From the NCBI GenBank assembly GCA_046732575.1, contig JBKPNJ010000085.1, forward strand, positions 1-34,064: a stretch of DNA of 34,064 nt, written 5' to 3'. This DNA comes from Actinomycetota bacterium. GTDB lineage: Bacteria > Actinomycetota > Actinomycetes > Propionibacteriales > Nocardioidaceae. How positions within the stretch are numbered: the first letter of the stretch is position 1; every line of letters begins with the position of its first letter. This document shows, piece after piece, positions 1 to 34,064 of the stretch. Both the position numbers and the translations under genes were made by a program. The notes beneath the pieces are model-generated. The model was given only the letters and a program-made list of their open reading frames with translations, made no database searches and was not told the origin of the DNA.

Positions 1-40
1 CTCCAGGACCGACGGTCAAAGTCCGGTTGGGAGGAGGCAC
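1..40 (+). promoter_or_regulatory. FMN riboswitch (RFN element), 3' portion only. The 5' half of the aptamer lies upstream of the window.
   Basis: CCGACGGTCAAAGTCCGGTTGGGAGGAGG (9-37) closely matches the conserved 3' segment of RFN aptamers as I recall the B. subtilis ribD leader (GCCGACAGTGAAAGTCTGGATGGGAGAAGG). It sits directly upstream of ribD. A perfect 9-bp hairpin CCGCACGGC/GCCGTGCGG (63-71/81-89) follows, and CCGTCGG (110-116) is complementary to aptamer CCGACGG, a possible expression platform. Confidence 0.7.
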
Positions 41-158
41 GCGACGGCTCCACGTCCGTGGACCGCACGGCAGCCCGACCGCCGTGCGGCGGTCGACAGG
101 GCGAGGCCGCCGTCGGCACGCTCTACCCCGGGGTCCGCGAACGGACGAAGGGGTGCGC

Positions 159-1202
159 GTGACCAGTGCGGCTGAGCTGACGGCGATGCGCCGTGCGCTC
201 GACCTGGCCGCCGACCCTGCCGCGCCGCTGGGTCCCAACCCGCGCGTGGGCTGCGTGCTCCTCGACCCGGCGGGCGGCGTCGTCGCCGAGGGTTTCCACC
301 GTGGCGCGGGCACCCCACACGCCGAGGCCGTCGCGCTCGCCGCCGCCGGACCGCGGGCGCTCGGTGCGACGGCGGTCGTCACTCTCGAGCCCTGCCGGCA
401 CACCGGCCGCACACCTCCCTGCACTGCGAGGCTGATCGAGGCCGGCGTCCGCCGGGTCGTGTTCGCCCAGGCGGACACCAGCCCGGTCGCGGCCGGCGGC
501 GCGAGGACGCTGACCCACGCCGGCGTCGACGTGCAGCCGGGCGTGCTGGCCGAGCAGGCCGCGGCGCTCAACCCGAGGTGGACGTTCGCGGTCGAGCACT
601 CCCGCCCGTTCGTGACCTGGAAGGTCGCCGAGTCGCTCGACGGACGAAGTGCGGCGGCAGACGGCACGAGCCGCTGGATCACCGGCATCGCGGCCCGGCG
701 GGACGTCCACCGGTTGCGCGCCGAGGCCGATGTGGTGCTGGTCGGGGCCGGGACCGCGCTGGCTGACAACCCCCGTCTCACCGTCCGCGATGACAGTGAC
801 CGGCCCCGATCCGAGCAGCCGTTGCGGGCAGTGATGGGCCTACGTGACCTGCCGCCGACGTTGCGCCTCTGGGACTCGAGCGCCCCGACGGTGCACCTGC
901 GCACCCGGGATCCCGCCGAGGCACTGGCCACCCTGTACGCCGGTCAGCGGCAGCACGTCTGGCTCGAAGGCGGGCCACGCCTGGCCGGGGCTTTCATCGG
1001 CCGGGGACTCGTCGACCGGGTGGTCGCCTACCTGGCCCCCGTGCTGCTCGGCGCGGGACGCTCGGCACTCGCCGACTGTGCCGTCTCCACGCTGGGCGAC
1101 GCGGTTCGGCTCGAGGTGGACGACGTCACAAGGGTCGGCCAGGACATCCGCGTCACCGCCCGCCCGGCCCGGTGCACCGAACTCGCGGCCCCGAAGGACT
1201 GA
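159..1202 (+). CDS. ribD: Bifunctional diaminohydroxyphosphoribosylaminopyrimidine deaminase / 5-amino-6-(5-phosphoribosylamino)uracil reductase
   Basis: Deaminase zinc motifs HAEAVAL and EPCRHTGRTPPC, plus a C-terminal reductase domain. The GTG at 159 gives the typical N-terminus VTSAAELTAMRRALDLA. The ORF-track extension back to 27 overlaps the riboswitch and is Arg/Gly junk. Confidence 0.9.
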   Translation: MTSAAELTAMRRALDLAADPAAPLGPNPRVGCVLLDPAGGVVAEGFHRGAGTPHAEAVALAAAGPRALGATAVVTLEPCRHTGRTPPCTARLIEAGVRRVVFAQADTSPVAAGGARTLTHAGVDVQPGVLAEQAAALNPRWTFAVEHSRPFVTWKVAESLDGRSAAADGTSRWITGIAARRDVHRLRAEADVVLVGAGTALADNPRLTVRDDSDRPRSEQPLRAVMGLRDLPPTLRLWDSSAPTVHLRTRDPAEALATLYAGQRQHVWLEGGPRLAGAFIGRGLVDRVVAYLAPVLLGAGRSALADCAVSTLGDAVRLEVDDVTRVGQDIRVTARPARCTELAAPKD

Positions 1203-1208
1203 CGCACG

Positions 1209-1814
1209 ATGTTCACCGGAATCGTCGAGGAGCGGGGCGTCGTGGTCGAGCTGATCGACCTGGGCGACTCCGTCCGGCTCGCCGTTCAGGCGCCGGTGGT
1301 CTGCGCAGACTCGCGAGCGGGTGACTCGATCTCGGTGAGCGGCTGCTGCCTGACCGTCGTCGACAACGCCGGCGGCGTCTTCACCGCCGACGTGATGAAG
1401 GAGACCCTCGAGCGGACCTCCCTGGGTGGCCTGGAGCCGGGGAGCCCGGTCAACCTCGAGCGCGCCGTCACCGCGGGCTCGCGCCTCGGCGGACACATGG
1501 TCCAGGGGCACGTCGACGGGACCGGGACGCTCGTCGACCGCTCCCCTTCCCCTCACTGGGAGGTCCTGCGAGTCGGCCTGCCGGTGGCGCTCGCGAGGTA
1601 TGTCGCGGTCAAGGGGTCGGTAGCCGTTGACGGGGTGTCGCTGACCGTGGTCGACGTCGAGGATGGTGAGCGGCCGTCGTTCACCGTCAGCCTGATCCCC
1701 AGCACGCTGGAACGCACCACGCTGGGCGACGCCCAGGCCGGAGCGCGGCTCAACCTGGAGGTCGACGTCATCGCCAAGTACGTCGAGCGACTGCTGGCGG
1801 GAGACGTCAGATGA
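1209..1814 (+). CDS. ribE: Riboflavin synthase (alpha chain)
   Basis: Canonical N-terminus MFTGIVEE and an internally duplicated lumazine-binding fold. It lies in rib operon context. Confidence 0.93.
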
Positions 1815-2521
1815 ATGCGCTCAATTGGCTCTTCGCGACAAGCCTGACGATCGGTGGCTACACAATCCTCGTCCGGGAGATCGTCGGCAACGGCTTCGGG
1901 CTGTTGTCCGCGATCGGCGGCATGCGCCGACGGGTATGGGCCTGGCCGGTCGGCATCGTGGGGAACGTGCTGCTGTTCACCGTGTTCTTGGGGGTGGCGT
2001 TCGGGAACCCGCAGGGGACCACCCTGTACGGCCAGGCCGCTCGCCAGGTGTTCTTCATCGCAGTCAGCGTGTACGGCTGGTGGAGGTGGCGGCAGACCCA
2101 GCGAGCCGGTGGCCGCTCGGCCCCGGCCGTGGAGCCCCGCTGGGCCACCTGGACCGAACGGGCGGCAGGGATCGCGACCGGCTTGTGCGCGGTGGGGGTC
2201 TGCTTCGTGATCTTCCGCGCCATCGGAGCCGGCTTCCCGGTCCCCTGGTGGTTCTACCTGGCCGACGCCTGGATCTTCGTGGGGTCAGTGCTCGCCACCT
2301 ACGCCATGGCCAGGGGACTTGTGGAGTTCTGGCTCTGCTGGATCGCCGTCGACCTGGTGGGGGTGCCAGAGCTGCTGCACTTCCACTTCTACCCCTCCGC
2401 CGTCCTCTACGGCATCTACGGGCTGTTCGTGATCTGGGGTTTCGTGGTGTGGCGACGGCTCACCCGCCACGGCCGTCCGCCGCAGATCGACGATCCACGA
2501 ATCGAGGCGGTCGGCGCATGA
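1811..2521 (+). CDS. ribM: PnuC-family membrane transporter, RibM/PnuX-type riboflavin importer
   Basis: Polytopic, Trp-rich PnuC-like sequence ([12 protein letters not shown]..., YGWWRW...). It sits between ribE and ribBA, as in the actinobacterial ribBMAH arrangement. 4-nt ATGA overlaps occur at both ends (1811-1814 and 2518-2521). Confidence 0.8.
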
Positions 2522-3759
2522 CCGGTGTGAGGTACGACAGCGTCGAGCGGGCAGTCGCCGACATCGCCGCCGGAAAGGCGGTGGTCGTCGTCGACGCCGC
2601 CGACCGGGAGAACGAGGGCGACCTGATCTTCGCGGCGAGCAAGTCGACGCCGGAGCTGATGGCGTTCACGATCCGGCACTCCAGCGGTGTCGTCTGCGCA
2701 CCGGTGACCGGTGAGATGCTCGACCGGTTGGCCATCCCGCTGATGACCCCGCACAACCGGGAACGGATGCGCACCGCGTACACGATCTCCGTCGACGCCC
2801 GCGACGGCGTCACGACGGGCATCTCGGCGGCCGACCGGTCGCACACCGTCCGGGTGCTGGCCGACTCCGCCACCGAGCCCCGCGAGCTGGTCCAACCCGG
2901 GCACGTCTTCCCGCTGCGCTACCGCGAGGGTGGCGTCCTGGTCCGCCCAGGCCACACCGAGGCGGCGGTCGACCTCGCCAGGCTGGCCGGCCTGACCCCC
3001 GCCGGGGTGATCGCCGAGCTGGTCCACGACGACGGCTCGATGCGGCGCGGGCCGTCGCTGCGCGCGTTCGCCGACGAGCACGGGCTGGCGCTGATCCGTA
3101 TCCCCGACCTCATCCGGTACCGCCGCACCCACGAGCGTCAGGTCGAACGGGTGGCGGAGACGACCCTGCCGACGCCGCACGGCACGTTCCGCGCCTACGG
3201 GTACCGCAACGTGATCGACCGGTCCGAGCACATCGCACTCGTCTACGGCGAGGTCGCCGGTCGGCGGGGGGTGCTCACCCGGGTGCACTCGGAGTGCCTG
3301 ACCGGTGACATCTTCTCCTCACAGCGATGCGACTGCGGACCCCAGCTGCACGCCGCCCTCGCGGCCGTCGTCGCCGAGGGGACCGGCGTCGTGGTCTACC
3401 TGCGAGGGCACGAGGGCCGGGGGATCGGCCTGCTGCACAAGCTCCGCGCGTACAGCCTGCAGGACTCCGGGCACGACACCGTCGACGCCAACCTCGAGCT
3501 CGGGCTGCCCGCAGATGCCCGCGACTACGGCACCGGCGCGCAGATCCTGAGCGATCTGTCGGTGGTCTCGGTACGTCTGCTCACCAACAACCCGGCCAAG
3601 ACAGCCGGCCTCGAACGTTACGGGACGGAGGTGGCCGAGCGGGTGGCCATGCCGTCCACTGTCACCGCCGACAACCTGGTCTACCTGCGGACGAAGCGTG
3701 ACCGGATGGGTCACGACCTTCCCGACCTCGCCGTGCCGCTGCGTGAGGTGCCGGGATGA
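2518..3759 (+). CDS. ribBA: Bifunctional 3,4-dihydroxy-2-butanone-4-phosphate synthase / GTP cyclohydrolase II
   Basis: [12 protein letters not shown] (DHBP synthase) and VHSECLTGD...RCDCG (GTP cyclohydrolase II zinc site). ATG at 2518 ([13 protein letters not shown]). The upstream part of ORF 1825..3759 overlaps ribM and is not coding. Confidence 0.93.
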
Positions 3760-4253
3760 CGGGCAAGGGCGCACCGGAGCTGGGCTCGCTCTCGGCAGCC
3801 GGTCTGCGCGTCGGCGTCGTGGCAGCCCGCTGGCACACCGTCGTGATGGACGGGCTGCTCGCCGGAGCCAGGAGAGCTCTGGCCGAGGCCGGAGTCGACT
3901 CGCCCACCGTGCTGCGCGTTCCCGGGTCATTCGAGCTCCCGGTGGGCGCACAGGCGCTCGCCGAAGCCGGCTGCCAGGCGATCGTCGCGCTGGGAGTGGT
4001 CATCCGGGGTGGAACACCCCACTTCCAGTTCGTCTGTGACGCCGCGACCCAGGGACTGACCCGGGTGGCGCTCGACCACCAGGTACCGGTCGGGTTCGGC
4101 GTGCTCACCTGCGACGACGAGCAACAGGCGCTCGACCGGGCGGGGCTGACGGCCTCTGTTGAGGACAAGGGGTTCGAGGCCGCCCAGGCGGCCGTCGCCA
4201 CCGCGCTCTCACTCCGAGGGCTGCAGGCGGGCCACGGGGACCGCCTAGGCTGA
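3756..4253 (+). CDS. ribH: 6,7-dimethyl-8-ribityllumazine synthase
   Basis: [10 protein letters not shown]..., VPGSFELP and VIRGGTPHF motifs. ATGA overlap with ribBA. Confidence 0.93.
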
Positions 4254-4324
4254 GAGGGTCAACGACACCCACCCGCGAGCGCGTTCACCGCCACGGCGAC
4301 GAGCCGGAGATCCCGAGAGCACCC

Positions 4325-4591
4325 GTGATGAAGAGCTTCGACCAGCTATACGCCGAGCTGAGCAGCAAGGCGCGTACCCGCCCGGCGGGGTCGGCCACGG
4401 TCGCCGCGCTCGACGCCGGGGTGCACGGGATCGGCAAGAAGCTCGTCGAAGAGGCGGCGGAGACATGGATGGCGGCCGAGCACGAGGGGCCCGAGCGGAC
4501 AGCTCAGGAGATCAGCCAGCTGCTCTACCACACGCAGGTCATGATGATCGCGTGCAACCTGTCGCTGGACGACATCTACGACCATCTGTGA
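4325..4591 (+). CDS. hisE: Phosphoribosyl-ATP pyrophosphatase
   Basis: [42 protein letters not shown]...[13 protein letters not shown] is typical actinobacterial HisE. The start is GTG 4325 or ATG 4328. Confidence 0.9.
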
Positions 4592-4648
4592 GCCGGCGTG
4601 CCAGCCGTCCCTGACGCCGTCGATGACCTGATTGCCCGAGGCTGACTG

Positions 4649-5494
4649 ATGTTGCGAATCGCGGTGCCGAACAAGGGCTCACTGGCCGACTCGGCTGCCG
4701 AGATGCTCCGCGAAGCGGGCTACCGGCAGCGCAAGGACAACCGTGAGCTGGTGCTGACCGATCCCGACAACGACGTGGAGTTCTTCTACCTCCGGCCGCG
4801 CGACATCGCGGTCTACGTCGGGGAGGGCACGCTGGACCTCGGGATCACCGGTCGGGACCTGCTGCTGGACTCCGGAGCACCGGCCGAGGAAGTGCTGCCG
4901 CTCGGGTTCGGCGAGTCGACGCTCCGCTTCGCCGCCCCTCCCGGACTCATCGCCGGCGCCGGCGAGCTTCGCGGGCTCCGGATCGCGACGGCGTACTCCG
5001 GGGTGCTGCGCCGCTGGCTGGACACGCGCAACGTCGACGCGACGGTCATCCGGCTGGACGGCGCAGTCGAGAGCGCCGTCCGCCTCGGAGTGGCTGACGC
5101 GATCGCCGACGTCGTGTCGACGGGTACGACGCTGCGCGAGGCCGGCCTGGAACTGGTCGGGGAGCCGATCCTGGAGTCACAGGCAGTGGTCATCCGCCGC
5201 GCCGGCCGCGAGCCGCCGACCGGCTTCGACATCTTCGAGCGGCGGCTGCAGGGCGTACTGGTGGCGCGGACCTTCGTGATGATGGACTACGACATCCGGG
5301 TGGAGTTCGTCGAGGACGCCGTCGCCGTAACACCGGGCATCGAGTCCCCGACGGTGTCACCGCTACATCGCAAGGGCTGGGTGGCGGTGCGGTCGATGGT
5401 CCCGCGGGCCACAGCGCAGCGGGTGATGGACGAGCTCTGGGAGCTGGGCGCCCGGGGGATCCTGGTCACCGACATCCACGCCTGCCGCCTCTGA
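4649..5494 (+). CDS. hisG: ATP phosphoribosyltransferase (long form)
   Basis: MLRIAVPNKGSL...EAGY and DLGITGRDLL motifs, with a C-terminal regulatory domain. It follows hisE. Confidence 0.92.
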   Translation: MLRIAVPNKGSLADSAAEMLREAGYRQRKDNRELVLTDPDNDVEFFYLRPRDIAVYVGEGTLDLGITGRDLLLDSGAPAEEVLPLGFGESTLRFAAPPGLIAGAGELRGLRIATAYSGVLRRWLDTRNVDATVIRLDGAVESAVRLGVADAIADVVSTGTTLREAGLELVGEPILESQAVVIRRAGREPPTGFDIFERRLQGVLVARTFVMMDYDIRVEFVEDAVAVTPGIESPTVSPLHRKGWVAVRSMVPRATAQRVMDELWELGARGILVTDIHACRL

Positions 5495-5500
5495 CCACGA

Positions 5501-5941
5501 ATGATGTACACCTACCGTCCGCTGGGCGCTCGCATCGCAGTGGCGATCGTCGCTCTCACCCTGGTGGCCGCGATCGCGGTGCTCTGGGTCGCGCTGCCCG
5601 GCGAGGTCCAGGACGACTTCACCTGGTTCCAGAGGGTCACCCTGCTGCTGCTGTTCGCGGTGACGCTCGCCGCCCTGTGGGGGCTGTTCCGGACCAGCGT
5701 GCGGACCGGTGAGGCCGGGCTGGAGATCGTGAACGTGTTCAAGGTGCGCACGTACCAGTGGCCACAGGTGGTCGCGATCTCGATGCGCCGCGGCGACCCG
5801 TGGGCTGTGCTGGACTTGGCCGACGGTACGAGCGTGGTGGCGATGGCCATCCAGAGCTCAGACGGCGCGCGGGCCGCTGCGGCCGTACGCGACATCTCCC
5901 AGCAGATCGATCAGCACTCACGGACCGAGCGCGACGACTGA
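5501..5941 (+). CDS. PH-domain (bacterial pleckstrin-like) membrane protein
   Basis: Two N-terminal transmembrane helices are followed by a short soluble domain (GLEIVNVFKVRTYQWPQVVAISMRRGDPWAVLDLADG), as in actinobacterial proteins commonly found next to hisG. Confidence 0.6.
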   Translation: MMYTYRPLGARIAVAIVALTLVAAIAVLWVALPGEVQDDFTWFQRVTLLLLFAVTLAALWGLFRTSVRTGEAGLEIVNVFKVRTYQWPQVVAISMRRGDPWAVLDLADGTSVVAMAIQSSDGARAAAAVRDISQQIDQHSRTERDD

Positions 5942-6031
5942 ACGCCACCTGCGTTCCCACGACTGTCGAGCCGCTCGTTGCCCGGTAGCGTGCACCGGAT
6001 GGCGAGCGGTCCAGGGCAGGCGGCAGGTCCC

Positions 6032-6559
6032 ATGCGCTCCACCACCTCAATAGTGCTGCGTAATGTGCGGCCCGCCGACCTCGACGCCTACGTTGAGATG
6101 CGTTGCGATCCCGTGATGATGGCCGACCTGTGAGGACCCCAGGCGCCGGCGGACATGGAGCGGAAGGTATTGCGAGACGCACGGGAGGCAGCGGCTGACC
6201 GCGAGTGGATCTTGATGATCGTGCCGGACGACGGAACCGAGTCGGTGGCCGGCACGGTGGTCATCTACCCCAATGCCGAGCACGGCGACCCGCTCTCGGA
6301 GATCGGCTGGATGGTCCTCCCGGCGTACCAGGGGCGCGGAATCGCCAAGTCGGCGGTGCGGATGGTCCTGAGTCGCGCTCGAGACGAGCACCGGTGGGGA
6401 CCTGTCCACGCCTTTCCCAGCATCACGAACAAGCCTTCCAACGGCATCTGCCGCTCAGTGGGCTTCACCTTGCTACGGCAGGAGCAGATTCCCTTCGCCG
6501 GACAGGTCTTCACGTCCAATCATTGGCGCATCGACCCCCAGGTCGACGCAGTGCTCTAG
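6032..6559 (+). pseudogene. GNAT-family N-acetyltransferase interrupted by one in-frame TGA (6131-6133)
   Basis: From ATG 6032 the frame reads MRSTTSIVLRNVRPADLDAYVEMRCDPVMMADL*GPQAPADMERKV...IGWMVLPAYQGRGIAKSAV. This is a complete GNAT (N-terminal strand plus the Q/RxxGxG/A acetyl-CoA motif) in a single frame. The stop sits where homologues usually have Gly (LGGP). Confidence 0.7.
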
Positions 6560-6570
6560 GCCGGGTCTCC

Positions 6571-7974
6571 TCAGCCGCTCCGCTCGCGAGTGCTTCTCGC
6601 GGCAAGGGCCTCGATCGCGGCGGAGAAGCACTCCATCGGTGGCGCGACGAGCCCGGCTCCCACCTGGCCCGTCCCCGCGATCCTTCCGGCCATGCCCGTG
6701 TTGATCTGCGGCAGGATCCCGGTGCGGAGCACCCGGGTGACGTCGATCCCCGTCGGAGCGCCGCGGAACTCCAGGATCGGTATCGCATAGGCGGGGTTCT
6801 CCGTGACGGTGATCTCGTACATCCGCTCGGTCGTCGCGAGTGCGTCCGGCACGCTGCCCCCAACGAACCGGACGATCGCCGGGGCGGTCGCCATCGAGAA
6901 CCCGCCGAGCCCTGCGGTCTCGGTGATCGCCGAGTCCCCGATATCCGGGTTCGCGTCGTCGGGACCGTAGGAGCCGAGATAGAGGCCGTCGGCCACACGC
7001 GCCGGGCCGGTGAACCAGTCGCCGCCGGTGCTCGAGACCTGGATCCCGAAGTCGGTGCCGTTGCGGGCCATCGTCGTGACCACCGTGCACCCGGGGATCG
7101 CATCGGCCGCCACCGTCTGAAGCTTGCAGGCGGGCATGACCAGGTTGAGGAAGAAGTGGTCGTTCGCCGAGACGAACCGCACCGCCTCGGCAACCTCGGC
7201 GCTCGGCCGGCCGGAGTCGATCATCGCCGGGAGCAGCTCGCGCAGCAGCATCAATGTTCCGGCCCGGTTGCGGTTGTGCCCCTCGTCGCCCATCTGGACC
7301 ATCTGCGCGATCACGGCCTTGATGTCGACCGGCCCGGTGCGGTCCACCGCTCGCTTCAGGAGTGGACCGAGGACATCGCTCATCCAGTGCAGTCGCTGGA
7401 CCACCTGTTCGTCGTATGCGCCGTACCGAAGGACCTTGCCCAGGCCCTCGTTGAGAGAGCACCAGGACGAGTTGCCGTGGACGTCGTCGCGCAGCTCGCA
7501 CAACCACATCGAGGACGAGACGATCCCGGCCATCGGCCCCACCGCCCCACGGTGATGGCAGGGTTCCCAGCTCACATCCCCACGCCCGAGCGCTGCCTCG
7601 GCGGCCTCAGGGGAGTCGGCCAGACCCTCGAAGAGCATCGCGCCGATCAGGCCGCCGCGCAGCGGGCCCGAGGCGCGCTCCCAGGCGATCGGAGGGCCGG
7701 CGTGCAGGAAGTGCCCGGGCCCGAGTCCCAGCGCAGCGCTCGCCGGCTGTACGTCCACCAGCATCGCCTCGGCGGCCAGCATCCGGGCGCCGGCCTCGGC
7801 GTTGCCCGCTGCGCGGCGAGCGTCGCCCATCACCGACGCCAGCGCATCCTCGGTGCCCGGGACGGGAGGCCCCCAGTCCACTCTCGTCGTCTCGACCCCC
7901 TGGGTCTCCAGGGCGTCGGCGAACAGGGCCGCACCGGCCGTGATCACGCTCGGTGGCTCGGCCAGCAGGCTCAT
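6571..7974 (-). CDS. DUF1116 protein, YlbE (AllG)-like
   Basis: Long collinear similarity, from memory, to E. coli YlbE: HAGPP, CHH..AVGPM, NEGLGKVLRYGAY, DHFFLNL, MARNG..FGI, NPDIGDSAITET.G.GG, INTGMA...GQVGAG. Its ATG overlaps the stop of the upstream FdrA-like gene (ATGA). Confidence 0.85.
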   Translation of the reverse strand: MSLLAEPPSVITAGAALFADALETQGVETTRVDWGPPVPGTEDALASVMGDARRAAGNAEAGARMLAAEAMLVDVQPASAALGLGPGHFLHAGPPIAWERASGPLRGGLIGAMLFEGLADSPEAAEAALGRGDVSWEPCHHRGAVGPMAGIVSSSMWLCELRDDVHGNSSWCSLNEGLGKVLRYGAYDEQVVQRLHWMSDVLGPLLKRAVDRTGPVDIKAVIAQMVQMGDEGHNRNRAGTLMLLRELLPAMIDSGRPSAEVAEAVRFVSANDHFFLNLVMPACKLQTVAADAIPGCTVVTTMARNGTDFGIQVSSTGGDWFTGPARVADGLYLGSYGPDDANPDIGDSAITETAGLGGFSMATAPAIVRFVGGSVPDALATTERMYEITVTENPAYAIPILEFRGAPTGIDVTRVLRTGILPQINTGMAGRIAGTGQVGAGLVAPPMECFSAAIEALAARSTRERSG

Positions 7975-9455
7975 CTGTTCGCACCCCCGAGGAGTGAGAC
8001 GGCGGTGCGAGTTGCGGCGGCGTTGGACAGGAAGACGTGCGCCCCGGCCTCCCTGAGCCCCTCCGCCTGACGCGTGAGGCCCTGCGGGTCGTCCCGCGTG
8101 CCGATCAGCGAGACGAGCACCGGGACGTCCCGAACGGACCGGGCGGCCGAGACCGCGGGACCCAGCTGCGATGCCGGGTCCGGGTGTGCGCCGTGTCCGA
8201 GCACCACATCGAGCAGGAGCGCGCCGACCTCCGGGTCCCTCGCCTCCCGGTCCAGGCGTTCGACCCGCAGGGAGCCGTCGATCATCGGGTGCGGCCGTCC
8301 CACAGTGAGCGCATCGTCGCCGAAGTCGATCATCGTGTGCCCGCGCGAGCTCCTCGTCGGGTCCAACGCCCCCGACCCGGACAGTGGAATATTCGACGCG
8401 ATGTCGCCGAGTCTGGCGGAGGCGATGAGCATCGCCTCGTCACACAGCGTTCCGCCGGCGAACAGTCCACGCAGGTAGCGACCGCGTCCCTTGGCGGGGA
8501 CCTGCGGTGGGTGGTCGGCGGGTTCACACCAGCGGCCCCCCGCGGCCTCGGCGACGCTGCGCGCGGCCGCGGTGATGTCGGGCTGCCCCGGACCGAGGAG
8601 GGCGAAGACGACCGGCTTGCCCAGTCCTTCGGCGTGTGCGCGTACCAAGCCGGCTGTCTCTGCGGCGGGTGGCTTCGACACCACGGCGACCACCTCGACG
8701 GCCGGGTCGGCGGCGAGCAGGTCGAGCGCGCGAAGCGTCGACCGCCCGGCGACCTCAGCCGACAGGTCCCGCCCCCCGACGCCCAGGCAGTGCCTGACAC
8801 CGACATCCGCAGCGTCAAGCAGGGTCATCACATGCTGGGCACCGGTGCCGGAAGCGGCGACGATCCCAACGGGGCCCGGGCGGACGACGTTGGCGAAACC
8901 GAGCCCGACGCCGCACACAACCGCCGTACCGCAGTCGGGGCCCATCAGCAGCAGGCCGCGCTCCTGGGCGGTCACCTTGAGCGCGACCTCGTTCTCGAGG
9001 CTGACGTTGTCGCTGAACAGCATGACGTCGAGACCGGCGTCGAGGGCATCGGCCGCGTCGACCGCGGCGACCCGGCCCGGCGTGGACACCAACGCCAGCG
9101 TCGCGGCCACCCGCCTGGACGCCGCACCGATCGTGCGCGGCGCCGCCGCAGCCCCGAAGCCGCTCGGCGAGGGCTTGGTCCGCTCCGCGAGCGCCGAGTC
9201 CAACGACGACACCGCAGCGTCGAGCACCGTTCGGTCCTTCGCCCGGATCGCCACCACGAGCTGGTTCGGTGAGGGGTCCGATGGTGCCCGCAGACCCATC
9301 TCCTGCAGCATCTGGAGGTTCAGCGGCGTGGCCATCGCGACCAGCGCCGCACCGACTCCCGGCCGGGCCTGGATCGCCTGGCTGACCTGCATCAGGGTCA
9401 CCGAGTCGTGGTACGCCCCCGAGCGCACCTCGACATGGCTGACCGGGTCGGTCAT
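7971..9455 (-). CDS. FdrA (AllF)-like protein, succinyl-CoA-synthetase-alpha-type fold
   Basis: YHDSVTLMQVS, MLFSDNVSLENEV.LK, GLLLMGPDCGT, ASGTGAQ, LGVGGRDLS, VSKPPA and DALTVGRPHPMID are all shared with E. coli FdrA. The start ATG at 9455 (MTDPVSHVEV) overlaps the DUF2877 stop. The ORF-track extension to 9701 is rejected. Confidence 0.85.
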   Translation of the reverse strand: MTDPVSHVEVRSGAYHDSVTLMQVSQAIQARPGVGAALVAMATPLNLQMLQEMGLRAPSDPSPNQLVVAIRAKDRTVLDAAVSSLDSALAERTKPSPSGFGAAAAPRTIGAASRRVAATLALVSTPGRVAAVDAADALDAGLDVMLFSDNVSLENEVALKVTAQERGLLLMGPDCGTAVVCGVGLGFANVVRPGPVGIVAASGTGAQHVMTLLDAADVGVRHCLGVGGRDLSAEVAGRSTLRALDLLAADPAVEVVAVVSKPPAAETAGLVRAHAEGLGKPVVFALLGPGQPDITAAARSVAEAAGGRWCEPADHPPQVPAKGRGRYLRGLFAGGTLCDEAMLIASARLGDIASNIPLSGSGALDPTRSSRGHTMIDFGDDALTVGRPHPMIDGSLRVERLDREARDPEVGALLLDVVLGHGAHPDPASQLGPAVSAARSVRDVPVLVSLIGTRDDPQGLTRQAEGLREAGAHVFLSNAAATRTAVSLLGGANR

Positions 9456-10195
9456 GCAGCGGCCTCGTATCGACCCTCGGTAACCGTCAGCTGGAGCCCG
9501 AGCAGCATCGCCCGGCCGCTGGTCCCACCCACCGCCCGCAGCGAGGCGAGTGCTGCCGCCGGATCGGCGCCACGATCGACCACATCGATCAACGCGGCGA
9601 GCGCTCCGACGCAGTAGCCCTCGCACGCATGACGGAGCAGGGCCGCGGAGAGCGCTGACGTCCGCGACCAGAGCCCCGCCGGGTCGCACCAGTCCGGGCA
9701 CGGCTCCATACCGAACGCGTTGAGCAGCACCAGCGACCCCACGAGCACGTCGTCGCCGGCCGGGGTGAGGCCCGGGCCGCGGCCGATCAAGCGCTCGGGC
9801 CGTCCGAGGTCCACCTGATCCAGCTGCACATCATCGGAACGTACGCGGGGCAGCTGAGCGACCCCGGCAAGGAATCGGCTCCGGTTCGCGATGCGGGGGC
9901 GGGGGGGAGCCCACCAGCGGTGGGGGCGCACGGTCTGGTTGCCGGCGACCAGCTTGCCGTCGCCGATCACCGCGGAGCCGCGCTCGCCGAGGTCGAGCTC
10001 CCCGTCGTACACCACCGAGCAGGGCAGCACTATCGCGCGGCTGCGCTGCAACGACACCACCCGAAAGCCCGGCGCCGACGTGGTCAGGTGCCATGCCACC
10101 TGGGTGCCGGAGACGGCGCGCAGTGATGTGGGCGGACCGTCGAACAGCGGCGCCAGCACCGAGCTGGCGGCGGCTGCCATCGGAGGACCCGGCAC
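9452..10195 (-). CDS. DUF2877 protein, YlbF (AllH)-like
   Basis: GRGPGLTPAGDDVLVG motif and a helical C-terminus typical of DUF2877. It is the first gene of the minus-strand trio. I prefer GTG 10195 as the start, with GGAAGGAG 5 nt upstream; ATG 10180 or ATG 10279 are alternatives. Codons upstream of 10195 have poor GC3. Confidence 0.7.
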   Translation of the reverse strand: MPGPPMAAAASSVLAPLFDGPPTSLRAVSGTQVAWHLTTSAPGFRVVSLQRSRAIVLPCSVVYDGELDLGERGSAVIGDGKLVAGNQTVRPHRWWAPPRPRIANRSRFLAGVAQLPRVRSDDVQLDQVDLGRPERLIGRGPGLTPAGDDVLVGSLVLLNAFGMEPCPDWCDPAGLWSRTSALSAALLRHACEGYCVGALAALIDVVDRGADPAAALASLRAVGGTSGRAMLLGLQLTVTEGRYEAAA

Positions 10196-10373
10196 CCTCG
10201 CTCCTTCCCGTCCGCCCAGCGCGGGAAACTCACATGCTAGCGGTGCCGTCGCAGGCAATGAGGACGCGTTTTCGGGCATGGTTGCCTCGACGGGACCGGT
10301 CACACGGGCTGGCGGCATCGACGGCGCCGGCGGGGAGATGCGGTGCGCGGCACCGCTGAAGGGTGGGACGGAC

Positions 10374-11783
10374 ATGGCGCTTGGGTGGAAGCTCGTACAC
10401 GACGGAAGGACACCGCCGCCAGGTGAGGCGGTCGCACCCGACGAGCGGCTTTCGTGGGGCCGCACGGTCGGCCTCGGCGCCCAGCACGTGGTGGCCATGT
10501 TCGGCGCAACCTTCGTGTTCCCGCTGATCATGGGCCTCAACCCGCAGCTCGCGATCATGATGAGCGGCATCGCCACGATCTGCTTCCTGCTGATCGTGCA
10601 GGGAAAGGTGCCGAGCTACCTCGGCACCAGCGCCTCCTTCGTCGGCGGTGTGGCAGCCATCCGGGCGCAGGGAGGCGACTCCGCCGACGTCACCGGCGCG
10701 ATTCTGATCGCGGGCTTCGTCCTGCTGCTGGTCGGGCTGCTGATCCACTTCGCCGGTCCTCATCTGCTGCAGGTCGTCCTGCCGCCTGCTGTGACCGGAG
10801 CGGTGGTCATGCTCATCGGGTTCAACCTCGCGCCGGTCGTGGCGCACATCTACTGGCCGCAGGACCAGTGGATCGCCTTCGCCACCATGACGTTCGTCAT
10901 CCTGGTGGCGGTCGGCGTCCGTGGCTTCTTCGGCCGCATCGCGATCTTCCTCGGTCTCGTCTTCGGGTACCTCCTGTCCTGGTTCGCCGACGCGGCCTTC
11001 GGACCGATCACGTCGTTCGACGCCGCGGCCGGCAAGGTGACCACGCATGACCGTGTGAGCTGGACGAGCGTGAAGGCGGCGGACTGGATCGGGCTCCCGC
11101 CGCACACCGACGACGCCGCGGGCGTGGTCGGCTGGCACTGGCCAAGCTTCTCGGTGACGTTCACCCTGCTGGTGCTCCCGGCCGTCATCGCCCTGGTCGC
11201 GGAGAACACCGGGCACGTGAAGGCTGTCGGTGAGATGACGCGCCGCGACCTCGACCCGGTGATGGGGCGGGCCATCGCCGCCGACGGTTTCGGCACCATG
11301 CTCGCCTCCTCCGTGGGCGGCTCACCGACGACCACGTACGCCGAGAACATCGGGGTGATGGCCGCGACGCGTGTGTACTCGACCGCCGCGTACTACGTCG
11401 CCGCCGTGGTCGCGATCCTCTTCGGGCTGTCACCGAAGTTCGGCGCCCTGGTGGCCTCGACCCCGGGGGGCGTGCTCGGCGGCATCACCGTCGTCCTCTA
11501 CGGCATGATCGGCCTGCTGGGTGCAAAGATCTGGAAGGAGAACGCCGTCGACTTCGGCAATCCGATCAACCTGGTTCCGCTCGCCGCAGGGATCATCATC
11601 GCGATCGGCGACACCTCGCTGAAGGTCACCGACGACTTCATCCTCTCCGGTATCGCCCTCGGGACACTGGTCGTCGTGGTGTTCTACCACCTGGCCCGGG
11701 CTGTGGCGCCCGCCCATCTGCGTGAGGATGGGACGGTGCTCAGCGTGGGCACGCCGGGAGCACACCGCACCGACGACGTCTGA
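10374..11783 (+). CDS. NCS2/NAT-family nucleobase permease, uracil-type
   Basis: LGAQHVVAMFGATFVFP and the NAT signature TYAENIGVMAATR, with Glu (not Gln) at the first signature position as in UraA/PyrP. Polytopic. ATG 10374 is preceded by GAAGGGTGGGA. Confidence 0.85.
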   Translation: MALGWKLVHDGRTPPPGEAVAPDERLSWGRTVGLGAQHVVAMFGATFVFPLIMGLNPQLAIMMSGIATICFLLIVQGKVPSYLGTSASFVGGVAAIRAQGGDSADVTGAILIAGFVLLLVGLLIHFAGPHLLQVVLPPAVTGAVVMLIGFNLAPVVAHIYWPQDQWIAFATMTFVILVAVGVRGFFGRIAIFLGLVFGYLLSWFADAAFGPITSFDAAAGKVTTHDRVSWTSVKAADWIGLPPHTDDAAGVVGWHWPSFSVTFTLLVLPAVIALVAENTGHVKAVGEMTRRDLDPVMGRAIAADGFGTMLASSVGGSPTTTYAENIGVMAATRVYSTAAYYVAAVVAILFGLSPKFGALVASTPGGVLGGITVVLYGMIGLLGAKIWKENAVDFGNPINLVPLAAGIIIAIGDTSLKVTDDFILSGIALGTLVVVVFYHLARAVAPAHLREDGTVLSVGTPGAHRTDDV

Positions 11784-11802
11784 ACCGAGGCAGACCGCGA
11801 CC

Positions 11803-12681
11803 GTGAAGCCGTCCCCCTTCACCTATCACCGGCCCCACTCCGTCGACGAAGCGCTGACCGTGCTCGCGGAGGTGGCCGCGGACGGCAAGGTGCTCGCCGG
11901 CGGGCAGAGCCTCGTCCCGCTGCTGTCGATGCGGCTGGCGGCGCCCGCGCACCTTGTCGACATCAACCACATCCCCGGTCTTGACTCGATCGAGGTCGCA
12001 GACGGGCTGGTACGCATCGGGGCGGCCGTGCGTCACGCCGCGCTCGAGCACAGCGACGCTGCTGCAAGCGCGATCCCGCTTCTGCGGCAGACGGTCACCT
12101 GGATCGCGCATCCCACCATCCGTAACCGTGGCACGAGCCTGGGCAGCATCGTGCACGCCGACCCCGCCGGCGAGCTCCCGGCCGTGCTGGCCCTCCTCGA
12201 CGGCGAGGTGGAGGCAGCAAGCACGAGCGGTCGTCGGCGCATCGCCGCCGCAGAGTTCTTCCTCGGGCCGCTGGAGAGCGCGCTGGTCCCCGGTGAGCTG
12301 GCGGTCACCGCCACCTTCCGTGTGCCCGCGCCGGGCAGCGGCTCGGCGTGGACCGAGGTCGCGCGCCGGCACGGCGACTACGCTGTGTGCGGAGTGGGAG
12401 CCACCGTGACCGTTGACGACGACCGGATCGTCACCGCTGCCCGGGTCGCGCTGATCTCGGTCGGTCCCGTACCGGTCCTCGTCGACCTGGCCGAGCAGCT
12501 GACGGGGCAGGACGCCGACCACCTCGACGTCGGCGATGCAACCGCGATGGTGCTGAGCCGCATCGACGCGGAGGACGACATCCACGCCAGCGCGCGCTAC
12601 CGCCGACAGCTCGCCCAGGTGCTGACCGGCCGGGCCCTGCGCGCGGCCGTTCGCCACGGGACCGGCCTGGCGGCGGCGTGA
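11803..12681 (+). CDS. Molybdenum hydroxylase FAD-binding (medium, CoxM/XdhB-like) subunit
   Basis: VKPSPFTYHRPHSVDEAL...LAGGQSLVPLLSMRL is the canonical FAD-binding subunit N-terminus. GTG start at 11803. The stop overlaps the next start (GTGA at 12678-12681). Confidence 0.88.
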   Translation: MKPSPFTYHRPHSVDEALTVLAEVAADGKVLAGGQSLVPLLSMRLAAPAHLVDINHIPGLDSIEVADGLVRIGAAVRHAALEHSDAAASAIPLLRQTVTWIAHPTIRNRGTSLGSIVHADPAGELPAVLALLDGEVEAASTSGRRRIAAAEFFLGPLESALVPGELAVTATFRVPAPGSGSAWTEVARRHGDYAVCGVGATVTVDDDRIVTAARVALISVGPVPVLVDLAEQLTGQDADHLDVGDATAMVLSRIDAEDDIHASARYRRQLAQVLTGRALRAAVRHGTGLAAA

Positions 12682-13172
12682 GCGCGCCGCCGGTCGAGAG
12701 CGTCCACCACATCACCCTCCTCGTCAACGGGGTGCCGCTCGAGCTGACGGTGCCGGCACGCCGGCTGCTGTCCGACGCACTGCGTCACGACCTGCGGTTG
12801 ACCGGTACGCACGTGGGCTGTGAGCACGGCGTGTGCGGAGCTTGCACGGTGCTGGTCGACGGCCGGCCGACCCGGTCCTGCCTGGTCTTCGCGGTGAGTG
12901 TGGAAGGCTCCTCGATCACCACCGTGGAAGGGTGCTGCGAGACCGACGGCTCGATGGGCCGCGTGCAGCGGGCATTCCAGCGCTGCCATGCACTGCAGTG
13001 CGGGTTCTGCACGCCGGGGTTCGTCACCACGATCACCGCGTTCCTGCGCGACAACCCCGACCCGAGCGACGCCGATGCCCGCGAGGCGATCGCCGGCAAC
13101 CTCTGCCGCTGCACGGGATACCAGAACATCGTCGCGGCCGTGCTCAGCGCCGCCCGGGACGGCTCGCCGTGA
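12678..13172 (+). CDS. Molybdenum hydroxylase 2x[2Fe-2S] (small, CoxS/XdhC-iron-sulfur-like) subunit
   Basis: GCEHGVCGACTV (plant-type cluster) and QCGFCTPG...NLCRCTGYQNI (second cluster). Confidence 0.92.
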   Translation: MSAPPVESVHHITLLVNGVPLELTVPARRLLSDALRHDLRLTGTHVGCEHGVCGACTVLVDGRPTRSCLVFAVSVEGSSITTVEGCCETDGSMGRVQRAFQRCHALQCGFCTPGFVTTITAFLRDNPDPSDADAREAIAGNLCRCTGYQNIVAAVLSAARDGSP

Positions 13173-15616
13173 CCACCAGGATGCTGGGCCAACCGGTGCA
13201 GCGCGCGGAGGACCCACGGCTGCTCACCGGCAACGGCCGCTACCTCGACGACCTCGGCCAGACCGCGTATGCCGCTGCGTTCCTCCGCTCTCCACACGCC
13301 CACGCCCGGATCGCGTCCGTCGACGTCAGCGACGCGCTCGAGGTCGAGGGGCTGATCGCGATCTACACCCACGAGGACCTCGAGGGCCGGGCGGCCGAGC
13401 CGCTGCCGCTGCTGATCCCGCACCCGTCGCTGTCGCACGGCCGCACCCCGTACGCCCTTGCGCGCGACGAGGTCAACCACGTCGGTGAGGCGATAGCGAT
13501 GGTGGTGGCCAGCGACCGGTACGTCGCCGAGGACGTTCTGGAGCGGATCACTGTCGAGTACGACTTCCTGACCCCTGTCGTCGGCCTGGAGTCGTCTCGC
13601 GCCGCCGAGAGCCTGGTGCACGACGACGTGCCCGGCAACGTCGCCGCACACCTGCTCCAGGAGACCGGGAACGCCGAGGCGGCCATCGACGCCGCGCCGC
13701 ACCAGCTGTCGCTGGACCTCTCGATCGAGCGCAGTGCATCCACGCCGATGGAGGGCAAGGGCGTCCTCGCCAGGTGGGACCCCGACGACCGGTCGCTTCT
13801 CGTGCACACCTCCACCCAGACCTCCACCAGCGTCCGTCAGGCCATCGCGGCCAAGCTCGAGCTGCCGGTCGACCGGGTGGAGGTGGTGACGCCGGACGTG
13901 GGAGGCGGTTTCGGCGTCAAGATCGTGCATCCGTGGCCGGAGGAGATCATGGTCCCCTGGGCCGCGATCAGGCTCGGGCATCCGGTCAAGTGGGTCGAGG
14001 ACCGCCGTGAGCACTTCATCTCCAGCGCGCACGAACGGGCCCAGCTGCACCAGGTCCGAGTCGGCTTCGACGACAACGGTCGGCTGCAGGGGCTGTCGGT
14101 GCGGTTCTGGCACGACAACGGGGCCTACACGCCGTACGGCCTGATCGTGCCGATCATCACCGCCACGCAGCTCCTGGGACCATACAAGCCGGGGCCGTAC
14201 CGGGTGGAGTTCTGGAGCATCTACACCAACACGGTGATCGTGACGCCGTACCGTGGTGCCGGCCGGCCACAGGGATGCTTCGTGATGGAGCGAACGCTCG
14301 ACGCCATCGCCGACGAGCTGGGTATCGACCGGGCGGTGGTCCGCGCCAACAACTTCATCCAGCCCGGGGAGATGCCGTACGACCACGGCCTGCTGTTCCA
14401 GGACGGTCGTCCGCTGATCTACGACTCGGGCGACTTCCCGGCCACGCTGGCCAAGCTCCGCGCTCTGGTCGGCTGGGACGACTTCGAGGTCTACCGGGAC
14501 CATGCCCGGGCAGAGGGCCGGACGGTCGGCATCGGGATGGGCTGCTACGTCGAGGGCACCGGCGTCGGACCGTACGAAGGTGGACACCTGCGGATCGAGA
14601 CCGACGGCACGGTTGTGGTGTCCACCGGACTGACCAGCCAGGGGCAGGGCCATCAGACGATGCTCGCCCAGCTTGTGTCCGACGAGCTCGGGGTGCCGTT
14701 CGACCGGATCCGGGTGACCACCGGGGACACCCGCAGGTTCAAGTACGCGGTCGGAACCTTCGCCTCCCGTACCGCGGTGATGAGCGGGAGCGCGGTCGCC
14801 TTGACCGCCCGCAAGGTGCGCGCCAAGGCACTGCGGATCGCCGCGCAGGCACTCGAGGCCGACCCCGACGATCTGGAGATCGTCGCCGGGATGGTCCGGG
14901 TCAGGGGAGCCCCGGCGGCGGAGATCGACCTCGGCGCGGTCGCCGTCTTGTCGAACCCGCTGCGCTACGCCTTCGACGAGGCGGCGTCGCGGGCGACGCA
15001 GTTCGTGACGTCGGTCGATCCGGACATGCCACCGGTCGCGTTGGGCGACGAGCCCGGGCTGGAGGGCACCGCGTACTACTCGCCGCCGCGCTCGACGTTC
15101 GCCAACGGCATGCACGCCGTCGTGGTGGAGACCGACCCGGAGACCGCGGAGATCACGGTGCTGCGGTACTGCGTCGTGCACGACTGCGGCACCGTCATCA
15201 ACCCGATGATCCTCGAGGGCCAGATCCACGGTGGCGTGGCGCAGGGGGTGGGCGGCGCACTCTACGAGCGGATGGTCTACGACTCGTCGGGCCAGCTGCT
15301 CAATGCCAGCTTCATGGACTTCCTGATGCCGTACGTCACCGAGGTGCCGCCGATCGAGATCGACCACCTCGAGACGCCCTCGCCGTTGAACCCGCTCGGC
15401 GTCAAGGGGGCGGGGGAGGCGGGTGTGATCCCCGGCTCGGCAGCTGTCGCGGCGGCGATCGAGGACGCGGAGGGGTTCCGGATCACCGCGATGCCGATCT
15501 CGCCCAGCGAGCTGTTCGACCTTCGCCGCGGCGCCCTCGAGGGCCGGGTTCCGTGGCTGCGCGGGAGGCGTCCGGCGGACGTCGCGGACGGTTCATCCGC
15601 GGCAGGCGGCTCGTGA
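13169..15616 (+). CDS. Molybdenum hydroxylase molybdopterin-binding (large, form-II CoxL-like) subunit
   Basis: N-terminus MLGQPVQRAEDPRLLTGNGRYLDD, DVGGGFGVK, and the active-site loop TPYRGAGRPQG (YRGAGR at 14249-14266). The start is GTG 13169 (GTGA overlap) or ATG 13181. Confidence 0.9.
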   Translation: MTTRMLGQPVQRAEDPRLLTGNGRYLDDLGQTAYAAAFLRSPHAHARIASVDVSDALEVEGLIAIYTHEDLEGRAAEPLPLLIPHPSLSHGRTPYALARDEVNHVGEAIAMVVASDRYVAEDVLERITVEYDFLTPVVGLESSRAAESLVHDDVPGNVAAHLLQETGNAEAAIDAAPHQLSLDLSIERSASTPMEGKGVLARWDPDDRSLLVHTSTQTSTSVRQAIAAKLELPVDRVEVVTPDVGGGFGVKIVHPWPEEIMVPWAAIRLGHPVKWVEDRREHFISSAHERAQLHQVRVGFDDNGRLQGLSVRFWHDNGAYTPYGLIVPIITATQLLGPYKPGPYRVEFWSIYTNTVIVTPYRGAGRPQGCFVMERTLDAIADELGIDRAVVRANNFIQPGEMPYDHGLLFQDGRPLIYDSGDFPATLAKLRALVGWDDFEVYRDHARAEGRTVGIGMGCYVEGTGVGPYEGGHLRIETDGTVVVSTGLTSQGQGHQTMLAQLVSDELGVPFDRIRVTTGDTRRFKYAVGTFASRTAVMSGSAVALTARKVRAKALRIAAQALEADPDDLEIVAGMVRVRGAPAAEIDLGAVAVLSNPLRYAFDEAASRATQFVTSVDPDMPPVALGDEPGLEGTAYYSPPRSTFANGMHAVVVETDPETAEITVLRYCVVHDCGTVINPMILEGQIHGGVAQGVGGALYERMVYDSSGQLLNASFMDFLMPYVTEVPPIEIDHLETPSPLNPLGVKGAGEAGVIPGSAAVAAAIEDAEGFRITAMPISPSELFDLRRGALEGRVPWLRGRRPADVADGSSAAGGS

Positions 15617-15841
15617 CCGGTCGTCCACCCGATCGGCGCGGGTCGCTCCCGATGGACGGCTACGGAAGCGTCACTGCGCAGGCCGTCCGCGGGCTGGCGG
15701 CTCACGGGGAGTCGACACTGAGCCCGGCGACGCCTCCGGGCGCCGGGCCCGGCGCCGATCCCGGGCCCCGCACGCTGCCTGAGACTCCGAGCCGGGGAAC
15801 CGGCGGGTCGTCTCGCCCGCGGAATGCCACACTTGACCACC

Positions 15842-16483
15842 ATGAAGGTCTCCGGCACCGCAACCCTGAACGGATCCCGCGAGAACGTGTGGCGGGCGCT
15901 CAACGACCCCGAGGTGCTGGTGCGGACCATCCCCGGATGTCAGCAACTGGAGACCATCGACCAGGACGCCTACCGGATGACGCTCACGGCCGGTGTCGCC
16001 TCCATCAAGGGCGTCTACCAGGGCGAGGTGCGCCTGGAGGACCACGACGAACCCGGCTCCTTCACGCTCCGGGCGGCGGGATCCGGCGCGCCGGGAACCG
16101 TCAGCGCCGACGTCAAGGTCAGGCTGGACCAGGGACCGACGGGCACGACCCTGCTGAGCTATGACGCCGATGCGATCGTCGGGGGGATGATCGGCGGCGT
16201 CGGTCAGCGGATGCTGACCGGGGTGGCGAAGAAGACTGCCGGTGAGTTCTTCGGCAACGTCGACGATGTGCTCACCGGTGTCGCCCGGTCGCCAGCCCAC
16301 GGCGAGACCGGCACTCCCGCGGCGCGCGAGCGGGCGACGGATCGGGTCTTCCGCTCACCGGCGGCACAGCCGGCCGGTTCGGTCACGGGCGCTGACTTCA
16401 GGGCCGGCGTCGTCGCCGGCGCGCTGGCTGCGCTCCTCGGAGCGGTCGTCGGAGGATGGCTGTCGGGGCGCCGCCGCACCTGA
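15842..16483 (+). CDS. CoxG-like SRPBCC protein with a C-terminal transmembrane tail
   Basis: MKVSGTATLNGSRENVWRALNDPEVL...IKGVYQGEV...GGVGQRML is typical CoxG. An Ala/Pro/Gly linker follows, then GVVAGALAALLGAVVGGWL-SGRRRT. The alternative start is ATG 15824. Confidence 0.8.
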   Translation: MKVSGTATLNGSRENVWRALNDPEVLVRTIPGCQQLETIDQDAYRMTLTAGVASIKGVYQGEVRLEDHDEPGSFTLRAAGSGAPGTVSADVKVRLDQGPTGTTLLSYDADAIVGGMIGGVGQRMLTGVAKKTAGEFFGNVDDVLTGVARSPAHGETGTPAARERATDRVFRSPAAQPAGSVTGADFRAGVVAGALAALLGAVVGGWLSGRRRT

Positions 16484-16549
16484 TCGGGCGAACCGGACGG
16501 AGATCTGCCAGACCAGGGATCCAGACAACGTGAGACACGAGGAACCGAG

Positions 16550-17458
16550 ATGCGAGCATTCACCGCCGCAGCAGTGCAGGTCCGGCCGCTGCACGCACCG
16601 CTGACCAGGGACAGCATCGAGGCGAACGTCGGACACTGCGTGGACTACGTGCACCGCTGCGTCACCGACACCGCCGCCGAGCTGGTGGTGCTGCCGGAGA
16701 CCTGCACGACGGGGTTCACCCCCGGCCTCGGTCCGGAAGAGCTGTTCGAGGTCATCGGGCCGTTCGTCCAAGGGGCCACAGAGCCTCTGCACGCAGCCGC
16801 AGCCGACCTCGGGATACACCTGGTCTACGGAGCGTACGAGCGCGGTCCGGAGCCCGGTGTCGTGTACAACGCCGCGGTGCTCGTCGGCCCGGACGGCGGC
16901 ACGCTGGGCGTCTACCGCAAGACGCACCCGTTCTGCACCGAGACCCGGGCACGCGGGGGGTGGGTGACTCCGGGGGACGACGTATGCGTCGTGCAGACCG
17001 ACCTGGGCCGGATCGGGCTGATCATCTGCTTCGACGGTGACTTTCCCGAGCTGTCGAGGATCAACGCGCTGGAGGGCGCCGACGTCATCTGCCGGCCGTC
17101 GGCGCTGCTGCGCAGCGCCGACATCTGGGAGCTGACCAACCGGGCGCGTGCCTACGACAATCATGTCTTCCTGATCGGCGCCAACGCGGTGGGCGTCGAC
17201 CCGGCCGGCGTGCTCTACTTCGGCAACTCGATGATCGTCACGCCGATAGCGGAGGTCATCGCCCGTGGCTCCACGCACGAGTCATGGGTGACCGCGGTGC
17301 TCGACCCCGACCGTGCCCTGTCGTCGCTGACCCCGGGCTCCAGCGTGCCGCAGGGCTTCGACCACCTGGCGGACCGCAATCTCGACCTGCTGGCGAAGTA
17401 CGCCGACAGGCTGGCCGGTCCGGGCGCGACGTCGTTCCCGTTCGGCAGCGAGGCGTGA
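16550..17458 (+). CDS. Carbon-nitrogen hydrolase (nitrilase superfamily) amidase/carbamoylase
   Basis: Catalytic triad contexts VVLPE, VYRKTHPF and GLIICFDGDFPE. This superfamily includes N-carbamoyl-D-amino-acid hydrolase and beta-ureidopropionase. Confidence 0.85.
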   Translation: MRAFTAAAVQVRPLHAPLTRDSIEANVGHCVDYVHRCVTDTAAELVVLPETCTTGFTPGLGPEELFEVIGPFVQGATEPLHAAAADLGIHLVYGAYERGPEPGVVYNAAVLVGPDGGTLGVYRKTHPFCTETRARGGWVTPGDDVCVVQTDLGRIGLIICFDGDFPELSRINALEGADVICRPSALLRSADIWELTNRARAYDNHVFLIGANAVGVDPAGVLYFGNSMIVTPIAEVIARGSTHESWVTAVLDPDRALSSLTPGSSVPQGFDHLADRNLDLLAKYADRLAGPGATSFPFGSEA

Positions 17459-19578
17459 CACGCCGGATCCGCATCGGCGTCGACACCGGGGGCACGTTCA
17501 CCGACGTGGTCGCCGTCGACGAGTCGACCGGACGGCTCGAAGCCACCAAGACACCGTCGACCCCTGCCGATCCGGCACAGGGCTTCATGACCGGGGTGCA
17601 CAAGGTCCTCGCCGCTCTGGATCTCGCCGGAGACTCGATCAGCGCGGTGAGCCACGGCACCACGGTCGCCACCAACAAGCTGCTCGAAGGCAAGGTGGAG
17701 AACCTGGGTTTCATCACCACCGAGGGCTACGGCCACATCCTGGAGATCGCCCGGCAGTCGGTTCCAGACGGCTACGGCAACTCGTACTTCTGGGTCAAGC
17801 CGCCGCGGATAGTGCCGGCGGACCGGGTCAAGACCGTCCCGGGACGGCTGCTGGTCGATGGCAGCGAGCTGCGTCCGTTCGACGAGGACGCGGCGATCGA
17901 GGTCGCCCGCTGGTTCGCCGACCGGGGTACCACGGCGATCGGCGTCTGCTTCCTGCACTCCTACGCCAACCCGGCCCACGAGCTGGCGATGCTGGACGTG
18001 CTGACCCGAGAGCACCCACAGGCCGTCGTCTCGATCTCCTCACACGTGCTGCGCGAGTACCGCGAGTACGAGCGCAGCGTCACCACGCTGGTGGACGCAG
18101 CGGTGAAGCCCGACATCCGGCGCTACGTGGCGAACATCACCGCACACCTGAGCGCATTCACCGGCATTGGCACCTCCGCCGGCTCAGCCCCGACCCGCCC
18201 CGTCCCGTTCTACGTGATGAAGTCGAATGGCGGCGTGCTCTCGGCGGAGGAGGTCGTGAACCAGCCGATCACGACAGTGCTGTCGGGGCCCGCCGCCGGA
18301 GCGCTCGGTGCCTCCGTCGTCGCCGAACGGGCTGGCCTGCGGGAGGTGGTCACCTGTGACGGAGGTGGCACGTCGACCGACGTCACAGTCGTCCTGGATG
18401 GGCAACCGGCGCTGACGACCGAGGGCTCGGTCGGCGCGTATCCATCCAAGATCCCGATGATCGACGTGGTGACGGTCGGCGCCGGCGGCGGGTCGATCGC
18501 TTGGGTGAGCCCGGAGGGCACGCTCAAGGTGGGGCCGCGCTCGGCCGGCGCCGACCCCGGCCCGATGTGCTACGGCCGCGGCGGCTCCGAGCCCACGGTC
18601 ACCGACGCCCACCTGCTGCTCGGCCGGATCCCACCACGCCTGCTGGGCGGGGAAGTGCCACTGGCTGTCGAGGAGGCACGCCCTGGAATGGATGCGCTGG
18701 CCGGCAAGCTGGCCATGACCCCGGAGTCGTGTGCGGCCGGCATCCTGGAGATCTCGGCGTGGAACCAGGCCAACGCGATTCGCCAGGTCACCGTCAAGCG
18801 AGGATTGGACATCCGAGACTTCCACCTGGTGACGTTCGGCGGCTCCGGCTCGCTGCTGGCCTGCCGGCTGGTCGACGTCCTGGAGCTCGGGGGGGTGCTC
18901 GTTCCGCTCGACCCCGGCAGTCTGTCGGCGTACGGCCTGCTGACGGTCGACGTCCGAAACGACTACGTCCAGACCGCGGTCGAGCGGCAGTCGAGGCTGT
19001 CGGTCACTGCGGTCCGCTCGATCTTCGACGACCTGCGGTCGCAGGCCGACGCGGCGCTGGCTCGCGAGGGCTTCGGCGCGCAGGCGCGGCGGTTCGTGCG
19101 GACCGCCGATCTGCGCTACTACGGACAGGCGTTCGAGGTACGGGTCGAAGTTCCCGACGGGCCGGTGACCCCCGACCTGCTCGCGGTGGTTGCCGCCGCG
19201 TTCCACGAGGAGCACAGCGCGCTGTACGGATACGACTTCCGCGACGACCGCCGACAGGAGGTCGAGTGGGTCAACCTACGGGTCACCGGTGTGGGCCCGA
19301 TCCGCAAGCCCGGAACAAGGAGCGTCGAGGCGGGCCGCGGGGCGGACTCGGCGCGCACCGGAACGCGCCCGGTGCTCTTCGACGAATGGATGGACAGCGC
19401 GGTCTACGACCGGCTCGGGCTCGGCGCGGGCGACGTTGTCGACGGCCCGGCGGTGCTCGAGGAGTTCAGCTCCACCGTCCCGGTGCATCCCGGGTTCCGA
19501 GCCACAGTCGACGGTGCGGGAAACCTCCTCATCGCGCGGGCGGCGGCAGAGGCGACCAGCGGTCGGACCGGCTCGTGA
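17455..19578 (+). CDS. hyuA: Hydantoinase/oxoprolinase family, A subunit (ATP-binding)
   Basis: IGVDTGGTFTDVVAVD N-terminus, followed by Hydantoinase_A-type regions (GGGTSTDV, VGAGGGSIAW). GTG 17455 overlaps the CN-hydrolase stop (GTGA). Confidence 0.88.
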   Translation: MTRRIRIGVDTGGTFTDVVAVDESTGRLEATKTPSTPADPAQGFMTGVHKVLAALDLAGDSISAVSHGTTVATNKLLEGKVENLGFITTEGYGHILEIARQSVPDGYGNSYFWVKPPRIVPADRVKTVPGRLLVDGSELRPFDEDAAIEVARWFADRGTTAIGVCFLHSYANPAHELAMLDVLTREHPQAVVSISSHVLREYREYERSVTTLVDAAVKPDIRRYVANITAHLSAFTGIGTSAGSAPTRPVPFYVMKSNGGVLSAEEVVNQPITTVLSGPAAGALGASVVAERAGLREVVTCDGGGTSTDVTVVLDGQPALTTEGSVGAYPSKIPMIDVVTVGAGGGSIAWVSPEGTLKVGPRSAGADPGPMCYGRGGSEPTVTDAHLLLGRIPPRLLGGEVPLAVEEARPGMDALAGKLAMTPESCAAGILEISAWNQANAIRQVTVKRGLDIRDFHLVTFGGSGSLLACRLVDVLELGGVLVPLDPGSLSAYGLLTVDVRNDYVQTAVERQSRLSVTAVRSIFDDLRSQADAALAREGFGAQARRFVRTADLRYYGQAFEVRVEVPDGPVTPDLLAVVAAAFHEEHSALYGYDFRDDRRQEVEWVNLRVTGVGPIRKPGTRSVEAGRGADSARTGTRPVLFDEWMDSAVYDRLGLGAGDVVDGPAVLEEFSSTVPVHPGFRATVDGAGNLLIARAAAEATSGRTGS

Positions 19579-21458
19579 GCGGCCACCGGCTCACCGGCGC
19601 GGGCCAGGTCGACCCGGTACTCGTCGAGATCGTCGAGGGATACCTCGCCGCTGTCGAGCAGGAGGTGGAGAGCGCGATCGGGCGCACCAGCCGGTCACCG
19701 ATGATCCGGGACGCCCACGACTACCGGGCCGGCATCCACGACCGCCACCTGCGCAAGCTCACCGGCCGGTCGTACTCCGCGCTGGTGCACCCGGTCGCGC
19801 GTGACTACCCACTGGACACCATGCGACCCGGCGACGTGTTCTTCCACAACGACGTCTACCTGTCCGAGGGGGGAATCGGCCACCTGCCCGACCTGTGCGT
19901 GACCGCACCGGTCTTCCACGACAGCGGCGGCGGCCCGGAGGTGGTGGGCTTCGTCCAGGCGTTCGGGCACCACGACGACATCGGTGGCGCGGTGCCGGGA
20001 TCGATGCCGAGCCAGGCAACCAGCGTGTTCGAGGAGGGCCTGATGGTTCCCCCGATCAAGCTCTGGGACGCGGGAGTGCCGTGCGAGCAGGCATTGAAGA
20101 TCATGACCCGCAACTCGCGGATGCCTGAGTCGCTGGCGGCAGACCTCGACGCGGAGTGCTCAGCCTGCCTGCTGGGCGGGCATCGGCTGGCCGCATTGTT
20201 CACCCGGTACGGCAAGGCCACCGTCGAGGCATGCTTCGACGCCGTCCTGGACAAGACCACGGAGACGTTCCGGCGGGAGGTGCTGGCCAAGATCCCCGCC
20301 GGCAGATACACCTGGGAGGACTACGCCGAGCATGACGGGGTCGATGCGCCGCGGCTGCATACGCAACGCATCACGCTCACCAAGATCGACGATGACGGCG
20401 GTAGCCTCGTGCTCGACTTCGACGGTACCGGTCCGCAGGCCAGGGGCCCGATCAACCACTGCGGAGACTACGCCGACGGCAACTTCCTGAAGAAGTGGCT
20501 GGCGCCGATCCTTCGCAACCTGGCCGACTCGCCGGAGCGGATGGCCGAGCTCGACGTCAACGAGGGCGTCGTGCCGCTGATCGAGATGCGCTTCCCGCCG
20601 AAAGGAACGCTGCTCACCCCACGGTTCCCGGCTCCGACCAACGCCCGCACGTTCGTCATTCTCCGCCTGCTCGGTGTGCTCGCCGGGGTGCTCGCCAAGG
20701 CCGTCGACGGCCGGATGCCGGCCGACCAGGAGACGATCCGCTACACAGGTGTCTACGGCGACGACCTCGACGGGAAGCCGTACCTGATGCGCGAGGTGCT
20801 CGGGGGCGGCTCCGGCGGCCGGTACTACGCCGACGGAGAGGACACCATCCACGTAGTGCCGGACTCGCGAAACCTGCCGACTGAGTTCTCCGAAGCCAGG
20901 TTCCCGTTCATCGTCGAGCGGCTGGGCCTGGCCTGCGACAGCGGCGGCGCGGGGCGTTTCCGGGGTGGGCTGGGGTACGAGAAGCACATCAGGATGCGCA
21001 GGGACGCCCACTTCATGTCGATCGCCGACCGGTCGATCCTGGCCTGCTGGGGTGTCAACGGCGGAAGGGCCGGTCGCCCCTTCCAGGTGGTTATCGACCC
21101 CGACGGACCCGATGAGCGCCGCGTCGACGCGTTGGCCGATGCCGAGCCGGTCAAGGCCGGCGAAGTGATCCGGATCCGCACCACCGGTGGAGGCGGATGG
21201 GGCGACCCGCTCGAGCGCCCGTACGACGATGTGCTCCGCGATGTCTGCTGGGGGAAGGTGTCGGTCGAGGGCGCGCGATCCGACTACGGCGTCGAGCTGT
21301 CGATGGCCGGCGGGGAGCCGGTGCTGGACGTATCCGCCAGCGAACAGCGGCGTGCCCGGCTGCGCGCCGAGCGCGACGACGAACCGTTCTTCGACCGCGG
21401 CCCCGGATACGCAAGTCTCTCGGGCGGCCGGCGGGCTGCCGAATGCGACTGGCGGTGA
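19575..21458 (+). CDS. hyuB: Hydantoinase/oxoprolinase family, B subunit
   Basis: DPVLVEIVEGYLAAVEQEV...SPMIRDAHDY...HNDVYLSEGGIGHLPD...GGGGWGDPLERP are typical of HyuB/oxoprolinase C-terminal halves. GTG 19575 overlaps the hyuA stop. Confidence 0.88.
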   Translation: MSGHRLTGAGQVDPVLVEIVEGYLAAVEQEVESAIGRTSRSPMIRDAHDYRAGIHDRHLRKLTGRSYSALVHPVARDYPLDTMRPGDVFFHNDVYLSEGGIGHLPDLCVTAPVFHDSGGGPEVVGFVQAFGHHDDIGGAVPGSMPSQATSVFEEGLMVPPIKLWDAGVPCEQALKIMTRNSRMPESLAADLDAECSACLLGGHRLAALFTRYGKATVEACFDAVLDKTTETFRREVLAKIPAGRYTWEDYAEHDGVDAPRLHTQRITLTKIDDDGGSLVLDFDGTGPQARGPINHCGDYADGNFLKKWLAPILRNLADSPERMAELDVNEGVVPLIEMRFPPKGTLLTPRFPAPTNARTFVILRLLGVLAGVLAKAVDGRMPADQETIRYTGVYGDDLDGKPYLMREVLGGGSGGRYYADGEDTIHVVPDSRNLPTEFSEARFPFIVERLGLACDSGGAGRFRGGLGYEKHIRMRRDAHFMSIADRSILACWGVNGGRAGRPFQVVIDPDGPDERRVDALADAEPVKAGEVIRIRTTGGGGWGDPLERPYDDVLRDVCWGKVSVEGARSDYGVELSMAGGEPVLDVSASEQRRARLRAERDDEPFFDRGPGYASLSGGRRAAECDWR

Positions 21459-22054
21459 GCCGCGCCGAGGAGACGACCGGCGAGCCGCTGGCCCGTCCGT
21501 CCGCCGAGCAGCTCCAGGGGTCCCCCAGCGAGCTGGTGGCCGCGCTGTCGGCCCGCTGGGGCACCGACCGCGTCGCCGAGTACTGCGCCGGGCTGCTGCA
21601 GGGTGACGACCCGCTCGGCTGTCCCGAAGCACTGCTGTTCATCGGCGGGCGTGGGGCGGCCGGTCTCACCCGGCTGGGCGACGGGCGAGCGGCGCTGCGT
21701 TACTGGCCGAGGGTCTGGGCGGCACGGGCGTTGCGGTATGCGTGGTCACAGACCGCGGTCCCCGCGGTGGTGGCCGCGCTGGACGACGAGTCCTGGAGAG
21801 TGGCCGAGCAGGCGATGAAGGTGATGGCGAGGTACGAGGTGAGCGAGGGCGTGGAGGCAGCGCTGCGCTGGGTCGACGACGAGCTGCCGAGGGTGCGAGC
21901 GACGACACTGCGGCTGCTCGGAGCGGTTGGTGAGTCCGAGCACGTCCGGTACGTCCTGGATGCCCGGCACGACCCGCACCCGGGGGTGCGCAGCTCGGCC
22001 TCGAACGCGCTGTCGCGGCTCGAACGCCGGCTCGACAGGGAGCTGCCGCGATGA
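21455..22054 (+). CDS. HEAT-repeat (PBS-lyase-type) protein of unknown function
   Basis: Repeated helical units each end in an Asp-x-x-x-x-Val-Arg pattern: DDESWRVAEQAMKVM, DDELPRVRATTLRLLG, DPHPGVRSSASNALSRL. The start is GTG 21455 (GTGA overlap with hyuB) or ATG 21443. Its stop overlaps the carbamate kinase ATG. Confidence 0.6.
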   Translation: MSRAEETTGEPLARPSAEQLQGSPSELVAALSARWGTDRVAEYCAGLLQGDDPLGCPEALLFIGGRGAAGLTRLGDGRAALRYWPRVWAARALRYAWSQTAVPAVVAALDDESWRVAEQAMKVMARYEVSEGVEAALRWVDDELPRVRATTLRLLGAVGESEHVRYVLDARHDPHPGVRSSASNALSRLERRLDRELPR

Positions 22055-23013
22055 AGGTCCTCATCGCACTCGGCGGCAACGCGATGACGGGACCGGACGG
22101 CGACGCCCGGCCGCAGGCGCAGATCGCGGCGGCGGAGCGGGCGATGGCCAGGGTCGCGGAGCTGGTCGCCGCCGGGGCGGATGTGGTGATCACCCACGGC
22201 AACGGACCGCAGGTCGGGAACCTGCTGGTGAAGAACGAGATCGCTGCCGGAGTCGTCCCGCCGGTGCCCCTTGACTGGTGCGGGGCGCAGACCCAGGCAA
22301 CGCTCGGATTCATCCTCCTCGACGCACTGGACCAGGCTCTCCGCCGGGTGGGCGTGCATCGGCAGTCCGCGGCGGTGGTGACGCGCACCCTGGTGGATCG
22401 CGACGACCCCGGGTTCTCGAATCCCAGCAAGCCGATCGGACGCTTCCTTCCCGCGCCGGAGGCAGCGACCCTCATCGAGCATGGGCAGACGTGGCAGGAC
22501 CGCGGCGCCCGGGGATGGCGCCGGGTGGTGCCGTCCCCCGAGCCGTTGGAGATCCTCGACGCGGATGCAGTGCTCCGGCTGGTGGAGGCCGGGTTCGTGG
22601 TCGTCGCCAACGGTGGCGGGGGGATCCCCGTCGTACGCGAACCGGACGGCCGGCTCCGTGGCGTCGAGGCGGTGATCGACAAGGATCTCGGCGCGGCGCT
22701 GCTGGCCCGGACCGTGCGGGCGGACGTCCTGGTCATCGCGACCGACGTGCAGAACGCCGTGGTCGGGTTCGGCACGCCGCAGGCGCGTCCCATCGGGCCC
22801 GTTGAGGTCACTGCGCTACGCCGACTCGCCGACGAAGGACACTTCGCCAGCGGCAGCATGGGACCGAAGGTGGAAGCGGTCTGCAGGTTCGTCGAGGACA
22901 GCATGGGGTACGCCGTGATCACCAGCCTCGACCTCATCGTCGACGCGGCGGCCGGTCGGTCCGGCACCGTCGTGCGACCGGACGCACCAGGAGAGCAGGG
23001 TTCAGATGCCTGA
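22051..23013 (+). CDS. arcC: Carbamate kinase
   Basis: [12 protein letters not shown]...[14 protein letters not shown]...GGGGIPV...VIDKDL...ATDV...GSMGPKVEA are canonical carbamate kinase motifs. Confidence 0.9.
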
Positions 23014-24139
23014 CGCGACAGAGGTACGCAAGGTCCCGATCGGCCACGTGTCGGATGCCGGCGGGCTGTCGGACCTGATAGATGCCGGGATCATCGAGGC
23101 CGACCGGGTGGTGGCGGTGATCGGCAAGACCGAGGGCAACGGCGGAGTCAACGACTACACACGTATCATTGCCGACCGTGCCTTTCGCGAGGTGCTGGCC
23201 GACCGCGGAACTCGTAGCACCGATGAGGTCAGACAGGTGCCGATCGTGTGGTCGGGCGGGACCGACGGGGTGATCAGCCCGCACGCGACGATCTTCGCCA
23301 CCGTTGGCGACCGACAGGTACAGCCGACCGATGAGCCACGCCTGACGGTCGGCTTCGCGATGAGCGACGTCCTGCTCCCGGAGGAGATCGGGAGGACGCC
23401 GATGGTGACCAAGGTCGCGGCAGCGGTGACCGAGGCGATGCAGCGTGCCGGAATTGACGACCCGGCCGATGTGCACTACGTGCAGACCAAGACCCCGCTG
23501 CTGACCATCTCAACGATCCGGGATGCGAAGGCCCGCGGCAAGACTGTGTGGACCGAGCACACGCACGAGTCGATGGACCTCTCCAACGGCTGCACCGCGT
23601 TGGGGGTTGCCGTGGGACTCGGTGAGATCGGGATGCCGACCGACCAGCAGGTGATGAACGACCGCTCGGTGTACTCGACGGTGGCGTCCTGCTCCAGCGG
23701 TGTCGAGCTCGACCGGGCCCAGGTCGTGGTCGTCGGCAACGCGCGCGGCATCGGCGGGCGGTACGCGATCGGGCACTCTGTGATGCGGGACGCGCTCGAC
23801 CAGGACGGGATCTGGAGCGCGATCCGCGACGCCGGGCTCGACCTGCCGGATCGCCCGCGGCCGGACGACCTCGATGGCCGGCTGGTGAACGTCTTCCTCA
23901 AGTGCGAGGTCAGCCAGGACGGCCGGGTTCGCGGCCGTCGCAATGCGATGCTCGACGACTCCGACGTCCACTGGCATCGGCAGATCAAGAGCTGCGTCGG
24001 CGGCGTCGCTGCTGCCGTCACCGGCGATCCGGCTGTGTTCGTCTCGGTGTCGGCGGCGCACCAGGGACCCGATGGTGGTGGCCCGGTCGCGGCGATCGTC
24101 GATTTGGGCGAGAACCCCACCGGCTATCGGGGGGGATGA
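23006..24139 (+). CDS. Ring-opening amidohydrolase of the AtzD/TrzD cyanuric acid hydrolase / barbiturase family
   Basis: [42 protein letters not shown] and [12 protein letters not shown] correspond to the three pseudo-symmetric Ser/Lys repeats of this small family. An 8-nt overlap joins it to the carbamate kinase gene, and AGGAGAG lies upstream. Confidence 0.85.
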
Positions 24140-24771
24140 GGGACCGGCCCCGGCCAGCCTCCTCGGACCTGCCGCAGAAAGAGCCGCTGGGGCCAGTCGC
24201 CTGCGCTGGTGCTGTCGACGACGACGTCCGCGCGCTCCTGGGTGCGCTGTGCGGCGGCGAACTCGGCCTCGAGCAGCATCCAGCGTCTCCACTGCGATGC
24301 CAGCCCCTGCCCGTCGCGGGACAGCCCCCTCTCGAGCCGCTTGTGCTCGGCCGCCTCGACCCAGACCAGCAGCGAGATCGAGGACTCGTACCTCAGTGGT
24401 GCTGAGCCCACCCCCTCGAGCACGACGGCGGCGGCCGGCTCGACGTCGTGCCAGTCCGTGAACCGTGAGAGCTCCCAGTCGAAGCGCTGGTACCGGCCGG
24501 CCCGCCCGGCACGTAGCGGATCGAGGATCTGGGTGGCGACCCGGGTCGTGAGCTCGTCGTCGAGTCCGTTCCATCCCTGGTAGCAGTCATCCATGTGGAC
24601 GACGGGTACGTCCCAGCCGGGCTCCCTGGCCAGCTCCCGCCGGAGCGCCTGCGCCAGTGTCGTCTTTCCCGATCCGGCCGGTCCGTCGATGCAGACCAGT
24701 CGGGTGTCCCCGAGTCGCGGAGGGCACGCGGCGACCCGAGCGGCGAGCGTCTCGAGCGCGACGGTCGTCAC
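24124..24771 (-). CDS. P-loop NTPase (uridine-kinase/PRK-like fold), function unknown
   Basis: Walker [15 protein letters not shown], followed by VVHMDDCY. It converges on the barbiturase-family gene, with 16 nt of 3' overlap. Confidence 0.6.
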
Positions 24772-24787
24772 GCGGTCACGTCGGCGG

Positions 24788-25258
24788 CTAGTTGATGCCC
24801 CGGTTCTTCAGGATCTGCTCGATCTCGGCGAACTCGCTGTCCACCGAGGTCGCCGGCCGGCTGCGGGTACTCCCGACCGACTTGGGCGGGTTCGTGCCCG
24901 GTGCGGGCCGCGGGGTCTTGGCGGTCCCGGCGACGGAGGCGGAGGAGGCCTCGGGGCGTCGCCGGGAGAGTACTCCCGCCACGACGAGAAGGACGACGCC
25001 GACACCACCGAGAACGATCCCCAGCCACACGGTCGGGGAGAACACCAGGGCGACCGCCCAGTCGACCAGCGCCTCCGCGATTCGCCACAGCAGCTTCAGC
25101 ACGCCGGTGAGGTAGGCGGCGACCGGCATCAGCGACAGACCGAGGCCCCGCAGCCCGGCCGCGAGGTCGCGGCGCCTCCAGGCCAGCCAGCTCAGCGCGA
25201 CGCCTATGCCGGTCAGACCGAGCACGAGCGGGAGCCAGGCGATGTCGGAGTAATTCAC
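24788..25258 (-). CDS. Small integral membrane protein with a Pro/Ser-rich linker and a conserved acidic C-terminal tail
   Basis: Three or four hydrophobic helices, then SEFAEIEQILKNRGIN. Good GC3 codon bias. No recognisable catalytic motif. Confidence 0.55.
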   Translation of the reverse strand: MNYSDIAWLPLVLGLTGIGVALSWLAWRRRDLAAGLRGLGLSLMPVAAYLTGVLKLLWRIAEALVDWAVALVFSPTVWLGIVLGGVGVVLLVVAGVLSRRRPEASSASVAGTAKTPRPAPGTNPPKSVGSTRSRPATSVDSEFAEIEQILKNRGIN

Positions 25259-25374
25259 GCCTCAAGCGTCGCACATCCGCAGCGGAATTCACCTCCGGGA
25301 AGTCACCCATTTTCGTCCACTCCGGTTCAGGGTTCCACCGATCGCGCGTTCTCATCGCAGGCTAGGTTGGCACG

Positions 25375-25866
25375 GTGAAGGCCATCCCGGCTCCCGGCTT
25401 CGCCGGCGACTCAGGCGCGGCGGACCCGGCGGTGCTGGCGGCTCTGCGGGAGTACGCCGCCGGTGGGCTGACACCACAGGTGATCCAGGCGCTGCTGTCC
25501 GCGCGCCTGCTCGTCCCTGTTGTCGCCGTCGCGGGGGTGACGCCAGGGAGCGACAGCGGCTCGGAGATGGCGGCGGTGATGCTGCAGGGCGCGGACGGCC
25601 GCAGGGCGCAGCTTGCGTTCTCCAGCGTGAGCACCATGCGCAGCTGGGACCCGACCGCCCGACCGGTACCGCTGCCGGCGTGGCAGGTCGCCCGAGCGGC
25701 GCTCGAACAGGGCGCTGAGGCCCTGATGGTCGACCCATCGCAGAGCCGGGTCGTCCTCGGCGCCGACGTGCTGCGGCACGCCGCGGCAGGACATCAGCTG
25801 GTGCGCGACGGCGCCGGCTTCGCCTGGGCCATCCCCGTCCGGGCCGAGTACGCCGGCGATGAGTAG
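25375..25866 (+). CDS. SseB-family protein
   Basis: GDSGAADPAVLAAL...LLSARLLVPVV...AFSSVSTMRSWDP resembles actinobacterial SseB-like proteins found near infC. GTG start, possibly leaderless. Confidence 0.55.
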   Translation: MKAIPAPGFAGDSGAADPAVLAALREYAAGGLTPQVIQALLSARLLVPVVAVAGVTPGSDSGSEMAAVMLQGADGRRAQLAFSSVSTMRSWDPTARPVPLPAWQVARAALEQGAEALMVDPSQSRVVLGADVLRHAAAGHQLVRDGAGFAWAIPVRAEYAGDE

Positions 25867-26070
25867 GCGTCGCAGGGGGTACGGGCTGCGCAGCGGCTGA
25901 TACCCTGGATACTCGACCGATCGCGCCCGCAGCACCCGCCATACGTGCGGTGAGCGCGATTCGCAAGCGGAGCCCACTCCCACCCGCCTCGACCGACAGG
26001 TTGTCGGGTCCGGTCAACCGGCCCTCACCGGCCGGTTCTGCGTCGCCAGGGGGACCTGGCGGCGTCGGGT

Positions 26071-26107
26071 GGCTTCCGTGCGTGACGGTACGGAAGCCTT
26101 TTTCGTT
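26071..26107 (+). terminator. Intrinsic terminator/attenuator-like hairpin with a U-tract in the infC leader
   Basis: Perfect 9-bp stem GGCTTCCGT (26071-26079) / ACGGAAGCC (26090-26098), a 10-nt loop, then TTTTTCGTT. It lies 42 nt upstream of the infC start codon. Confidence 0.6.
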
Positions 26108-26149
26108 CCGGTGGTCGACAGCCCACTCACCGACTCTCCAGGAGGACCC

Positions 26150-26824
26150 ATTACCACAGAGTTGCGCGTCAACGACCGAATCCGTGTACCGGAGGTACGG
26201 CTCGTCGGTCCGAACGGCGAACAGGTCGGCATCGTGCGCATCGACGATGCGCTCAGGCTGGCCCAGGAATCCGAGCTGGACCTGGTCGAGGTAGCCCCGA
26301 CCGCGCGTCCACCGGTCTGCAAGCTGATGGACTACGGCAAGTACAAGTACGAGACCGCCCAGAAGGCACGCGAAGCGCGACGCAACCAGACCAACACGGT
26401 GATCAAGGAGATGAAGCTCCGGCCCAAGATCGACTCGCACGACTACGAGACGAAGAAGGGTCACGTCGTCCGGTTCCTGCGGGCCGGGGACAAGGTCAAG
26501 ATCACGATCATGTTCCGGGGAAGAGAGCAGCACCGGCCAGAGCTGGGATTCCGGCTGCTGCAGCGGCTGGCCGAGGACGTCACGGAGCTGGGCTACGTCG
26601 AGTCCGCACCCAAGCAGGACGGCCGGAACATGATCATGGTGTTGGGGCCCCACAAGAAGAAGTCAGAGGCGAAGGCCGACGTCAGAGCCGACAAGGCGCG
26701 CGAGATCGCCGAACGCGACGCCGATCGGGAGGCGCAGCGCGCGCACCGGGTCGCCAGCCGCCCTGAGCACGTATCACCGAAGAAGCCTCGCGGTCACTCG
26801 GAGAACCTCGACCCGGACATGTGA
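26150..26824 (+). CDS. infC: Translation initiation factor IF-3, ATT (AUU) start codon
   Basis: [27 protein letters not shown]...[11 protein letters not shown]...[12 protein letters not shown] is canonical IF-3. AGGAGGA (26140-26146) lies 3 nt upstream of an in-frame ATT at 26150. The GTG at 26069 in the ORF track would place the terminator hairpin inside the CDS. Confidence 0.88.
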
Positions 26825-26913
26825 GCGACGTACCGCACGAGCCAGGCAGCACGACATCGAAGCACAACGACTGAAGCCATGCTTCACAAGGGATCGAAAG
26901 AGGTCGCAGGGCA

Positions 26914-27108
26914 ATGCCGAAGATGAAGATGCACTCCGGTGCGCGCAAGCGCTTCAAGGTGACCGGGTCGGGCAAGGTGCTGCGCGGGAAGGCCAACCGT
27001 GCCCACCTGCTCGAGCACAAGTCGTCGACTCGCAAGCGCCGGCTGGCCGGCACCCAGACCGTATCCAAGGCCGACACGAAGAGGGCCAGGCGGCTGATCG
27101 GGAAGTAG
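26914..27108 (+). CDS. rpmI: 50S ribosomal protein L35
   Basis: [22 protein letters not shown]... Confidence 0.95.
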
Positions 27109-27177
27109 ATCTCGTTCCTCGACCCCCAGGCGCCGTGCGCACCGCGCACTCGGCGTCGCTTTTCCAAGGAGTAACAC

Positions 27178-27564
27178 GTGGCACGCGTCAAGAGGGCCGT
27201 CAACGCCCACAAGAAGCGCCGGGAGACCCTCGAGCGCGCCTCCGGCTACCGCGGCCAGCGGTCGCGGCTGTATCGCAAGGCCAAGGAGCAGGTCACGCAC
27301 TCGCTGGTCTACAGCTACCGTGACCGCAAGGCCCGCAAGGGCGACTTCCGCCGGCTGTGGATCACGCGGATCAACGCGGCTGCCCGTGCCAACGGCATGA
27401 CCTACAACCGGTTCATCCAGGGTCTGCACGCCGCGGGCGTCGAGGTCGACCGCAAGATTCTGGCCGACCTGGCGGTCAATGACAGCGCCGCGTTCGCCAA
27501 GCTGGTCGAGCTGGCCAGGGCCAACCTACCGAGCACGGATACCGGCGACGGCGCCGCTGCCTGA
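27178..27564 (+). CDS. rplT: 50S ribosomal protein L20
   Basis: (M)[14 protein letters not shown]...[20 protein letters not shown] start preceded by AAGGAG. Confidence 0.95.
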
Positions 27565-27589
27565 GGCAGGCGCGGACGGATCGAGTCAG

Positions 27590-28408
27590 GTGCCGGCCGT
27601 CGACCTGACCTCGCCGTCGTCCGCGGTGGTGAAGGCGGCCCGTCGGCTGGCGAATGCCAAGACGCGGGCGCGCCGGCGGATGTTTCTCGCCGAGGGACCA
27701 CGGGCGGTGCGCGAGGCGCTGGGCCGCCCGGGCACGGTCACCGAGGTGTTCGCCTCCGCGGAGGCCACCGACCGGAATCCGGTGATGCGGCAGGCGGCTG
27801 CCGAGGGCGGCATCGCCTGGTGGCCGGTGTCGGAACAGGTGATGCGCTCGTTGAGCAGCACCGTCACCCCCCAGGGCCTGGTGGCTGCCTGCCGTTTCGT
27901 CGATCAGCCGCTCCAGGCGATCCTCGGGCTGGTGCCCGGTCTGCTGGTGGTCTGCGTGGACACCCGGGACCCCGGTAACGCCGGAACGGTGATCCGTTGC
28001 GCCGACGCGGCCGGCGCCGACGGGGTGGTGCTGGCCGGCGGGTCGGTCGATCCGTACAACGGCAAGTGCGTGCGGGCGAGCGTCGGGAGCCTGTTTCATC
28101 TGCCCGTCTGCACGCCCGGGCACTCGCTCGACGTGCTGGCTGAGCTCGGGGCAGCTGGGCTGCAGCTGCTCGCCACCGACGCCTCCGGCGACACGAGCCT
28201 CGACGACCTCATCGACGACGGACGGCTGTCCCGCCCGACCGCGTGGCTGTTCGGCAACGAGGCGCACGGACTCCCTGACGAGGTCGTCTCCCGAGCGGAC
28301 ACGGTCGTGCGCGTGCCCATCTACGGACAGGCCGAGAGCCTGAACCTGGCCACCGCCGCGGCAGTCTGTCTGTACGCATCGGCACGTGTCCGCCACCATG
28401 AAGGGTGA
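27590..28408 (+). CDS. TrmH/SpoU-family RNA 2'-O-methyltransferase (TsnR-like)
   Basis: FLAEGPRAVREAL, PQGLVA, DPGNAGTVIRCADAAGA, LFGNEAHGL and ESLNLATAAAV. The GTG 27590 start is inferred because the upstream part of the ORF overlaps rplT. Confidence 0.85.
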   Translation: MPAVDLTSPSSAVVKAARRLANAKTRARRRMFLAEGPRAVREALGRPGTVTEVFASAEATDRNPVMRQAAAEGGIAWWPVSEQVMRSLSSTVTPQGLVAACRFVDQPLQAILGLVPGLLVVCVDTRDPGNAGTVIRCADAAGADGVVLAGGSVDPYNGKCVRASVGSLFHLPVCTPGHSLDVLAELGAAGLQLLATDASGDTSLDDLIDDGRLSRPTAWLFGNEAHGLPDEVVSRADTVVRVPIYGQAESLNLATAAAVCLYASARVRHHEG

Positions 28409-28457
28409 CGCGCGCACCAGGGAACCGGGTCGCCGCACCAAGGATCCGAGCGGGGGG

Positions 28458-29570
28458 ATGGTCCACATGCCGGCACGAGGTGGCGGCGCAGCGCGGCCAC
28501 CCGGCCTTGCTGCTCCCCCGGGGCTGCTCGATGAGCTGCCCGACGGGATCGTCGTCGCCGAGGCGGACGAGCGGGTGTCCATCGTGAACGCGACCGCCTC
28601 GCGGCTGCTCAGCCTCGATGCCGACGGCGCCGTTGGCCGGCACCTGTCAGCGGTGCTGACACTGCAGGACCTCGAGGGTCGCAGCTGGTGGGACTGCGCC
28701 GAGCCGTACACCGGCCTGAGCATCCGCAACGAGCTCTGCGAGCAGGCCTGGTACGGAGAGGATGGCCGCGAGCTGCTGCTTACCGCGCGGCTGGTGCGGT
28801 CGACACCGCGCGGCCCGGTCTGCCGGGTCGTCGTCTCGCTTCGCGACGCACGCGTCCGGGCTCGAACCGACCGCGAGCGCTCCGACCTCGTCGCCACCGT
28901 CGCGCACGAGCTGCGGTCACCGCTGACTGGTGTCAAGGGCTTCACCTCGACCCTGGTGACCAAGTGGGACAGGTTCAGCGACAGCCAGCGACTGCTGATG
29001 CTGCGGACGGTCGACGCGGATGCGGACCGGCTGACCCGGCTCATCACGGACCTCCTCGACGTCGCTCGCATCGACTCCAAGCGGCTGCAGCTACGACGCG
29101 AGCCGGTCGATCTGGCCGTCGTCGCACGTGAGGTCGCCACCCGAGCACAACCGGGCGAGGGCCGTCGGGTCGACGTCAGGGTGGAGGAGCTGCCGGTGGT
29201 GTGGGCTGACCCCGACAAGTTCCACCAGATCATCGCCAACCTGGTCGACAACGCGGTTCGCCACGGCGAGGGCGATGTCGTCGTTCGGCTGCGCCCCAGC
29301 ATCGATGGTGGCGTGCACATCAGCGTCGACGACGAGGGGCCCGGCATCCCCGCACAGGCTCGGACCCGCGTCTTCATGAAGTACTGGCGCTCGGGGGCGC
29401 GAACCGGGACCGGGCTCGGCTTGTTCATCGTCAAGGGACTGGTCGAGGCTCACGGTGGACGCGTCCGGGCCGTCGCACGCACCGGAGGACGGGCCGGGGG
29501 CGGCGGGGCACGCATCGAGGTGTACCTGCCCGCCGGGCGACCCGAGGCACTCGATGATGCCCAGCCGTGA
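28458..29570 (+). CDS. Soluble PAS-domain sensor histidine kinase (HisKA + HATPase_c), no adjacent response regulator
   Basis: H-box VAHELRSPLT, N-box NLVDNAVRHG, G1 DDEGPGIP and G2 GTGLGLFIVKGLVE. The N-terminal LPDGIVVAE...VNATASRLL is PAS-like. No transmembrane segment. The start is uncertain (28386, 28398 or 28458). Confidence 0.8.
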   Translation: MVHMPARGGGAARPPGLAAPPGLLDELPDGIVVAEADERVSIVNATASRLLSLDADGAVGRHLSAVLTLQDLEGRSWWDCAEPYTGLSIRNELCEQAWYGEDGRELLLTARLVRSTPRGPVCRVVVSLRDARVRARTDRERSDLVATVAHELRSPLTGVKGFTSTLVTKWDRFSDSQRLLMLRTVDADADRLTRLITDLLDVARIDSKRLQLRREPVDLAVVAREVATRAQPGEGRRVDVRVEELPVVWADPDKFHQIIANLVDNAVRHGEGDVVVRLRPSIDGGVHISVDDEGPGIPAQARTRVFMKYWRSGARTGTGLGLFIVKGLVEAHGGRVRAVARTGGRAGGGGARIEVYLPAGRPEALDDAQP

Positions 29571-30760
<1,190 letters not shown>

Positions 30761-30761
<1 letters not shown>

Positions 30762-33235
30762 TGCGCGTGCCCCTGTCCTGGCTGCGTGAGTACGCCCAGA
30801 TCCCGGCACAGGTCCCTGCTCGGGACATCGGCGACGCGCTGGTGAAGGTGGGCCTGGAGGTCGAGAAGGTCGAGGCCGCCGGGGCCGATGTCACCGGATC
30901 CCTCGTCGTCGGCCGGGTCGTGTCGTCGGAGCCGGAGACGCACAGCAACGGCAAGACGATCCGGTGGTGCCAGGTCGACGTCGGTGGCGGCGGGCCACGG
31001 GGGATCGTCTGCGGGGCGCACAACTTCACCGCCGGTGACCTGGTGGTAGTCGCCCTGCCCGGAACCGTCCTCCCGGACGGGTTCGCGATCAGCGCCCGCC
31101 GGACGTACGGGCATGTGTCGGACGGGATGATCTGCTCCGCCCGGGAGCTGGGCCTCGGTGACGACCACACCGGCATCATCGTGCTCGGGCCGGACGAGGC
31201 CAAGGTGGGCGACGACGCGGCGGCAGTCCTGCACCTGCGCGAGGACGTGCTCGACCTCGCCGTGACCCCCGACCGCGGCTACTGCCTGTCGATCCGCGGC
31301 GTCGCCCGGGAGGCGGCTGCCGCCTTCGACGTTCCGTACACCGACCCCGCGCTGCGCGAGCTCCCGTACCGGTGCGAGGTGCGTGAAGCCGTCCAGCTCG
31401 AGGACACCACCGGCTGCGACGTGTTCGCGGCGCTCACCCTGGAAGGCTTCGACGCGGCCGTCGCCAGCCCGCGGTGGCTCCAGCGCCGCGTCCAGCTCGC
31501 CGGCATGCGCCCGATCTCGCTCAGCGTCGATGTCACCAACTACGTGATGCTCGAGCTCGGCCAGCCGGTCCACGGGTACGACGCCGACCGGCTGCGCGGC
31601 CGAGTCGTCGTCCGCCGAGCCCAGGCCGGTGAGACGCTGACCACGCTCGACGGCACGCTGCGCACTCTCGATCCCGAGGACCTGCTCATCACCGACGAGT
31701 CCGGTCCCATCGGCCTGGCCGGCGTGATGGGCGGCGAGACGACCGAGATGTCGGGCTCGACGTCGCGCGTGCTGGTCGAGGCGGCGCACTTCGACCCGGT
31801 GTCGATCGCCCGGACCGCCCGGCGTCACCGGCTCCCGTCGGAGGCCTCCAGGCGGTTCGAACGGGGCGTCGACCCGGCGATCCCGGTAGCCGCGGCGACC
31901 CGGGTGGGCGCACTGCTCACCGAGCTGGGCGGGGGGAGGGTCGTCGGTGTCACCCTGAGTGGTCGCTTCCGGCCGCCGCCGCTGGTCTCGCTCGCCGCCG
32001 GCCTCAGCAGCAGGGTTCTGGGCATGGAGGTGGCGCCGGCAACTGTCTCCCGCTGCCTGGCCACCGTCGGATGCCAGGTCGAGCAGGTCGGCCAGACCTT
32101 CGCGGTGACCCCGCCGACCTGGCGCCCCGACCTCGTCGACCCTCATGACTTCGTCGAGGAGGTCGCCAGACTCGTCGGCTACGACGCGATCCCCGCTGTG
32201 CTGCCAGCTGCCCCGGCCGGCCGCGGCATCACCCGAGACCAGCGGCTCCGCCGCCGGGTCGGTAGGGCACTGGCGGGAGCGGGGTACGTGGAGACGCTCT
32301 GCTACCCGTTCGTGGGCGACCGCGACTGGGACGCGATGGGCCTCGCGCCCGACGACCCCCGGCGATCCACCGTGCGGATCGCGAATCCCTTGTCGGATGA
32401 GGCGCCCGGACTGCGGACGACGCTGCTGCCGGGGCTGCTTCAGGCCGCGGCGCGCAACCTGGGTCGGGGCCGGCCGGGCGTCGCCCTGTTCGAGATCGGG
32501 CGGGCCTTCTCCCCGCGTCGTGGTCCCGCCCGGCAAGCGCCGCGGCTGTCGGTTGACGGTCGTCCCACCGAGGAAGAGCTCGCAGCACTCGAGGCGGCTC
32601 TGCCCGAGCAGCCACACCACTGTGCGGTGGTGCTCGCCGGCGATCGGGTGCCGGCGGGTTGGTGGGGACCGTCCCGCCAGGCGGGCTGGGCTGATGCCAT
32701 CGCGGCTGTCCGGGTAGCAGCGTCGGCGCTCGGGGTGCAACTCGAGGTGCGCCAGGCGAGGCGGGCGCCATGGCATCCGGGTCGCTGCGCCGAGCTTGTC
32801 CTCGACGGAGTGGTGGTGGGGGCCGCCGGGGAGCTTCACCCCAAGGTCGCCAAGGCCTACGGCTTCCCGGCACGAGCGAGCGCCGGGGAGGCGCACCTCG
32901 ACGCGCTGTTCGCTGCTGCACCACTGATCACGCCGGCACCGGCGTTCTCCACCCAGCCGGTCGCCAAGGAGGACGTGGCCCTGGTCGTCGGTGCCGACAT
33001 CCCGGCGGCGGCCGTCGAGTCAGCGCTGCGCGACGGGGCCGGCGCGATACTGGAGTCCATTCGCCTGTTCGACGTCTACACCGGTGAGCAGATAGGGCAC
33101 GGCAAGAAGTCGCTGGCATTCGCCCTTCGCTTCCGGGCACCCGACCGGACGCTCACCGAGGCAGAGACGTCCGCCGCCCGCGACGCCGCTGTCGCGATGG
33201 CCTCAGCCCGGACCGGAGCGGTGCAGCGCGTCTGA
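30761..33235 (+). CDS. pheT: Phenylalanine--tRNA ligase beta subunit
   Basis: [12 protein letters not shown]-terminus, tRNA-binding/B3-4/B5/FDX-ACB domain order, and C-terminal [17 protein letters not shown]. The ATG shares one base with the pheS TGA (TGATG). Confidence 0.95.
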
Positions 33236-33302
33236 CCCGCCTGCCCGGCCGATCGTCCGCCGACCCGGGGCAGCCTGCGACGGATTTGCGCGTGACCCCG
33301 CC

Positions 33303-34064
<762 letters not shown>

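What the first reader, a model, noticed from the sequence alone, without database searches (positions are those of the whole stretch)
6571..10195. Complete FdrA / DUF1116 / DUF2877 trio (oxamate-carbamoyltransferase-type) as a tightly coupled operon, in a non-E. coli order and without allantoin genes
The three minus-strand genes are joined by ATGA overlaps (9452-9455 and 7971-7974). They match E. coli FdrA, YlbE and YlbF respectively. To my recollection those three proteins (renamed AllFGH) were reported to constitute oxamate carbamoyltransferase: oxalurate + Pi <-> carbamoyl phosphate + oxamate. Here the order is ylbF-fdrA-ylbE rather than fdrA-ylbE-ylbF. No allantoinase, allantoate amidohydrolase, ureidoglycolate dehydrogenase or other all genes are in the window. 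The cognate carbamate kinase sits 12 kb away, inside the divergent operon next to a barbiturase-family gene. That context argues for a substrate other than allantoin-derived oxalurate.
Basis: partly seen in the sequence, partly recalled or inferred. Interest (0 to 1): 0.7.

Follow-up and report, generated by a model that had tools for sequence, protein, structure and literature searches.

The report
Carbamoyltransferase trio in uracil-oxidation gene cluster
Three tightly coupled genes related to the E. coli enzyme that splits oxalurate into carbamoyl phosphate sit here inside a conserved actinobacterial gene island for oxidising uracil to barbiturate. They probably split the barbiturate ring-opening product instead, which would let the cell recover nitrogen and one ATP without making urea.

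Summary
Three minus-strand genes (DUF2877/AllH 9452-10195, FdrA/AllF-like 7971-9455, DUF1116/AllG 6571-7974) are joined by ATGA overlaps and are homologous to E. coli oxamate carbamoyltransferase AllFGH. No allantoin genes are in the window.

The trio is one arm of a 17.6-kb island (6571-24139). The divergent 12-gene operon encodes a RutG-like permease, a three-subunit Mo/FAD/FeS hydroxylase, CoxG, a CN-hydrolase, hydantoinase A/B, a HEAT protein, carbamate kinase and a true barbiturase orthologue. That is the oxidative pyrimidine pathway.

- In 13 of 13 genome loci from at least 10 actinobacterial genera, the trio lies next to this permease/Mo-hydroxylase module.
- The same holds in 25 of 26 informative metagenome loci.
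- None of these loci carries allantoin genes.
- Carbamate kinase abuts barbiturase in 69 of 80 barbiturase loci.

Best explanation (about 0.6): the trio phosphorolyses ureidomalonate to carbamoyl phosphate plus malonamate. The kinase then makes ATP, and the CN-hydrolase (an amidase in other genomes) releases malonate.

E. coli's uncharacterised yahEFG-yahI paralogues have the same H-F-G gene order and match at least as well as allFGH.

No paper found links this enzyme family to pyrimidine oxidation. Biochemical proof is lacking.

The parts
9452..10195 (-). allH-like gene (DUF2877), first gene of the trio, 247 aa. GTG start with GGAAGGAG Shine-Dalgarno. Its stop overlaps the allF-like start (ATGA).
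   Evidence: PF11392 AllH, E 1.8e-21. 36% identity to E. coli AllH/YlbF over 104 C-terminal residues. Sequence read.
7971..9455 (-). allF-like gene (FdrA family, succinyl-CoA-synthetase-alpha-like fold), 494 aa.
   Evidence: NCBIfam FdrA NF004760: 404.8 bits against a 433-bit cutoff. Pfam Ligase_CoA. 38% identity to E. coli AllF, 39% to YahF. PDB 3DMY FdrA, E 3.6e-70. The SCS-alpha phospho-histidine aligns to a non-His residue.
6571..7974 (-). allG-like gene (DUF1116), 467 aa. Its start overlaps the allF-like stop (ATGA).
   Evidence: PF06545 AllG, E 2e-93. 46% identity to E. coli AllG over residues 55-458. 45% identity to YahG over residues 2-454, which supports the ATG at 7974. PDB 3CLQ, E 8e-107.
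10196..10373 (.). 178-bp divergent intergenic region shared by the trio and the permease operon. It carries repeated CGGTGCCGTCG / CGACGGnnCCG motifs, which are candidate operators. No PucR regulator gene sits here, unlike in most other genera.
   Evidence: Repeats. Partly conserved with the closest relative, L083. No sigma-70 consensus promoter was found.
10374..11783 (+). NCS2 nucleobase permease, RutG/uracil-permease-like.
   Evidence: PF00860, E 6.6e-75. TIGR03616 RutG 348 bits, below its 758-bit cutoff.
11803..12681 (+). FAD subunit of a molybdenum hydroxylase. Alternative start at 11722.
   Evidence: PF00941 and PF03450. Start candidates.
12678..13172 (+). [2Fe-2S] small subunit of the molybdenum hydroxylase.
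   Evidence: PF01799 and PF00111. 4-bp overlap with the FAD gene.
13169..15616 (+). Molybdopterin large subunit. Proposed uracil/thymine dehydrogenase (uracil to barbiturate).
   Evidence: PF01315, PF02738 and PF20256. NCBIfam NF040766 'CODH group 5', 1502 bits. The function is inferred from context.
15824..16483 (+). CoxG-family protein.
   Evidence: PF06240, E 7e-26.
16550..17458 (+). CN-hydrolase (nitrilase superfamily amidase). Proposed malonamate amidase.
   Evidence: PF00795, E 3e-46. Nearest structures are Nit-type amidases and Nit2. An amidase-signature enzyme replaces it at the same position in other genomes.
17455..19578 (+). Hydantoinase/oxoprolinase A subunit. Role unexplained.
   Evidence: PF05378, PF01968 and PF19278.
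19575..21458 (+). Hydantoinase/oxoprolinase B subunit. Role unexplained.
   Evidence: PF02538, E 7e-136.
21455..22054 (+). Small HEAT-repeat protein, translationally coupled between hydantoinase B and carbamate kinase.
   Evidence: PF13646, E 1e-11. 4-bp overlaps on both sides.
22051..23013 (+). Carbamate kinase.
   Evidence: NF009007 carbamate kinase, 301 bits, above its 266-bit cutoff. 42% identity to E. coli AllK and 41% to YahI.
23006..24139 (+). Barbiturase orthologue (AtzD/TrzD ring-opening amidohydrolase family).
   Evidence: PDB 5HWE Rhodococcus erythropolis barbiturase, E 5e-197, 657 bits. The best cyanuric acid hydrolase scores 326 bits. PF09663, E 6e-143.

Best explanation
The trio encodes a three-subunit carbamoyltransferase of the AllFGH/YahEFG family. 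It has been recruited to the oxidative pyrimidine pathway. The proposed route is:
1. Uracil (and probably thymine) enters through the RutG-like permease.
2. The Mo/FAD/[2Fe-2S] dehydrogenase hydroxylates it to barbiturate.
3. Barbiturase opens the ring to ureidomalonate (N-malonylurea).
4. The AllH/AllF/AllG-like complex transfers the carbamoyl group of this N-acylurea to phosphate. The products are carbamoyl phosphate and malonamate. This is the exact homologue, one CH2 longer, of oxalurate + Pi -> carbamoyl phosphate + oxamate.
5. Carbamate kinase converts carbamoyl phosphate + ADP to ATP + NH3 + CO2.
6. The CN-hydrolase (an amidase-signature enzyme in other genomes) hydrolyses malonamate to malonate + NH3.
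7. In other genomes a family III CoA-transferase and a carboxyltransferase-like protein then take malonate to malonyl-CoA and acetyl-CoA.

What is shown: the homologies, the gene order, the translational coupling and the conserved linkage.

What is inferred: the identity of the dehydrogenase substrate, the substrate of the trio, and the role of the CN-hydrolase.

Not explained: the roles of the hydantoinase A/B pair and the HEAT protein.
For: 1. Family. The Pfam AllG and AllH domains and the FdrA-like protein are present and translationally coupled. The E. coli homologues are a proven carbamoyltransferase acting on an N-acylurea (PMC11326118).

2. Barbiturase. The neighbouring AtzD-family gene is a barbiturase orthologue, 657 bits against 326 for cyanuric acid hydrolases. 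Ureidomalonate is therefore made here.

3. A source of carbamoyl phosphate is needed. Carbamate kinase lies immediately upstream of barbiturase in 69 of 80 actinobacterial barbiturase loci. No other transcarbamylase type was found in those loci.

4. Linkage of the trio to the pathway.
- In 13 of 13 loci the trio is next to the permease and/or the Mo-dehydrogenase. These are the window plus Nocardioides, Catenulispora, Jiangella, Carbonactinospora, Haloactinopolyspora, Streptomyces, Actinomadura, Vallicoccus, Actinorugispora and MAGs.
- In an AllG-anchored metagenome sample, 25 of 26 loci with enough flank show the same.

5. The linkage survives rearrangement.
- Actinomadura graeca L091: AllH-AllF-AllG, then permease, CN-hydrolase, CoA-transferase, carboxyltransferase, kinase and barbiturase, with no Mo-dehydrogenase between them.
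- L143: AllF-AllG-HydA-HydB-CoA-transferase-kinase-barbiturase on one strand.
- L156/157/159: trio plus amidase, convergent with barbiturase-kinase.

6. The carbon product is C3. CoA_transf_3 occurs in 37 and Carboxyl_trans in 16 of the 80 barbiturase loci.

7. Kinase-less barbiturase loci have an amidase directly after barbiturase and no trio in 21 kb. These are Haloechinothrix L062 and Rhodococcoides fascians L076. This fits the urea-forming ureidomalonase route described for Rhodococcus.

8. No allantoin genes occur in any of these loci.
Against: - No activity data exist. Substrate specificity cannot be read from sequence.
- In 0 of 80 barbiturase-anchored loci is the trio within 10 kb of barbiturase. 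Its tightest neighbours are the permease, PucR and Mo-dehydrogenase genes, not the kinase. In E. coli, by contrast, allFGH and allK form one operon.
- Carbonactinospora L086 and L088 show the trio with the front-end genes but no kinase or barbiturase within 10 kb.
- Two metagenome loci (L155, L169) have the trio standing alone.
- The cluster also encodes a CN-hydrolase or amidase that could itself hydrolyse ureidomalonate to urea + malonate. That is the classical reaction, and it would leave the trio without a known substrate.
- Catenulispora L084 has no recognisable AllH.
- The hydantoinase A/B pair has no role in the scheme.
Confidence: 0.6

Rival explanations
1. The trio is a true oxamate carbamoyltransferase acting on oxalurate. 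The oxalurate would come from purine/allantoin breakdown encoded elsewhere, or from over-oxidation of barbiturate (dialurate/alloxan/parabanate route). It would be co-regulated with nucleobase catabolism by PucR-type regulators.
For: - AllG is 46% identical and AllF 38% identical to the characterised E. coli enzyme.
- Pfam names the domains for that activity.
- In most genera a PucR (purine catabolism) family regulator lies between the trio and the permease.
Against: - No allantoinase, allantoate amidohydrolase, ureidoglycolate dehydrogenase, glyoxylate carboligase or related gene occurs in the window, in 12 further genome loci, in 80 barbiturase loci or in 80 AllG-anchored metagenome loci.
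- The clusters carry malonate-handling genes, not oxamate- or oxalate-handling ones.
- The window proteins are no closer to AllFGH than to the uncharacterised YahEFG paralogues.
Confidence: 0.12
2. The trio is a carbamoyltransferase for a different pyrimidine-derived ureide. Examples are methyl-ureidomalonate from thymine or 5-methylbarbiturate, or the product of the ATP-dependent hydantoinase A/B pair acting on a cyclic ureide that barbiturase does not accept. It could also be a broad N-acylurea phosphorylase.
For: - HydA/HydB are conserved in the island: HydB in 45 and HydA in 34 of 80 barbiturase loci.
- In L143 they lie directly downstream of AllF-AllG on the same strand.
- They have no role in the main scheme.
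Against: - Actinomadura graeca L091 has the trio, CN-hydrolase, kinase and barbiturase but no HydAB in the cluster.
- Carbonactinospora L086 has the trio without HydAB.
- Kinase-less Haloechinothrix L062 has HydAB without the trio.
Confidence: 0.15
3. Ureidomalonate is hydrolysed classically to urea + malonate by the CN-hydrolase or amidase. The trio and carbamate kinase serve another purpose, for example capturing carbamate or carbamoyl groups for biosynthesis, or acting on an unrelated ureide.
For: - Ureidomalonase activity (urea + malonate) is the published route in Rhodococcus. This rests on my own knowledge of Soong, Ogawa and Shimizu 2001-2002, not retrieved here.
- An amidohydrolase is always present in the island.
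Against: - It gives no source of carbamoyl phosphate for a kinase that abuts barbiturase in 69 of 80 loci.
- The Rhodococcus amidases next to barbiturase are only about 40% identical to the amidases of kinase-containing clusters. Those are 65-83% identical to one another, which suggests different jobs.
- No urease or urea carboxylase genes were seen in the islands.
Confidence: 0.08
4. The FdrA-like protein works as an acyl-CoA synthetase, as older annotation says, activating malonate. The DUF1116 and DUF2877 proteins are accessory.
For: - AllF has the succinyl-CoA synthetase alpha fold and a Ligase_CoA domain.
- The window itself has no CoA-transferase for malonate.
Against: - The E. coli homologue is biochemically a carbamoyltransferase (PMC11326118).
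- The catalytic phospho-histidine of SCS-alpha is not conserved.
- There is no SCS-beta/ATP-grasp partner.
- Clusters such as L091 and L156 have both the trio and a CoA-transferase.
Confidence: 0.05

Closest known systems
[quoted passage not shown]
   Same: - It has the same three protein families, at 38%, 46% and 36% (partial) identity.
- Its operon is tightly coupled.
- A carbamate kinase is linked to it.
- It performs the same kind of chemistry: an N-acylurea plus phosphate gives carbamoyl phosphate plus a primary amide.
   Different: - Gene order is H-F-G here and F-G-H-K in E. coli.
- The kinase is 12 kb away in the divergent operon, fused in reading to barbiturase.
- AllG has a roughly 55-residue N-terminal extension.
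- AllF lacks the roughly 60-residue C-terminal tail.
- No allantoin genes are present.
- The context points to ureidomalonate rather than oxalurate.
- The amide product is probably hydrolysed further here, whereas E. coli excretes oxamate.
E. coli K-12 yahD-yahE-yahF-yahG-yahH-yahI-yahJ cluster (uncharacterised paralogues: DUF2877, FdrA-like, DUF1116, carbamate-kinase-like, amidohydrolase)
   Same: - It has the same H-F-G gene order.
- YahG aligns over the full length, including the N-terminal extension.
- YahG, YahF and YahI score higher than their All counterparts: 398 vs 349, 298 vs 265 and 196 vs 163 bits.
- A repeat protein (ankyrin YahD; HEAT here) and an amidohydrolase accompany the genes.
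   Different: - Its function is unknown. No paper on it was found.
- The kinase is in the same operon.
- There is no Mo-hydroxylase, barbiturase or permease beside it.
- Identities are still only 39-45%.
Oxidative pyrimidine pathway of Rhodococcus erythropolis: uracil/thymine dehydrogenase, barbiturase, ureidomalonase (Soong, Ogawa, Shimizu; from my own knowledge, not retrieved)
   Same: - The window has a barbiturase orthologue: 657 bits to PDB 5HWE, and 81% identity to the Rhodococcus qingshengii homologue.
- It has a three-subunit Mo/FAD/FeS hydroxylase and a uracil-type permease.
- Malonate-handling genes occur in related loci.
   Different: - Rhodococcus loci have no adjacent carbamate kinase and no trio.
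- An amidase-signature gene follows barbiturase there.
- The published last step gives urea + malonate by hydrolysis. Here a phosphorolytic, ATP-yielding, urea-free last step is proposed.
allFGHK next to biuret/triuret hydrolase genes in nitrifier MAGs (PMC12625717)
   Same: This is another case of the trio plus kinase outside an allantoin context, beside genes for other ureides.
   Different: - The organisms are Thaumarchaeota and Nitrospira, and the neighbours are biuH, trtA and atzF.
- The authors still assume oxalurate as substrate.
- There is no barbiturase or Mo-hydroxylase.

Membership tests
AllFGH-type three-subunit carbamoyltransferase (Pfam AllG PF06545, AllH PF11392, FdrA/AllF) | DUF1116/AllG subunit present | tested here: met
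   PF06545, E 2e-93, 312 bits against a 27-bit cutoff. 46% identity to E. coli AllG.
AllFGH-type three-subunit carbamoyltransferase (Pfam AllG PF06545, AllH PF11392, FdrA/AllF) | DUF2877/AllH subunit present | tested here: met
   PF11392, E 1.8e-21, 77 bits against a 25-bit cutoff. Only the C-terminal ~100 residues are alignable with E. coli AllH.
AllFGH-type three-subunit carbamoyltransferase (Pfam AllG PF06545, AllH PF11392, FdrA/AllF) | FdrA/AllF subunit (SCS-alpha-like, Ligase_CoA) | tested here: inconclusive
   NCBIfam FdrA NF004760 scores 404.8 bits, just below its 433-bit cutoff. Pfam Ligase_CoA is passed. PDB 3DMY FdrA, E 3.6e-70. 38% identity over nearly the full length. A clear homologue, but outside the curated subfamily threshold.
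AllFGH-type three-subunit carbamoyltransferase (Pfam AllG PF06545, AllH PF11392, FdrA/AllF) | The three genes are co-transcribed and tightly coupled | tested here: met
   ATGA overlaps at 9455-9452 and 7974-7971. The H-F-G order is conserved in relatives.
AllFGH-type three-subunit carbamoyltransferase (Pfam AllG PF06545, AllH PF11392, FdrA/AllF) | Linked catabolic carbamate kinase | tested here: met
   The kinase at 22051-23013 passes NF009007 (301 bits against 266). It lies in the divergent operon of the same island, not in the trio's own operon.
Oxamate carbamoyltransferase in the strict sense (EC 2.1.3.5, allantoin pathway) | Genomic association with allantoin/ureidoglycolate genes (allB, allC, allD, allE) | tested here: not met
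   tblastn with the E. coli proteins finds none in the window, in L082-L093, in 80 barbiturase loci or in 80 AllG-anchored loci.
Oxamate carbamoyltransferase in the strict sense (EC 2.1.3.5, allantoin pathway) | Catalyses oxalurate + Pi <-> carbamoyl phosphate + oxamate | not testable with these tools
   Requires an enzyme assay.
Oxidative pyrimidine catabolic cluster (uracil -> barbiturate -> ureidomalonate -> ...) | Barbiturase (EC 3.5.2.1) orthologue | tested here: met
   PDB 5HWE barbiturase scores 657 bits against at most 326 for cyanuric acid hydrolases. Identity is 79-85% across actinobacterial orthologues, including Rhodococcus.
Oxidative pyrimidine catabolic cluster (uracil -> barbiturate -> ureidomalonate -> ...) | Uracil/thymine dehydrogenase | tested here: inconclusive
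   A three-subunit Mo/FAD/[2Fe-2S] hydroxylase is present and co-conserved with barbiturase. No reference sequence for EC 1.17.99.4 was available. Curated models call it a CO-dehydrogenase-like protein.
Oxidative pyrimidine catabolic cluster (uracil -> barbiturate -> ureidomalonate -> ...) | Pyrimidine uptake | tested here: inconclusive
   An NCS2 permease is present. Its best models are RutG (348 bits, cutoff 758) and uracil permease (249 bits, cutoff 477).
Oxidative pyrimidine catabolic cluster (uracil -> barbiturate -> ureidomalonate -> ...) | Ureidomalonase (EC 3.5.1.95), giving urea + malonate | not testable with these tools
   No gene is known for this activity. The CN-hydrolase (window) or amidase (relatives) are candidates, but here they are assigned to malonamate hydrolysis.

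The most novel reading that the evidence does not exclude
The AllFGH/YahEFG proteins are not one enzyme. They are a family of N-acylurea phosphorylases with substrate-specific clades:
- oxalurate in the enterobacterial all regulon;
- ureidomalonate in Actinomycetota;
- something else in E. coli yahEFG;
- something else again next to biuret/triuret genes in nitrifiers.

The actinobacterial clade would define a previously undescribed, urea-free, ATP-yielding branch of the oxidative pyrimidine pathway. It would also assign genes to the orphan steps of that pathway: uracil dehydrogenase, the fate of ureidomalonate, and malonamate amidase.
Probability: 0.4. Interest if true: 0.8.

Novelty: new variant of a known kind. 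Interest (0 to 1): 0.68.

Why it matters
- The oxidative route of pyrimidine breakdown has been known biochemically since the 1950s. To my knowledge only barbiturase has a cloned gene. The dehydrogenase and the step after ureidomalonate are orphan activities.
- This island is conserved across many actinobacterial orders. It offers candidate genes for every step.
- It predicts a new last step that conserves the ureido group as carbamoyl phosphate. That gives one ATP per uracil, releases both nitrogens as ammonia, and needs no urease.
- It shows that the recently discovered AllFGH enzyme type has at least one other physiological role. This bears on the still-unknown function of E. coli yahEFG-yahI and on the 'oxalurate' annotation now spreading through Pfam and NCBI names.
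- Each prediction is directly testable with three or four recombinant proteins and commercially available barbiturate.

Tried and rejected
- **Alternative carbamoyl-phosphate sources.** I looked for one (an OTCase/YgeW-type transcarbamylase) in barbiturase loci that lack the trio nearby. None was found among the conserved neighbours.
- **AllH fused into AllF in Catenulispora.** I tested whether the 700-aa Catenulispora AllF is an AllH-AllF fusion. There is no similarity to AllH and no AllH Pfam hit.
- **Phospho-histidine mechanism for AllF.** I tested whether AllF keeps the phospho-histidine of succinyl-CoA synthetase alpha. The His aligns to a non-His residue, so I make no mechanistic claim from it.
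- **Classifying the two amidohydrolases.** I compared the CN-hydrolase and the amidase with solved structures to separate malonamidase from ureidomalonase. The hits are generic: Nit-type amidases and Nit2 for the first, GatA-like for the second, with malonamidase E2 at only 80 bits. This is inconclusive.
- **Walking beyond the 10-kb flank.** I got round this by searching with a Catenulispora Mo-subunit and a Carbonactinospora AllG, which gave taxonomically spread anchors.
- **Other scans.** Rfam, tRNA, sigma-70 promoter and terminator scans found nothing in or around the trio.
- **The two stand-alone trios.** L155 and L169 carry no alternative catabolic genes, only unrelated or defence-type genes.
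- **Literature.**
  - Three early paper searches failed technically.
  - Later searches for barbiturase, ureidomalonate, malonamate, uracil dehydrogenase, DUF1116 and yahEFG found no paper that connects this enzyme family with pyrimidine oxidation.
  - Subscription-only papers were not searchable.

Full report
**1. What is in the sequence**

The window is about 70% G+C. I called genes from third-position GC together with Pfam and NCBIfam hits.

Three minus-strand genes occupy 6571-10195:
- 9452-10195: 247 aa, Pfam AllH/DUF2877, E 1.8e-21. The GTG start is preceded by GGAAGGAG.
- 7971-9455: 494 aa, FdrA-like. NCBIfam FdrA gives E 5.5e-121 and 404.8 bits, just under its 433-bit cutoff. It also matches Ligase_CoA.
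- 6571-7974: 467 aa, Pfam AllG/DUF1116, E 2e-93.

Against E. coli K-12 the identities are 38% (AllF), 46% (AllG) and 36% over only the C-terminal 104 residues (AllH). Kim & Kim 2024 showed that E. coli AllF-AllG-AllH is oxamic transcarbamylase. It converts oxalurate + Pi to carbamoyl phosphate + oxamate. It is encoded in an operon with the catabolic carbamate kinase AllK, next to allECD (PMC11326118). The observation and the recalled function are therefore both correct.

**2. The surroundings**

The trio is the left arm of a 17.6-kb island (6571-24139). The island lies between housekeeping genes: ribD-ribE-pnuC-ribBA-ribH-hisE-hisG-bPH-GNAT on one side, and infC-rplT-spoU-pheST-argC on the other.

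A 178-bp intergenic region separates the trio from a divergent plus-strand operon of 12 genes. Most of these are joined by 4-bp overlaps. In order they are:
- a RutG-like NCS2 permease;
- the FAD, [2Fe-2S] and molybdopterin subunits of a Mo-hydroxylase;
- CoxG;
- a CN-hydrolase;
- hydantoinase/oxoprolinase A and B;
- a small HEAT-repeat protein;
- carbamate kinase, which passes NCBIfam NF009007 and is 42% identical to AllK;
- an AtzD/TrzD-family gene, overlapping the kinase gene by 8 bases.

That last protein is a barbiturase. It scores 657 bits against the Rhodococcus erythropolis barbiturase structure 5HWE. The best cyanuric acid hydrolase scores 326 bits.

A uracil-type permease, a Mo-hydroxylase and a barbiturase together make up the oxidative pyrimidine pathway (uracil -> barbiturate -> ureidomalonate).

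tblastn with E. coli AllA-E, Gcl, Hyi, GlxR, GlxK, AllR, AllS and AllW finds nothing in the window.

**3. Is the linkage conserved?**

*Anchoring on barbiturase.* A scan of one genome per species returned the 80 best loci, all Actinomycetota, at 79-85% identity. Local tblastn gave:
- Carbamate kinase lies immediately upstream of barbiturase, in the same orientation, in 69 of 80 loci.
- HydB is present in 45 loci and HydA in 34.
- The Mo-hydroxylase is seen where the flank reaches far enough.
- There are no allantoin genes.
- The trio is within ±10 kb of barbiturase in none of the 80 loci.

Other recurrent neighbours:
- a family III CoA-transferase (37 loci);
- an acetyl-CoA-carboxylase-type carboxyltransferase (16 loci);
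- an amidase-signature enzyme (15 loci);
- XdhC;
- a PucR regulator;
- sometimes a cytosine-deaminase-like protein.

The CoA-transferase and carboxyltransferase point to malonate as the carbon product.

*Anchoring on the trio or on the Mo subunit.* I used:
- AllG homologues in Nocardioides;
- Mo-subunit homologues found with a Catenulispora query;
- AllG homologues found with a Carbonactinospora query.

Together with the window this makes 13 loci. They come from Nocardioides, Catenulispora, Jiangella, Carbonactinospora, Haloactinopolyspora, Streptomyces, Actinomadura, Vallicoccus, Actinorugispora and MAGs.

In all 13, AllF and AllG lie beside the permease and/or the Mo-hydroxylase operon. The arrangement is usually divergent, and usually a PucR-family regulator sits in between. 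None has allantoin genes.

Complete islands that include kinase-barbiturase are visible in Catenulispora L084, MAG L089 and Actinomadura graeca L091.

L091 is the most informative. There the order is AllH-AllF-AllG, then permease, CN-hydrolase, CoA-transferase, carboxyltransferase, kinase and barbiturase. No Mo-hydroxylase or hydantoinase genes lie between them. The trio is therefore tied to the back end of the pathway as well as to the front end.

*Metagenome sample anchored on AllG* (80 loci):
- 25 of 26 loci with at least 5.5 kb upstream of AllG carry PucR, permease or Mo-hydroxylase genes.
- No locus carries an allantoin catabolic gene. The single weak hit was an AllR/IclR-type regulator, in L130.
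- Two further gene orders place the trio 0.2-7.6 kb from HydAB, kinase and barbiturase (L143; L156/157/159).
- The two exceptions, L155 and L169, are trios standing alone among unrelated genes.

**4. Kinase-less clusters**

Barbiturase loci without an adjacent kinase have an amidase-signature gene directly after barbiturase. These are Haloechinothrix L062, Rhodococcoides fascians L076 and Rhodococcus L053.

Where 21 kb are visible, these loci have no trio. In L062, barbiturase occupies the position divergent from the permease that the trio holds in the window.

The Rhodococcus amidases are about 40% identical, and the Haloechinothrix amidase about 50% identical, to the amidases of kinase-containing clusters. 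The latter are 65-83% identical among themselves.

In kinase-containing clusters the amidase and the CN-hydrolase are mutually exclusive at the same position, between CoxG and HydA. This looks like non-orthologous displacement of one function.

The pattern fits two versions of the last steps:
- a hydrolytic version: Rhodococcus; urea + malonate, as published for R. erythropolis (from my own knowledge);
- a phosphorolytic version: kinase plus trio.

The number of loci in which both ends are visible is small: 3 with kinase and trio in the first survey, plus 4 metagenome loci, against 2 without either.

**5. Proposed mechanism**

Barbiturase yields ureidomalonate, H2N-CO-NH-CO-CH2-COO-. This is the one-carbon-longer analogue of oxalurate, H2N-CO-NH-CO-COO-.

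The most economical reading is that the AllH/F/G-like complex transfers the carbamoyl group to phosphate, giving carbamoyl phosphate + malonamate. The kinase then makes ATP + NH3 + CO2. The CN-hydrolase or amidase hydrolyses malonamate to malonate + NH3.

Both hydrolase superfamilies contain enzymes for monoamides of dicarboxylates: omega-amidase Nit2 and malonamidase E2. I know this from the literature. The structure searches here were not discriminating.

Net result: uracil gives two NH3, CO2, malonate and one ATP, with no urea. This is the same logic Kim & Kim give for urease-negative enterobacteria.

Homology, coupling and linkage are shown. The substrates are inferred. I put the confidence at about 0.6.

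Points against:
- The trio is never within 10 kb of barbiturase in the barbiturase-anchored set.
- Its closest neighbours are the permease, PucR and Mo-hydroxylase genes.
- Some loci show the trio with the front-end genes but no kinase or barbiturase within 10 kb (L086, L088).
- The island's amidohydrolase could itself be a ureidomalonase.
- HydAB and the HEAT protein have no role in the scheme.
- Catenulispora has no recognisable AllH.

**6. Comparison with what is known**

The trio is a member of the AllFGH protein family at the domain level. It fails the one contextual feature that defines oxamate carbamoyltransferase in the allantoin pathway. I therefore would not name it that.

E. coli K-12 carries a second, uncharacterised paralogue set: yahD (ankyrin), yahE (DUF2877), yahF (FdrA-like), yahG (DUF1116), yahH, yahI (kinase-like) and yahJ (amidohydrolase). 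It has the same H-F-G order as the window.

| Window protein | Best Yah paralogue (bits) | Corresponding All protein (bits) |
|---|---|---|
| AllG-like | YahG 398 | AllG 349 |
| AllF-like | YahF 298 | AllF 265 |
| Carbamate kinase | YahI 196 | AllK 163 |
| AllH-like | YahE 38.9 | AllH 51.6 |

YahG aligns with the window AllG over the full length, including the 55-residue N-terminal extension that AllG/YlbE lacks. Only AllH scores better against its All counterpart.

Percent identities to the two E. coli sets are about equal. The actinobacterial proteins (64-89% identical among themselves) therefore form a third lineage. 'Non-E. coli order' is not accurate.

The family is moderately sized: 629 clusters at 50% identity with E <= 1e-30. 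It includes many proteins of about 1000 aa in which the AllG match occupies the C-terminal half. These look like AllF-AllG fusions, judged by length and match position only.

A 2025 paper reports allFGHK beside biuret/triuret hydrolase genes in nitrifier MAGs and still assumes oxalurate (PMC12625717).

No searchable paper connects the family with barbiturase or uracil oxidation, or assigns a function to yahEFG. Subscription-only literature could not be searched.

**7. Verdict**

- The feature is a new variant of a known enzyme system, set in a pathway whose genes are largely unassigned.
- Interest is 0.68. The prediction is specific, widespread across Actinomycetota, apparently unpublished and cheap to test. 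It rests on gene context alone.

Noticed in passing
window 17455-21458 (hydantoinase A and B); also L084, L089, L143 and others: An ATP-dependent hydantoinase/oxoprolinase A/B pair is conserved in the island. HydB is in 45 and HydA in 34 of 80 barbiturase loci. It has no role in the classical or the proposed pathway. It is absent from the compact Actinomadura cluster (L091) and present in kinase-less Haloechinothrix (L062). One possibility is a ring-opener for 5-methylbarbiturate or another cyclic ureide.
   Followed up: partly
window 23006-24139 and 13169-15616: Curated NCBIfam models would misname two island proteins.
- The barbiturase orthologue passes the 'cyanuric acid amidohydrolase' equivalog NF052395 (471 bits against a 360-bit cutoff). 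It nevertheless matches the barbiturase structure twice as well as any cyanuric acid hydrolase.
- The Mo subunit passes NF040766 'aerobic carbon-monoxide dehydrogenase large subunit' (1502 bits against 950). Its context points to uracil/thymine dehydrogenase.
   Followed up: partly
window 16550-17458; L082 246-1679; L088 13059-14336: The CN-hydrolase of the window is replaced, at exactly the same position between coxG and hydA, by an amidase-signature enzyme in many relatives. The two are never present together. This looks like non-orthologous displacement of one step.
   Followed up: partly
window 21455-22054: A roughly 200-aa HEAT-repeat protein is translationally coupled (4-bp overlaps) between hydantoinase B and carbamate kinase. 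Recognisable homologues occur in only 4 of 80 barbiturase loci. The E. coli yah cluster begins with an ankyrin-repeat protein (YahD). This may be coincidence.
   Followed up: no
window 5501-6559 and 24124-27564; L082, L086, L092: The island sits between hisG-bPH and infC-rplT. The same flanks recur in other genera: bPH_6/HisG next to the trio in Nocardioides mesophilus, Vallicoccus soli and Carbonactinospora, and IF3 downstream of barbiturase in 12 barbiturase loci. This suggests an old, vertically inherited location rather than recent transfer.
   Followed up: partly
window 10196-10373: The divergent intergenic region contains several copies of CGGTGCCGTCG / CGACGGnnCCG in direct and inverted orientation. 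It is partly conserved with the 89%-identity relative L083. The window, L082, L083 and L089 lack the PucR regulator gene that occupies this position in most other genera.
   Followed up: partly
L094 5281-12508 (E. coli K-12 yahD-yahJ): E. coli has an uncharacterised paralogous set, yahE-yahF-yahG-yahI-yahJ. It has the same H-F-G order and scores at least as well as allFGH against the window proteins. Its substrate is unknown, and the present finding may help to guess it.
   Followed up: partly
L084 2600-4702 (Catenulispora sp. EB89): The AllF homologue is 700 aa, with an insertion of about 200 residues. No AllH gene or domain is recognisable beside it. The AllG homologue is 551 aa.
   Followed up: partly
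proteins P0362, P0366, P0375 and others: Many representatives of the DUF1116 family are about 1000 aa, with the AllG part in the C-terminal half. They look like natural AllF-AllG fusions.
   Followed up: no
L085 13083-15938 (Jiangella gansuensis); L087 2499-3106: Several PIN/PhdYeFM and RHH toxin-antitoxin pairs are inserted inside the pyrimidine island, between coxG, the CN-hydrolase and hydA.
   Followed up: no
L095 (Rhodococcus opacus plasmid pR1CP1) 9890-11179: A distant DUF1116 protein (39% identity) occurs without any FdrA or DUF2877 partner. It sits among SDR oxidoreductases and glutamine-synthetase-like genes. The DUF1116 domain therefore also works outside the three-subunit system.
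   Followed up: no
whole window: No Rfam family reaches its gathering score, and there are no tRNA genes. No known leader was detected upstream of infC-rpmI-rplT or the rib genes.
   Followed up: yes

What the first reader, a model, noticed from the sequence alone, without database searches (positions are those of the whole stretch)
6571..24139. Candidate undescribed pathway: oxidative pyrimidine catabolism with phosphorolytic, ATP-yielding cleavage of N-malonylurea
SEEN:
- Eleven plus-strand genes run from 10374 to 24139, mostly joined by 4-nt GTGA/ATGA overlaps.
- A divergent three-gene operon is equally coupled.
- The products are a uracil-type NCS2 permease, the FAD + 2x[2Fe-2S] + MoCo subunits of a molybdenum hydroxylase, CoxG, a CN-hydrolase, HyuA/HyuB, a HEAT protein, carbamate kinase, a barbiturase/AtzD-family amidohydrolase, and FdrA/DUF1116/DUF2877.

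ESTABLISHED:
- The oxidative pyrimidine pathway is uracil/thymine -> (5-methyl)barbiturate by uracil/thymine dehydrogenase (EC 1.17.99.4).
- Barbiturate then goes to 3-oxo-3-ureidopropanoate (N-malonylurea) by barbiturase (EC 3.5.2.1).
- N-malonylurea then goes to malonate + urea by N-malonylurea hydrolase (EC 3.5.1.95).
- Oxamate carbamoyltransferase plus carbamate kinase convert oxalurate (N-oxalylurea) to oxamate + NH3 + CO2 + ATP.

INFERENCE:
- N-malonylurea is the one-methylene homologue of oxalurate.
- The island has no urease, no amidase-signature ureidomalonase, no allophanate hydrolase and no biuret hydrolase.
- I therefore propose N-malonylurea + Pi -> carbamoyl phosphate + malonamate (FdrA/DUF1116/DUF2877).
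- Carbamoyl-P + ADP -> ATP + CO2 + NH3 would follow (carbamate kinase).
- Malonamate -> malonate + NH3 would complete it (CN-hydrolase).
- This would be an energy-conserving, urea-free variant of the pathway. It would also assign genes to the hydroxylase step.

I am not aware of this module combination having been described. The HyuAB and HEAT genes remain unexplained by this scheme.
Basis: inference. Interest (0 to 1): 0.9.

Follow-up and report, generated by a model that had tools for sequence, protein, structure and literature searches.

The report
Barbiturate pathway with carbamoyl-phosphate step
This 17.6-kb actinobacterial gene island most likely breaks uracil or thymine down through barbiturate and then, instead of releasing urea as textbooks describe, probably splits the opened ring with phosphate so that one nitrogen is released with recovery of an ATP; the same island also points to genes for pathway steps that have had none since 1952.

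Summary

What is shown:
- The AtzD-family gene is a true barbiturase. It is 81% identical to the crystallised R. erythropolis enzyme and carries the full barbiturase specificity signature N-H-K-V-S.
- The island is conserved across many actinobacterial genera. AllG/AllF lie divergent from permease–CoxMSL–CoxG in 48 of 52 loci with enough sequence. Carbamate kinase sits directly upstream of barbiturase in 26 of 29 barbiturase loci.
- The amidase slot holds either a CN-hydrolase (45 loci) or an amidase-signature enzyme (16 loci), never both.
- Related clusters add a CoA-transferase and a carboxyltransferase, which fits malonate as the end product.
- Proteobacterial plasmids independently join a cyanuric-acid-hydrolase-type ring opener to AllH-AllF-AllG and carbamate kinase, with no amidase.

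These results support the central idea that the trio phosphorolyses the ring-opened N-acylurea. That idea remains an inference.

Open points:
- HyuAB is a core, probably ATP-consuming component with no assigned role, so net ATP gain is unproven.
- The HEAT gene is lineage-specific.
- Open-access literature searches found no prior description.

Verdict: a new variant of a known pathway, with interest 0.72.

The parts
6571..7974 (-). AllG-like subunit (DUF1116) of an AllFGH-family carbamoyltransferase
   Evidence: Pfam PF06545 AllG, 312 bits. It is 46% identical to E. coli YlbE/AllG. Best PDB match is 3CLQ, an uncharacterised protein. ATGA overlap with allF.
7971..9455 (-). AllF-like (FdrA) subunit
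   Evidence: Pfam PF00549. NCBIfam NF004760 FdrA scores 405 bits, just below the 433-bit cut-off. It is 38% identical to E. coli FdrA/AllF over 501 residues.
9452..10195 (-). AllH-like subunit (DUF2877)
   Evidence: Pfam PF11392 AllH, 77 bits. Only the C-terminal ~100 residues align with E. coli YlbF, at 36% identity. The GTG start at 10195 is preceded by GGAAGGAGCGAGG.
10196..10373 (.). 178-nt divergent intergenic (control) region
   Evidence: Sequence read. In 43 of 52 related loci a PucR-family regulator gene lies between allH and the permease. That gene is absent here.
10374..11783 (+). NCS2 nucleobase permease, uracil/RutG-like
   Evidence: Pfam PF00860. NCBIfam scores are RutG 348 bits, UraA 249 bits and PbuX 150 bits, all below the equivalog cut-offs.
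11803..12681 (+). FAD-binding medium subunit of a molybdenum hydroxylase (alternative start at 11728)
   Evidence: Pfam PF00941 and PF03450.
12678..13172 (+). 2x[2Fe-2S] small subunit
   Evidence: Pfam PF01799 and PF00111. GTGA overlaps on both sides.
13169..15616 (+). Molybdopterin large subunit; candidate uracil/thymine dehydrogenase
   Evidence: Pfam PF01315, PF02738 and PF20256. NCBIfam NF040766 'CODH_aero_grp5' scores 1503 bits. The motif is PYRGAGR, not the CO-dehydrogenase AYxCSFR. Best solved relatives are quinoline 2-oxidoreductase and 6-hydroxypseudooxynicotine dehydrogenase.
15824..16483 (+). CoxG-like accessory protein
   Evidence: Pfam PF06240. It follows CoxL in nearly all related loci.
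16550..17458 (+). CN-hydrolase-family amidase; proposed malonamidase, with N-malonylurea hydrolase as the alternative
   Evidence: Pfam PF00795, 158 bits. No NCBIfam equivalog reaches its cut-off. PDB relatives are nitrilase/amidase/formamidase/carbamoylase types. The slot is held by this family in 45 loci and by an amidase-signature enzyme in 16, never both.
17455..19578 (+). HyuA, ATP-dependent hydantoinase/oxoprolinase alpha subunit; role unresolved
   Evidence: Pfam PF05378, PF01968 and PF19278. Best PDB match is N-methylhydantoinase 7HK5, 475 bits. Present in 49 of 55 loci with enough sequence.
19575..21458 (+). HyuB, beta subunit
   Evidence: Pfam PF02538, 455 bits. The frame plot sets the gene end at 21458.
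21455..22054 (+). Small HEAT-repeat protein, a lineage-specific insert
   Evidence: Pfam PF13646 and PF02985. Found only here and in the close relative L086. Other loci carry an NmrA-like or SDR gene, or nothing, in this slot.
22051..23013 (+). Carbamate kinase
   Evidence: NCBIfam NF009007 scores 301 bits, above its 266-bit cut-off. TIGR00746 arcC scores 337.5 bits, below its 358-bit cut-off. It is 42% identical to E. coli AllK/YbcF. It lies directly upstream of barbiturase in 26 of 29 barbiturase loci examined.
23006..24139 (+). Barbiturase (EC 3.5.2.1)
   Evidence: Scores 657 bits against PDB 5HWE barbiturase versus 326 bits for the best cyanuric acid hydrolase. It is 81% identical over 369 residues and carries the Bar signature Asn194/His324/Lys328/Val348/Ser349 (signature from PMC3758960).

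Best explanation
The island encodes an oxidative uracil/thymine catabolic pathway. Each step is marked as shown or inferred.

1. Uptake by an NCS2 uracil-type permease. Inferred from family.
2. A three-subunit molybdenum hydroxylase (FAD, 2x[2Fe-2S], MoCo, with CoxG) hydroxylates C6 of uracil or thymine to give (5-methyl)barbiturate. Inferred: this would be the long-orphan uracil/thymine dehydrogenase.
3. Barbiturase opens the ring to N-malonylurea (3-oxo-3-ureidopropanoate). Shown at the level of orthology and specificity residues.
4. An AllFGH-family carbamoyltransferase transfers the carbamoyl group to phosphate, giving carbamoyl phosphate and malonamate. Inferred: this is the one-methylene homologue of the oxalurate reaction that E. 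coli AllFGH catalyses.
5. Carbamate kinase converts carbamoyl phosphate and ADP into ATP, NH3 and CO2. Family shown, coupling inferred.
6. The CN-hydrolase deamidates malonamate to malonate and NH3. Inferred.
7. In relatives, a CoA-transferase and a carboxyltransferase then take malonate to acetyl-CoA. These genes are absent from this window.

HyuAB is a conserved ATP-dependent cyclic-amide hydrolase that belongs to the pathway but has no assigned step. The likeliest roles are a side branch for a ring that barbiturase does not accept, such as thymine-derived 5-methylbarbiturate, or clean-up of hydantoin-type oxidation by-products. The HEAT protein is a lineage-specific addition.
For: Barbiturase identity:
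- 657 bits against the R. erythropolis barbiturase structure versus 326 bits for cyanuric acid hydrolases.
- 81% identity and the complete N-H-K-V-S signature.

Mo enzyme:
- Closest solved relatives are N-heterocycle hydroxylases.
- The motif is PYRGAGR, not the CO-dehydrogenase motif.

Permease: best matches are RutG and UraA.

Trio and kinase:
- Pfam AllG and AllH plus FdrA.
- 38%, 46%, 36% and 42% identity to E. coli AllF, AllG, AllH and AllK.
- Purified E. coli AllF-AllG-AllH catalyses oxamate + carbamoyl-P <-> oxalurate + Pi (PMC11326118).

Conservation in 80 loci from Nocardioides, Jiangella, Terrabacter, Pedococcus, Phycicoccus, Knoellia, Embleya, Streptomyces, Actinomadura and others:
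- AllF/AllG present in 48 of 52 loci with enough upstream sequence.
- HyuA present in 49 of 55.
- CK immediately upstream of Bar in 19 of 20 loci that hold Bar.
- CK upstream of Bar in 7 of 9 distinct barbiturase-centred look-ups.

No allantoin-pathway gene occurs in any of these clusters, so the trio's substrate should come from the cluster itself.

Amidase slot:
- CN-hydrolase in 45 loci, amidase-signature enzyme in 16, both in 0.
- This is non-orthologous displacement, which argues for one simple amide-hydrolysis step.

Malonate end product: CoA_transf_3 plus Carboxyl_trans lie beside CK-Bar in Embleya, Nonomuraea, Rhodococcus and metagenome loci.

Independent replicate in Proteobacteria:
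- Plasmids join a cyanuric-acid-hydrolase-signature ring opener (R-T-R-G-G) with an NCS2 permease, AllH, AllF, AllG and CK.
- There is no Mo enzyme, no HyuAB and no amidase.
- This is what is expected if carboxybiuret and allophanate are fully consumed by carbamoyl transfer, while malonamate needs an extra amidase.

Contrast case: in R. qingshengii the barbiturase is 99% identical to the enzyme from the species in which urea + malonate was demonstrated. Its gene is followed by an overlapping amidase-signature gene and has no CK beside it.
Against: - No enzymology exists for any AllFGH homologue on N-malonylurea. The window proteins are only 36-46% identical to the E. coli enzyme, so substrate cannot be read from sequence.
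- The CN-hydrolase or amidase-signature enzyme could itself be the classical N-malonylurea hydrolase. That would leave the trio and kinase to act on some other acylurea.
- HyuAB is as conserved as any other component, is unexplained, and probably costs ATP.
- Blastococcus L085 has HyuAB-NmrA-CK-Bar-permease-CoxMSL-CoxG with no AllFGH and no amidase within 10 kb. L087 has only HyuB-CK-Bar. So CK tracks Bar and HyuAB more tightly than it tracks the trio.
- I could not check whether Rhodococcus has AllFGH or CK beyond 10 kb from bar.
- The uracil dehydrogenase assignment rests on context only.
Confidence: 0.58

Rival explanations
1. Classical hydrolytic pathway plus a separate acylurea branch. 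The CN-hydrolase (or the amidase-signature enzyme in relatives) is the N-malonylurea hydrolase and gives malonate + urea, as in the textbook route. The AllFGH trio and carbamate kinase act on their canonical substrate oxalurate, or a close analogue. That substrate would come from a side branch in which HyuAB opens a hydantoin-type ring, such as the 5-hydroxyhydantoins that arise by oxidation and ring contraction of barbiturates. An NmrA-like or SDR dehydrogenase would then oxidise the ureido-hydroxy acid.
For: - HyuAB is closest to N-methylhydantoinase and is translationally coupled to the CN-hydrolase, which resembles a classic hydantoinase/carbamoylase pairing.
- An NmrA-like or SDR gene lies between HyuB and CK in many relatives.
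- This reading gives HyuAB a role and keeps AllFGH on its proven substrate (PMC11326118).
- Rhodococcus biochemistry reports urea + malonate (Soong et al. 2001, as cited in PMC3758960).
Against: - There is no urease or urea-handling gene in the window or in any of the related clusters examined.
- The NmrA-like/SDR gene is missing in the window and in L006, L009 and L037.
- CK is glued to barbiturase, not to HyuAB alone. It is again glued to a ring-opening amidohydrolase in proteobacterial plasmids that have no HyuAB.
- The proposed ring contraction has no known enzyme.
Confidence: 0.2
2. The downstream chemistry is as in the best explanation, but the physiological substrate is not uracil or thymine. 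The Mo hydroxylase would oxidise another N-heterocycle that funnels into barbiturate, for example a hydroxypyrimidine or a pyrimidine analogue. HyuAB would handle a further ring.
For: - No sequence is known for EC 1.17.99.4, so the assignment rests on context only.
- The nearest solved enzymes act on quinoline and a nicotine metabolite.
- The regulators are PucR-type, a family tied to purine catabolism.
- The permease scores below the equivalog cut-offs for RutG and UraA.
Against: - The permease is clearly closer to uracil than to xanthine transporters.
- The only established biological source of barbiturate is oxidation of uracil (PMC3758960).
- The Rhodococcus cluster carries a uracil phosphoribosyltransferase gene next to bar.
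Confidence: 0.12
3. Automatic-annotation reading: an aerobic CO dehydrogenase operon sits next to a cyanuric acid hydrolase and unrelated allantoin genes, with no functional link between them.
For: NCBIfam would name the large subunit 'aerobic carbon-monoxide dehydrogenase large subunit' (NF040766, 1503 bits). It would name the ring opener 'cyanuric acid amidohydrolase' (NF052395, 471 bits, above the 360-bit cut-off).
Against: - The active-site motif is PYRGAGR, not AYxCSFR.
- The ring opener has the barbiturase signature and is 81% identical to barbiturase.
- The gene set is co-conserved with translational coupling across many genera.
Confidence: 0.02

Closest known systems
Oxidative pyrimidine pathway of Rhodococcus erythropolis JCM 3132 (uracil/thymine dehydrogenase EC 1.17.99.4, barbiturase EC 3.5.2.1, N-malonylurea hydrolase EC 3.5.1.95)
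   Same: - The barbiturase is orthologous: 81% identical with the same specificity signature.
- The cluster of the sibling species R. qingshengii also carries NCS2 permeases, a CoxMSL-type Mo enzyme at 63% identity, CoxG, HyuA, PucR regulators, and a CoA-transferase plus carboxyltransferase.
   Different: - In Rhodococcus, bar is followed by an overlapping amidase-signature gene and preceded by a UPRTase gene, with no carbamate kinase beside it.
- Here and in most other genera, CK is coupled to bar and an AllFGH-like operon is divergent from the permease.
- The published end products are urea + malonate. This cluster has no urea-handling genes and is predicted to give carbamoyl phosphate instead.
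E. coli oxamate carbamoyltransferase AllFGH with catabolic carbamate kinase AllK (Kim & Kim 2024, PMC11326118)
   Same: - The same three protein families plus carbamate kinase are present.
- Identities are 38%, 46%, 36% and 42%.
- The proposed reaction is the same chemistry on a substrate one CH2 longer.
   Different: - Gene order differs: allH-allF-allG here, with CK in the other operon, against allFGHK in E. coli.
- There is no allantoin gene (allB, allC, allD or allE) nearby.
- The trio is linked to barbiturase and a Mo hydroxylase.
- Only the C-terminal third of AllH is alignable.
- Substrate is untested.
Cyanuric acid hydrolase clusters on proteobacterial plasmids (Leclercia pZ96-1_4, Klebsiella, Citrobacter and Enterobacter plasmids, Aminobacter pSR8)
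   Same: A Toblerone-fold ring-opening amidohydrolase is clustered with an NCS2 or ABC nucleobase transporter, AllH, AllF, AllG and carbamate kinase. The trio proteins are about as distant from the window's as E. coli's are, at 29-51% identity.
   Different: - The ring opener has the cyanuric-acid signature R-T-R-G-G and scores 582 bits against the Moorella cyanuric acid hydrolase.
- There is no Mo hydroxylase, no HyuAB and no amidase.
- As far as my searches show, this cluster type is also undescribed.
ATP-dependent N-methylhydantoinase / 5-oxoprolinase / caprolactamase (HyuAB family)
   Same: HyuA scores 475 bits against N-methylhydantoinase 7HK5 and 360 bits against 6YRA. All three Pfam domains of HyuA and the HyuB domain are present.
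   Different: Scores are below the NCBIfam caprolactamase equivalog cut-offs (494 versus 1000 bits). The substrate in this context is unknown.

Membership tests
Barbiturase (Group VI of the AtzD/TrzD Toblerone-fold family) | Full-length PF09663/TIGR02714 domain | tested here: met
   Pfam 477 bits over profile positions 1-358 of 358. TIGR02714 scores 581 bits.
Barbiturase (Group VI of the AtzD/TrzD Toblerone-fold family) | Closer to characterised barbiturase than to characterised cyanuric acid hydrolases | tested here: met
   657 bits against 5HWE versus at most 326 bits against cyanuric acid hydrolases. 81% identity over 369 residues.
Barbiturase (Group VI of the AtzD/TrzD Toblerone-fold family) | Bar-like specificity signature Asn194, His324, Lys328, Val348, Ser/Ala349 (Peat et al. 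2013, PMC3758960) | tested here: met
   The window protein has N, H, K, V, S at the aligned positions. The plasmid cyanuric acid hydrolases have R, T, R, G, G.
Barbiturase (Group VI of the AtzD/TrzD Toblerone-fold family) | Hydrolyses barbiturate and not cyanuric acid | not testable with these tools
   Requires an enzyme assay.
Oxamate carbamoyltransferase AllFGH | Three subunits: FdrA/AllF, DUF1116/AllG and DUF2877/AllH, encoded together | tested here: met
   PF00549 plus NF004760 (405 bits, cut-off 433), PF06545 and PF11392. The three genes are joined by ATGA overlaps.
Oxamate carbamoyltransferase AllFGH | Operon with, or close linkage to, catabolic carbamate kinase | tested here: met
   CK lies in the divergent operon 12 kb away in the window. 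The linkage is conserved across loci.
Oxamate carbamoyltransferase AllFGH | Genomic association with allantoin/ureidoglycolate genes that supply oxalurate | tested here: not met
   No allB, allC, allD or allE homologue occurs in the window or in the related loci inspected.
Oxamate carbamoyltransferase AllFGH | Catalyses oxalurate + Pi <-> oxamate + carbamoyl phosphate | not testable with these tools
   Identities of 36-46% to the E. coli enzyme do not fix the substrate.
Carbamate kinase (arcC/allK) | Scores above a curated family cut-off | tested here: met
   NF009007 scores 301 bits, above its 266-bit cut-off. TIGR00746 scores 337.5 bits, just below 358.
Xanthine-oxidase-family molybdenum hydroxylase, CoxSML architecture | Separate FAD, 2x[2Fe-2S] and MoCo subunits with all Pfam domains | tested here: met
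Aerobic CO dehydrogenase (form I) | Active-site loop AYxCSFR with the Cu-binding cysteine | tested here: not met
   The loop reads PYRGAGR. TIGR02416 scores 439 bits, below its 991-bit cut-off.
Uracil/thymine dehydrogenase EC 1.17.99.4 | Sequence match to a characterised enzyme | not testable with these tools
   No sequence-defined member turned up in NCBIfam release 20 or in the literature searches.
N-malonylurea hydrolase (ureidomalonase) EC 3.5.1.95 | Homologue of the amidase-signature gene that overlaps bar in Rhodococcus (a candidate only; no published sequence found) | tested here: not met
   No PF01425 protein occurs in the window. The slot amidase of Nocardioides is only 39% identical to the Rhodococcus one.
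ATP-dependent hydantoinase/oxoprolinase HyuAB | HyuA N-terminal, central and C-terminal domains plus the HyuB domain, encoded by adjacent genes | tested here: met

The most novel reading that the evidence does not exclude
AllFGH-type enzymes may not be dedicated oxamate carbamoyltransferases. They may form a general family of acylurea phosphorylases that team up with Toblerone-fold ring openers (barbiturase, cyanuric acid hydrolase) and carbamate kinase. On this reading, cyclic ureides are turned into carbamoyl phosphate and hence ATP, without ever releasing urea.

The substrates form a series H2N-CO-NH-CO-X-COO-, where X is nothing (oxalurate), CH2 (N-malonylurea) or NH (carboxybiuret).

The phosphorolytic route would then be the prevalent natural form of the oxidative pyrimidine pathway in soil Actinobacteria. 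The textbook urea-forming route of Rhodococcus would be the exception. A parallel, undescribed phosphorolytic cyanuric acid pathway would be spreading on enterobacterial plasmids.
Probability: 0.4. Interest if true: 0.85.

Novelty: new variant of a known kind. Interest (0 to 1): 0.72.

Why it matters
The oxidative pyrimidine pathway has been known biochemically since 1952, yet only barbiturase has an assigned gene. This conserved island offers four things.

- **Gene candidates for orphan steps.** It gives concrete candidates for uracil/thymine dehydrogenase (EC 1.17.99.4) and for the steps after ring opening.
- **A new reaction.** It predicts N-malonylurea:phosphate carbamoyl transfer, which would extend the recently discovered AllFGH enzyme class to new substrates.
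- **A different nitrogen route.** It suggests that most environmental barbiturase loci release nitrogen through carbamoyl phosphate rather than urea. The barbiturase search alone returned more than 7,900 proteins at E <= 1e-40, most of them of the barbiturase type among those listed.
- **Corrections to automatic annotation.** Current pipelines would label these genes 'CO dehydrogenase large subunit' and 'cyanuric acid amidohydrolase'.

The parallel cyanuric-acid-hydrolase + AllHFG + carbamate kinase clusters sit on plasmids of hospital and plumbing Enterobacteriaceae. They hint at a related route for a disinfectant by-product. Every prediction can be tested with existing substrates and the assays of Kim & Kim (2024).

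Tried and rejected
- **Paper tools were down for much of the session.** Searches failed. Three later searches worked. They cover only open-access papers and bioRxiv. Seffernick 2012, Aukema 2020 and Peat 2017 were not held.
- **Walking the Rhodococcus contig failed.** I searched with the N-terminal HyuA fragment to look for AllFGH or CK beyond HyuA. The search returned only short fragments, so it remains unknown whether Rhodococcus has these genes further away.
- **The metagenome scan added little.** A scan with the Rhodococcus bar-adjacent amidase showed that its relatives at 78% identity or less sit in unrelated contexts. Only a second Rhodococcus contig repeated the Bar-amidase pair, so that arrangement looks Rhodococcus-specific.
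- **The HEAT protein is not conserved.** I tested whether it is a conserved subunit. The slot holds NmrA-like or SDR genes, or nothing, elsewhere.
- **The Nonomuraea locus was uninformative.** Its bar gene lies among unrelated genes.
- **PDB searches did not assign amidase substrates.** Searches with the CN-hydrolase and with both amidase-signature enzymes returned only generic relatives.
- **No RNA elements.** Rfam and tRNA scans of the window found nothing.
- **The CO-dehydrogenase reading was rejected** on the active-site motif.

Full report
**1. Observation**

The window is about 70% G+C, so mechanical ORF lists are noisy. Third-position GC analysis and start-codon inspection gave a clean gene map.

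- A minus-strand operon runs allH (9452-10195), allF (7971-9455), allG (6571-7974).
- Eleven plus-strand genes run from 10374 to 24139.
- The junctions read from the sequence are GTGA at 12678, 13169, 17455, 19575 and 21455. They are ATGA at 22051, 7971 and 9452, and ATGCCTGA at 23006.
- The flanks are housekeeping genes (one search left, right): ribD-ribE-pnuC-ribBA-ribH, hisE, hisG, bPH and GNAT on the left. On the right lie an AAA NTPase, SseB, infC, rplT, a SpoU methylase, a histidine kinase, pheST and argC.
- No urease, amidase-signature enzyme, allophanate hydrolase or biuret hydrolase is encoded in the window.

**2. What the parts are**

*Ring opener.* It scores 657 bits against the R. 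erythropolis barbiturase structure 5HWE, against 326 bits for the best cyanuric acid hydrolase. Peat et al. (PMC3758960) defined a five-residue specificity signature. Barbiturases have Asn194/His324/Lys328/Val348/Ser349, and cyanuric acid hydrolases have Arg/Thr/Arg/Gly/Gly. The window protein has N-H-K-V-S and is 81% identical to the Rhodococcus enzyme. It is a barbiturase, although the NCBIfam equivalog for cyanuric acid amidohydrolase also accepts it (471 bits, cut-off 360).

*Mo enzyme.* The large subunit has the loop PYRGAGR rather than the CO-dehydrogenase AYxCSFR. Its nearest solved relatives are quinoline 2-oxidoreductase and 6-hydroxypseudooxynicotine dehydrogenase, both N-heterocycle hydroxylases.

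*Permease.* It matches RutG (348 bits) and UraA (249 bits) better than the xanthine permease (150 bits).

*Trio and kinase.*
- The trio carries the Pfam families now named AllG and AllH, plus FdrA.
- It is 38%, 46% and 36% identical to E. coli AllF, AllG and AllH. The kinase is 42% identical to AllK.
- Kim & Kim 2024 (PMC11326118) showed with purified protein that E. coli AllF-AllG-AllH catalyses oxamate + carbamoyl-P <-> oxalurate + Pi.

*HyuAB.* HyuA is closest to ATP-dependent N-methylhydantoinase (475 bits).

*CN-hydrolase.* It has only generic nitrilase, amidase and carbamoylase relatives.

**3. Conservation**

A genome scan with the large subunit returned 80 loci at 70-82% identity. They come from Nocardioides, Jiangella, Terrabacter, Pedococcus, Phycicoccus, Knoellia, Embleya, Streptomyces, Actinomadura, Phytoactinopolyspora and many MAGs. 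I ran tblastn with the 14 window proteins plus extra genes found in relatives.

| Feature | Count |
|---|---|
| AllF/AllG present, loci with at least 7.5 kb upstream | 48 of 52 |
| PucR-family regulator upstream, same 52 loci (absent from this window) | 43 of 52 |
| HyuA present, loci with enough downstream sequence | 49 of 55 |
| Slot after CoxG holds the CN-hydrolase | 45 loci |
| Slot after CoxG holds an amidase-signature enzyme | 16 loci |
| Slot after CoxG holds both | 0 loci |
| Slot after CoxG holds neither | 6 loci |
| CK directly upstream of Bar, loci that reach Bar | 19 of 20 |

In most of these loci the PucR regulator gene lies between allH and the permease.

Barbiturase-centred look-ups, which do not depend on CoxL, give CK-Bar in 7 of 9 distinct loci.

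- The close relative L086 (Bar 89% identical) has the same order, including the HEAT gene, and the same right flank.
- Elsewhere the HEAT slot holds an NmrA-like or SDR gene, or nothing. HEAT is therefore not a core part.
- Many relatives add a family-III CoA-transferase. In several of them a carboxyltransferase accompanies it beside CK-Bar. That is the expected equipment for malonate -> malonyl-CoA -> acetyl-CoA.

**4. The experimental anchor**

The barbiturase of R. qingshengii is 99% identical to the R. erythropolis JCM 3132 enzyme. Its cluster has these features:
- a UPRTase gene upstream of bar, as I recall Soong et al. 2002 reporting
- bar overlapped by an amidase-signature gene
- an aminotransferase and two NCS2 permeases
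- a CoxMSL-type enzyme (63% identical), CoxG and HyuA
- two PucR regulators and XdhC
- a CoA-transferase plus carboxyltransferase

It has no CK next to bar and no AllFGH within 10 kb. Published biochemistry for that species gives urea + malonate through 'ureidomalonase' (cited in PMC3758960). Two versions of the post-ring-opening chemistry are therefore plausible. I could not see beyond 10 kb in Rhodococcus (searches did not help).

**5. Independent replicate**

Searching plasmids with the barbiturase and with AllG showed both families side by side on many enterobacterial plasmids and on Aminobacter pSR8.

- The annotated Leclercia region reads: membrane protein, ring-opening amidohydrolase, NCS2 permease, DUF2877, FdrA, DUF1116, carbamate kinase, LysR.
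- The Aminobacter region reads: FdrA, DUF1116, ring-opening amidohydrolase, carbamate kinase, an amidohydrolase, an ABC nucleoside-type transporter, DUF2877.
- These ring openers are of the cyanuric-acid type. They score 582 bits against the Moorella enzyme and carry the R-T-R-G-G signature.
- The clusters have no Mo enzyme, no HyuAB and no amidase.
- The trio proteins of the four contexts (window, E. coli, Leclercia, Aminobacter) are about equally distant from each other, at 25-54% identity.
- A 2025 metagenome study also found allFGHK next to biuret and triuret hydrolase genes in nitrifiers and read it as oxalurate catabolism (PMC12625717).

Oxalurate, N-malonylurea and carboxybiuret are all H2N-CO-NH-CO-X-COO-, with X absent, CH2 or NH. 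The recurring pairing of a ureide ring opener with the trio and carbamate kinase is best explained if the trio takes the ring-opened acylurea. An extra amidase appears only where the leftover (malonamate) needs one.

**6. Mechanism and confidence**

| Claim | Confidence |
|---|---|
| Barbiturate-catabolic island | about 0.9 |
| Mo enzyme is uracil/thymine dehydrogenase | about 0.75 |
| Trio phosphorolyses N-malonylurea | about 0.6 |
| CN-hydrolase is a malonamidase | about 0.5 |

Overall confidence in the scheme is 0.58.

*Main rival (0.2).* The amidase is the classical N-malonylurea hydrolase. The trio and kinase then serve an oxalurate-like product of a HyuAB-dependent side branch.

*Weak points of the best explanation.*
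- HyuAB is core but unexplained.
- HyuAB probably hydrolyses ATP, so 'ATP-yielding' should be read as 'recovers one ATP per carbamoyl group', not as net gain.
- Blastococcus and L087 keep HyuAB-CK-Bar without the trio nearby.

**7. Novelty**

- NCBIfam release 20 has no model for uracil dehydrogenase or for AllG and AllH.
- Full-text searches returned only structural and enzymological papers on the AtzD family and passing mentions. The terms were barbiturase, ureidomalonase, uracil or thymine dehydrogenase, the oxidative pyrimidine pathway and DUF1116.
- None of those papers describes the gene cluster or a link to AllFGH and carbamate kinase.
- Subscription-only literature was not searchable, so prior description cannot be excluded.

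I rate this a new variant of a known kind. The pathway and each enzyme family are known. The combination, the predicted reaction and the gene assignments are new.

Noticed in passing
L173 (Leclercia plasmid NZ_CP040892.1) 661-10740; L172 (Aminobacter pSR8 NZ_CP062120.1) locus 9843-23655: A compact cluster on proteobacterial plasmids joins a cyanuric-acid-hydrolase-type ring opener, a nucleobase transporter, DUF2877, FdrA, DUF1116, carbamate kinase and a LysR regulator. At least 21 Klebsiella, Citrobacter, Enterobacter, Raoultella and Leclercia plasmids appear in both top-30 hit lists, several from showers, drains and hospital patients. This suggests an undescribed phosphorolytic route for cyanuric acid, a by-product of chlorinated isocyanurate disinfectants.
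   Followed up: partly
window 16550-17458; L001 13340-14764: The slot between CoxG and HyuA holds a CN-hydrolase in 45 related loci and an amidase-signature enzyme in 16, never both. This is a clean case of non-orthologous gene displacement.
   Followed up: yes
window 10196-10373: 43 of 52 related loci with enough upstream sequence have a PucR-family regulator gene upstream, in most of them between allH and the permease. This window, with only 178 nt of intergenic DNA there, has none, and no other regulator lies in the island.
   Followed up: partly
window 13169-15616 and 23006-24139: Curated NCBIfam models would misname two key genes. The Mo large subunit passes NF040766, 'aerobic carbon-monoxide dehydrogenase large subunit', despite lacking the CO-dehydrogenase active-site loop. 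The barbiturase passes the cyanuric acid amidohydrolase equivalog NF052395 (471 bits, cut-off 360).
   Followed up: yes
L084 16048-18797; L091 11196-13849; L082 4340-7074: A family-III CoA-transferase plus an acetyl-CoA-carboxylase-type carboxyltransferase pair sits beside CK-Bar or bar in Embleya, Rhodococcus and metagenome loci. This is probably malonate activation and decarboxylation. The pair is absent from the window.
   Followed up: partly
window 4163-6559 and L085 1-930: The island sits just downstream of hisE-hisG in the window, and the Blastococcus cluster also directly follows hisE-hisG. This suggests a shared or recurrent insertion site.
   Followed up: no
protein P0206: A 490-aa ENA metagenome protein carries both an amino-acid-kinase domain (PF00696) and the barbiturase domain (PF09663). 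It is either a CK-barbiturase fusion or a merged gene call across the 8-nt overlap.
   Followed up: no
window 24124-24139: The 3' end of barbiturase overlaps by 16 nt the 3' end of a convergent AAA/STAND-like NTPase gene (24124-24771, minus strand). A 156-aa protein with no Pfam match follows at 24788-25258. The same pair lies next to the island in L086.
   Followed up: no
L021 14116-17664; L013 12427-18700; L024 12991-15109: Variable cargo is inserted between the amidase and HyuA, or after HyuB, in several relatives. It includes a HEAT-domain glycosyltransferase, a UDP-glycosyltransferase, an RHS-repeat protein and a beta-lactamase-family protein. The cluster evidently tolerates insertions at these junctions.
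   Followed up: partly

What the first reader, a model, noticed from the sequence alone, without database searches (positions are those of the whole stretch)
11803..15616. Form-II CoxL-like molybdenum hydroxylase as candidate uracil/thymine dehydrogenase; no maturation genes
The large subunit has the active-site loop P-Y-R-G-A-G-R (14246-14266). This corresponds to the AYRGAGR signature of form-II CoxL-like proteins, not the AYxCSFR loop of genuine Cu-Mo CO dehydrogenases. Substrates of most form-II enzymes are unknown. Placement immediately after a uracil-type permease, in one operon with a barbiturase-family gene, makes hydroxylation of uracil C6 to give barbiturate the most economical assignment. 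There is no XdhC/CoxF/CoxD/CoxE-type maturation gene anywhere in the island. That is unusual for cox/xdh-type clusters.
Basis: partly seen in the sequence, partly recalled or inferred. Interest (0 to 1): 0.65.

Follow-up and report, generated by a model that had tools for sequence, protein, structure and literature searches.

The report
Candidate uracil/thymine dehydrogenase gene cluster
Three genes annotated in public databases as a carbon-monoxide dehydrogenase most likely encode the long-sought enzyme that oxidises uracil and thymine to barbiturate, because across many soil actinobacteria they sit in one conserved gene cluster with a pyrimidine-type transporter and a true barbiturase.

Summary
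Positions 11803-15616 encode an intact three-subunit molybdenum hydroxylase: FAD subunit, 2x[2Fe-2S] subunit and Mo subunit. The loop P-Y-R-G-A-G-R lies exactly at 14246-14266.

The uracil/thymine dehydrogenase reading is well supported by comparative evidence.
- The downstream ring-opening amidohydrolase scores 657 bits against the crystallised barbiturase, against 326 bits for cyanuric acid hydrolases.
- In 80 genomes carrying orthologues of the large subunit, the same gene set recurs: NCS2 permease, CoxMSL, CoxG, an amidase, HyuAB, carbamate kinase, barbiturase and AllFGH homologues.
- The set persists with shuffled gene order in Blastococcus.
- It also occurs in Rhodococcus qingshengii, whose barbiturase is 99% identical to the crystallised enzyme.

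The enzyme is not a CO dehydrogenase, despite its NCBIfam name. It has no Cu-binding Cys and no coxDEF genes. It is only loosely "form II": the loop fits, but the gene order is MSL, not SLM.

No XdhC/CoxDEF gene lies in the window. A membrane-anchored CoxG does, however, and five related loci carry XdhC next to the cluster, so maturation is probably supplied in trans.

No paper in the searchable library assigns genes to EC 1.17.99.4. There is no biochemical proof. Confidence is about 0.75.

The parts
6571..7974 (-). AllG homologue (oxamate carbamoyltransferase subunit family), divergently transcribed module
   Evidence: Pfam PF06545 AllG, 312 bits; present in 42 of 50 related loci
7971..9455 (-). 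AllF/FdrA homologue
   Evidence: Pfam Ligase_CoA and NCBIfam FdrA, 404 bits against a cut-off of 433; present in 47 of 51 loci
9452..10195 (-). AllH homologue
   Evidence: Pfam PF11392 AllH; start inferred from the RBS and the 249-aa orthologue in L085
10374..11783 (+). NCS2 nucleobase permease, pyrimidine-type. An alternative start lies at 10338.
   Evidence: Pfam Xan_ur_permease. Best NCBIfam models are RutG (348 bits) and UraA (249), against PbuX (150); all are below their cut-offs. Present in 53 of 61 loci
11803..12681 (+). Medium FAD-binding subunit (CoxM-like), 292 aa, 30.3 kDa
   Evidence: FAD_binding_5 and CO_deh_flav_C; GAGG 12 nt upstream of the GTG start; present in 69 of 69 loci
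12678..13172 (+). Small 2x[2Fe-2S] subunit (CoxS-like), 164 aa, 17.3 kDa
   Evidence: Fer2 and Fer2_2; both Cys motifs present; present in 76 of 76 loci
13169..15616 (+). Large molybdopterin subunit (CoxL-like), 815 aa, 87.7 kDa; proposed catalytic subunit of uracil/thymine dehydrogenase
   Evidence: Three XO-family domains; NCBIfam NF040766, 1503 bits; best solved relatives are Qor, Kdh and Mo-CODH
14246..14266 (+). Active-site loop P-Y-R-G-A-G-R
   Evidence: Translation; TPYRGAGRPQ is invariant in 82 orthologues including Rhodococcus
15824..16483 (+). CoxG-like SRPBCC protein with a C-terminal membrane helix; proposed quinone-coupling partner
   Evidence: Pfam COXG; weak match to M. smegmatis CoxG 8uds_D; hydrophobic tail GVVAGALAALLGAVVGGWL; present in 72 of 74 loci
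16550..17458 (+). Carbon-nitrogen hydrolase (amidase); proposed malonamate or ureidomalonate amidase
   Evidence: Pfam CN_hydrolase. Replaced at the same position by an amidase-signature enzyme in 16 loci, never both
17455..19578 (+). HyuA (ATP-dependent hydantoinase/oxoprolinase family, A subunit)
   Evidence: Pfam Hydant_A_N, Hydantoinase_A and Hydant_A_C; present in 47 of 53 loci
19575..21458 (+). HyuB (B subunit)
   Evidence: Pfam Hydantoinase_B; best solved relative is N-methylhydantoinase 7hk5; present in 44 of 53 loci
21443..22054 (+). HEAT-repeat protein, lineage-specific
   Evidence: Pfam HEAT_2; called as a gene in the closest relative L085; not detected in the other 80 loci
22051..23013 (+). 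Carbamate kinase
   Evidence: TIGR00746 arcC, 337 bits; NF009007, 301 bits against a cut-off of 266. Immediately upstream of the barbiturase gene in every locus where both are seen
23006..24139 (+). Barbiturase
   Evidence: 657 bits to PDB 5HWE 'Barbiturase', against 326 bits or less to cyanuric acid hydrolases

Best explanation
Positions 11803-15616 encode the three subunits of a molybdenum-cofactor hydroxylase of the xanthine-oxidase superfamily (CoxL/Qor/Kdh branch). It most likely is uracil/thymine dehydrogenase (EC 1.17.99.4). The proposed sequence of events is as follows. Uracil or thymine enters through the adjacent NCS2 permease. The Mo centre hydroxylates C6 with oxygen from water, giving barbiturate or 5-methylbarbiturate. 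Electrons pass through the two [2Fe-2S] clusters to FAD. They then probably pass to menaquinone through the membrane-anchored CoxG encoded just downstream. The barbiturase at the end of the same operon opens the ring to ureidomalonate. The domain content, the intact cofactor-binding motifs, the identity of the barbiturase and the conserved linkage are shown here. The substrate, the quinone coupling and the later steps are inferred. Those later steps would be phosphorolysis of ureidomalonate by the AllFGH homologues with ATP recovery by carbamate kinase, followed by amide hydrolysis to malonate.
For: All three subunits are intact, with complete domains and Fe-S motifs. The large subunit aligns end to end with quinoline 2-oxidoreductase, 6-hydroxypseudooxynicotine dehydrogenase and Mo-CODH. 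These enzymes are N-heterocycle hydroxylases or close kin. GAGEAG aligns with the GMGES of Qor. The downstream amidohydrolase is a barbiturase orthologue. In 80 loci found through the large subunit, the cluster partners recur: permease 53/61, CoxG 72/74, amidase 62/69, HyuA 47/53, AllF 47/51, and barbiturase 15/53 within the 10-kb flank. Barbiturase-centred look-ups recover the same set in Blastococcus with a different gene order, and in Angustibacter and Phycicoccus. In Phycicoccus it is accompanied by a cytosine/dCMP-type deaminase, a CoA transferase and a carboxyltransferase. In Rhodococcus qingshengii the barbiturase is 99% identical to the crystallised enzyme. It lies 4.5 kb from an orthologous CoxMSL (63% identity), next to a UPRTase gene. 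The Mo hydroxylase is the only oxidoreductase common to all versions of the cluster. CoxG is a menaquinone-binding partner of Mo-CODH in M. smegmatis (PMC12202499).
Against: No enzyme assay, knockout or expression datum exists for any member of this family in what I could search. The permease scores below the RutG and UraA cut-offs. PucR-type regulators in most related loci are known from purine catabolism. Barbiturase was seen inside the fetched flank in only 15 of 53 loci. The other loci are explained only by analogy with one Phycicoccus contig. NCBI curators name the family aerobic CO dehydrogenase. HyuAB has no place in the classical pathway, so the true substrate set may be wider or different.
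Confidence: 0.75

Rival explanations
1. The enzyme hydroxylates a different N-heterocycle that feeds or accompanies the same pathway. Examples are a 2- or 4-pyrimidinone, a 5-substituted uracil, or a purine such as xanthine. Under this reading uracil is not its main substrate.
For: NCS2 permeases carry both purines and pyrimidines, and this one is below every specific cut-off. PucR-type regulators occur in 46 of 56 related loci. The conserved HyuAB pair is unexplained by the classical uracil route.
Against: The barbiturase is a close orthologue of the characterised enzyme, and barbiturate is the 6-hydroxylation product of uracil. Xanthine dehydrogenase models score far below their cut-offs (XdhA 393 against 780). 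UPRTase and a cytosine-type deaminase accompany the cluster in other genomes.
Confidence: 0.15
2. It is an aerobic carbon-monoxide dehydrogenase, as the NCBIfam model NF040766 (CODH_aero_grp5) and most database names state.
For: NF040766 matches at 1503 bits against a cut-off of 950. The gene order is coxMSL and a CoxG gene follows. One related locus is from Terrabacter carboxydivorans.
Against: The loop is PYRGAGR, with Gly where the Cu-binding Cys of AYxCSFR stands, and this is invariant in 82 orthologues. The form I equivalog TIGR02416 scores 439 against a cut-off of 991. No coxD, coxE or coxF gene is in the window. The context is nucleobase catabolism throughout.
Confidence: 0.02
3. It is an aldehyde oxidoreductase, acting for example on malonate semialdehyde or a glyceraldehyde-type substrate, at a late step of the pathway.
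For: After its own family, the best NCBIfam models for all three subunits are the archaeal glyceraldehyde dehydrogenase subunits (638, 213 and 186 bits).
Against: All three scores are below their cut-offs (790, 350 and 290). No aldehyde intermediate is expected downstream of barbiturase. The gene sits directly after the permease, at the head of the operon.
Confidence: 0.04

Closest known systems
Oxidative pyrimidine pathway of Rhodococcus erythropolis JCM 3132 (uracil/thymine dehydrogenase EC 1.17.99.4, barbiturase EC 3.5.2.1, ureidomalonase EC 3.5.1.95; Soong et al. 2001, 2002, as cited in PMC3758960)
   Same: The barbiturase here is a close orthologue of the crystallised enzyme. A Rhodococcus of the same species group carries an orthologous CoxMSL-CoxG-HyuA next to its barbiturase.
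   Different: In the papers I could search, only the barbiturase of that pathway has a gene. The window version carries AllFGH homologues and carbamate kinase. The Rhodococcus locus instead carries an amidase-signature enzyme directly after the barbiturase, which fits the published urea-forming ureidomalonase.
Quinoline 2-oxidoreductase QorMSL (PDB 1T3Q) and 6-hydroxypseudooxynicotine (ketone) dehydrogenase (PDB 7DQX)
   Same: These are the best solved relatives of the large subunit (433 and 422 bits, full length). They share the M-S-L architecture, and they hydroxylate N-heterocycles next to ring nitrogen. The loop is YRG-type without Cys.
   Different: The relationship is distant, against 63-92% identity within the present family. 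The substrates and gene contexts differ.
[MoCu] CO dehydrogenase form I (CoxMSL with CoxG, M. smegmatis 8UEM/8UDS; O. carboxidovorans 1N5W)
   Same: The gene order is MSL, and a CoxG with an SRPBCC domain and a C-terminal membrane helix follows the structural genes.
   Different: There is no Cys in the active-site loop, there are no coxDEF genes, and the equivalog score is below its cut-off.
Form II putative CODH (coxSLM, AYRGAGR; PMC7645674)
   Same: The YRGAGR loop is present, and the substrate is unknown.
   Different: Pro stands in place of the first Ala, and the gene order is MSL, not SLM.
E. coli oxamic transcarbamylase AllFGH with carbamate kinase AllK (PMC11326118)
   Same: Homologues of all three subunits and a carbamate kinase lie in the same cluster.
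   Different: Here they accompany barbiturase, not allantoin genes. The FdrA model scores below its cut-off (404 against 433). The proposed substrate is ureidomalonate, the malonyl analogue of oxalurate, and this is untested.

Membership tests
Xanthine-oxidase-family molybdenum hydroxylase, three-subunit L/M/S type | Large subunit with a/b-hammerhead and two Moco-binding domains | tested here: met
   PF01315, PF02738 and PF20256, all above their cut-offs
Xanthine-oxidase-family molybdenum hydroxylase, three-subunit L/M/S type | Small subunit with two [2Fe-2S] cysteine motifs; medium subunit with an FAD-binding domain | tested here: met
   Fer2, Fer2_2, FAD_binding_5 and CO_deh_flav_C; both Cys patterns found
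Xanthine-oxidase-family molybdenum hydroxylase, three-subunit L/M/S type | Conserved catalytic Glu near the C terminus | tested here: met
   GAGEAG aligns with the GMGES of Qor; it is conserved in the orthologues
Xanthine-oxidase-family molybdenum hydroxylase, three-subunit L/M/S type | Bound molybdopterin (cytosine dinucleotide) cofactor with a sulfido ligand | not testable with these tools
   Requires metal and cofactor analysis of the protein
Form I [MoCu] CO dehydrogenase | AYxCSFR loop with a Cu-binding Cys | tested here: not met
   The loop is TPYRGAGR, invariant in 82 orthologues; motif definition from PMC7645674
Form I [MoCu] CO dehydrogenase | Accessory genes coxD, coxE and coxF next to coxMSL | tested here: not met
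   No such domains in any window ORF
Form I [MoCu] CO dehydrogenase | Score above the cut-off of equivalog TIGR02416 | tested here: not met
   438.8 bits against 991.15
Form II putative CODH | AYRGAGR loop | tested here: inconclusive
   Six of seven residues match; Pro replaces the first Ala
Form II putative CODH | coxSLM gene order | tested here: not met
   The order is M-S-L; definition
NCBIfam NF040766 (CODH_aero_grp5) | Score above the curated cut-off | tested here: met
   1503 bits against 950, over profile positions 1-785 of 785. This establishes orthology to the family, not the function in its name.
Uracil/thymine dehydrogenase EC 1.17.99.4 | Oxidises uracil to barbiturate and thymine to 5-methylbarbiturate with an acceptor | not testable with these tools
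   Needs an enzyme assay
Uracil/thymine dehydrogenase EC 1.17.99.4 | Encoded together with barbiturase in organisms that have the oxidative pathway | tested here: met
   The window; Rhodococcus qingshengii; Blastococcus, Angustibacter and the closest relative; 80-locus statistics
Xanthine dehydrogenase | Score above the cut-off of the XdhA, XdhB or PucD equivalogs | tested here: not met
   393 against 780, 382 against 916, 287 against 784, and 242 against 850

The most novel reading that the evidence does not exclude
The whole 17.5-kb unit (6571-24139) would encode an undescribed, urea-free and energy-recovering form of the oxidative pyrimidine pathway. Uracil dehydrogenase would feed electrons to menaquinone through CoxG. 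Barbiturase would give ureidomalonate. An AllFGH-type transcarbamylase would phosphorolyse ureidomalonate to malonamate and carbamoyl phosphate. Carbamate kinase would make ATP. An amidase would release malonate. The ATP-dependent HyuAB pair would open a ring that barbiturase cannot, such as 5-methylbarbiturate from thymine. If so, the genes for two orphan steps would be assigned and the newly discovered AllFGH enzyme class would gain a second substrate.
Probability: 0.35. Interest if true: 0.75.

Novelty: new member of a known kind. Interest (0 to 1): 0.6.

Why it matters
Uracil/thymine dehydrogenase activity has been known since the 1950s. In everything I could search it still has no gene. 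Only the barbiturase of that pathway is cloned.

A firm candidate would make the question testable with one expression or knockout experiment. The candidate is conserved at 63-92% identity across actinobacterial families and is present in the Rhodococcus lineage where the activity was studied.

It would also correct a systematic annotation. Thousands of soil actinobacterial proteins are named 'aerobic carbon-monoxide dehydrogenase large subunit' through NF040766. These names can inflate counts of CO oxidisers in metagenome surveys.

The cluster further suggests that electrons from pyrimidine oxidation enter the respiratory chain through CoxG. It also suggests that the ureido group is recovered as ATP rather than lost as urea.

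Tried and rejected
- **Literature.** None returned a paper assigning genes to EC 1.17.99.4. Seffernick 2012 and Vogels 1976 are not held.
- **Rfam.** The scan of the whole window gave no hit.
- **Promoters and terminators.** The scan gave nothing above shuffled expectation inside the cluster, so operon structure rests on gene overlaps.
- **Sequencing runs.** The search found only soil metagenome DNA runs and no RNA data, so I did not pursue expression.
- **First barbiturase homologue search.** It did not surface Rhodococcus. A second search with the PDB sequence did.
- **Rejected readings.** CO dehydrogenase, xanthine dehydrogenase and cyanuric acid hydrolase were considered and rejected on motif and score grounds.
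- **Not run.** I did not predict a structure, because the tools return no coordinates for pocket analysis and sequence matches to solved structures are already full length.


Full report
**Observation.** The window is about 70% G+C. Its closest relatives are Nocardioidaceae and unnamed actinobacterial MAGs from soil metagenomes.

Positions 11803-15616 hold three translationally coupled genes with 4-nt overlaps.
- The first is a 292-aa FAD subunit (FAD_binding_5, CO_deh_flav_C).
- The second is a 164-aa subunit with both [2Fe-2S] cysteine motifs.
- The third is an 815-aa molybdopterin subunit with the hammerhead and two Moco-binding domains.

The GTG at 11803 is preceded by GAGG, and the GTG at 13169 overlaps the preceding stop codon.

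**What the enzyme is related to.**
- The best solved relatives of the large subunit are quinoline 2-oxidoreductase (1T3Q, 433 bits), 6-hydroxypseudooxynicotine dehydrogenase (7DQX, 422 bits) and M. smegmatis Mo-CODH (8UEM, 396 bits). All align over the full length. Classical xanthine dehydrogenases follow far behind, at about 145 bits.
- In NCBIfam the protein matches one model end to end: NF040766 'CODH_aero_grp5', 1503 bits against a cut-off of 950.
- The form I CODH equivalog TIGR02416 reaches 439 against 991. The xanthine dehydrogenase, 4-hydroxybenzoyl-CoA reductase and glyceraldehyde dehydrogenase models are all below their cut-offs.
- So this is a distinct, curated orthologous family inside the CoxL/Qor/Kdh branch. 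Its database name is CO dehydrogenase.
- That name does not fit. The loop has Gly where form I enzymes carry the Cu-binding Cys of AYxCSFR. TPYRGAGRPQ is invariant in 82 orthologues.
- The literature definition of form II combines AYRGAGR with the order coxSLM (PMC7645674). Here the loop fits except for Pro in place of Ala, but the order is MSL. 'Form II' is therefore a resemblance, not membership.

**Context in the window.** Every sizeable ORF was assigned.
- Upstream are riboflavin genes, hisE, hisG, a PH-domain protein and a GNAT.
- Downstream are a small P-loop protein, SseB, infC, rplT, a SpoU methylase, a histidine kinase, pheS, pheT and argC.
- On the minus strand between them lie AllG (6571-7974), AllF/FdrA (7971-9455) and AllH (9452-10195).
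- On the plus strand lie, in order, the following genes.
  - NCS2 permease (10374-11783)
  - CoxM, CoxS and CoxL
  - CoxG (15824-16483)
  - a carbon-nitrogen hydrolase (16550-17458)
  - HyuA (17455-19578)
  - HyuB (19575-21458)
  - a HEAT-repeat protein (21443-22054)
  - carbamate kinase (22051-23013)
  - a ring-opening amidohydrolase (23006-24139)
- From the CN-hydrolase to the last gene, every junction is an overlap of 4-16 nt. The only gaps are 19 nt (permease-CoxM), 207 nt (CoxL-CoxG) and 66 nt (CoxG-CN-hydrolase). No terminator-like site was predicted within the plus-strand gene string.
- The last gene scores 657 bits against PDB 5HWE 'Barbiturase', with near-complete residue-by-residue agreement. 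It scores 326 bits or less against cyanuric acid hydrolases. It is a barbiturase, although the NCBIfam AtzD equivalog also passes its cut-off.
- The permease is closest to the RutG and UraA models and further from PbuX, but it is below all specific cut-offs.

**Comparative evidence.** A scan of one genome per species found at least 588 relatives of the large subunit. The best 80 loci (70-82% identity) come from the following taxa.
- Nocardioidaceae, Jiangellaceae and Pseudonocardiales
- Intrasporangiaceae: Terrabacter, Phycicoccus, Knoellia and Pedococcus
- Embleya, Streptomyces and Actinomadura

I counted only loci with enough flank for each gene.

| Gene | Loci with the gene / loci with enough flank |
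|---|---|
| CoxS | 76/76 |
| CoxM | 69/69 |
| Permease | 53/61 |
| CoxG | 72/74 |
| Amidase directly after CoxG | 62/69 |
| HyuA | 47/53 |
| HyuB | 44/53 |
| AllF | 47/51 |
| AllG | 42/50 |
| Carbamate kinase | 17/53 |
| Barbiturase | 15/53 |
| PucR-type regulator | 46/56 |
| XdhC-like gene | 4/50 |

- The low barbiturase count reflects the 10-kb flank. In a Phycicoccus contig found through its barbiturase, that gene lies about 5 kb beyond HyuB, after NmrA, a cytosine/dCMP-type deaminase, a CoA transferase, a carboxyltransferase and carbamate kinase.
- Other barbiturase-centred look-ups give the same set. In Blastococcus the order is HyuAB-NmrA-...-carbamate kinase-barbiturase-permease-CoxMSL-CoxG, again beside hisG. 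In Angustibacter it is CoxG-CN-hydrolase-HyuAB-...-CoA transferase-carbamate kinase-barbiturase.
- Linkage that survives reshuffling is the strongest comparative sign of a shared function.
- The closest relative of the window (large subunit 92% identical) has the same arrangement, with a DUF222 gene inserted in the CoxL-CoxG gap.

**The Rhodococcus test.** The crystallised barbiturase sequence finds a Rhodococcus qingshengii protein at 99% identity. The gene order around it is as follows.
- XdhC, PucR and a permease
- a carboxyltransferase, a CoA transferase, PucR and UPRTase on the opposite strand
- barbiturase, an amidase-signature enzyme, an aminotransferase and a second permease
- CoxM, CoxS and CoxL (63% identical to the window protein over 797 residues, same TPYRGAGRPQ loop)
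- CoxG and HyuA

To my knowledge, the oxidative pathway and its uracil-thymine dehydrogenase activity were studied in R. erythropolis, the sister species (Soong et al., as cited in PMC3758960). So the candidate gene is present, next to the barbiturase gene, in that lineage.

**Mechanism.**
- Shown: an intact Mo/FeS/FAD hydroxylase; a barbiturase; a pyrimidine-type permease; conserved linkage.
- Inferred from the chemistry of this enzyme family: hydroxylation of uracil C6, next to N1, with water-derived oxygen gives barbiturate. Thymine gives 5-methylbarbiturate.
- Inferred from CoxG: the window protein has the COXG/SRPBCC domain and a C-terminal hydrophobic helix. In M. smegmatis, CoxG binds menaquinone and links Mo-CODH to the respiratory chain (PMC12202499). 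The unknown 'acceptor' of EC 1.17.99.4 may therefore be menaquinone.
- Inferred for later steps: ureidomalonate is the malonyl analogue of oxalurate. E. coli AllFGH phosphorolyses oxalurate to oxamate and carbamoyl phosphate, and AllK then makes ATP (PMC11326118).
- Carbamate kinase is always immediately upstream of the barbiturase gene in the window-type clusters. The AllFGH homologues are divergently transcribed from the same intergenic region.
- The amidase after CoxG is a CN-hydrolase in 46 loci and an amidase-signature enzyme in 16, never both. This non-orthologous replacement points to a simple amide substrate such as malonamate.
- In Rhodococcus, an amidase-signature enzyme follows the barbiturase gene directly and no carbamate kinase is seen. 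That fits the published urea-forming ureidomalonase.
- CoA transferase and carboxyltransferase genes in several loci fit malonate as the end product.
- HyuAB has no role in the classical scheme. One possibility is ATP-driven opening of 5-methylbarbiturate, but this is speculation.

**Maturation genes.**
- None is in the window, and 46 of 50 related loci also lack one.
- XdhC-like genes do flank the cluster in Rhodococcus, Embleya (two loci), a Jiangellales MAG and Phytoactinopolyspora.
- The simplest reading is that an XdhC-type chaperone is needed and is usually encoded elsewhere in the genome.
- The form II cluster described in PMC7645674 is likewise reported only as coxSLM. So the absence is not a strong anomaly.

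**Novelty and limits.**
- Ten full-text searches found no paper that assigns genes to uracil/thymine dehydrogenase or ureidomalonase. The library lacks most subscription journals, and two key papers were not held, so prior publication cannot be excluded.
- No biochemical or genetic datum supports the substrate directly.
- I rate the assignment at about 0.75.
- I class it as a new member of a known kind: a known enzyme family and a known activity, joined here for the first time as far as I can tell.

Noticed in passing
window 6571-10195 (minus strand) and 22051-23013: Homologues of all three subunits of the recently discovered oxamic transcarbamylase AllFGH, plus a carbamate kinase, belong to the conserved cluster. 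Carbamate kinase overlaps the barbiturase start codon. This suggests phosphorolysis of ureidomalonate, the malonyl analogue of oxalurate, with ATP recovery.
   Followed up: partly
window 17455-21458: An ATP-dependent hydantoinase/oxoprolinase-type pair, HyuAB, is a core conserved member of the cluster (47/53 and 44/53 loci, and also in Rhodococcus). It has no role in the classical oxidative pyrimidine pathway. Its best solved relative is N-methylhydantoinase.
   Followed up: partly
window 16550-17458; e.g. L012 13092-14525: At the position right after CoxG, a CN-hydrolase (46 loci) and an amidase-signature enzyme (16 loci) replace each other and never co-occur. This is a clean case of non-orthologous displacement.
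   Followed up: yes
window 10195-10374; e.g. L066 3895-5622: A PucR-type regulator sits between AllH and the permease in 46 of 56 related loci. It is missing in the window and in its closest relative (L085), which leaves only about 180 nt of divergent intergenic DNA.
   Followed up: partly
window 13169-15616: NCBIfam NF040766 names this family 'aerobic carbon-monoxide dehydrogenase large subunit', and many public records carry that name. The loop lacks the Cu-binding Cys, so the name is probably wrong and could inflate CO-oxidiser counts in metagenome surveys.
   Followed up: yes
window 4649-5494 and 26069-33235; L082 82-930: The cluster lies between hisG and infC-rplT-pheST housekeeping genes. 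In Blastococcus it is also next to hisG, and in Angustibacter it is next to his and trp genes. It therefore looks like an old chromosomal locus rather than a mobile island.
   Followed up: partly
window 21443-22054: A HEAT-repeat ORF is translationally coupled between HyuB and carbamate kinase. It is seen only in the window and its closest relative. Other lineages carry NmrA-like, CoA transferase or carboxyltransferase genes at this position.
   Followed up: partly
window 15617-15823; L085 12518-14167: The 207-nt CoxL-CoxG gap is the only long gap in the operon. In the closest relative, the same site holds a 549-aa DUF222 gene, which looks like an insertion.
   Followed up: no
loci L001-L085: Barbiturase (82-93%), HyuB (76-86%) and CoxL (70-92%) are unusually well conserved between different actinobacterial orders. 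CoxM (45-64%) and AllF (48-64%) are much less so.
   Followed up: no
L081 10001-11251: In the R. qingshengii assembly, the barbiturase matches the window protein in two pieces in different frames, and the gene is called as 416 aa. This suggests a frameshift or a sequencing error near codon 326.
   Followed up: no
window 24127-25378: A 215-aa P-loop NTPase (weak AAA_16 and NACHT-type hits) lies on the minus strand directly after the barbiturase gene. It overlaps ORFs that have no family match. Its relation to the cluster is unknown.
   Followed up: no
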